NCBI GenBank assembly: GCA_023645945.1
Contig: JALAIB010000013.1
Span: forward strand, 1 to 50,939
Direction: 5' to 3'
Source: Diploschistes diacapsis
Taxonomy: Eukaryota
Length of the DNA: 50,939 nt
Under the pieces are notes generated by a model, which worked only from the letters and a program-made list of their open reading frames with translations, ran no database searches and had not been told where the DNA came from. Within the stretch, counting starts at the first letter, position 1, and the number at the start of each line of letters is the position of its first letter. Below, piece by piece: positions 1-50,939 of this stretch. Made by a program: the position numbers and the translations under genes.

Positions 1-64
1 CCCTCCCTTGTCCCCGGAAAAGAGAAGTAGAAAGAAAAAAAAAACGAGATCTGCGTCCAAAGTC

Positions 65-1960
65 TTAACTGTTCAAATAACTCCTAATAGCCCCCTGCAA
101 CCTCGTCGCCCCCTCGCCCAGCACGTTGCCCAGATTCTCCAGGTCGTCCGCCGTCGTCACGCCGAACCGTCTGACGAAGTCCTTGGCCGCACTCTCCAGG
201 TCCCCGTAGTTGCTCAGGTCCATGCTGCCGATGCCGCCGCCGCCGCCGCCTCCGCCGGCCCCGCCTTCGCCGTCCTCCTCGGGGCGGCCGAAGTAGGCGT
301 TGCTGGAGATGGAGGTGGCGCCCTCGAAGCCCTGCAGGCGGGATTTGGCTTCGGCCTGGGCGGACGGGTCGTAGGCGCCCTTGCTGAAGAACTCGTCTGA
401 GGAGATCGATTTCTGGGCGCCGAATTTTTGGCGGGCGTACTGTTGAGATTCGTCTGGTGGGTGGGGGCGTTAGTGGGATGGTGCACTGGAGTGGTACAAG
501 GATGACGTGGAGGGTGATACGGAGAGGCGGTGCCTTGTGCAGCCACGTTTCCGCGTAACAGAACAAGAGCAACCATGTAGATTTGACAGAAAGGAGAATA
601 GAGAATCACAAAGGGAAGAAAATACGAACCTTCAGCAGTAGCCTTAACAGGCCCTACGCTCCCAAATCCCAAACCCTTCTTTGCCGTCCCCCCAGCCTTG
701 GCCGCGCTCCCCGCCGTCTGCCCAAACCCCAACCTCCCAATCCCCATCCCCAACCTCTCCAGCTCGCTCGCACTCCGCTGATGCGCCGCCCCCGTCTTAG
801 CCGCCCGACCATTCTTCGCCGGGTCCACGGCCACAGGACTCTTGAGCGCCACACCAGGCTTATCCAGGCTCTCTGCCGCGCTTCCACCACCACTGCTTCC
901 AACTCCCCCGCGACCACTTGCGGGTGCGTCCTCGGCGTCAGGATCGTACCCCAGCTTCGCTATCCGCTCCGCCTCCTCCTTAGCCTTCTTCTCGGCCTCG
1001 TCAAAATCGATTGCGTCGGCGCCCGAGCTGGCGGTGCCGAGTTTCTTAGCACCCAGCTTCGGGCCGCGTTTGGCACCGAGGATGTTTGTTTTCTTGGGCC
1101 CCCCGCCGGCGGAGGGGGATGCGGTGGCGGCTGTTTTGCGGAGGGCTGACGAGGAGATGGTTCTTGGTGCCGATGCTGGTGGTTGGGTTGCAGGATCAGT
1201 GGCGTCGGTGCCCTCTGAGGGCGATGTGGAGCGCGCGGACGATCCACCGGGCTTGAGGAACGGCGAGGCGGTACGGGTGATTGGTGTGGCAGATCGAGAG
1301 GGTGGGTTGGACGGGCGCTTGATGGCGGGTTTGTCCCATGAGGAGAAGAAGTCGTCGGCTGCGGGGTCGCCCATGGGCGTGGAAGTACCGTCGGGGAAGG
1401 TAGGGGACATGATATCCATGATGACTACTTCTTCGGGGAAGTCGCGAGCGTCGGCGGCCGCGCGGCGCTTGAGCTCGTCTTTATACTTGGAGGCGACGTG
1501 GGAGGTGTAGCGGGCCTTGGTGTCCTTTTGGGCGAGCAGCGCGGAGCCGCCGTGGGTTTGAAAGAATTTCGTGGCGGATTCGTTGCCGCCTACTTTCATT
1601 ATGCGCAGTTGTTCCCATTGCCATTCTGTTCGTGGGTGAGAGTGTTAGTTACAAGGTTTGAGGTGGTGAAAGGGCTGAGGGAGGCAAGTGGAGGGAACTG
1701 ACGGTCGAGGTTTGTAGAGCGGACAAAGGAGATATGCACGCCTAGGTTCCTATGCACGGACGAGCAGTCCAGGCAGAGGTAGATACCAAGGGGTACGGAG
1801 GACCATGTTGGGTTCTTAGTTCCGCAGTCGAAGCATAGCTGCACACAAAGCCATCAGCGAAAGGCCGGCGTAGGCTTTGAAACAGATGTACCTTGTTCGC
1901 AGACTTGACCTTGAGTTTTTCAAAGATTTTTTGCGACTGAATCTTACTAGCCATCGCCAT
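65..1960 (-). CDS. GLO3: ADP-ribosylation factor GTPase-activating protein (Glo3/ArfGAP2-3 type), ~529 aa
   Basis: Exons 1892-1960, 1703-1838, 630-1625, 65-453; three GT-AG introns with CTRAY branch sites; spliced length 1590 nt. ArfGAP zinc finger [55 protein letters not shown]-terminal Glo3 motifs KSISSDEFF and [10 protein letters not shown]; ends GAIRSYLNS*. Confidence 0.95.
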
Positions 1961-2193
1961 CTTGAATGTAGAATGAGGTGGTTCAGGGGAGGAGATTGAA
2001 TCGGGCGGAAACTGAAATTCGATAGGTGTTCGTTAAGAATCGGACAGGGAAGGAACCGGAAAAACGGAAAAACCCTTCCGGTATTACTTAGTCATTCCCA
2101 TCCATCATTTTTCCGGCAAAGCCGTTGAGCTCCAGAGTGCTCAGGAGCATTCGCGGACGGTGTAAAGCCTTCTCTCTAAGTTACCTTGTCCCC
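1961..2193. promoter_or_regulatory. Short bidirectional promoter region shared by GLO3 and TIM21
   Basis: 233 bp between divergent ATGs at 1960 (-) and 2194 (+); inverted repeat ACCGGAA (2055-2061) / TTCCGGT (2076-2082) and repeated CGGAAA. Confidence 0.55.
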
Positions 2194-3031
2194 ATGGCAC
2201 TGCTCAACAGGACTCCAAGACTCTTCCATACCTCCAAGCCATTCATATTATCGTCGACCTCCCCACTCCGAGCCTACGCAACTACCCCCAACTCCCCACC
2301 CCGGCGCGCTGTCACAATCGTTAACGACACCGGCCAAACCCCCTGGACCGCCCTCTCCAAGCGTGAAAAGGTCGCGCGCACCACTCAACAGACCCTCAAC
2401 CTCGGCATTGTGGCCCTGGGCTTCGTCATGACGGGCGGTGTCGCCTACCTGCTCTATACCACCGTCTTCTCGCCGGACAGCAAGTACAGCCACTTCAACC
2501 GGGCCGTGACGGAGGTCAAGGGCAATGCGGAGTGCCGAGAACTATTGGGGCCTGCGGGGAAGATCAGGGCGTATGGGGAGAGTAGCTGGAATCGATGGAG
2601 TAGGAACAGGGCGGTTGCGGCGGATGTGAGGAGGGATAGGACGGGGGGAGAGCATTTTTTTATGAAGTTTTATGTGAGTGGGTTTCTTGTGGGATTCGTA
2701 GGAGGAGAAGAGAGCAGGCTCGGGTGGGGGGTTTATGCAAAAAGGATGAGGGATTCAGAGGCTAACGGTGCTTGGGCAACAGGTTGAGGGACCAGACGGC
2801 AAGGGAACTGTGAACGTGCACATGGTCAGACCCCGCGAGGGAGCGAGGCTCGAGTATAAGACCCTCAGCCTGGATGTACCAGGTAAGACGCAGCAGCACA
2901 AAGAGGCAGTCGAGTGTGGAAAGGGCTGACAGGGAACAGGCCATTCAACCGTCTACATCCGCAACACCGACGCCGAAGCGAAGAAGAACAGACCAAGCGG
3001 GCTGAGGTTTCTTGGCTTCGAATGGAAGTGA
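2194..3031 (+). CDS. TIM21: Mitochondrial import inner membrane translocase subunit Tim21, ~223 aa
   Basis: Exons 2194-2673, 2783-2882, 2940-3031 (672 nt); GT-AG introns with GCTAAC/GCTGAC branch sites. Arg/Ser-rich presequence-like N-terminus, single TM segment (LGIVALGFVMTGGVAYLLY), then FSPDS..FNRAV, IRAYGE..WNRW.RNR and EHFFMKFYVEGP. Confidence 0.92.
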
Positions 3032-3907
3032 TACCGAAGTTCCATTACAAAGTCAAACATAACCGATCTTCTCGCCCTGTTGCTCGCTTTACAGTAGAGT
3101 TCTGTAGATTTTCAGCCACAAGCATGGCATAAGGATCCTCGACGGGAGCAATATCCACACGGAGGGTTCTTACTCTGCGATGAGGCTATCGCTTGCAAGC
3201 AGGAAGTCATGACCGGCGAAGGAAGGCACTATCAGTGAGATGCCAGCCCAGCTACACTATCTCATACTTAAGGCGGCATTGGGTGGGCTTCAAGTCTGCT
3301 GATTCCCTTCTAAGTGCCAATAAACTCACTTCAAGCATGTCGCCTCTAAACGGTGCTGGAAAGACGCCGAGCCTTTGGAAGTTTGCTTGAACAAGGTACG
3401 GGCAGGGGCTACGGGCAATGATGAAATATATGGAGAAGAACGCAAACCGGACTAGCTTGTTGGCGTATACAAGACTGTTTGGTATGATAAATTCTGCCCA
3501 TGCAAACCGATGCTAGGAACAACTGCAAATTTGTCCCTAGCTTCCGGGACCGCGGTATATGTAGCGAACCTACGAGAGCAGCCTGAGCCTCACCAAGGAC
3601 TGCCGAGCGAACCAATATCGGTCGGTTCAAGGTCATGGATCATATCTTCACCACGATCCATTAAACTGTGGTATCATGTTCAATCTAGGTAAACCGAACC
3701 TCGCTTGCCGTTGTCAACTTTTAGGATCTTCCACCGCTGTTCCCAGCCCGAGGGTGCTGTGTAGCAAATTAAGAGGCCTCAAGAATCTCATAACCACGCA
3801 GCGAATGTCAAACCCTGTCCAGTGGCTTGCTTCAGCCGCCCCTCTTATACCAAAGTCAAGAAACGAGCCTGGCAACCATTCTTGCTATCCATCACTAAAG
3901 ATCATGC

Positions 3908-5251
3908 CTAAGCCTTGACCTTCTGCACGACTTTCAACACCTGCGGAAACAGCTTATCGTTCTCCGTCAACCCACAAACCTTCTCCACGATCGTCTTGGG
4001 CTCGTTCTCGGACATGATCTTGGCCAGCTCCGCACTCTCCTCATCACCCTCGACGTTCTGGAACCTGAACGCCATCTCTATGCTTCCCAACAGCGCGTCC
4101 ACGCTGGCATCCATCTCCGCCAGTTCATACGCCGGCCCAACGAACCTCTCCTTGCGACTCAGCTTTCTCAAGGGGGCACGTCCAACGCGCTCGACGATAT
4201 CCTTGAGGTGTGGGTTCCCAATGCGCTTGATGATCTTCTCCACGTACGCCTTCTGCTCCTGAGCGTCAATGCCGTGCTTCTTGACGATCAGTTCCGACGT
4301 CTCGGCCAGTACGGCATGAACCTGCTTGTTGATCTCCTTATCCTCAAGCGACTCGTGGATGGTGGCGATCTTGCGGTTGTGCCCGAAATATGCGGCAGTG
4401 GCGTGGCTCGTGTTAACGGTGAAGAGCTTGCGCTCGATGAAAGGTGCAAGGTCACGCACCCACTTCACGCCCTGGATCTCGGGGTGCTTAAAGTCTGGCT
4501 CCCATGGTGTCTCTTCGACAACCCACTCGAAGAAGCTCTCAATTGTCACATTGAGCCCAGCGTTGGGGTCCTGGCCAGGGACAATGCGGTCGATGGCAGA
4601 ATTGGCGAAGCGGGCGCGCTTGTCGATGCTGGATGCATTTTCCGAGGACATGTTTTTGGAGTCTGTGATAAAGCCTTTCAGAGTTGTGGTGGCATTAATG
4701 GCGTTTTCGCATGCAATGACAGCAAGGGGCTGCTTCTCGGTGCGGGCGTCAATAGCCTTGGCAATAACGGGTGCGATGAATTTGAGGATGTTGGGCCCGA
4801 CGGCGCAGGTGACCTTGGAAGGGTGGACTAGTTAGCCTTGGTCCTGACATGGATACGGGGGCAGAGAAAGGGGGAAGAAATGTCGAATCATCAGGGGAAG
4901 AGGACATTGCATACCACGTCAGCGGTTGAAATCTCTTTGACAACATCGGCCTCGTGGTACTTGGAGTTGATGGCACGATAGTTGGTGATTTTATTGACCT
5001 TCTCACCCTCGGCGCCAACCTCGGTGACGGTGTAGGAGGTGACTTTCTGGAGCTGCTCGATGATGCTGTCCATGACATCGATGAAGACAACCTGTCATGG
5101 AGTATGAGCCTTTGTCTGCAGAGGAGAGAGAGAGTGTGTGTGAGAGAGAGAGAGAGAGAGGGCTTGCCTCATATCCAGTCAAATGTAGCTTCTCAGCAAC
5201 GAAGCCACGTCCAATGTTTCCGCCGCCAAAATGAACTGCCTTGAGGCCCAT
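3908..5251 (-). CDS. mpdA: Mannitol-1-phosphate 5-dehydrogenase, ~388 aa
   Basis: Exons 5168-5251, 4915-5091, 3908-4813 (1167 nt). Rossmann motif [80 protein letters not shown]. Intron 1 has a GC donor. Confidence 0.96.
5124..5160. repeat. Compound GA/GT microsatellite within mpdA intron 1
   Basis: gagagagagagtgtgtgtgagagagagagagagagag read directly. Confidence 0.9.
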
Positions 5252-5825
5252 GATTATTGATGCAAGTAATATAGTTTTTCGGCGGTAGTTTCTAGGTGAT
5301 TGATTGTATTGAGAAAGGAAAAATGTCTCGGCGACAAAATTAAATAGTGCCGGGCAAGAGGGTCCAAATCAACTTGGTTTGGACTCTCTTCTTGTGGTTT
5401 GTGAATGTTGAACTGAAGAGGGGCCACAGCAGCTGTTGGGTTGGTGGGGCAGCCATCGAGGGGTCGATTGAACTTCACTTCTCTCAATTGATTTTTGTTT
5501 GGGCCAAATTTGACCTAACGCCAGCGCGTGGGGGGTGTCTCTTTGGGCTAGCAGCAGCTCAAGTTTCAACTAGGTAGATAGATACCTATACAACATTCGA
5601 GCAGGTAGAATTCAGTCCAAATTCTCGATAGTTGCAAATAGACGAAGCATATTTGTAACAATAAGCTATACATACAGGTTTGACATTAATCGCTCAATAC
5701 ACGGGGTATATCCATGGCCAGACGCTTCCGAAAGCTCGAAGATAGGTACCTGATCAAACCCTGCACTTGAATCTGATGCGCATGCATACCTGGCTTGCGC
5801 AAGAGACAAATGAGTATACAATCTC

Positions 5826-6860
5826 TCAGACATACGACTTCTTCCTCCTAGACGACCCAACACAGCAGTCTACCAGCCAACCAACCGCGGCGAGGAACAT
5901 GAGCACCGTAGCGACCCATGTCAGAGCTAAGAAGCTTGAGCCTTTGTATGCGGCAATTCCAACATCGTTGCCATAGTAATTAATCGCGTTTACAGCCTTA
6001 ACGATGAGCGCCGAAGCAATCGCAGATGCAATGGCCAGTGCCAGGAACGCCAGCTGTAAGTCATTAGCGAAACACCACCATACCAATGGTAGAACAACAC
6101 TCACAAAGCAGAGCATGGCATCAACGACAGCTTCCACCCTACCATCCGTAAAGAAGGCCGCTATGGCGCCCAGGAATGCCAATCCGGCAAAGGCAATGCC
6201 TATGCAGTACAGAACGAACATAGCCTTCATAGCAACTTCCGCTGCCTCGATCCCATTCTCTGCCTCGCTCGGCCAATGCAGCTCAGATAGATTTATGCCG
6301 GGCCTGAGCTGGCTTTGTAGGATCTGTTGGGGGTCGAACGCAGCACCCGCCGATCGGTTTGAGCAGTCCGTTATGTTCTTCCACGGCGCTTCGGTGGCGT
6401 TAGCGATGGGGGAGGGTTCGTAGTAGCCTTCACAGACTGGGAAGATATCAGCATTCCGTACAGGGAGTAATTGTCAAATATTGAAGGCGGCCCACAGTCC
6501 ATAATGTGCATGCTATAAAAGTCGTGGATGTTGAGAGCTTGGGCGACATCGTGGATTGCCCCATTAATATCGCTCTTCAGATCGTTCTCAAGGGTCGTAA
6601 GGTCACCCTCGAGTGGGCCAAGGATCCCACCGCTGCCGGAGGAGGTGGAGGTGTTGAGAAGGAACTCGCCAAGCATCGAGGTGTTAAGCTGTTTGTATCA
6701 GTATCTCTTGCATTGGGTGGAGTTTGAACCCACAGGGACTCACCGTGAGAAGGTCATAGTTATCCATAAATCCCGGCTTTGTGCCAGCGAAGATGCAGAG
6801 AAGGGACAGGATGAAGGCCACAAGGGCGCAGAGCAGCGGGAAAATGGCAACGAGCTTCAT
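5826..6860 (-). CDS. SUR7/PalI family tetraspan membrane protein, ~289 aa
   Basis: Exons 6744-6860, 6496-6688, 6105-6436, 5826-6053 (870 nt). N-terminal TM (AFILSLLCIFAG), LTLNTSMLG, family motif LNIHDFYSMHIMDFCEGYY, then three further TM helices ending GSSFLALTWVATVLMFLA. Confidence 0.9.
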
Positions 6861-7849
6861 TGTGAAGCTTTACAGTAAGAGAATTAGTGATTGAAACTCC
6901 CAGACTATGAAGATGGTCAAGATATGTTGAAGAAGTAGTACTCTATCTGGGCAGATGTACTAAGTAGGGGAAGCGAAGAGATACAGAGAACAAAGAAATG
7001 ACACGGTTACTGGTAGCAACCCTAGACAATGAGCAAAGAAAGTAAGGAGACAGGATATGGGATCGTTTGTGCGACTCTTTCCAATAGAACAATATCTGAT
7101 GAGCTGGCAGGATGCTACTCAATCTATTTGTCCGTGTAGTTAATCCATCTCCCTCTATCTGGCTACGGTTTATTCCAGAGTAACAGACACACGTCATTCT
7201 GCCTTGAAGCGGGTTCAAGATGGTCCTCTGGCTTTTGATATTTGCGTACTGTATATACGAAAAGTGCACGCAAGATTGAAGTCCTGTTTGGTTTGGCGCT
7301 GGCATAGAGCGACACGGATTGTCGACCAATCGATCGCAGTTGGACCGCAGGCCCTGAATCTTCGCATGTTTCTGCTGTTCCTGTTCCTTACCGTTACTCA
7401 GCTTTTTGTTATTTCTATTTCTATTTCAGGGTTAGAGTACGCTTGAAGTTAGTTGTAGGGAAAATGTCATTCCTAGGCGTAGGATCAATGAACTTCATTG
7501 CTGAAAGAATAAGAATAAATGTGAGAAAGAAAAGAATTCATCAGAACTGAAATTCTTATTCCTGACAGTGACGTTCGAATCACGTGTCTCTCTTACGTAA
7601 GCATTCACCACACCAATTTCTCCCTCTTAAGCGACTTTGGTAAATTCTCTAGTATATACTCGCAAGTTGACCTTTTTGTCGACGGCCGAAGAGTAGATTA
7701 GGCTGCTTCCTTTGCGATTACCTCTGAGTCAAGTCTTATTTGAAACTGAACGTCACAGATATCTGCCAAGAAACGATCATGATACGGCTAGCCGCATTGG
7801 TTCAATTTTCTAGTCTGCTATAATAGAGCAATGATAACAAGGCAATCGT

Positions 7850-10028
7850 GGCCACCCCTAGTAGAGGTCATATAATAACGCTTCAGATCGATGCAACAGA
7901 GGCTTTATATGATCTGTCAGGATGTGATGGGATAGTTCCTAATCAATGAGAACTCTGACTGTCCTGAGCAAAAGCTGCCTAATGTAGGCTCGTGGCCACT
8001 TCATGCCAACAGCAATGCCAGTCCGCACCAACGACGAGCCAATAAAGATAATTCTGGCCAAAGAATCTTAAGAGATTAGACCTAGACTTCAACTTATTCG
8101 TTTGGCTGCAGGGCCCAAGGCTATGGACCCTAGGTAGCCAGCCATGACATGGTAAAAGGGTAATCAACAAGGGAATCTCTTTCAAAGCACACGTTAATGA
8201 GGCTTTTCTGAGAATTTCATGAAAGTTCGGCGGAAGACGAGAATAGGTTTTGAATTTACCGCATGCAACAGTATGTCATTTCCGAAAGCTGCTTCAAGTT
8301 GCAAAGACGTTTGTTGAGTGGAAAAGCAACACTTAGAAAATTCAAAGATGTTTTGTCAAAGGAGAATACCGAGAAGCCGCAGGTTATTATGAGGGTCGCA
8401 ACATTTTCGATTGAATAGTCTGCGGGTTACCGAGGGGCCTTAACCGACCTCCGACATCTTAAAGATGTCAGAGAAACGTTGTATGATCTGGATACTCTAG
8501 AGGATCAACAGGAAGATCAACTACGTGCCTTCGATATGGCAGAGACGCTGCATTAGCAAGGCTCTATCTAGAGTGATATTTGCACTGGATGAAGCAACTG
8601 ACGGTGCATGCGAAGTCCGCAAGGTGATGCAAAGAAGCTATTAACCCAAGACAGACCAAGAACTAGGAGATTAATGCAGATTTAATCAGTCTTCGAAGAT
8701 AACGCACAATGGCTCTCATCTTAGCACTAGGAAAGCTCGACCAATTGCTGAATGCTTTCAACTGCCCAATCTATCTTGAAGGGGAGAGCAAAAGATAATT
8801 CTTATCCAACCGTATCTTAGGAGGCTTGATATTCTCCACCGAACTGAGTCATTCTCTGCGGCAACCTCGCACCCCAGTTCACACCCAAAACACATGATAT
8901 TATGGCAGAGTTTTAAGTAATGGACGCAGGAGCCGACACGGAAGAAGACTATGAGCTGATCGTTGACATATCTGATGGGATCGAAGTTGATCTGAGTGTG
9001 CGACGTGCCCAAGCAGCAAGGCACATTCTTATTTTAATTAGAGATTGGCGCTTCATATATGGTACTTTTTAAAGGTTTCGTCAACAACCTGGTGGCAACT
9101 ATACCGAGGTCATGAGAGCTTAGGCTTCTAGATCCTATGAATTTCGTTATGAAGCATCTCATTACCCAAATGATGCCGAATACCGAAAGGATGGTAAGGG
9201 ATTGGTTGTGACATCTAGGCTCTACCAAGCTTTCCGATGATATGGAAAAGCTTCGGAGGTACTTGACACTGCGAGACCGTATTATTGGGTTTTCGCTTAA
9301 TTAGGAAAGCAGCCAAAGAAAGACCCTGGCTATGGAACTGATAGAAGGTGCAGAGCATAGGATCCACGATGAATGCCTCGATTCGGTAGCCACATCAGCA
9401 CTGCGGTATGTGCCTCTTAACACTACTACCCGTCGAATACCTCACTAGTTCAATCGAGAACTTAAAGAAAGGCAAAGACAACAACAAAATGGTTCAACAG
9501 GCAGTTGACACAAAGGAACTGCTTAATTCACGGGCAGCCAGGACAACTGGGGTGTCGTAGCTATTCCAAGTTTCCTTCCTTAGAGTATTTCGATCATCTA
9601 AAGGCATGCACAGAAGCTGAGCTAGACCATGGCTGAGGTTCATTCTTGCTGACGTTCTTATAAGCATAAGGCAGGAACAATGAATCTGATCGTAATGGAG
9701 GATTGGGCATGAGGTAAGCATATTCAGCAAACTTTGCTGGGGGATTTGATTAAAAAGAACAAGCGCAAGTGAGAACAGGACAATGCTAGAACCAATGCGA
9801 GACAGCCAGGAGAATATAGAAGAGCACATCTCTGGGTCTGACTCAAAGAGAGAGATTCTACGCAGGAAGTTGTCCAAGTTGTTCTTAGGAAACGGTGGTA
9901 GTAACTACGCCATTCCGATTAGATTAGCGAAGCGAGTGAGAGATACATTGGCTAAGGCTAGAGAGGATCGGGAAACAGACGGTATGATTGATTTTAGAGC
10001 TACCGATGCTTTCCTCGAGAGAGGTTGA
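7850..10028 (+). pseudogene. Probable decayed gene of unknown family
   Basis: Protein-like stretches interrupted by stops and frameshifts (EEDYELIVDISDGIEVDLSVRRAQAARHIL near 8940; LSDDMEKLRRYLTLRDRIIG near 9230; ORF 9783-10028). No family recognised; boundaries approximate. Confidence 0.3.
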
Positions 10029-11199
10029 TTCCCATAGTCTTGCCGATTTGTTTAGCGTATACACATTTCGTTCTGATATGGTTGAATACAGCAAATCTTT
10101 ATCGAGTATGTTTATTGCTCACTACAAACATTGGATTTTAATACCCACAATCCTAGCCTTTCACAGAACCTCAATGCTTTCAATTATCATATGCTTACAA
10201 CATTGGGTGTATGCCCATACCGGTTGCTTGCAATTAGAAATCCCTCTATCGCTACATATCTCCACTTCGAAAAGATGGAATGTGAGCCAGAGTGATCATT
10301 TTCGACGCAAATCTATGGAGTTTATCGTAGACTGTATACTCAAACATTAGTCGCTTCTGTTGTTGATTTCCTAGTGGCATATATCTTGATATTGCAACTC
10401 TCTGGCTCTTTGTCCCCCCCTTCGCTTTTCAAGAGGATCGAAAGACCCTGTCTAACATCCTCTTGGGGTTTGTGTGCATTCTCCCTCGAGATATTCCAAT
10501 CATCAGAAGATCGCTCATGAGCCCTCTTTATCATTCTAAAAGAAGCCCGTTGGGGGTACCAAGCCCGGATGAGATGTTTCCACAAATATCGTTCCTGCCA
10601 GCGGAAACGCTGTGATGAGTCGGATGTTTTTACCTCGCTTGGGTTGTGATGTTGTAGTTTTCCCTCATTGAGAGCAGTTGAAAGACATCGCAGCTACGCT
10701 GAAAGCCGGGTTTGTACATAAGAAAAAGGTTTGTGCCCTTGGAATCCCTTTTTTACTGCAAACCTTCTGCTCGTCGTTTAGCTGGAGATACAGACTTCAT
10801 AGCCTAGCCTTCACTGCGCACTGCAGAATGGATGGAGCAGTAATTCCTGGGTTGTGATCTGGATCGCTCAACTGCTACTCAGATCGCACAACCAGTCTCC
10901 TGAAGATCCGGGACTGGACTTAGCCGCCATGTAAGTGGACAGCCAATTCTCTTTCCATGCGTGAAAGACGGCGCCTATAAAATGGGAGTACTTCGACTCC
11001 ATTCCAGTTTGGTTATTCAATCGAAGGAGCTTTCATTAATTTCTTACCCTACACGTTCGCCCTGTCAGCAACCATCTCTAGTATCAGGCAGTTCAAATCC
11101 TGTTTTCGTTGTCGCCATATAAATCCCGCCGGTAAACGTTTCCATTCGGCACTGAAGCATTCTGATAGATACCCTTTCGATGCGACAACGGCTCGGATC

Positions 11200-14108
11200 T
11201 CCTTCAAACCCCATTCTAATAGGTACTGTCAGATCCGAAAGCTTTCAGTCTATAAATCTAATTTACTCGGATACGATTTCGAGACAGCCTCTAACTTTTA
11301 TTCAAAATCCATTTTCTGTATTGCGATATCATCTTCCGTATTCTTATTCTTTCATCCTGAATTTCTGTTTATTAGAGTCTCTCAGCTTTTGTTGCAAGGT
11401 CCCATATTCTTGAAGATTTACGGTATTCTCGTCCGCCGTACTCAGATTAACCGAAGTAAAATCCGTTATAATTTAACTTAGCAGAAACTGTTAGATACTA
11501 CTAACTTGCCCCTCTAACAAGAACTGAGCATTCAGGAGCTCACTTACTGCACGAATGCCTAGTCCAATGGTCACCCTTGGATTCTTCCCTTCTATCTTTT
11601 TACCCTTAAGATTTCCCTTTATAGATAGCTAGTTCCCTGCGGTTTCTTTCTTTGCCATATCTCTAGCTAGTTGCTTTCCGGTTACTTGGGGTTCATCCTG
11701 TAAAATTCTTTGACTTGTTTCCTTTCAGTCTTGTAGCTATGATGGTCTGTAACGGCAACTTGCATTATAACTAGCCCCTTTATGATCATCGAAAGGAACT
11801 CATCGTGATTGCAAGTGGTCCCAGGCCGTGGATCAAATTTCATGAAACTATATTGGCTCTAAACCATCTCTGCCTTCTGTATAGAATGCTATCTCGGACA
11901 ATACCTGGGGTCTGTTTTGTCGTACCTTCAATAGCGTTCAAGCTGTATTCCTAAATGCAGCCATTCAGAAGAGTTCGCCGCAATCATGCAGAGACATAGG
12001 CCGCTATTTTGCAGTCAATACTCTCTCCTACCAAGGAATTGGTTCCCGGCTTTTTGGTCCTCAGAATTGATCACTCCGTCGAGATTCTATAATTGTTACA
12101 GTTCTCATTTCCAATGAGTCACCTCTTTGCCGAGACAGCCTCGTCAATATCACCTATATTCTCCATATGCAAATCAAGACTCAAGCAGGTACTTGGAGAA
12201 GACCCTATCTCAATCTCTCTGTAGTGTAGCTGCGGTGGTGATCTAGAAAGAAGCCCTTGTCTTAGTAAAATATGCCGAAATGATATTGTTATATAAATAA
12301 CTGACTGGCCAGGTGTTGTGGTCGGGTCTCAGAACGACATAAAATAAGTAATACATGAAGCATAATCGTTTATCTGCTATAAGTCATTAGAATATATTGT
12401 TCTATTCCAGCCGAGATTGGATTGGCCTCCCCGTTCGCGAAAATACTAATAATAGAAAATCAATTCTTATTATACGATCGATGATAAGACAAAACCTTTA
12501 TACTCCCCAGTAATATCTGCTTTGGGTTGGAAGATCCAGTCAAAGATATTATTAATAACAATATTTCCGTCTTTACCCCAGTCCCATTGTGTTTGAAAGT
12601 TGAGGCCCTCATTCTAGTCTGGAGCATCAACTTGCAAAACACGATTGAAGAACTTATAGAATCCCCAACTTGTTATCCTCACTCGGTTTTATTTGTGTGA
12701 AGGTCCATGTTTATCTCTAAATTCTTTGCTGTTTCGAAACAGATGTTCCTAGTTTCTTCGGAAGATTTCTACCTTCTTGCAATTCCAAAATTTTTGACTC
12801 AGATTTGAACTACTTCGTTAATGAAGATTTTATCTCTTCAGAATCTCATATTCAACATGCTATATGCTAACAGCCACTTACTTTAAATTTGGGTATTCGG
12901 AACGGTACGGCGATTGCCTCATCTCAAGTGACGGAAAGTGCCACCGCTTTGCTACCAGCTTTCCGTCCTTTTCGTTGGCGTTACTACCTATCTGTGCCCT
13001 TCTATGCGTTCTCGGTACTATTCCTGGATAACAGTGCTTATGGTTCCTCAAAGCCTAATATAATAGGAATCCGCTATTGAATATGCTGCATCGTCATGGG
13101 CGATATATATTGGGTTTCTGACACACAAACATCGTCCTGTCCATAACGTGGTAGAACATGGAAGAACTGTCTCTGGATGTTGATCGTACTCCTCCCAGGA
13201 GTATTTCTGTCACTCCTCTAAGCAACTTCTTAGCTCATCACCCCCTTGATCTTTCTTTCTTTCCCCCTATGTGATAAAGTCAATTCTGGATGTATGATGG
13301 ATTGATGATGAAGGATGATCACTTCCGAAATACTATGGGACATAGGCCCAAGCAGCGCCAAGCCCATCTAGTCTAGTCAAGACCCCATACAGGTCCCATA
13401 ACACCCTATTGCGGAATCCATTTGTGATAAGTCGGCGTGACCTTAGCTGTTTTCTAGACGCAAAATAGTCGAAAGGTCCTATGTATTGATAGCGTCTTCC
13501 TAGTTATCCTTAAGGATTTGCTACTAGAGGTCGACGGGCTAATGACATCCACCAAACTCCTATGACAATATCTAGTATCGCGTTCGACAGTGGCTCAAGA
13601 TGCATTCAAAGGTCCCCTTATTATATAGATACCAAAGCTAATGACCCGCATTTGATAGCCGTGGTTCCTGGACTGGATTTCATCAAAGCTTTCCTCTAGG
13701 CTCTCCGTAGTCTCCAATTCCTTGGAGAACATAACTCGTCTATAGCACTTCTAACTTCAATCTACTTCTCGACAACTCTTGCTTTGAGTATTACTGAACC
13801 ATTTTCCGAAAGTACCAGCTTTCCGAGTCAGGTATCAGGGCTCCTTGAAGCGAGATGTTCGTTACTGGACGCCCAATCCGTACTGTGATCCCTGAGGAGA
13901 TTTTGGAATCGCTCTGCGCTACCCTCATCGAGGTCTCTTTACATCTCGGTTGCCTCTTTAAATCAATGGTCAAGGATTGCTTCTTCTGTCCCTCCGCAGT
14001 ATGACTCCTTACGTCTTGTGGTAGATTTCTTGGCCTGTAAGAGTGTTTTGTCAGGGCAAGCTCTATTAGGCAGCCGAGGAATGCGGTATTGCCCGGCTTA
14101 AAAGTCAT
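11200..14108 (-). pseudogene. Unknown protein family, decayed copy A
   Basis: 12660->12290 translates as YKFFNRVLQVDAPD*NEGLNFQTQWDWGKDGNIVINNIFDWIFQPKADITGEYKGFVLSSIV**ELIFYY*YFRERGGQSNLGWNRTIYSNDL*QI, then after a frameshift YYLFYVVLRPDHNTWPVSYLY. Homologous to copies at ~20.2 kb and ~33.6 kb. Outer boundaries are inferred. Confidence 0.7.
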
Positions 14109-16423
14109 GGTTATTTTTTTCGAGCTTTGTCCGGCTGAGAGTTAGGTAGCTATCGTATACGTGTAATTATGTCGTGTTCCTCACGAGAAGCTTTGAACTT
14201 CCCAATGGCTTCACTACTAGCCAAATTGATCGCACTGTTTCGGGTTCCCTGCTCTTCTTTCCACTAGTATAGCGAAGGCTGGGAAGGGAATTTTTTTGTT
14301 CATTTAGGGGTATGAAGCGACGGACTGAAACCAACTTACAACCTTCTGATAGTTGAGAGATATATTGACACCTACCAAGAACTTACAGTCACAGAGTATA
14401 ATAAAGTTAAGAATAGATGACTGACGAGGACAGACGAGGAGCCCCGGGAGAGTTTATTGAGCTGCCAAAACGTGCTCCGTCTCTGTTCTCTGAAGTCCAA
14501 GACAGGAAATTTTTGTAAGTATGTTTCAATGCAACTATATTCGATGTTATACATGGCGGTTACGTAGAGAAGATCGTTTCCTGGTCCTATACGTCAGGAA
14601 CTGATGGAATATACCTAAGTAGCGTGGGTACTTCCAGCAAGACGATCGAGACTGATCTCGAGCTCGGCTACCTTTTCCTTACTCCAACAACAGGTAATCT
14701 ACAATCAGTTGTCGAAAGGCAAATACTTCAAGACGATGGTATTCAGCTGTAGCAAATATATCTTGCTCGGACCTGACCAAGCCTGGACTGGGTTGAAGCG
14801 ATTACACAATGACTAGAGCTAGATATCTTTAAATGCTAATTTTCTACCGTTCTTGAGGCCGGAAAAAATTCTGGATCTGTCAACGAAGCAACGCCAGGAG
14901 GCTGGGATTCCTCAAACACAGGCGTTTCTTGATTGCATGATTTGGCCTAATCCGACAAGTGCAAAAGAAAGACTCCTCCTTTGTGTGTCAGGACACAAAA
15001 CTTATAGTTCCATGAACAGGCTGAAACAGCCGTCCAAAGGCAGAAGTAGCACTGTCTGCTCTGCTTTTCCTTCTCAACGCTACGGCGATACGAACTGTTG
15101 ACCTGCTCCGCTTTTCCCGCAAAGCTGCAGTACGAACTTAATAAACTTAGGGGCCGATGATGGCATGTTTCCTGAAAACCATACGTCTCGGTGTTTTGGG
15201 GGTATGCATATGAGTCAGGCTTCAACGACAACAAATGCCTGTCAAGTGTCCATTCGGATGTTTCGTCTGCGTGTAATCCGTAGTGGGTTCTCTGCGGTAT
15301 TTCTATCCTAATCTCCATATTGAGCATACTTTAGATAAGCTGGACCACAGCATTCGATCCTTCACTCGTGATAACAAGTTGTCGAAATAAGCGTATTTAG
15401 TATGAGCGTGTACGGGGTCCATGGTGGTGGTACTCCTAATCCAATTTTGCATTAGGGGTTGACGGCCTCAGGGTCGATCCTCAACATAACCCACTCATAT
15501 TCTACTACAGCTTGGAAGCAAGCCTCATCTCTATAGGTAGGTTTTTAGTTTCCTGTGGTTATCGGTAGGTATGTGATTCTTCACGATACGGTAGGCGGAT
15601 TAAACCAAGGATTCCTAACAATGTTACTTATCATGACACTACCTCCTTCTTCATCATGTTGATGGAAGGCTCCGAGTGGGTTGCGTTGACTCTAACAAGA
15701 AGGTGAAAACGCTTCTCTCCCGTTCCTAACTGTTTCTAGAATACTTCTCGATATCTTACATAGTTGGTGTCTGAAGGAGAGGCCGGAGAACTCTGCGGAC
15801 CTGCTTGATATTGAATGTGCTAGTTGAAAATCCACTGTAGCGTTAAAAACCACTCAACCCTTTGCTTTGGTCCTTTAGTAAAGTAGTTTGATACTTTCAC
15901 TATGATATTACCCAGAGGAAGTTTCGAGGAAGTAGCCGATATTATTGATGGAAAAACCAAGAAAATACAAATCCCTCGCGAATTCCGTATGCTATTATTC
16001 GGCAGAGCTGCTTGGAGCCTCGAATAAATGCTGGTTGTAGAGATATTTTTTAGAGTCCCATATCATCTGTTGCAGTTCCACGTGCTCTGCTGCCTAAATA
16101 TCCCGCATTTTTGGCTGATCTTTCCTCTCTATTTCGACTTCCATTTCAGCCACCTCCTTGCTTATGTTGGGAGTCCGAGAAAATCTAGCAGATGCTCCGA
16201 CTCCACTCCTTTCCTCGTCCACTTCTAGGGACACAGGCGAGCCTGATGCTCATTCAACATCCTATAAGAGATATTCTTGAATAAAACAAGGCAGACATCC
16301 TGAGCGAAGCAAATAGCCGAGTACTTTACAGAAACAAGGACGGAAAAAGGCTCCTGCTTATTTCTATAAAATCTCTCCTTATATCAATTAGAGCAAGTTA
16401 TAGTGCCGCGTCCTCCCTGCTAA

Positions 16424-16690
16424 TCAAGCACTTGGACTGCGTCTAAGTAATTCATATATGCCAGGAATGCATACAAAATTCATGGAATTGTCGATGGAAT
16501 TGAAGCTTTGCCCGTTGTCCACGACAATGGGAGTAGTAAATCTTTCTGTGTTGGCTAAAGATTCTGGCAGTCTTCTTCTTAACTGCCTTGAAAACTTTGG
16601 AATCATTTTCAGTCCAGTACTCGAATGTCTAGGTCGTGTGGCTGTCTGGGGGTCCTGCCTATCTTGCGGAAGATCCTGAACGCTGATTTC
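16424..16690 (-). pseudogene. Unknown module, tandem copy 2
   Basis: QDPQTATRPRHSSTGLKMIPKFSRQLRRRLPESLANTERFTTPIVVDNGQSFNSIDNSMNFV; homologous to 17225-17420. Confidence 0.55.
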
Positions 16691-17029
16691 CTTCTCCCCT
16701 CCGGAGTAAGAGGTGGATTCTGGCCTGGCATTTTTCTTTTGAAGGATCGTTTCAAAAGGTAAGTCAAAAGCAGAGAATTCTTTTCTTAATAGCGAAATCC
16801 GTGAATCTTTCAGAGTGGGTGAATTATTTCATGATCAGTGAACACCTCTCAAGAACTGTGTCCACGAAGACATCCTAATTAGCTATATTTCAGTCTGCTT
16901 TCTTACAACCACCTCCTGGTAAATTAACAGCATTTTAGGCGTCTTCCTAGCCAGCATTGGTCTCGATGACAACAATCTGTTTTGAAGCTGCTTGATCCTG
17001 AAGGTTTCCTATCTTTTAACGAAATGTTT

Positions 17030-17420
17030 ATGTCAAAGACTTGGCCGCAACCCACTTTTCCTCATAGTCTTGCTCTGTGATACCAGCTGCTTTGTAGGTA
17101 ACTTTTTCTTCTATTTCTATTATGATGATCCTCAGATAGTCTGCTGTTAGGGCCACTGCCGTAATTATTTTCCGCTTTATTTCGCAGAATAACGCGTATC
17201 GCTCTTCCTTAGGCTGTTATCTTACGAAGCTCATGAACACGTAAATGGTATTAAAGCTTTGACCATTATTTATTATAATCGGTGTTATATATATTTTAGT
17301 ATTCGTAAGCGGTTCTGGTAGTCTGGTTAATTGTTTAAACTTAAGGATTATTTTTAAGCTTGACTGCCTAGATCTGGTGGGTGTTTGTGGGTATTGCGTG
17401 CCTGCCGGAAGTCCTTGGAA
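17030..17420 (-). pseudogene. Unknown module, tandem copy 1
   Basis: QYPQTPTRSRQSSLKIILKFKQLTRLPEPLTNTKIYITPIIINNGQSFNTIYVFMSFVR*QPKEERYALFCEIKRKI...YKAAGITEQDYEEKW; one frame with an internal TAA. Confidence 0.55.
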
Positions 17421-19699
17421 GGTGGACCGTCGCCTCCCTTCAGTAGTAGGGGGTGGGTTGGTTGGTCAAGAGTCCGAACTATACCTGGCAAGGAAATCAC
17501 AACTCGTTTTAACGGTTTCGAGTTGAGAGGAAGAACAGTTGGCCAATACTTACCCCAAGGCGTAGCTAGAATCGATCAATCCTCGTAAAACGAAATTGGG
17601 GGGACGGCTTGATCTGCTATATATCCTGCACTCATATACAGTCTTCCTGCCCGTCCCAAATCGAAGCAAGCCGCACTGCTCTATTGCGCATTCGAAGCGG
17701 ACACCTGGATAGGATGGCAGTGGACCTCCCATCTTCGGTAAATGTGTTCTTTCCAGGTCGTAATAGATGCAAGAGTATAAACTTCCAGGCCGTCACCTCG
17801 GAGGCGCTGGCCAAAGCAGCACAAACAAAGCATCCTATGACTTCTGAATGCAAGTAGAACCAGAGCAGCCTTTGGGAAAACCTAATCGCCCCACAGTATC
17901 TTAAGTATGATATAACTTCTTCCCCAAAGGCTCCAATGCATCGCAGTGATGAGACAAGATGTGATACTAACACCAATGTCAAACCCTATTTGGTTAAGCC
18001 CCGGTACTTTCCACGTCTTCCTGTACGATCGTGCGGGAGGTAGCTCTAGTGTAAGATCCTGTGTGGGTATTGCGGGATCATCCAGTATGTGTAGTGGGCA
18101 GTAAGAGCAGCATTCTGGTATCTTACTCTGCCTGTAGGGAAGTTGGACATAGGTGAGATCTATCCTGTGGACATTCCAAGATTCGGGCTCCCTGCATGGC
18201 TTCGCTTTCAATTGGCTTAGATAAACACAGAAAATTTGGATGTCATCTTTGCTTAATGTGCGCCAGTATTCCTGCCTTTCTTAGATCTACCAAGGGGGGT
18301 CATAGCTGCGGTGTTTGCAACGGTGGAAGATCTTGAGCTAGTTTTTCTTGGGAATTCATCCATAGAAACTTTATCATTTCTCTTCGGGAGTTGGGTCTTC
18401 CTCCTTGTTGACAATCCCTGATACTCTGTCCCTAAAACCGAGTGAGCTTTGACGTAGCAGTAACAACCACACTCTCTCAAACTCTGTCTGTCATTTCCAT
18501 ATGATTAATCGAGACGATTGTCCGTTCGCGAGATAGATATGTTAGCTTCTACCAACTTTGTGCCATGGTTAAACGCTAAACTTTTATCGAACCCTGTCCG
18601 CAGAGGAAGATGCTCTCTCGTTACAAGCCTAATAACTTGGTCACACGTCCCTGACGTATTATAGCAAAACTAGTCTCGTGGATGTCGTATATCGATTTTA
18701 AAGCGGTGTATTATCGATTAGGGCGAAGAGTCTTGGGTTACTAGATGCTTGAGCCTCTTTGGAAGCTTGGAAGAGTTGAACCTGGTTATTGTGGGAAATC
18801 GAAAGACTGAATGCTCCGCGGTCATACTTGCTGGCACAATCTTGAGCTCAAGGATGCGCTATCATCAAACTCCACTCTTGTGCCCTTCGATAGTGTGCTT
18901 GAGCATCTTGTTTGAGGATGGCGATTAAGGTTGATAACTCTTTGCTTGCAGTGTCTCCGTCGCTCTTGCTCCTGGTTTAGAGGGATATGTCGCATCGCTC
19001 CTCAGGTTTCCTCTGGACTCTGGCGTTCTTCCGAAGTTGCCAGCTTTCCCAAACTTGTAGCTGAGCGGTGAGCGTTATATCACTTTGTCTTCACTCTTCT
19101 AGTCTCAAGTAGTTACGGTGGTCAATAGAATATAGTACCTTTGACATATAAAACCAGAAACGCCTCTCTTTGACCTCGCAGTCTTGAGATTGGATTTCCT
19201 GAAGTAGGATAGTTCTGACGTAGGCAGGAGAGTTTTTAAGGTGCCATCTATTGATAGTAGTGGTCCTAGCAGTACGCAGTATTCGTGAGTTTGCACTTAA
19301 AAATCTCTTTCCTGCCTCTTCTTTAATCCCTTTCTCTACCTTCCAATTACTTTTAATATTCCTTTCCTATCCATACCTTCTTTCGCTATACGATAGCTAT
19401 ATTGGATTATTCGTAACCATATCCACAATTCTTTTCTTCAGAGACCTGAACCTTACAAAGACTATTATCTTCCTAGCGTGCTCCGGAACTTGGCCATAAA
19501 TATCCGACCAAATTAGATTTTATTTTTCGTTTAAAAACCGGTCTTCCTATTCTTCATATCTGTGTCACGCGGCGATAATTAACTTAAAGTTATCGATTTT
19601 CATATAGATAACCTTTCTTACGCCACTGTGATATTAACCATGCCGGTTTATAAAGTATTTAAATACCGTAATCGAGATTGCGCACGGGCTCTTGACAGA

Positions 19700-21050
19700 T
19701 TCTCAATAAATCGAATCCCGGAAACGCCATAGCATGATGTTTTTGCAGTACTCCCAGAGTGCCTAGATCTCTTTTTTCTAGTTGTCTCATAATGACCCTT
19801 TGATTACGAGTGTGTCCGGGATTCCAGCTTTCGAGGGCTAGCTCCTGAGTCTCCTGGGCAAGGACTCAGCGTCGTCGGAACGCATGATCTGAGACCAAAT
19901 GGAGCCAGAGCGGTAATCCCGGTCAGGTTTGGAAACCATCTTCAAGTAGCCAAGTTTTATGGGAGAGGGTTGGAATGGTTAGAGACCCGGACGGTGCTCC
20001 TAACCGGTTCACCTAAAATGACAACCGAAGAACAGTAACGAGATTCGACAGGAGTCCTATCACGTTCCTTGGCCAGATGATTTCGGATAATAATCTGCTG
20101 TATCCCACTGAAGTACATGATACGACTCCGCCCAAGATTAGACTGGCCACCGCGCTCTCGTAGATGCCATTGATATAGGGCAAATTCTTGCTGCACAATC
20201 GAGCCTAAGGAAAGACCCTTGTAGATGCCGACACTATCGGCTTTTGCTTCAAAAATCCAGTCGAAAACCCCACTGGCGATAATACTCCTATGCAACTGCA
20301 TGTTTCATTCTGCTAGGAAGATGCTCCTAATATCGGTAAACCAGCGATAGAGCGGGAGGATAACAGTTCCTTAGGTTTGTATCGTTTCGCCGATGTGGTA
20401 CCGTGACGAAAGTCTCGACATCATGTAATTCGATCCATATGGAGTTCTGGGTGTCGACGATGGAGAAGGGTGAGCCTGGTTTGATCTTATATCCAAGGTG
20501 GGTGACCTGCTCCACATACAGTTATCTACCATCGAGGATTCCCCTACAGATGTTCGATCACGGGGCTTTGCTTGGTACGATTCAAGCAAAGAGAGGCACC
20601 CACCCAAACCCTACCCATGGCGTCTCCTAGGATATTTTTACAGCGTGAGGATTCAACCATCACAAACCATCGCCCCTGTCTGAGTCCCAGTGCGGAAACT
20701 ACAGAGGAGTCCCCTCGATTGTTACGATTATTATCCTCTCGTGCCACTAGGCCACACCATAAAGAAGGCTTTCCTCCCAGCTCATCATGGCCCGCAGCCG
20801 AATTCCGGTTGAACTGACCAAGAAGTTAAAGATCCTAAGCTCTGTATGGTAACCAAATCTGTCCTGGAGCCAGGCAAGTTGATAGTCCGAAAAGTAATAG
20901 GAAACACGACAATTCACGCTTAGAGCGTAACGGAAGATCAAAGGTTGGTTTTCCTGATTGCGCCATTGTTCTTGACAGCTTCTTTTTGGACATAACAGGT
21001 GTGGTTCTTGGGTATACTTGAAGGGTATTCTCGGCCTAGACAACCTCCGC
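19700..21050 (-). pseudogene. Unknown protein family, decayed copy B
   Basis: ORF 19957-20301 contains SGVFDWIFEAKADSVGIYKGLSLGSIVQQEFALYQWHLRERGGQSNLGRSRIMYFSGIQQI. Upstream, 21043->20327 is a single frame broken only by point stops. Boundaries approximate. Confidence 0.7.
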
Positions 21051-21885
21051 CATCCGGTTTGCGGATGTTGTTATAGCTCGATATTAGCCTAGATTCTTCT
21101 GTTGAAACCTCATATAGATAAGTACGGGCTTCCCTGCAGTATATCCTGAAGGGAACTTTGTAGTGGCTATATCAAGAACTAAGCAGCGAGAATAAGCGAG
21201 TATGTGAAGGCCGCAGAGACACTAGAGAGCAGACAAAGAGAAAAGAGAAGAGAAAGAGAGGAATGTACTCGAAGCGAGAGGAATATATAGCAAATTTGTT
21301 TGCTACATGATGGACGCATCGCCTCGGCTCCGCGTTGTAAATCTTGTGGGAGTGAATCCATGTAGGTTCCATGGACCGTCCCGCGGTTTGCACAAACACA
21401 GTAAGTAACGAAACAACGACAGAGTGAACTTCACTCCTGCACGTGCAACAGTTTGAGAACCAGGTGATGTGTAACAGACATCTCTTCTACTACTAATACC
21501 CATACAAGAGCGTTAAGGTTGCTTCAGGTTAAGTATAAGATAGATTTGAGTTACTTGAAGTTCTTCTCAGAACTTTCAGAATTTTTTTACAATCAATCGG
21601 TTTGAAGCCGTCTCTTGAGCTTCTTGCTTAGGCCTAAAATGGTGGAAACGGTGTTTGGCGGGTAGATTATTCTCAACATCACCAGTGCTACAGCCCGGCG
21701 AAACGGCAGAAATCAACTGTCTCTAATGACGAGTGGGTTTTCCGCCTTCTTTTAGCTGTTGAACATCGTCAAATCATTATCTTTCCCAAGCGCCATGGGA
21801 GATTCCTAAGGCAAGAATACCACCATAAAGAACGACTGTACCATAACATGCAGTGTATCATAGATGCACTACCGTCATCAAAGCC

Positions 21886-24800
21886 TCAAAACCGATTCCC
21901 TCTACCCTCCTGTACTTCCCCATCAATTCCCATTTCCGCAAAATCTCGCTCCAAGCCCATCAACCCACGCGCAAAATCCTTTGTATCAGGCTGCAGAAAC
22001 ACCGTGCCATTCCTTCCATTACCATCCGCCTCAGTACCGGGCTTCCTGCGGTTCCTCGGCGCGATACTTTTGCCATATGGCTGGTCGACCTGCTCGATCG
22101 TTTCAAAGGCCAGCTCCTCCCCGTTCTCGTCCCTAACCTTCACGGTGGGATCATATTTGGGCGCGCGACCCATTTCGTATTGCTTGACCCACACTGTCTC
22201 CAGGCCTGCTGCAATAAGAGCAGCCGAGTCGTGGCCGACGCGCTCGGCAATCATGTGGAGGCGATCGATGGTCCAGATGCGTTGTAGAGGGTCCACGTAT
22301 TGTACACCAGCAACGAAGAGAGGCAGCATCGTCTCTGCCAAAGGGCCGCCGAAGACTGGATTTAGAGGTTGGTCTTTGCCTGGGGTTTGCATGCCGAAGA
22401 CGATGCGGCCAATGCTGTTGGCCCACTGGGCGGTTTGTGAGGCGGCGACGCCCGAAGCCACCATCGAGGGTGGGGGCATGGAAGGATGTGTACGTGCCGA
22501 GACAATGCGCGCCATGTAGAAGATAAGCCAGCAGAGGGCGACCTGGTCTGTACGGTATTGGAGCGCGAGGCCAAAGGGCGTGGGAATGACCGGGCCGGCG
22601 TCGACTGACAACGGTGCGAAGGAAGGCCCCAGTGAACTCTCATAGATAGTAAGAGCCTTTTGGATACTTTTCCACTCATCATCTGCTTCGGCTGTCGCAG
22701 TCGCGAGCTCAAAGTCATTGTCCGGCGAGGGCGGGACGTAGATGTTCTCTCGGGGAGCCGAAGCAAAGGCATTCGGAAGGTCGTAAGTCGTTCCTGTGTC
22801 AGGTACCATGCCATAGAAAGAAGGTTGAGCTGGAGAAGCTGAAGGCCCACCTGCCGTTTGAGGCCCTTGCGCTGTTTGAGCAGCAGTCGTCGACGATGCC
22901 GCCTGACCGCCGAAGGGAGGCACAGGCGGAGGCCCGTGTGGTGTCGGAGGGGATCCACCGGGAGGACCTTGGGCTGGGGGGCCTGGGAACATTCCTGGGG
23001 GAGGCCTCCAAGCACCACCATTCATCTTCACTGCCTTTAGCTTGCGGACCACATCTTTTCCTGCAAAGTCCCCGATGCGACCCATCAGCAGGTTCACGTG
23101 ATCCAAGCTGCCGTAAACTGCATCAATTCTACCGATTGGTCCTCTGGGCGGACAGGATGTCCATCGCTCATAAGGAAGCCTACGCGGGTTAGAAAAGCCG
23201 GGGGGTTCCTCGGTTACGGCGCCACAAGACTTACATAAGGCGTCGGCCTCTTACCAAACTCTGTATCATGTCCAGTTTTGTAAAGAACCAGAATAGATCA
23301 CGATACGTCTGGAAGTTATCCATTTCTTTTTCACTGGGCGGACTATTGGACGCAACTTTGGATTCATCTACCACACTACCATGACTTTCGTATTTAACCT
23401 TGACCCCGGTCATCTGACTCACAATGCTTTCGTCGATACTATTGGGCTCAGGTACCCAAGGCAGATCATCGCCATACGACTGGAAGTGCGCATTGACGAA
23501 AGGTCGCGACCAGTCGACAATAGGGTTCGAAGCCAGTCGAGCCTTCTCACCAATTATACGTTTAGTCATTCCCTTGAAGTCCACCTCGATCAGAAGCTGT
23601 CGAGCCCCGGCCAGATGGCAGTTCCATTTAGCATGCTCGCCCGAAATTACCTCGAAATGACCCAAGAGTAGAGTGGCGGCGAGCGTAGATATGGCCGCTC
23701 GTTTCGAAGGAATCGACACACACCTGTGTACGCGTCGAAGTGCGAATTGGTAATGCTTGATTGGGATAGTGAGGGGTGTGCTCTGGAGACGGGAGATTTG
23801 TAATGCCGCAACAGCGAGCATGGATTCCAATAAAGCTGGGTTCGACAGCGCTAAGGTTGGTATCGTGTAAGTCCAGAGTGCTTGATGTGACTTGGGCACG
23901 GGGGTACCCGAGAAGAACAATGCAGGATTCACCGGATGTCTTCCGAAAGACGATATCAGTGGGCCGGTGGCGGTCACAAAATGGCAGAAGATCTTTGCCG
24001 TTGCTGGATCCATCAAGGGTGAAATTGAGAATCTTGGTACGTAGTGGGCCAGATCATTGGAACCGTCAAGGAAGGAGTGGTACCATCTTAGGTCCCGGTC
24101 CGCATGGCTGGTTGCTAAAGCCAGAATATTCGCAACGTCTCTTGGCGGAGGGTACGAAGCAACATCTTCATCCGGAGGAGCCTCTTCCTCGTCTGACATG
24201 ACATCATAGTCATCATCGTCATTATCATCATATTGTTCTCCCACGGGGCCTGAAGCTGGCTCGTGCAATATAGCTGGCCCAGCAGATGGAAGTGCTTGGT
24301 TAAACTGGGGACGGCTTGGAGTCGCTTGCCATTGGTTTGGGTCTTCGGAGGCCGATTCTGGGGAACTAAAGGTTAGCCAAAACAGCACGCGTCAATCCCG
24401 AAGCCCGTATAGTCAGACACGAATGGTTTATAAAATGGCATACCCAACGCCGCGCTGGTAATGTGGTGGTTTCTAGTGTACATGGAGAGGCTGTCGTAGA
24501 CACTAGCGGTCGAGCCAAGAGAGAAAGGAGCCATAGCAGGAAGAGAGCCAGTGGGAGCGCTATCCGGCGTGGGATAGTGGTGATGTTCCGGAGAGAAGAG
24601 CGTGGAGTCTTGCACCCAGCCAGGCGAGGGCTGCTCCATATGTGATTGCGCAATTACCACATGAGGCTGGTGAGGTGCCGTGACTGGTGTCATTGGGGAA
24701 GACATGCTTGGTTGATGCTGCCATGGCGTTGCCACGCCAGGATGTCCCATGGAAGTGACAGCCCGTGCCGCAGCACTCGTAACCGCCGGGAGAGAAGCTT

Positions 24801-25376
24801 CGCTGTGGGTAGGCGACTGCTGTACGCCTGCAGCAGGAGCGAACTGATGATATCTTTGTTGCACATCCGGCCGGATGACATAGTAAGCGCCCGATGTACC
24901 AGCTTGACTTGTTGGCCAATTCGGTGGAGGTTGGCTTGGTCCCGTATAGAAGTCTGCCTGCCCGGATAGTCGAGGGACAATGGGAGGATATCGGGAGTAG
25001 GTAGCCGAGCCTGGAGGAGGGTTGAGATATTGTTCAGCATGCCTGGAGAACGGCCATTCCTGTGGGCAGTTGTGCGGTTTAATGATTATAGGACGAGCGT
25101 AGCCATCGCAGCCACGCCTCGATTTAATGCAGTTGGCACAGACCGGGCGTTCCTCCCCACACTTGATTCTTCGCCTGCGGCAAGCTATGACTTGTCAACG
25201 GTGATGCGGTGTGCAGGATCAGCAGGTAACATACTCAAACAGCCCGTCTTGGTACGCCTACGGGCCTTCTGGTTGGCCTGTCCTTTTGCGGCGTTGGCAC
25301 CAGATGCTTGAGGCTTCTCCGAATCGCTCTTCGCGGCTGGGCTCGAGGCCTCACTCTTGTCGTGTCCTTCACACAT
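21886..25376 (-). CDS. Zn(II)2Cys6 transcription factor with C-terminal fungal-specific TF domain (PF11951-like), ~1099 aa
   Basis: Exons 25235-25376, 24444-25184, 23235-24357, 21886-23179 (3300 nt, frame-consistent). Spliced zinc cluster [37 protein letters not shown]; later IFCHFVTATGP, LWTYTIPTLAL, LAATLLLGHFEV, HLAGARQLL, YERWTSCPPRGPIG. Confidence 0.92.
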
Positions 25377-26134
25377 GATGTATAGTGTGTAGCTGATGGT
25401 CTATTCCTTCGAGGCTGATGCGGTGTGGCACGCAGCCAATAATATTAAAGCGAACGAAGGACTGGAATGAACGTGTATAGTCTGATTAAAAGAGTGTGGT
25501 GAAGGAAGCTCGGGAAGGCTCAATGAAATATGGAGAGGGGGAGGGATTAAGATTATTATTATATCTCATGGACATGAACAGTAGGTCTTATAGCGTGGAT
25601 CGACAAGAGCGGGGTGGGCATAACAAGCCTTACATAGACATTCATAGAGAGAGACACTGACTGGGGTAGCGGCTCCAGAAGAATCACGACGAGCGGTACG
25701 ATGCCTCGGGTTCGAGTGCGGAAGATAGAGGTAGGCTGGCTGGGAAAGACCCGAGCTTCGAGTCGTCAGTAATTGCAGACAAGCAGGCAAGGGGTAGAGA
25801 GACAGTTGGGCTGCAGTAGCTTGGATGAGTGCCAGGTGGTAACTGGTAAGTAGAGTTATAGGTAGAATAGTAGATAGAAAGGCAAGGATAGATAACCTTT
25901 TGGTGAGCTAGCCCAAGCCAGCCTAGTCTGGGTTCTTGGTACGAGAAGGGGTAAGTTTACCAGTAGTGCTGGTCGGAATAGGCACCTTAAGTTTACTAAC
26001 GTACTCCTTCCAGTACTAGGATTTACAGCATGGACCAGAGGGCGCGTGGTGCTCTGTGTTTGTCGCAGGCTGGTAGTGTGGGTTGCATCGAAGCTATCTT
26101 TAGACTGTAGTTGAAATTAAAGGGATGTCTGCAG

Positions 26135-26194
26135 TAACTATGTACCATCTGCTAACTATGTACCATCTGCTCTACTATCTGCTTTATTATCTAC
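26135..26194. repeat. Short tandem repeat: 18-bp unit x2 plus two degenerate 12-bp units
   Basis: taactatgtaccatctgc repeated exactly at 26135-26152 and 26153-26170, followed by tctactatctgc and tttattatctac. Confidence 0.8.
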
Positions 26195-29100
26195 TAGGTC
26201 TTGGCATCGCTCTTGGCAACTGCCTGTTGCTGCCTTTTGCCTTGAATTTGCCTAAAAGAGTTCTTGCGGACTGTGCCATCTGCCTTGTCAAGAGTCAACT
26301 CACCACCTAACTGGCCCGAAAGTGACTACCCAACAGTTCCTACACACTACTGAGCACCACAAGCGGAGGCCTGGATGCAGCCGCGAGGAAAAGCTTGGCC
26401 GTGGTGGAGCCCGCCTACGAGGTACAGTACACAGTAGTAACACGGATAGGGGGGTCATCACCCTTTAGCTACGGTCACAGGTACTCGTTTGGGCTTTTGT
26501 CTCGGGCATCACTTGAGGGACTGGCCCGTGGCTTGTGCCTCGACAAAAATGCCCCTGAGATGTGTCGAGGATGTCAGTCGCTTATGCACAAACCACGCCA
26601 CTCAGGCTCTTTCATACTATTTCTATGTTTATGAAGCTATTCTGTGAACTCGGCATCTTCCCTTCGCCGTTTTGGGGATGCCCAGACGTTGAGCAACCCA
26701 CGCACGGTCAATTTCAAGATCGTGTAGTGTCCTAAAGGGGATGGGCAAACAAGGTTTAAGGTTCTTCGTTCACCTTGCTAGCGTCTCCCCCGGTCTGCCA
26801 TTCGCTTGCGGCCGCTCTCGATTGGCTCTATACCTGTTTAACAAGAGATCTATCTCCATCTAAAATTGTTGCGAAAAAACACGTTTTCTTCTCCAGCCGT
26901 CCCTCCCTGACCCTAGATCCAATTCACTACACGACCTTACTGTTGCACGCAGGCATACAGAGTTCTTAAGGTTTGAACCTATGCTGTCATTCACGTGGTG
27001 GTACTCCTGGACGCTGTAGCGGCTGAAGCTCCAATATCACACTAGACTGGGCCTCCTCGAATATGCCCTAGCTTGAGACTCCATAGGTCTGCCCACCAAG
27101 ATATTGGAAAACGTGGACATCTTCCAAGCTCACTTACGGTTAGCTTTGGTCGATAAGCCCAGAGCCCCCCCCCCTTCGACAACCTGGGATTTCATACATA
27201 AAAGCTAGGGCAATTGCACCGTGATGCGCTTTACGACCACGCATGAAAGATGCCATTTGACGCCCCAAAGCTGGTTCCCGCCAGACCAGTTAACGGTTTG
27301 CATTGAAGAATGTGTGGAGGTCCATCGCAAGGTCATGCAATGCATAACGCAAGGTGGCTAACAACGACCTCGTGTAGCATGCAGCGCAGTCAATGCTTCA
27401 CTTTTCCCCAACGAGGCAGCTAAAGTCTCTATGCAGTATGCAGACCGCTGTACCTCCTGCCACAAATTCTCTTGGTTTTGGTTCATCCAGATGAAAACCA
27501 ATACAATCCGATTATGGCCGTTGCTGTCTAGTTGTTTCAGCTATTTGTCGCTTGGAATTGCGCACTTTATTAAGATAACCTTGCCCGCACGAGCCAATTG
27601 AAACATGGTTCTTGTTCGCTTGTTTCTGTAACCCCATTCTCGCTACCGCTGGCCAATCATCTGTCTTCTCTTGCATGTACACGGTTACACCCCAACGACC
27701 TCTGCAAGACTATTTGCACTGTGCAAACCTAAACCTCATGGCAGGCATGTACTTTGTCCCATGTGCGTTTATCACGTTGCAGCAACCGTGCCAACAACGT
27801 GCCAACATGAAACAACCTGATGTTGTCTATCGATTCTATCTTTAGAAAAAGGGGAAACTTTGAATAGCTAGGCAGAGCGCGGGATGATTTTGGAGCGGAG
27901 AAGCCACGTGAGTGCGCGGAACGCGTCACTATAACGCGATCATCTTGGTATAGCACGCGTGAGATTGTCCAAGAGATTTCGATATGGTGGGTGCAAGATG
28001 GCTACTCGGACATGGAGGTCGACTGAATAGAATCGAAAGGATGCACCAAGCTGGGGCAGGTCCGTAGTCATCAAACGCTGAGGTCAGAGTCGCAAGACAT
28101 TTATTTGTTTTTGTTATGGATGATGATCCGATAAGGTCTGCAGCGACCTTCAATTCTCTATCCATCAATATAGTTTCAACGAGTTCAGCCCCGGACCTGC
28201 AGAAGCTTTTACCCTTTGGCGTAAGGTTAAGCGAATCTGCAGCAGCTAGCGTCATTTTTGGAGGTTCCGCACAACAACACACGCTAGAATTTCTGCCATT
28301 GTGGCTTTCTCCGCTCTCCACTCTCCACTCAACTTCAACTCCACGCCAAAATGAGACGTCTCCAATGGCCTTGAGGCTCTCTGTTAGTGCTAGCCCGGAG
28401 CTTGTCTTCAGACTGAGTCACTGAGACCCTTTATCGATCCTTTCACTCGAACCTGCAAATTCCGGCTACTGGGCTGGCCAGCGTTGATTCCGCAGGCAAC
28501 CCGGCCTACAACCCAGACGACGGTCGATCAATGTCTACTATTCCTTTTCCCGATTTCTCCTTAACCAATACCGCTAATCTATCTCAACCTTGGGCTACGT
28601 GCCGCTCTGTCTTGGACATAGAGATATCTAGTTAGCCTCGAGGGTTGATTGTTACCCTCACTTCTATCCGCGGCGAGTGCCGCAAATTACAATCGGTGCA
28701 GGTACGACAGCGTCCTTGCAAGATTCAGGTGCTAGCCCAGCCGCTCATCGTGTACGTACGACCGCTTCTGGTGAGGACGATTCGAAACAGCATCCGTTCG
28801 AACACGATATGCTTAATCTTCTAATAGCCCTACATACACCATCATAGGAAAGGGGGTACACAATGCTGGATTGCGCAACTTGCCCGAGCATCGGTGACGC
28901 TATGTTTTAGAAATCCAAGGCGTTTCATATTGTCTCCGTGTGCTTGTCCCACGTTGCCGAGGCGTTGAGCAAAAGCAATATCAAAACAAGAATTGTGATT
29001 GTTCCTGCATTGGCGCTCACGCTTGACTCCAAGATACCACCTTGAAGCCGGCGACGCATGCGTCTGTTCTGCATTCAAGTTAGGTTGTCCATGTTCAAGA

Positions 29101-30770
29101 TGTCACAGTTACCTGCGTTGACACGAGCAGACCCTTGCCTGCGATGCCCCCTCGTCACTTGAAACACTGCCTGGATACCGCATATACGGATCTGACGACC
29201 GCGTCTCGCATCAAGGGGCAACGATGAAGGCGTCCTTTTGCTGCAGAAAACGGCGTACACCGCCTATTGAACTCAACGGCCAGAAAAAAACATCTGGATC
29301 CTACCCTTGTAGCTTGGGTCTAGAAGGCGAGGATTTTTTGGCTGCCATTTAGCGACCCAGCATATTATCTACCCAATGTGTCGTGTCACCACGTGGGCCT
29401 AGATGTGGTAGTGATCCCCATTATCTTTTCTTCCACTACTTTGGAAGGACAGAGAAAAATTGCCGGTTAACGGATGCAGCACACAATCTAGTGGTACTCT
29501 TTAGGCCCCTGCTTCGCGGAGGGGCAGGACTTCTGTCAAGCCTTCGATCCTCGCAAGGTAGTATTGATGGCAAGACATGCCCTGAGGGTATCGATGTGGC
29601 TAGCAGGCCTCTTTCAAGGCATCCTCCGGCCAAAGCCCGGTAGGGGAAAACGAACCCACAGTACTTTGCCTGCGTTTTGCAGCGTTCCGCAACTTGCTAT
29701 GTGGGTCGCTCTGTTGGTCTCGAGCGTTTTCGATCCTCATATAATTCTATCCGCACCGTCGTTGATGTGGCTTGTCTTGATCGCTTCTACCACATCTTTT
29801 GAAGCGTCGCCAAGTCGTTGCAAAGAACGCATGAAGCAATACGAGGAAATCTTCTATGATGGAGGCCTTGGCAAGTCTGCAGAATCGTAAGGGCGCCGTT
29901 CAAGTCAGCCCTCAATCGCCAGGTGAGACAAGGTCGAAGATCCTTGAGGCCCTGCGACCGTCTCCTCTGTTAATCTCCTGCTAATCAGACGCCACACAGT
30001 GCTATAGAATTCCTTCCGTCTCGTTCATTACGCAATCGCCTTGGACGCCTAGGCGAGATCCATCTACTTGAAAGCACCATCCTTAGAGCATTCTCATGGT
30101 CGTGTTGCCTCATCTGGCCAAAGCAGGTCTATACTCTACCAGATCACCCGGCCGGAAGGATCATTGGTACCTTTCAGGCAGGCGGAAGTTGGTTACCATC
30201 CTGAAAGCGATCCTCATTTCTCAACGTGACCAGACACCTTCCTAGTGAGGTGCTCCAGCAGCGCAGTCCCTTCATGTCGAGTTGTTCTATGTATTATGTC
30301 TAGAGGCTACCTCGGCCGCTGCGAGATGGAGGTTGGAGGATCTCTACGCACTTTGGAAACGCGTTCTTGGCACAATAGAGCTTGCAGTTTGAAGAATCGG
30401 TACAAATTCAGTATAGAGTTGATGATCAGTGCCAATTCAAAGCCCAAGCTCGGCAAAGCATACACCGACCATCAGTCCTATTGGACATCATCTCTGTTCA
30501 CTGCGAGGGTCGTTAACCCTCCTATGTGTTGCGGTGTTGGGCCCATTGACTTTGGAGCGCAATGCTTTCGATGACTGGATATCAGAGAACACAGAGCAAG
30601 TACAGGGCCACACCTATGTCAAGGCGCAGCACCTGGAGCAATGGAATCAATGGTCGCAGCATGCATCGATGGGGAGGCAATATGTGTAAAAAAGAATCCA
30701 ATAACGTGACAGAAGCTCATGAGTATACCTCGACATGAAGCTAAGCGGATTATAAGCCCAGGTACGTTCA

Positions 30771-30791
30771 CTTTTCGCTTTTCGCTTTTCG
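30771..30791. repeat. (CTTTTCG)3 tandem repeat
   Basis: cttttcgcttttcgcttttcg read directly. Confidence 0.8.
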
Positions 30792-32639
30792 CTTTTTCCG
30801 AGGCGCGGTGTGAGGCGGAAAGGGCTATACTACTAGTTCTAGTTCTGCTGGCCTCTTGAGCTCTGAGCTACGATGCTTGGCGCTCTTTCCACCCCGTGAC
30901 AAAGTTTTGAAAATAAAACCCAACAGCAAGTATTACTGAGACCCATAAATGACTCGAGAGATAAAGCTACTATTTGGAATTGATACACCGGCCCAGGAAA
31001 ACAATCTCCATCATGCCCGTGGCGGCTCGACACCGCTTGTAGTTGTCCACGGTCAGGATTCTGGACTCTGGAGTTACCTTGCCCGCTTGCCTGCTGGCCC
31101 ATGGCTTGTACAGAGATACTATTTTTATAGCTGTCCATACCATTCCCGTCATTACGCCAATGCAGTGACGTGGCCATGGCTGGACTGGACTGCTATGTCT
31201 GGTCCCGTCATTGTTGTCACGTCGTGTTGCGTGACTTGCGTCCCCTGTCAAAAGGCAAAATTTTTCTTGCCTCCCGGCAGTGCCGCCTCCCGTGACGGCT
31301 TACGGAAGTGTAGCATGGCCAACCATCCCGCAAAGGGATAACATTTCATCTGACTTTAATAGATTACGATCTGCTATCCTTCGCAGCATCTTGTGCTAAT
31401 CTCTGCCTTGTTAGAGATTGGAAGGCAGGAAACCGCTTCTCGGAACATCCACCGCTTGCATTCTCGAACCGGAAGTTCGCATGGCTGGCTCGGTCGGTCA
31501 GCCTGCATCAAGCCGGCTTCAAAGTCGAGTACGGAATAGATTCTTGATGCTGGAGGTAGGAGGCACAACGGGCAAGAAGGCCGCTCGCGAGGTAGGGCTT
31601 TTTTGTTGTGAGTGAGGCTGAAAGGAAAATGAGGCCATACCATGCCACGAGTTGTGCTCCTGAGAGGTTCTCTCCAGGTTGTAACGACATTGCGTGCCTT
31701 GGAGAGTCTGTTAGTTCGGCCCTTGGTGAATCGAGTAGGCGGATGGCAGACAGCGATTGGTACATGATCACTGCTACCGCTTCCAGTCTTCATAGCTGAA
31801 CGAGACTATGGTGATGCTGTCAGACTTTGGAAGCGTCAATATGCCAAGAATGGCGGTGACTACAAACTCTAGTAGGTAGGCCTCGTTGCTTCTGATACCC
31901 TACTGAAATATACAAGTCCACCTTGCCACAGGCTTTTACTACAGTCTTGCATCCATATGAAATGGACAATGCATCGTTGTTGCGAAGCATCATCATCAAG
32001 TTTGAATTGGAACACTGCACGCAAGCCAAAGCCAACTGGGAAGCCTCCAGGTAGGTGCATGCTCGTTGTTCAGACTGTGGATTCGAAGGACAGATTCCAA
32101 GATGTCTATGGCCTGCGGTTACTCTGATCCCTATGGTCTCTGGATATTACCAGAACTCTCGACCCAGCTGCGTGTTTGGTCTAGTTGGACTCGAGCTCCT
32201 CGCTCTCCCTGGCGTATGCAAACTCTAATGAAGTCACTTTCTCCATACGTGAACCGGTGCTGTTGTTACTCGATACCGCTGCCCCGGACACTGCTTGCTT
32301 CTCAGGCCTCGATGGGTTTTGGTTGCAATGCCAGATGGGCAAGCAGTGCTAGCCTGGCGAAGCCTAAGGGCAAGACAAAGCCATCGTTTCATTTTCACGA
32401 GCCCGGAACTCCTACCATGTGGCTGGGTCGTCAGATTACGGAAAAATGTCAATTACGTTATCAGGGAAAAAGAAGCATCGCAAGCCTACACTATTGAAAA
32501 AACATTGTCAGTCGTCGAGCAAGCAGACTGTTTCCTGCCGAGATCCTGTCTGCGGTTGCACCATTGCTCCTTCATCCCGTATAGCATTATATCATTGAGA
32601 GCAACTAAGGACTTCTCGGCCCATCACAGCCTCGAAGTT

Positions 32640-35055
32640 TTGTAGAAAAATGATCCCCTATGTTCACGAACAGAGACCATCACTATACTTCCATCGAAAA
32701 GTACCCATCATTCTTTTGATCCTCCATCTTTGATGCAATACCAGGATTATTGAGCAAGCTTAAGATGTAGTCGATATGAACCGCCTCAAGATGAAAATTG
32801 TACGAAATGTTGACGGAGTATCCTTGGAGTAACCTTCTCTAGGCCCATTACGAGACTCTGTCCTCCTTGTCAGCAGAAACTGGTTACTGGTCTGCTGTGA
32901 GTCTTCTAGTATTGGTTACATTCTCCGGTTACGTTAAGTAGCTCCATTCCTTCTCTAATTGCTTTGAGCTGTAATCAATGTACGAAAGCCTCTAATAATA
33001 TCTAATCTAGGAAGGCTCGGTGGTATAGCCGCGTACTGTAGGTCTACCTCCCTACAAGACGAGTTTATTGGGCCTAACTTCCCTTCCCTAACCAGTATCT
33101 CGCAACTTCCTCTTACTCCTACATACTTCTTCCAGACCATGAGATTTCATTCCATTCACAATTCAATCAGTCACTGTTCACAGAATCCTGTCATCCTTAT
33201 GGTAGCTTGGGAAGAGTTTGTTAGCGGCCAGCACCTTCCGATAAGTCGCCGTAATGATCTCCGCCACCGTCTTTCTGCTAGTTTAAAGGGGTTTCTAATT
33301 CAAAAGGGATCTGGGTGTTGTTCTTCACTTTCCTCCCCAATATCGACCCTGTCGTTCCCGTTTATTTCTGCCTGCCGGAGAGACAAGACTCCATGCGAAA
33401 TCTTGCCCCATCGTTCTAGCTACCTCGATTCCGCTTTAGCTGCGCTATGTAGCCCTATAGAAAAAAGTGCTTTGCAGACTCCATGATCAAAACTTGAATT
33501 ACTTGTCGAAGGGAAAAGGTAGAGTTTTCGTTTCTACTCGTTTGCTTTCCTATATTCCACTATAGTACATAATCCTGTTCCACCCTAGGTTGGATTGGCC
33601 CTCCACGTTCACGCAGGTGCCAATGGTAGAAGGCAAAAATTCTTACCATACGATTGAAGATAGCGCGTGAGACGTTTGTAGATACATGCAGCACCATCTG
33701 TTTTGGACCCTGAGATTCAGTCAAACATATTACTAATAAAAATTGCTTCCGTCCTTCTCCCAAATCTCACTGTGTTTTAAGATTGAGGCCAGAAGGATTT
33801 GCCCCAGCAGCTGAAGTATTTGATGATTTTTTTTCTCGTCGTAATCAGGAGCGTTTCACTTGCAGAATACGATTGAAGAATTTGTAGCTTCCTAGTTTCC
33901 TTTAGCCACCCTGGCTGACACGTATCCCCGGCCATCCCCGCGCGCAAATGCTCTTTGGGAGAGAGATGGAATTCGGATTTACCCGAGTTGCGCCGAAGCC
34001 GAATATGGAGGTAACCCATTGTTCTGTGGACGGGGCTCTTAGTTGGAGCCTGCGGTTTGGTTTCCCCTAGCGACTGGCTTGTTAAAACCCTTACGACTTG
34101 TGCGTCTGGGCATGTCGGTTCCAAGCCTCGAAGTCTTCTTCTTTCCCCAAGAGAAAAATAACTCGGTTGCTCGTTCCTAGCCCCGATGCCTTGCCATTAT
34201 GCGATACCACGAGATAATTCATTCCATGTTATATGTTGATTTAGACTCTTCCACGACCCAGGTATCAGCGATTCCTCCAAGGTTATGCTTCGATGCCGGC
34301 AGCAGCGAAGTATCATGCTATACCTGCAACTCATTGCGGACTGGAAAACAGACGTCAGACTTTCGATACAAAGTATCGGCCAACTGTAGACACGTTGGTA
34401 TTGCCTATCTGTCTTTCCTTAATTTGGGCTGCGGGAGCAGCTACACTCCCTACACGTTTCTGCCAGTGCCCGTGTCAGAGAAGGGTAGTGAGTGTTGCTC
34501 CTGTCCCAAACACTTTGGAATATCTTTCTCAAGCTATCATTGTTCCAAATTTCCTGGCAGTTTTGGTTGGCCATCTGTGTACTCGCTAATAGATAGGCTG
34601 GAAGCCAAAATCCGAATCAGTGTTATCCTGACCGTAATTCTCGCCTTCCGCTGCCTATCTATAGTCCTTTGCTAGTGACTCATGGCAGCGGGCGTCTGAT
34701 TGAGGGTGTGCTTTTTCCATCCCATCCCGACTTCGATCCTTCGTAGATTCGAAGCACGCGAGAAATAAAATCCCTCCGTCGGCCCTGTAACTGCACGTTC
34801 TCGAGAACCACCTGTGTGTTCTTGGCCTGAGTTGGCTTACCGAACCTATGCCTTGCACTTGGTCGGGGGTCGGAATTCTTCCTCGGTGGCACAAAAATCA
34901 TAGGCAAAATCTTGTATCGAGAAGTGAGTGTAGATTGCTAGCCAGTCTGAACGAAAAATCTTATTTGTGTAAGCCCATGTCAAGCGACATCGTCGTAGTC
35001 GCTGACGCCATGGCAGCGACCTCGTGTGCCAGCTGTTGGTAACAGCAGCCAGCAA
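32640..35055 (-). pseudogene. Unknown protein family, decayed copy C
   Basis: 33890->33550 translates, with several frameshifts, as GSYKFFNRILQV/NAPDYDE...IFISNMFD*ISGSKTDG..IYK..SSIVW*E/FAFYHWHLRERG/GQSNLGWNRIMYYSGI*. YRKSDVCFPVRNELQV*HD near 34340 matches copy A YGQDDVC/VRNPIYIAHDD near 13120. Outer boundaries inferred. Confidence 0.7.
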
Positions 35056-38000
35056 TGATCACAGTATCACCCTGCTAGCAATGCTTATGCCCTCATAAGC
35101 AAGTAGCAAGGCCAGTCCCTCGAGCAAAGAGTAATACATCTAAGCTCTTTGCTCGACAACTTCCTCCGGAAGTACCTTTATAGCTTTATTTTACCTCGCT
35201 TCGTATCTAGCTATCCGGTTGGCTGAGTATCTTCGTACCTCTTTTTCGGTTATTTATATGTCGTCCGTAGCGTCGTACCCTGTCAATCGTACAAGGTACT
35301 GGGTATTCCAGCCTCTACCTTTCTTTATCTTGTTTTTTTTGCGAGTGGCCTTTCTACTTCGTAATGACCCTCTTCAAGATCGATTATGACAGGAGGAGGG
35401 GGCAGAGAGCGACGGCGATATGGGTCGGCAGCGGGGTCCGGGGCAGGCTCGAGATACGCTGGGAATAGTCGAATCAGACACAGTCTCCTCATATCGTTTA
35501 CCAAGTTTGTTGTAATCCATGCAACCTAACCTGCTACCATCGTTTGGACTTTGTGTCTGATGCTGTCTCCATCCCTTCTGGACCACTCTTGCCAACCTTA
35601 CAATCCTCCCGAATGAGCGGTTCTGGCGCTCGATCAATCTCCCCCAGGCTCTATAACAAGCTCTAGAGATACTCCACAGATGCTATATGGATGGGTAGGT
35701 TAGGGATAACCTCGGTGCAGCGCTTTTCTTCGTCCGCAGGAACTCTCAAGCCGCCGACGGACCGATTGGAAGAGACCTCAGCGAGACCCCCGATAATCCT
35801 GGTTTGTTTCTCTTTCTCAGCACATACAGTTACGGTGTCTGCCAACAAAAGTCCGAGTAAGCGAGCGTTGGCGAAGAAGCAAGTCCCAGTTAAGGCCAGC
35901 AACCGCTTCAGGTAATCCCTATCATTCCTGCGAGATAGGAGCTGTATATGCGTTTGTCCCATGACTATACCTCGATTCAATGCTCGGCGAACCTGGGAAG
36001 ACTCGGGGCTCTAGTATTGGATTTAGTTTTCGTCTGGTTTCGTAAACACAGACATTCCGTATGGACGTGATATAATCGTTTCTCGGAGCTTGCATATATA
36101 CTCTTCGTCGTTGCAGCACTCAACAATGCTTGAGGCGGTAGCAGATCAAATATCTAGTGCCATTTGCTGTAGATGTTCTACTTTCCCGTCAGTTTATTTC
36201 TCTCATCGACATCTACCCAGCAAAGTCTCCCGGCTCGGCAAAGCGTTTTAACTCTTTGTTCAGCAGCGGAAAACAAAAGAGCAAAAGTCTTCCCAAAGGT
36301 AGGTTCTCATAAGCCCACTACGGCAACAAGCAAGAAGATCCTGGCCTCCTTTGAGATGGTCCAGATATGGTAGCGTGTAGAATTTAATTCCCTAGTCATT
36401 CTAGACGAGGGCGAGACGTAAGCTACAGCCGTCTCTGAAGCTGGTAAGTTTCCCGAGTGCCTATGCTAACAAACCCTCTTACTTGACTCATCCTGTTTGT
36501 TTCATTCGAGCCATAGTCTAATGAGCAAGATACCATGCCCAGCATATCGTTAGATTTAAATCGTTTCAGAGGAAGGGTTATTAGTTTCCCAAGCTGCAGG
36601 TTTGAAAAATACTTCGCCTACTGTGAAAGCCAGTCTGGTTGCAGAGCCGGGATATACTGCCTCACAACGTTGTCGCAGGCAAAAAATAGGCATGAACTGT
36701 CTCTTTCCCAACAACGGGAAGTATGCGTGGCATTGCACATAGCAATCGTATATATCGCTAGGTCGCTGATTCTCGGTAAATGTTGCGAGCTCTTCTCGAA
36801 CGAGTGGTAGTTCCTGTCCCATTCCTCCCCTGGAAACTGAGTCAACGTGTTTGATCACAAAATCCCTGAGGAAATCGATGCAGGACAGAAGGCGGAAAGA
36901 CTGAGATTAGGTATGCCTTGGCTTATCGTCTGATAGGACTCGGAGATCGTCAACATCTTCTCTTCACAGCCAGAGTTGTTATCATGCCTGAATGGATCAG
37001 CACCACCGCGAAAGAGAGCGACTCGAGTCCTCATATGCTGGCCGGATAGTTAGAAAGCGTCTTGAGGTTGAAGTCGCTTGTGGACCTAGTTGGTTGACTT
37101 AGAATGTTGAGAGAATCCAGGCAGCATGAAGCTATCTAAGATGCTTTCGTGGTAACTGGGTGGTTTATTCCTAGTTGGTTCTGCTCCTTCATTGTTGGGG
37201 GGCACTTAATGTGATCGTCGCACGACACAGCCTAAGGATTTTTTCATTTGTCCTTGGGGGTGTTACAGAGACCGTCATCTTCTCACGACATCCCGGACCG
37301 CAGTTACACGCGGAAACCAGGCTCAACTATCTCTAAGGTAAGTCTCCATTTTGATTTCCTTCGCACTCCAGTCCCTGGAAAAGTCTGATATACTGCAGCT
37401 CCATCCGTCCCTAATCAATCTTGGGCGTAAAGAGGGCGCAGCCAGCCCCATTGCCACCGATGATTCCTGGACTCTTATCAAGAAGGTTACTGTTAGATAG
37501 CCGGAGAGCCTCTATCAACACTTGACAAAAAAGCTCCGTGACCCGCATGGCTTCGCTACAACAACCTGTTCATCGAAAGTGCCAAAGCAGACAACATCAC
37601 ATGCAGCTTCTAACAACATGCGATATTGTGGCCAGTAGGTTTCTTCATCATTCACATCTAGTATATCTCGCAGAGCCTTTATATTCAAAAGGTGATAACC
37701 ACGGTAACGAAACATCGTACAGCCAAAAAAAACAAAAACAAGTTTCTATAACAGCGCTGGCAGCTCATAGAAAACACAGCGATAAGCCGATACCCTAGAT
37801 ATGTCTCTCCCTTTGAAAGAGCGATGCCATTCATGTTCGACATCAATATATATTGTACACCTTGCTCACCAGGGTTACAGGGAAAAGAGATGTTGGGAAA
37901 GACGACGTTGGAGCAGTGGATTATGAAGGAAAGAAAAACAGGACAAGTAAGTTCGGATATCGGATTCGTGTGCACGAGTCAAGCGCAAACTTGAACTTCT

Positions 38001-38751
38001 AGCAAACATGCTTCCAGAACCAAGTTCCTTCGCATAAAAGCACTGGGAAACGCTAAACGGCAGCAGGCGCTTGCAAGGTCAACTTGATCAAAGGGGCACA
38101 AGATTGCAAAATCAGGAGTGGATGAGACCACTAGAAGATGTGAATAATATTAAAGGTTATTCGTCAGTCGAAGTTTCCAGGCGATATTAAACATCTTTTC
38201 CGTCATTTAAGGCCCGTCTCAGAGCTCATGGGATATTTTTGATTGATTATGAAACAGCTTGGAAGTTCTGAGCTGAGTTCTAAGTAGCTTAAGCCTACTT
38301 TGTTATCTGATTTGAAGCGTCCCCTAAAGCTCCTTTTTCGGTATAAAGTTTGTGGAAGAGGTTTCTAGGGCGCAAATTGTTCTTGGCATCCCATGGTTTA
38401 CCAGTAGGATGCGCTGTAAACTTTAATAAGAATGCCGAAGTATATTCAAATCTATTACCATTAGACAGCTCGTAGATACATTTTAGTGCCAAAAATGGTA
38501 GCTAAATCTAGTTTTGGCAGTGCATTTGCATGTGCGAGCCGCATCAATAGCAGTCGGTCTAATTTGCAACCAAAGCAAACGCCATGCCATCTTTCAGCAA
38601 GCTGTTCAGAGACAAAGCAACACCAGCACGTCCCCATACAGGTTGCTCCCGATACTGCACGATCTGTTATCGGCTCAAATCATCGCATGCAATACAAGCG
38701 CTGTAGAAACCACTTGTAAGGCTTTCAGCTCACCGAACCACTTTCCTCGCC

Positions 38752-41700
38752 TTATTTAACCTCGATCCAGTCCTGTTCATCACCCTTGGGTAGCTCATCG
38801 TCCCAGTTGACCTTCATTGAAGTCGGAAATGGGAACAAGCTCGTCCCGTCAGGCATGAGATAGACACTGAAGCCGCCGTGAACGTGCAGAGTTTTAATCC
38901 GTCCCTGGGGCCCTGGAGCGCGGCGAAGGTTCTCAAGCTTAGCGAATGTCTTCAACATGGTGGAAAGTGCAAGCTTGCTAGCATCAAGGCCAATGCATTG
39001 GTGCGGGCCCCAGCCGTAGTGGATATAGGAGTCCATTGGCCGAGTAACATCCACCTTCTCAGGATGCGGGAAGCCGGCAGCATCATGCGAGGCAGAGACT
39101 AGGTTGACGAGAATCCGATCGCCTGCTTTGAGATGTATCGTACGATCCCTATCTTGAACAGCCATGTCTTTTTGAACGTGTCTATATAAGCCGACACTAC
39201 TGCGGATGCGAGCTCCTTCCATGAAGTAGCGAAGAATAAGTTCATCCGCCTCTGCGGTATCGAGCCTAGCAAGACGACCTATCTCTTTCCAATGTTGACG
39301 ATTCTCTTCTTCAAGGTAAAAGTCTAAGCACTGAGCCAGAAGCTGCGCCTGGTTTGCAACCATACCGCCTGCAGTAGGCAGGATGTGTGTCCAAACAAGT
39401 TCTTTCACACCATAGCCTGACTGCAGAAGCTTCATGATCATATGTGATCCATACTTTGAGAGGGAGCTGCGCTTGTTGAAGCGATCAAAGAGGTTACCAA
39501 AGAATCCAGAATGGCCAACGCCGCTAGCAATACCCTCGACCAAAGCTCCCAACTGTTGCGTTGCTTTGTATGAAGCTTGGCGCAGCGGAAAGCTTTTGAC
39601 CGGATCAGCGTCGAAGAAAATACAAGCAAACACAAGTGCCATGGCAAGGTAGACTTCTCGCTCGGTGAAGATTCCGTACGGACTGGTCTCAGTCTTCATT
39701 GGAATACAGAACACTTCCGCAGAGAAATGCGCTTGAGCGAGGTTGATAACATCGCGGACAATGTCGACGGTGTTGACACCAGCTAACTTGTATGAATGGC
39801 GCTTCAGGAGGTCGACCGTGATGCTCTCATAGAATTTTCCAACTTGCTCCGTCCAATCTTGTCGGTAGAGTGCTCTTCCCATAGCTGCTCGAGATACGGC
39901 ATTCTTCTCGCCATCTCCACTGAGCATAAAATCCTTCCCATACTCATGGCCATCGTGGCTCATCAGCCAGGATATTGTTTCGCCCCATGTAACTGTAAAG
40001 TTCACTTTGTCGTTCAGGACCTTCATTGCAGCGTCGTATGAAAATATTATGGTTGGTGGGGACACATAAGCAGGCTCGCCATAGTCGTACCGGCTTCGAA
40101 TACCTAGCTCGTAGTGGATCTTTTCGTTCTCCCAAGGCGTGTTGAACGGAAAATGTGCATACACCGAGTTTGGCCTGAGGTGGTTAGGAAAGGCACGCAG
40201 CATGAGCTTGTAGAATACCGCGCCTTTGTCGACTTCGATGTCATAGTTGCATTCTTTGAAGCCCCAGTTCGTCAAGTTTTGAGGTGTGTAGTCTGTGGTA
40301 TAGAACCTGTCACCTCGAACTAAACCCACGGCGTCCGCAAGAACGGCTCTGGATGTGGTGAAGGATGGACAAAGCCCACTACCGGGCACCATAGGCTCTT
40401 TTGCGGATTCGAACACCAGACCAGGATACATTTCCACTAGGTCGGGGTGCTCATAAAGATGCTTCAATTGATTTGCCACCTCCGGATCTGGATTGATATC
40501 TTCGAAAGTTTCGTGCTTTTTGAGGTTGAAATGCGCACGGAACTCATTAAGACTTGCCATGTTCCATTTCCGAGTCTGAATAATCAGGAGAATCTCAATA
40601 GCTCGCATAACCTTAGGAGTGTTGTTCGCACCAAAAGCACCAGCGACATCCTTGATACTCTCCGTCAAGATCCTGACCAAAGGTTCATCAGGCAGAGTCC
40701 CATCGGCATTACGTTTGATGCCAGCGAAAGAGCGTAACAAAGGATCCGTCGGGATATTCTGTTCCATCTCCTTTAAAGCCTGCATCAACTCCGGCATAGA
40801 AGCCTTGCTTGGGTCTTTCCCATGAAAGAAGGCTTTATAGGTATTCTCAATCCATTCGGCATCTCTTTCGGAGACACTAGTGTGCCAGCGATACACCAAG
40901 TTGAATTCCCCAGAAACTTGGTTTCCTGTACCGTAGCTTGCGTTGCTTCCCCAGAAGCTCTGTACTGCCTCATCACGAGGATCAAGACTCCAAGCGGTAT
41001 CAGCGCGGTTCAGATTAAGGATGGTTCGAACGTAGTCCTTGAGAACAATGTTGATATACAATCCGCATGTAATCAACCGGCCGGTCTGAAAAAGATCATT
41101 ATCGTATGTGATTTGGCCTTCGACATCATCGTCTGCCGGTCGGGTGAATCTACCGTTTTCATTGATAAGCGCAAGCTGCGAGACGATATAATTGTGCCAG
41201 CGATTGAACATAACAAGCAAGACTCCGACACCGGGAGGAAATCCAAGCAAACGCTTCTCGAAAAAGCAATCGGGCTTGAGCTTGCCATCCTTGAACGCTC
41301 GAACATAGTCTTGTTCGTCTTGGTTGTTACCATATAATGGGGAAAGGTCAAGATACGATGAAGCCTGATTCATCCCCGGGTTTTGACGATCAGTCTTGAA
41401 TACATCATGAATGACTATTGTCGCCAGGTAGAAGAGCATACTGGATATCTTTGTTGGGTGAGGCTTGAATTGTTTTCTCACAAGTACAGTATCAAAGATA
41501 ACCCCTGGATCTGGACGGGCAGGATACTGGGACGTTTGTGGGCGAACAGTCCTGGCGTAGGAAGTACCGGCTGCTCCAAGAGATGGATTCTGGATATTGT
41601 TGAACGACCCATCTGCCTGTCTGTATTGGTACTTGTGGTCCAAAGAGGTCGATGGAGGGTGTTGGAGGTCGTTCCACAGAAGATTGATGAAGCCGTCCGT

Positions 41701-42072
41701 CACCCCCTTTCCCGAATTCGAATGCAAAGGTAGGTCACACGCCAACTTTATAACTCTCTCCATGTGATAGGTCTTGTCATCTACGGGTTCAGACGTGATC
41801 TTGGCTCGGAGAGTGTCCGCAATTGTTGTTGTGTCACCAATGTTGAGTGACAGGAGAGACTTGAGGATGCCATCATGATCGGGCTTCTTGATGTATGTTC
41901 CATCTCCAGTCTGCTTTGGTAGCGGCCGCATCGATGCACTAGCCAGACCTGAAATTTTTCCAAGGACCGGTTGTACCTCAGATACAACAGAGGAGGGTCG
42001 AGCATCAGCACTTCGGCTAGTAGCATGACTGCCTGCCTTTCCGTCCCCGTCTGACTTACTCGTCTGATTCAT
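38752..42072 (-). CDS. ppoA: Psi-producing oxygenase / linoleate diol synthase (heme dioxygenase-cytochrome P450 fusion), PpoA-like, 1106 aa
   Basis: Single uninterrupted ORF. RPLPKQTGDGTY, YRQADGSFNN, distal His TIVIHD, SSYLDLSPLYG, catalytic EFNLVYRWH, LVRGDRFYT. P450 domain with ANQAQ, EGAR (ExxR) and intact heme ligand HYGWGPHQCIG. Family is certain; exact orthology is less so. Confidence 0.93.
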   Translation of the reverse strand: MNQTSKSDGDGKAGSHATSRSADARPSSVVSEVQPVLGKISGLASASMRPLPKQTGDGTYIKKPDHDGILKSLLSLNIGDTTTIADTLRAKITSEPVDDKTYHMERVIKLACDLPLHSNSGKGVTDGFINLLWNDLQHPPSTSLDHKYQYRQADGSFNNIQNPSLGAAGTSYARTVRPQTSQYPARPDPGVIFDTVLVRKQFKPHPTKISSMLFYLATIVIHDVFKTDRQNPGMNQASSYLDLSPLYGNNQDEQDYVRAFKDGKLKPDCFFEKRLLGFPPGVGVLLVMFNRWHNYIVSQLALINENGRFTRPADDDVEGQITYDNDLFQTGRLITCGLYINIVLKDYVRTILNLNRADTAWSLDPRDEAVQSFWGSNASYGTGNQVSGEFNLVYRWHTSVSERDAEWIENTYKAFFHGKDPSKASMPELMQALKEMEQNIPTDPLLRSFAGIKRNADGTLPDEPLVRILTESIKDVAGAFGANNTPKVMRAIEILLIIQTRKWNMASLNEFRAHFNLKKHETFEDINPDPEVANQLKHLYEHPDLVEMYPGLVFESAKEPMVPGSGLCPSFTTSRAVLADAVGLVRGDRFYTTDYTPQNLTNWGFKECNYDIEVDKGAVFYKLMLRAFPNHLRPNSVYAHFPFNTPWENEKIHYELGIRSRYDYGEPAYVSPPTIIFSYDAAMKVLNDKVNFTVTWGETISWLMSHDGHEYGKDFMLSGDGEKNAVSRAAMGRALYRQDWTEQVGKFYESITVDLLKRHSYKLAGVNTVDIVRDVINLAQAHFSAEVFCIPMKTETSPYGIFTEREVYLAMALVFACIFFDADPVKSFPLRQASYKATQQLGALVEGIASGVGHSGFFGNLFDRFNKRSSLSKYGSHMIMKLLQSGYGVKELVWTHILPTAGGMVANQAQLLAQCLDFYLEEENRQHWKEIGRLARLDTAEADELILRYFMEGARIRSSVGLYRHVQKDMAVQDRDRTIHLKAGDRILVNLVSASHDAAGFPHPEKVDVTRPMDSYIHYGWGPHQCIGLDASKLALSTMLKTFAKLENLRRAPGPQGRIKTLHVHGGFSVYLMPDGTSLFPFPTSMKVNWDDELPKGDEQDWIEVK

Positions 42073-43676
42073 CCTAGGTTACCGTGAACAGCGTAAGGAA
42101 TTTTAGGCAAGGTTGCCAAACTGATTCACATGTAAGCAGAGATCATTGCAATCAATCCGACGGGTGTTGTAGACATATTAGTCGGACAAACGCTTCGAAC
42201 AAGCTGATTCATACCCTTACAAAGCAAACATGGCAGTTTTGTAATGACTTGCGAAACTTTTTACTTACTCGAATGAACCTCGCCTGACTGACAGTAATGC
42301 TTCTCGAACTTACAGTTACGGGAAGCCAATGATGCGGTATGGATGACTGTGTTGATTGAACACAGCTATGGGACATCGAGAGTGTTTAAGGCAGAATGAG
42401 GATTTAGTCAATGAAAGTGAAGGCGAGTGTTCAGGTTGGTTCAAGGAGCTGGATGCGACTTCCAAGTTCCCGTATTTCTAAAACAAGCAAGTGCTCAGGC
42501 TTAGCTGGCGGCCTAGTTGGCAATGCGACTTGAAGTTAACGTCTGGAGCTATCTCTGGGCACTCAAGGGCAGGGGGTTTGGGCTCTTTAAACAAGTCCTT
42601 TTAAAATATGGGATCAGACAAAGAAAAGCTTCATGTTGTAGTCGACTACGACTACTACACTACTACGAAGAGAGATCCATTGAACGATTCTTACTGGGAT
42701 GAGCGAAGGCGGTAGATCGGCACGCCTCTGTCAGTTTCTGGCTATTTGCACACCAACGTCCAAGTGCGTCCGATCATCTTCGTCCCCCGTGAACGAAACA
42801 CATCCACAATGGGGTAGGACAGGCCTTGCCACCGGTCCATGTCTCATGAGACTGCCATGCATCTTCAACTTCTGCGATATATTGCCTCGAATGGCACTCG
42901 GGCCGACCTCGGTAGCTGAGCTCGTCGTTCATTGTCCGTAATCTCGAATACCTTGGCTCGTGAGACGTTCTTTGTCATATATCCTGTCGCGTGCTCTCCA
43001 CAGATCAAGACAGACTCGTGAATGCATTGCTTCAGCACAGTTTAGAGCCGGATAGGGTAGCGCAGTCTTGTTGATTCAAATGAGGATCACAAGACACAGG
43101 ACTCATTTGACTTTGAAAGGAAGAGGTGAGGCCAAGATTATCTAAATAGAAAAAAGTAGTCTCAAGAACAGAACTAAGAGACAGCACGAGTGTTGGGTAG
43201 GTAGTCGATCAGTACAGAGTGTCCTAGCATGTTAAGAGGTATGTTGGGCTCTTCCTGCTCCTTGCTTAAGCGTATAGGTGCATCGAAAGCGTTGTGATTG
43301 TAGCTCGACGAAGAGTAGCGAGTCGGCAATGCAACAAATCCGCATAGGCTCGAGACTCGGAATTTCCATTCATTCAGATCAGTCCCTCACTGCACGCATG
43401 GTGTGTTTTCCTATACTCATCGAAATAATAATAACTGGCTTTGAAGAGTTTTATAGCATCGAGCCGCAGCCGCAAAATGACCCTCTTACGTAATCGAACA
43501 CGGCGGCTGGCAGGTTTCTATTGAGACAACATTCATTGCACTTTGATGTTATATGATGGTATCGCCCGTGAGCGAAGCCCTGCCAGACTTTTTATCCTTG
43601 GTTTTAAACTAATTTGCTTGTGGACATGACATGCCTTGTGCCTCTCTAGTAAAACATTGGCCCTCGCTTCCTCACG

Positions 43677-46600
43677 ATGGGCTTCCGAGGATCTAACGCA
43701 TGGCATGTCGACTACTGCATGGGCTGGGTGTACGTCCTACCCGCCCAGCAGACCGCAGCGCAAGCCATGCTCGACTCCTCGCATCCCAACCTACCCAAGG
43801 CTCGAAATGACCATAACACTTACACTCTTGGCTCCATCGGCAAGCACAACGTCGTGATAGCATGCCTGCCTATGGGCTCTACAGGCACATCCCCAGCGGT
43901 GACGGTATCAGCGCATATGCTCTCGGCTTTTCCTTTGACCAAGTTCTGCCCAGTGGCCGGTATTGGAGGTGGTATGCCACCGCAGGTCCGCCTCGGTGGT
44001 GTCGTTGTCAGTAGGCCTGTGGATGTGGCCTAGTGCAATGAGATTTCGGTAAGACGGAGGAAAGTGGTCGTTTTCAGCGTAGTGGCCAGTTGAACAGGCC
44101 ACCGAATGAGCTCTTAACGGTGCTATCGACGCTAATGTCCAAACACGAGAGGGAAGGTTCGGAGATTCCTAGGTTTTTGATGGAGCTTGAAAAGAGGTGG
44201 CCTAAGTTCGCCAGCAGATACCTTCGCAATGAGGCTATGGAGGATGTTCTGTTCAAGTCCAAATGTGCCTATATAGAGAGCGCTCCTATGCCGCGTGATA
44301 GCTCTTCAAGCGATGGTACCGCAGACGACGATTGGGAAAACGGAGAAATCGGCATAGAACAGGGCTGCCCTTACTGCGATTGATCTCAACTCGTCAAGCG
44401 CAACCCACCACTCGAGAAATGGAAGTCCATTATGGTCTCATCACCTTGGGGAATCAAGTATAAAAGACTCCATTCGCAGGCATGATATCAGCAAGGCTCT
44501 CGACGGCAAAGTGCTCTGTTTTAAGACGGAAGCTGCTGGGCTGATGAACGACTTTCCGTGCATCGTCGTCATCCGAGCTATCGAGCTACGCAGACGCCCA
44601 TAAGAACGACGACTGGCAAGAACAAGCTGCTACAGTAGCCGCGGCTTTTGCGAAGGAGTTTCTTTGCGTAGTACAGGCTATGGGCGTGGACCGTATTCTT
44701 TCTATCAAAGGTACGGTCTTGTGGCATCCCAGCCTTGCTTTAATGGTTTGAGGAGCAGAGAAAACTCTAGAGAACGATGTCCTCCGCTTTTTCCTGTCCA
44801 ACTGTAACGTCTAAGGATTGATCACAAAATCTTGACGTTTGGAAAAGAAGTGCGAGCGCCTCGTATGGCTTACTGTATCATATGCTTGAAAGTCCCTCAA
44901 ATTCACATAGCTTTGTACTATCTACGCTCGACAAGGAACTTTGCCTTCATTAACTGATTAATACCTGTGTATACAGACGTCTGCATTCGGATCGAGCACG
45001 TGTCCGAAGGCACCGGCAAGCTAGTTTATCAACACCATGATCGAAAACACTAAGCTATCCTTGAATGAATTACCCTCGCAGAATAAACTCTCGGGCAAAA
45101 CTACATCTTTCGTAGACGGCTTGGCAATACCGGAAGATGGCTTCTTGATTCGGAAGAGTTCCAGGCATGGATGGACAGTGACCAAGATCCAAATATCCTC
45201 TACTGCCCTGCCATTCCCGACGCAGCAAGACCACAATTGGACCAATGGGTATAGATCACTTGAAGAAGTCTGCTGCGGTTACACACAATATAGGCGTTGC
45301 TTTCATCTCCTTGAACTTTCGGAATGAGGCAGAACAAGACAGCGGAGAACCTTCTACTCAGCCTTCTAACCAACTAGTTCAAGGAAGTTTATCCGAATTG
45401 CCCCCCTTCGTGCACACTCTGTACTTGGAGCTTTCCAAAGGGCAAGATCGCCCATCATACGACAAGATCTTGCAGACATTCCACATGGTTACTTTTGAGT
45501 CCTCGAGAGTCTTCGTCGCCGTTGATACATTAGATGAGTGCCAGAGCCTTGGGGACCGTCTAAGGTTTTTTAATGAAATGTTCAACCTCCAAGCTAAAGT
45601 GGGGGTCAATCTCCCAGTAACCTCCGGATTTGATGAAGCGATGCAACAGTTCTTCAATGGCAAGCTAAGCTGGAGATCAAAGCTAACGATGAGCATCTTC
45701 GGGCATACACTGCATGGAAGCTGTCCGATTTTCAGCTTTTCAATCCGAGCTTCGCTCTGCGAGAAACGATCATCGCCACAGTTGTTGATGCTGTTGAGGG
45801 GATGTACGGTTTCCATTCCACTTGAACGTTATTCAACTTACGTCAATCAGGTTTCTCCTGACACAGCTTTATGTCGACTCGCTGATGGACAAGGTGGCAT
45901 AAGGCCATGCTGAATACCCTAGATGATCTAAGAAGAGATGCTCATTCAGCAAACAGCGCTAATAATGAATTGCAAATTTTGAAAGAGGCATATATACAGG
46001 CGATGGAACGAGTTGATGGCAAGAGTCAAGGGCTTCAACAACTCGCTCGTTGGACTCTCCTATAGATTACTTTCGCCAGGAGACCATCACGGATGGGTGA
46101 ACTTCGACAAGCAGTTAAAAGTCAAATTGGCCAGCATGATATTGATCCTGATGCCTTGCCACAAGTCGATACGATGCAATCCCTCTGTGCCGGCGTGATT
46201 ACCGTTGATCAAGAAGAGTGGAGTTGTCCGTCCGGTCCATTATACGACCCAAGAGTTCCCTACAAAAGTCAATCTTAGTGGTTCCCAGGATGCGCAAGCT
46301 ATCATAGCGAAGATATGTCTGACTTGCCTGTTCTTCGACCGACCTTAATCAGGGCTTGAAGACTGGATGAAAATGCTTGAACCTTACGAAATATCGCAAA
46401 ATACTTCACTAAATCCTAACGAACCACATTGGGGGCAGATGGTCCATACTGGTATGCATTGGGGGTGCCATGCGGCAGCTACTTTTGTCCGAGAAGTTAT
46501 CCAGTAAGGTTGAGCGGCTGATTGTGTCCTTTCTCCAAGCCAAAACAAAGCCACAGGTTTTCTAGCCTGTAGCGCATAGGCAATATCCCAACAGGTGCCT

Positions 46601-47483
46601 CAACTAAACGTCCTGAGGGAAGAGCAGGTGCAAGGGCTGCCTATTGCAGCGTACTATGAATTATGTGGCTTGGTGACGATAAGGCCATCTGACTAATGTT
46701 GGATACCAAGAGCCGTCCGCTGACTCTTGCGATAATTAGGCAGTATTGAGGAAGTGGTCAAGCTTTGGTTAGAGAGAGGTGCAGAAGTAAATGAGAAGGA
46801 TCCAAACTGGAAAAGCCTTTGTATTGGGCCGTTCTTTCACGGTCAACATCAATCGCAGAAACGTTGCTCGAGAAGGGTGCTAATCCTAAGTACATGGATG
46901 TTATAAAGGCAGAAACCTCTATGGCATGCGGTGACGGACGTAAATATGAATATGTTGAAGACTTTGTTGAACAGAGGAGCAGAGTCTAATGAACCAGACT
47001 TGGATTTAACAAGACCGCTCTCGAAAGCGGTCACTCTGGGTTATGATGCCACCATCAAACTACTCCTAGACAAAAGGACAGACATCGATGCGGAAAACGG
47101 CTACCACCTCACACTACTGTTCGGCGCAATGGCATACGCTGAGAAGAAATTGGTAGATACCTTACTTCAGTGAGGAGCAAGTACAAAGGTGCAAGGTCTT
47201 TGGGGGACTCACCACTGGAGATAGCGGTCGATCTTACCAACCATTCGATATTGGGATCGTTACTGAACTCTGGGGCCGTCCGCCCCCGAACATCCATTCG
47301 AGGTAAAGCTGTTATTGCTCGCGGTTGCAGTTGGACACGAAAAACATCGTCCATTATCTCCTAGAACGGGGCGTTAACATAGATGACTATGAGAAGGCGC
47401 TGTGCCTGAGTGCATGGCTCAGGCGCCACTCTATCGCAAAGCTTCTACAAGAACGAGGAGTAAAGGCAGCCGATAGACTTTGA
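43677..47483 (+). pseudogene. Disabled fungal NLR: PNP_UDP phosphorylase domain - NACHT - ankyrin repeats
   Basis: PNP_UDP motifs DYCMGW..LP, NDHNTYTLGSIGKHNVVIACLP, GIGGG, VHYGLI, EAAGLMNDFPCIVVIR, YADAHKNDDWQ..AA..AAAFAKE. NACHT: WLLDSEEFQAW, frameshifted P-loop ILYCPAIP..KT, Walker B VFVAVDTLDEC, GM|FLL split by intron 45804-45850. Ankyrin-like LERGAEVNE, LLNRGAESNE, LLDKRTDIDAENG. Many stops and frameshifts. Confidence 0.9.
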
Positions 47484-48239
47484 AAGCCTGGCGTCAAGCC
47501 AACAAGAAAGCATGAATAAGGTACCGTCGGAAAATGCAAATTATTTGGCAAACTGTTCAGCTGTCCGTGAATTTCTTGCCCTCGGTTCACAGGAGACAAG
47601 AGAATTTGTAATCTCATTGCCATCCGCCCCATCGCATTTAACGCTGCCTTTCACATCAATGATGCAGGCGGTGTCCCTGAGCAAATAGAGGGGGCTCCAA
47701 GCAATCCCGTCTGGAGCTCAAGGCGAACTTCAAAGACTTGCACGCCTTCTCGTGATCCAGGGTATTGGTAGTGTTTGTATTCAAAAAAATACATGAGCTC
47801 TCCTGGAGCACACAGGGATACTCTACAGAACTGCCGTTAGACGAGAATCACTTGTCTATTGCTCCGCATGCATGAGTTTCTGACCCCTAAGTGATTACTT
47901 TCCTCTAGACATCTTCCGACGAGCCTTGATTCACAGCCTGGAAGTATAGGCGATCAGCCAATGCACATTCGTTCATCCTGTCACTCTCATCGTTCTTCCA
48001 TCCGCCGCTGATGTCGTACGATATGAGGAGCCGACTGTGTGATAGACGGCTGATAGGGGGCATGCTAGTGGGTGTTACAAACCCGTCCTGGCCGGATGCT
48101 GGAGCTGCTTTTTACTGCAGAGGCTAGCAATATGAGCCATGGGCGGCCGTTTGGATATGACGAACGAGCCAGCTATCGGCATCGGCGCTTGTGTGTTGAC
48201 AGAAACCTGTCGAGTCCAATTAAGCTGAAGTCTAATCGA

Positions 48240-50551
48240 CTAAGGCTCTAGCCCTGTCTCGGTCGAAGCAGTAAGCTCGGCGATACGCTTCTCTATCTCT
48301 GGTACCTCTCGCAGCTTCAACTCGAGCTCCTCCTTCTCACTGTCGTTACGTCAGTTATCACGCACTTGTGGTACGCTAAGAGCTGGGACTTACTCTTCCA
48401 ATTCCAGCCTCTTCTCCGCATCCAACTTCGTGAACACGTACCCACCCTGCCCGTCAAATTGCAGTATGTTCTCATGATACTTCCACAGACTCCTCCGGTG
48501 GCTCACCGTCATTAGGGTTATACCAAGCTCCTTGGCCTTATCGTACATAATTTTCTCTACTTCAAGCGTCACGCTACTCGTACATTCGTCCAAGATGGCG
48601 TACTTCGGTGTGTGGTAGAAAAGCCTGGCCATCGCAACCCGCTGTTGGAGACCCCCAGAAAGGACATCCCGCCACTCTTCCTCGGCGTCCCAGCCACCGA
48701 CGCGGTCGACAATGTGGCCAATCTCGACCACATTAAGTATTTGCTGCAAATCGTCGTCTCTGACACCCTTGTCTCGCATCTCGCGGATATCATCCGGATA
48801 GGTAACCTGCTGGCGGAGTGTCCCACAGGAGAGGTATGGGCGTTGAGGGATGTAGAAGATATCCTCGAAGGGAGGCTTGCGGACTGTGCCGCCGTATATG
48901 GGCCACAGCCCACCAAGGATGCGGAACAGCGAGGACTTGCCGCAGCCATTCGGGCCGACAATGAGCAGGTGCTCACCTTGCTTGATGGAGAAATTGAGCT
49001 TTTCGACAAGGATATCCCCGTTCGGAGACACAATTGGGACGTCGACAAATTCGATATCGGAGCTCTCTACTGTAGTGCCTCTATTGCGCAGTATCGAAGC
49101 ATTCGACGATGTGTCTGCGGCCGAGACAAGCTTCTTCTCGAATCGGCCAGCCTGAATGTCGTCCATCACATCGATCAGAGTCGCGACGCGGGAAGTATAG
49201 CCAGCAAGCTCTGTAACTTCCTTGTACGAGAACATCAGGCGGCCAAACGCATCTGATGAGGCAAGAAGCATGCGGCGGTTTGTAACAAAAGCTGAATTTG
49301 ATCAGCGTAAGATCAACAATCATAGACTTTCTATACCTTCTGTCCGATCGCCCATTCCCCTCAAAGTTTGTCCAGGGACCTTGAAGAAAACGGGTATACT
49401 ACACAACATAAGTCCCAAAGCTCCCCAGAAGTACTTGATGACGAAATCTTCCATTAGTGCGTGGTAGAAGCGGCGCCTCAGTATCCGGTTGACGTGCTTG
49501 ATCAAGGTGAAATAACCCTTGTCCAGCGTATCCTTTTCTGTATCATGGCCATGGTACAGAGCAATCTCTTCACTGTTGTCGATCAACCTCGAATGCTGAA
49601 ACCTAAACTCCCCTTCCAGCCGCGCCTCCTCTGCCACGTACTTCCCGAACGGTGGCGTCAATACCCGCATAACGTTGGCCGAGAGCTGGACCAGCAGACT
49701 CATCATGAAAAGACCTTCGCCTCCGACAGAGCGCGAGAGAGAATAATTGTATATGACCATATCCAGAATTGGTTTTGCAAGGTTAGAGTACAGCTCTGCC
49801 AGACTGTTGGAGAAGCGAGAGACGTCAACCGTGATGAGCTGATCCGCGTTCTTTATCCGGTCATCCAGCGTGGAGAGGCTGTAGAAGGTCATGTTCGAGA
49901 GATATTTGCTGTGTATGTACTCGGTCAATCGTCTGCGGTACCCCAGCGATAGTTTAGCCTGGTGGTACGAAAGCTAGCCAAACCATCAATTCTCTAGACC
50001 ATCTCGCCAATCGCTATGCTACTCACCATCGAGTTCGTAAATGTAGCCGGCACAGCAACGACCATCCACCACACTACGCCCAGCAAGAACTCCGTCCCCT
50101 TCCCCCTCACAAGACTGCTAACCAACTTCCCATCCAAATCCGCCACATAAAGGCTGATCAGCGTCCTCGCGACCAAAAACGCGCTATGGCTTATAATCAA
50201 CCCCAACTCCCTGCTCTTCCATCCCGGCACCACAATCCTCAGCAGTCGCAGCAAATTCCTAAAGAACTCCCTGTTCAGCTCCACGCGCTTCTTCGCGCCC
50301 GCTTGCGCCCGCCCATCGCTCAAGCCAGCGACTTGCTGCCGCACCGTCTCCTGGTGGATGGAGGCAGCCTTTTGCTCGGAGATGGCGGAGTGGATGCGGC
50401 TGAGGAGGGCGACGAAGAAGGTCAGGTAGACGGTGCGAGAGACCTTAGTACGGTGCTTGAGGTAGAGGGAGCTGAGGGAGCTGACTAGCTGCCTGGCGGA
50501 CTTCTCGGTTGTGAGGTGGGCGGGCAGCACGGGCTTCGACAGGACGGCCAT
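48240..50551 (-). CDS. pxa2: Peroxisomal ABC subfamily D half-transporter for long-chain fatty acids (Pxa2-like), ~719 aa
   Basis: Exons 50027-50551, 49337-49973, 48394-49291, 48240-48339 (2160 nt). EAA-like [27 protein letters not shown], Walker [17 protein letters not shown], signature LSGGLQQR, Walker B AILDECTS. The Pxa1/Pxa2 assignment is from recall. Confidence 0.93.
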
Positions 50552-50744
50552 TGTCGCTTGTCGGGGCGCATTGTGGTTTTTTCGAGAGAGCTATGTTGAA
50601 CTGCCATGAGGGTGAGGCATTGGGAAGAGCGTTGAGACGTGTTGTATGCTGTATCTCACGGGATAGGCCTCGGACTTCCGCTCCCGTTGCTTGGGGCATG
50701 TGAAAGAAGTTGCTGCACCGTAGGGCTGACGGGACAAGAGCGCG

Positions 50745-50939
50745 CTAGCAAACTTCTACAGCTTTGCTACAAGTCATTTTACCCTCCATTATCACTTGCA
50801 AGCCATGGCGTGCCCAACATCCATCCCCAAATTCCTTCCTCCGCGAGGGCCTCTCCTCCGACGAGCCCACAAGCCTCCTCATAGCGTCGGCCTTCACAAT
50901 GCCGGCCCCCCAAACCCATCCCTCCTCTCGACCCGCAAC
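50745..50939 (-). other. Possible 3' end of a gene entering from beyond the window
   Basis: Open, GC-rich frame from the window edge to TAG at 50745 (VAGREEGWVWGAGIVKADAMRRLVG...). No recognisable domain. Confidence 0.2.

Follow-up and report, generated by a model that had tools for sequence, protein, structure and literature searches.

The window, a 50,939-nt stretch of Diploschistes diacapsis contig JALAIB010000013.1, holds five decayed pieces of one long open reading frame (ORF), all on the minus strand and within 22 kb. A sequence-only reading had reported three disabled loci, A, B, and C, sharing a minus-strand core. These three are true homologues, but the count was too low, as the window also contains pieces D and E. 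Blastn aligned A with C at 68% identity over 256 nt (E = 6e-14), and tblastx aligned A with B at 51% identity over 65 aa. Local DNA scores for A-B, A-C, and B-C were 94, 167, and 92, above the respective maxima of 47, 38, and 44 obtained from 15 shuffles per pair. The motif YKFFNRxLQV is present in both A and C, as the reading had stated. A second likeness proposed upstream of these two, DVC..VRN.....HD, was rejected as chance: for the 800-nt upstream regions, 22 of 100 shuffles equalled the best translated score, and 34 of 50 equalled the DNA score.

The loci are not whole small paralogs, as had been supposed, but small fragments of an intronless ORF of ~900 aa. Fragment A (12288..12661, minus strand; tblastn and profile matches) derives from the middle of this ORF, where it corresponds to about aa 453-593 in the reference copy. 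A frameshift, an internal deletion, and four TAA/TAG stops disrupt the fragment, which ends just short of the HxD strand; an FRHI remnant, read off the sequence, follows it at 12280-12269. Fragment B (20089..20286, minus strand; profile match of 87 bits) corresponds to about aa 502-567, and fragment C (33535..33898, minus strand) to about aa 455-555, with several frameshifts and a 48-nt stretch that is absent from A. The N-terminal ~125 aa are represented by fragment E (17010..17480, minus strand; 101 bits), whose nearest copy is an integrase-linked one on contig C1329 (58%, 110 bits). Fragment D (16472..16750, minus strand) is a second, shorter N-terminal piece that is 63% identical to E and weak by itself at the protein level. 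All five pieces end before the HxD...H...R site of the dioxygenase domain. The description of the loci as disabled fits A, with its stops and frameshift, and C, with its frameshifts; the core of B is an open 115-codon frame with zero stops, truncated on both sides and devoid of catalytic residues, so that B is disabled by truncation alone. Between B and C lies, as reported, a host transcription factor gene (21886..25300, ends approximate, minus strand) with a Zn2Cys6-type cysteine motif and a Fungal_trans_2 match (E = 2e-13). For positions 11500-21000, a look-up returned no RNA holder.

An excess of differences at third codon positions, also claimed earlier, was found in all three pairs: differences at positions 1/2/3 numbered 22/16/38 for A-B (p = 0.006), 22/15/45 for A-C (p = 1e-4), and 18/9/39 for B-C (p = 2e-5). 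RIP does not make transversions, and those between two element copies of this genome (L017 and L016) are distributed 65/26/134. Since these non-RIP transversions are also biased toward the third position, the data support the proposal that the copies diverged as proteins before their death.

Copies of the ORF in the Diploschistes diacapsis genome

The genome holds at least 52 broken matches to the ORF, scored out of 105 candidates and mostly with RIP-type stops. TAA/TAG stops occur in nearly all of the 52, and none is intact; an expanded host gene family, one of the two origins suggested by the sequence-only reading, is unsupported in this genome. The short contigs with ORF copies that were measured have 30-37% GC and RIP-type dinucleotide indices. 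In 6 of the 14 upstream regions examined, an integrase lies directly upstream of the ORF on the same strand. RT-RH-INT contigs overlap INT+ORF contigs at 79-83% (C1174 overlaps C1176 at 83%). Tiled from such overlapping contigs, with the whole element on no single contig, the structure places the ORF between the integrase and the 3' long terminal repeat (LTR) of a Ty3/Gypsy retrotransposon.

This family has 235-bp LTRs and 4-bp target duplications. We recovered 33 LTRs, each 234-236 bp long and with inverted ends, of which 22 pass a polypurine-tract filter; NTAN stands directly after all 22, and one solo LTR is flanked by CTAG on both sides. A TGG motif resembling a primer-binding site directly follows the 5' LTRs. 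tRNA-Pro is a candidate primer; a scan of 29 of the 39 pattern loci found no tRNA gene matching the motif. In view of the polypurine tract, the primer-binding-site-like motif, and the target-site duplication (TSD), we rejected two other readings of the 235-bp segment, namely a terminal inverted repeat (TIR) and a twin-primed LINE 3' end. The other suggested origin, a protein on an undescribed mobile element, is thus half right: the ORF is element borne, but its carriers belong to known classes, Ty3/Gypsy LTR elements here and also DNA transposons elsewhere. The undescribed part appears to be the cargo ORF, not the carrier class.

Pieces A to E are probably scrambled relics of the Gypsy family, which either lost their LTRs and pol or were pasted in as short fragments. 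The genome's own element copies outscore outside relatives as matches to A (81 versus 58 bits), B (70 versus 51), and E (110 versus 26), with P0050 excluded from the outside relatives because its score is identical to that of the genome's own C3919 piece. On other long contigs, the pieces occur duplicated, inverted, and in disrupted order. Five gag/pol queries in tblastn revealed no gag or pol in the window, where the best LTR profile match had an E value of 1.1 and the sequence, unlike the element copies, is not RIP skewed; four other long contigs likewise showed no LTR or pol near their pieces. The lack of LTR and pol matches and of RIP skew, together with the placement of all five pieces on one strand within 22 kb and the occurrence of some relatives as annotated hypothetical genes on long genome contigs, would also fit in situ decay of a non-LTR carrier or of a host gene family, one member of which the Gypsy family captured independently. 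We consider this origin improbable: the window pieces are nearest to integrase-linked copies, no intact gene was found in the assembly, and the disorder of the pieces on other long contigs is what would be expected of element debris. The window fragments are dead, and their only value is as a pointer to the family.

The protein family and its carriers in other fungi

Intact relatives were found by a full HMMER scan alone, which at E ≤ 1e-3 returned 889 clusters, 162 of them at E ≤ 1e-30; word-index searches yielded no homologue with a 262-aa piece or with the copy alignment, and near-identical proteins alone with A3. The nine named clusters of the 889 are all from Pezizomycotina, of which the family spans several classes. 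The relatives are 23-49% identical to one another, and none was found in viral contigs. They comprise a helical N-terminal domain, a disordered linker, a CxC...C..H motif that forms a putative Zn site, and a dioxygenase domain with HxD...H...R, which is preceded by an N-terminal extension of ~500 aa. The linker often contains a motif resembling a nuclear localization signal (NLS), present in 41 of 60 long relatives; 200 shuffles gave 16 on average and 25 at most. Conservation is high at the putative Zn site (C370 in 90 of 90 filled rows, C372 in 89 of 91, C416 in 96 of 96, and H419 in 91 of 96) and at the Fe site (H617 in 100 of 106, D619 in 104 of 106, and H722 in 101 of 107). The H-D-H facial triad is complete in 97 of the 107 relatives aligned, and R732, the 2-oxoglutarate (2OG)-binding Arg, is kept in 101 of 107.

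An AlphaFold model of one relative, P0004 (pLDDT 80), gave only double-stranded beta-helix proteins as top matches in Foldseek and VIA. The highest VIA Z scores were to YbiU (20.2; rmsd 3.3, 283 residues aligned) and Gig2 (19.2), followed by EvdO1 (15.1) and human PHYH (13.7); NgTET1 (8.5, rank 40), ALKBH3 (8.4), and NMAD-1 (8.3) scored lower, among structure representatives that do not include every TET. Profile searches of 38 relatives at E ≤ 0.05 detected weak matches to Pfam PhyH (PF05721) in 15, 2 of them above the cut-off, and none to Tet_JBP, 2OG-FeII_Oxy_2 (AlkB), or PF07350 (Gig2/YbiU), the last despite the best structural match. A Pfam scan of eight D. diacapsis copies gave no match, PhyH included; NCBIfam had no match to six relatives, and PDB sequence searches returned nothing significant. 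The N-terminal domain alone matched no fold above Z 5.5 and no nucleic-acid-binding fold, in an alignment misregistered over the last ~30 residues that shows no absence. Judged by the closest fold of the model, the protein is a predicted Fe(II)/2OG dioxygenase of the PhyH/Gig2 type, not TET or AlkB. The ORF is not a mobility enzyme and its Pfam PhyH match is weak, which leaves standing the novelty that a known transposase or housekeeping domain would have removed.

Among 80 metagenome loci, 29 are preceded by a same-strand Gypsy pol and another 2 by one across a contig end; 37 are too short upstream for classification. Loci without a recognisable element include six adjoining an unknown ORF and five classed as other; an unknown neighbour of 1,280 aa had no usable Atlas match. 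The 31 Gypsy-linked loci form 8 groups, 6 with RT-bearing pol, and 22 of the loci belong to a single family. The pol order is AP-RT-RH-INT in L070, L096, L106, and L126, and no chromodomain match was found in the six pol ORFs scanned. One locus, L073, spans an entire element of 10.6 kb, whose two 274-bp LTRs are identical and whose TSD is CTAC; 4-bp TSDs occur in five of the seven elements examined. Between L070 and L073, the extra ORF has a dN/dS of 0.082 and pol one of 0.071, and values of 0.12-0.28 were obtained for five other pairs, one further pair being saturated. These sequence ratios indicate that the extra ORF is under purifying selection as strong as that on pol inside Gypsy elements.

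The gene also resides in elements of other kinds. L078 is a 6.4-kb TIR element (72-bp TIRs, TAC...GTA ends, 5-bp TSD) that encodes an rva_4 transposase and the oxygenase. IS3EU transposons have TAY...RTA TIR ends, a 6-bp TSD, and a DDE transposase; judged by these features, L078 is a candidate IS3EU-like element, with a 5-bp rather than a 6-bp TSD. L103 and L082 are inverted-repeat elements with a Gypsy integrase remnant and the oxygenase gene, and L082 retains an HxD-less paralogue beside an active-type copy. In L088, L092, and L097, RepHel adjoins the oxygenase gene, which is adjacency only: no TC...CTRR Helitron ends were found at these three loci, and the L097 gene has its own inverted repeats. 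In a quick IQ-TREE phylogeny with SH-aLRT support only and with long-branch and composition warnings, at least four changes of the Gypsy label are required, which fits repeated capture or an ancestral link alike; this tree omits 20 of the 31 stop-rich loci and all loci that do not span the domain, and 24 of its rows are unclassifiable.

We are highly confident that A to E are fragments of a ~900-aa ORF, that in D. diacapsis this ORF sits in a RIP-killed Gypsy family, and that other filamentous ascomycetes carry it intact and under purifying selection in LTR retrotransposons and also have it in inverted-repeat DNA transposons.

Possible roles and relation to known systems

The best explanation as a whole, and one that we regard as fairly likely, is an element-borne PhyH/Gig2-type oxygenase with an element-serving role. 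More specifically, and by analogy with the systems compared below, chances are about even or slightly better that the protein, when intact, works in the nucleus as an oxygenase and benefits its carrier element by oxidizing a methyl mark. The target would be 5mC or 6mA in DNA, m6A in the RNA of the element, or a chromatin protein bearing a methyl group, and its oxidation would weaken host silencing. The host ascomycetes of the carriers use RIP and DNA methylation. Some observations count against this role. Small-molecule oxygenases (Z 13-20) are much nearer in fold to the P0004 model than NgTET1 or ALKBH3 are, the N-terminal domain matched no nucleic-acid-binding fold, and the carriers are heavily RIP mutated both in the D. 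diacapsis genome and in 31 metagenome loci with at least 12 stops; because of this mutation, the gene gives no lasting protection from RIP.

The first of these observations would suit a small-molecule hydroxylase (for a sugar, lipid, or secondary metabolite) that hitch-hikes on elements and benefits the host or its niche. The nearest folds, YbiU, Gig2, EvdO1, ColD, KanJ, SnoK, EctD, and PHYH, are mostly small-molecule enzymes, and the Atlas neighbours are PhyH clusters at 0.89, which is a lead only. Metabolic cargo nevertheless seems unlikely in view of the N-terminal extension, the conserved Cys/His motif, the NLS-like enrichment, and the presence of the gene inside unrelated element classes; moreover, a scan of 46 neighbouring ORFs revealed no biosynthetic-cluster genes. 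We give similarly little weight to a role as a protein hydroxylase that serves the element by modifying a host restriction or RNAi factor or its own Gag or integrase, or that acts as a selfish driver, with no erasure of methyl marks. The fold is also seen in the protein hydroxylases PHD2 and OGFOD1 and in the trypanosome RESC chain (Z 9-14), the paralogue in L082 hints at noncatalytic roles, and the carriers are still RIP mutated. However, retrotransposons and DNA transposons, between which the gene moves, presumably have silencing marks but no proteins in common, and both precedents for element-borne dioxygenases, TET/JBP and orchid AlkB, act on nucleic acid.

As an eraser of a methyl mark, the enzyme would have been recruited independently of TET/JBP and AlkB, out of another branch of 2OG enzymes. 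A bolder proposal, to which we assign slightly less than an even chance, is that Pezizomycotina transposons share a second, non-TET eraser that has a Zn motif and a PhyH/Gig2 fold, oxidizes methylated DNA, RNA, or chromatin, and is swapped between LTR retrotransposons and DNA transposons. On this proposal, it would be the first fungal retrotransposon-encoded anti-silencing oxygenase, and the PhyH/Gig2 branch would gain a nucleic-acid or chromatin substrate and possibly new chemistry. Extra conserved genes are rare in LTR retrotransposons and point to what limits the element. This non-TET branch has hundreds of diverged members, all labelled hypothetical, and intact single-exon copies make the substrate directly testable. 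A methyl-DNA, RNA, or chromatin substrate would define a new enzyme class in epigenetic conflict. Our literature search found no paper describing the family; Repbase, most subscription journals, and supplements lay outside it and may record an unnamed extra ORF.

The carriers may belong to the non-chromoviral, Ylt1-like lineage of fungal Ty3/Gypsy elements. As described for such elements (PMC3248453), the carriers have the order AP-RT-RH-INT, TG...CA-type LTR ends, a polypurine tract, and no chromodomain match; unlike them, they have a third ORF of ~900-1,200 codons after pol. With YbiU/Gig2 (DUF1479, PF07350) and PhyH (PF05721), the cargo shares the double-stranded beta-helix and HxD...H...R at 11-18% identity. 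Those proteins are stand-alone cellular enzymes of ~250-450 aa, whereas the fungal family adds the N-terminal helical domain and CxC...C..H and lives in mobile elements; a methyl substrate might hint at the role of uncharacterised YbiU/Gig2 proteins.

The orchid Ty3/Gypsy elements offer a parallel, as LTR retrotransposons in which an extra ORF encodes a 2OG dioxygenase: this AlkB m6A demethylase, active in vitro, was captured recently from plant AlkB in a single orchid lineage (PMC9289625). In contrast, the fungal family is not AlkB (Z 8.4 to ALKBH3), is deeply diverged, and has no known cellular parent. The fungal TET/JBP proteins, as described in Kojima 2025 (PMC12730594), are Fe(II)/2OG dioxygenases carried as an extra gene in several DNA transposon superfamilies, among them IS3EU and Helitron from Pezizomycetes; the gene has passed between superfamilies, is proposed to counter silencing, and is reported there as absent from retrotransposons. 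The family described here resembles TET/JBP as a 2OG dioxygenase carried as an extra gene across transposon kinds, but it is PhyH/Gig2-like (Z 20 versus 8.5 for NgTET1), is ~900 aa long with extra domains, and occurs in several Pezizomycotina classes.

Five remnants of one reading frame

The window, contig C335 in full from a 29-Mb fungal assembly, carries five pieces of a single ORF, all on the minus strand, as located with the frame on contig C877 and a profile of 28 own-genome copies in which stops were read as X. Three of these (A, B and C) had been proposed as paralogs in the sequence-only reading, and their homology is far above chance: A and C match by blastn at E 6e-14, and the local DNA scores of the three pairs (94, 167, and 92) exceed the maxima from 15 shuffles each (47, 38, and 44). 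The excess of differences at third codon positions was borne out for A-B, A-C, and B-C (p 0.006, 1e-4, and 2e-5, respectively), and a TF gene does lie between B and C; a further upstream similarity, DVC..VRN..HD, proved to be chance, its score being reached in 22 of 100 shuffles. Piece A has four stops, and the core of B has none. All four stops are TAA or TAG, and a single transition separates each from the sense codon of B, the signature of RIP, the fungal repeat-induced mutation.

The core of B was found at 15 places in the genome. On C877 it belongs to one frame that runs for at least 880 codons without a frameshift and is broken by 48 TAA/TAG stops. The shared core is the middle of an intronless ORF of ~900 aa, of which A covers aa ~453-593, B ~502-567, and C ~455-555; two N-terminal pieces lie at 17010-17480 and 16472-16750, and an intact catalytic site is absent from all five. 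The C877 frame gave 52 matches from 105 candidates in the genome, two of them stop-free and both partial, and no intact copy was found in the assembly as searched. Transversions between own copies are biased toward the third codon position (65/26/134), and the short contigs measured have 30-37% GC and RIP-type indices.

Carrier elements and the origin of the window's pieces

Of 14 upstream regions examined in this genome, 6 have an integrase C terminus directly before the ORF on the same strand; in the rest, other insertions or the end of the contig intervene. RT-RH-INT contigs overlap integrase-ORF contigs at 79-83%. The common segment at the 3' ends of ORF copies (169 candidates, 40 scored) is an LTR: its 33 copies measure 234-236 bp and have inverted ends, a polypurine-tract filter retained 22 of them, with NTAN next in every one, and a solo LTR has CTAG at either side. 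Copies of the 5' LTR are followed by a TGG-starting motif resembling a primer-binding site; no matching tRNA was found in a tRNA gene scan of the genome (29 of 39 pattern loci), and tRNA-Pro is a candidate primer. The LTR-pol-extra ORF-LTR structure of this Gypsy carrier, which may be Ylt1-like, was tiled from overlapping short contigs and is whole on no own contig.

A metagenome scan confirmed at least 289 stretches, 80 of which were kept. Gypsy pol lies upstream on the same strand in 29 of these loci; other neighbors are an unknown long ORF (6), Helitron RepHel (3, linked by adjacency alone), and others (5), and upstream sequence was too short in 37, two of them with gag-pol across the contig end. 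The Gypsy-linked loci (n = 31) fall into eight groups, one holding 22 loci, and six groups have an RT-bearing pol. The complete 10.6-kb element at L073 has gag, pol, and the extra ORF open, identical 274-bp LTRs, and the target-site duplication (TSD) CTAC; 4-bp NTAN TSDs occur in five of seven elements examined. The extra ORF is under purifying selection: dN/dS between L070 and L073 is 0.082, compared with 0.071 for pol, five further pairs gave 0.12-0.28, and one more pair is saturated. A DNA transposon, possibly IS3EU-like, encloses the gene at L078 (72-bp terminal inverted repeats, 5-bp TSD, rva_4 transposase), and inverted-repeat elements at L103 and L082 enclose it with a Gypsy integrase remnant, suggesting capture from Gypsy. 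On the tree, the Gypsy label must change at least four times, with no direction given; this was a quick IQ-TREE run with SH-aLRT only, leaving out 20 of 31 stop-rich loci and all loci not spanning the domain, with long-branch and composition warnings and 24 rows unclassifiable as to element.

Some element copies are nested in same-family copies (L013, L037, L170, and others), the 5' LTR abutting the ORF or integrase, and another high-copy element, with ~72-bp tandem repeats, truncates several ORF copies (L146:1040-1731, L047, L031, L057, and L062). At six of the 80 loci, the oxygenase gene has as its neighbor a conserved ORF of a ~1,280-aa family with recurring acidic motifs (L074:359-4195, L077:3197-7060, L115:1146-5094, L142:1242-2540, and L080:18841-19737 carry members); the family had no Pfam match and no usable Atlas match and may represent a partner gene or an undescribed transposase. 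RecQ/DEAD-like or SNF2 helicase genes adjoin the gene at L068, L076, L080, and L132, and NACHT/WD40/TPR/Sel1 genes do so elsewhere, settings that we take to be reminiscent of large mobile regions.

The window's own pieces are probably element debris, since they are nearer to own-genome element copies than to outside relatives; comparable scrambled, lightly mutated pieces occur on four other long contigs. That same closeness argues against a decayed host gene or non-LTR source, an unlikely origin that draws on the lack of any gag, pol, or LTR found within the window and of RIP skew there; as debris, the pieces were perhaps too short or too divergent for heavy RIP. The intergenic DNA is a patchwork of element debris. 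Degraded repeat pieces (11128-11318, 19358-19716, and 34887-35420) match other contigs, and an interspersed repeat of ~200 bp just past the TF gene 3' end (21475-21683) has eight further genomic matches, at 69-81%. A short repeat (13267-13403), also on C2577 and C4350, directly adjoins an ORF-family fragment on C3919, which suggests common scrambling junctions. By domain match, ordinary host genes encode a mannitol dehydrogenase (3908-5368), a haem peroxidase-P450 fusion, presumably Ppo-type (38752-42078), and an ABC transporter (48390-50590); the interval 43653-45913 has a gene, broken or in fragments, that encodes an NPHP3_N (NACHT-associated) domain, and upstream of it a stretch that may be nucleoside-phosphorylase-like.

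A predicted dioxygenase

A full HMMER scan returned 889 clusters of relatives at E<=1e-3 and 162 at <=1e-30. Nine of 30 clusters looked up bore species names, all Pezizomycotina and annotated hypothetical or unnamed (Sclerotinia borealis, Candelina, Coleophoma, a Chaetothyriales, Heterodermia, Coniocarpon, two Peziza, and Periconia); because this view is confined to the best 150 hits, the range is possibly wider. The HxD...H triad is complete in 97 of 107 aligned relatives and R732 is present in 101; upstream, a CxC...C..H motif, nearly invariant wherever present, forms a putative Zn site. Two diverged paralogues at L082 (5010-8141 and 21486-22703) lack HxD; the long one keeps CxC...C..H and shares an 11-kb inverted-repeat element with an intact copy. 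Among 38 relatives, Pfam PhyH matched weakly (15 at E<=0.05, 2 above the cut-off) and the TET/JBP, AlkB, JmjC, and Gig2 models matched none. Of 60 long relatives, 41 have an NLS-like motif in their N-terminal half (shuffled mean 16, maximum 25).

In the AlphaFold model of one relative, P0004 (pLDDT 80), a disordered linker (251-367) separates a helical N-domain from a large C-terminal domain. VIA ranked YbiU first (Z 20.2, rmsd 3.3, 283 aligned), then Gig2 (19.2) and the PhyH group (13-15), and placed NgTET1 (8.5) and ALKBH3 (8.4) well below, and Foldseek agreed; a fold search with the N-domain gave no clear match.

Possible role and known systems

Retrotransposons and DNA transposons alike have retained the gene, so its target is most likely their common factor, host silencing, against which the predicted oxygenase would act on behalf of its element. 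By analogy, we give an even chance or slightly better to the reading that it oxidises methylated DNA, RNA, or chromatin. Against methyl marks as substrate, the carriers are still RIP-destroyed (in this genome and at 31 stop-rich metagenome loci), a fold search found no nucleic-acid-binding fold in the protein, and solved relatives of the PhyH/Gig2-type fold are mostly small-molecule enzymes. The last point favors metabolic cargo, which we nevertheless consider improbable; protein hydroxylation or another element-serving role seems equally doubtful.

For action on methyl marks there are precedents, as outlined for a fungal transposon TET/JBP (PMC12730594) and for an orchid Gypsy AlkB (PMC9289625). 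No published description of the ORF family was found in a search that left aside Repbase, subscription journals, and supplements, and the word "oxygenase" is absent from the main text of PMC3248453. A transposon-borne dioxygenase is a known kind of gene, but this family fails the sequence tests for both TET/JBP and AlkB.
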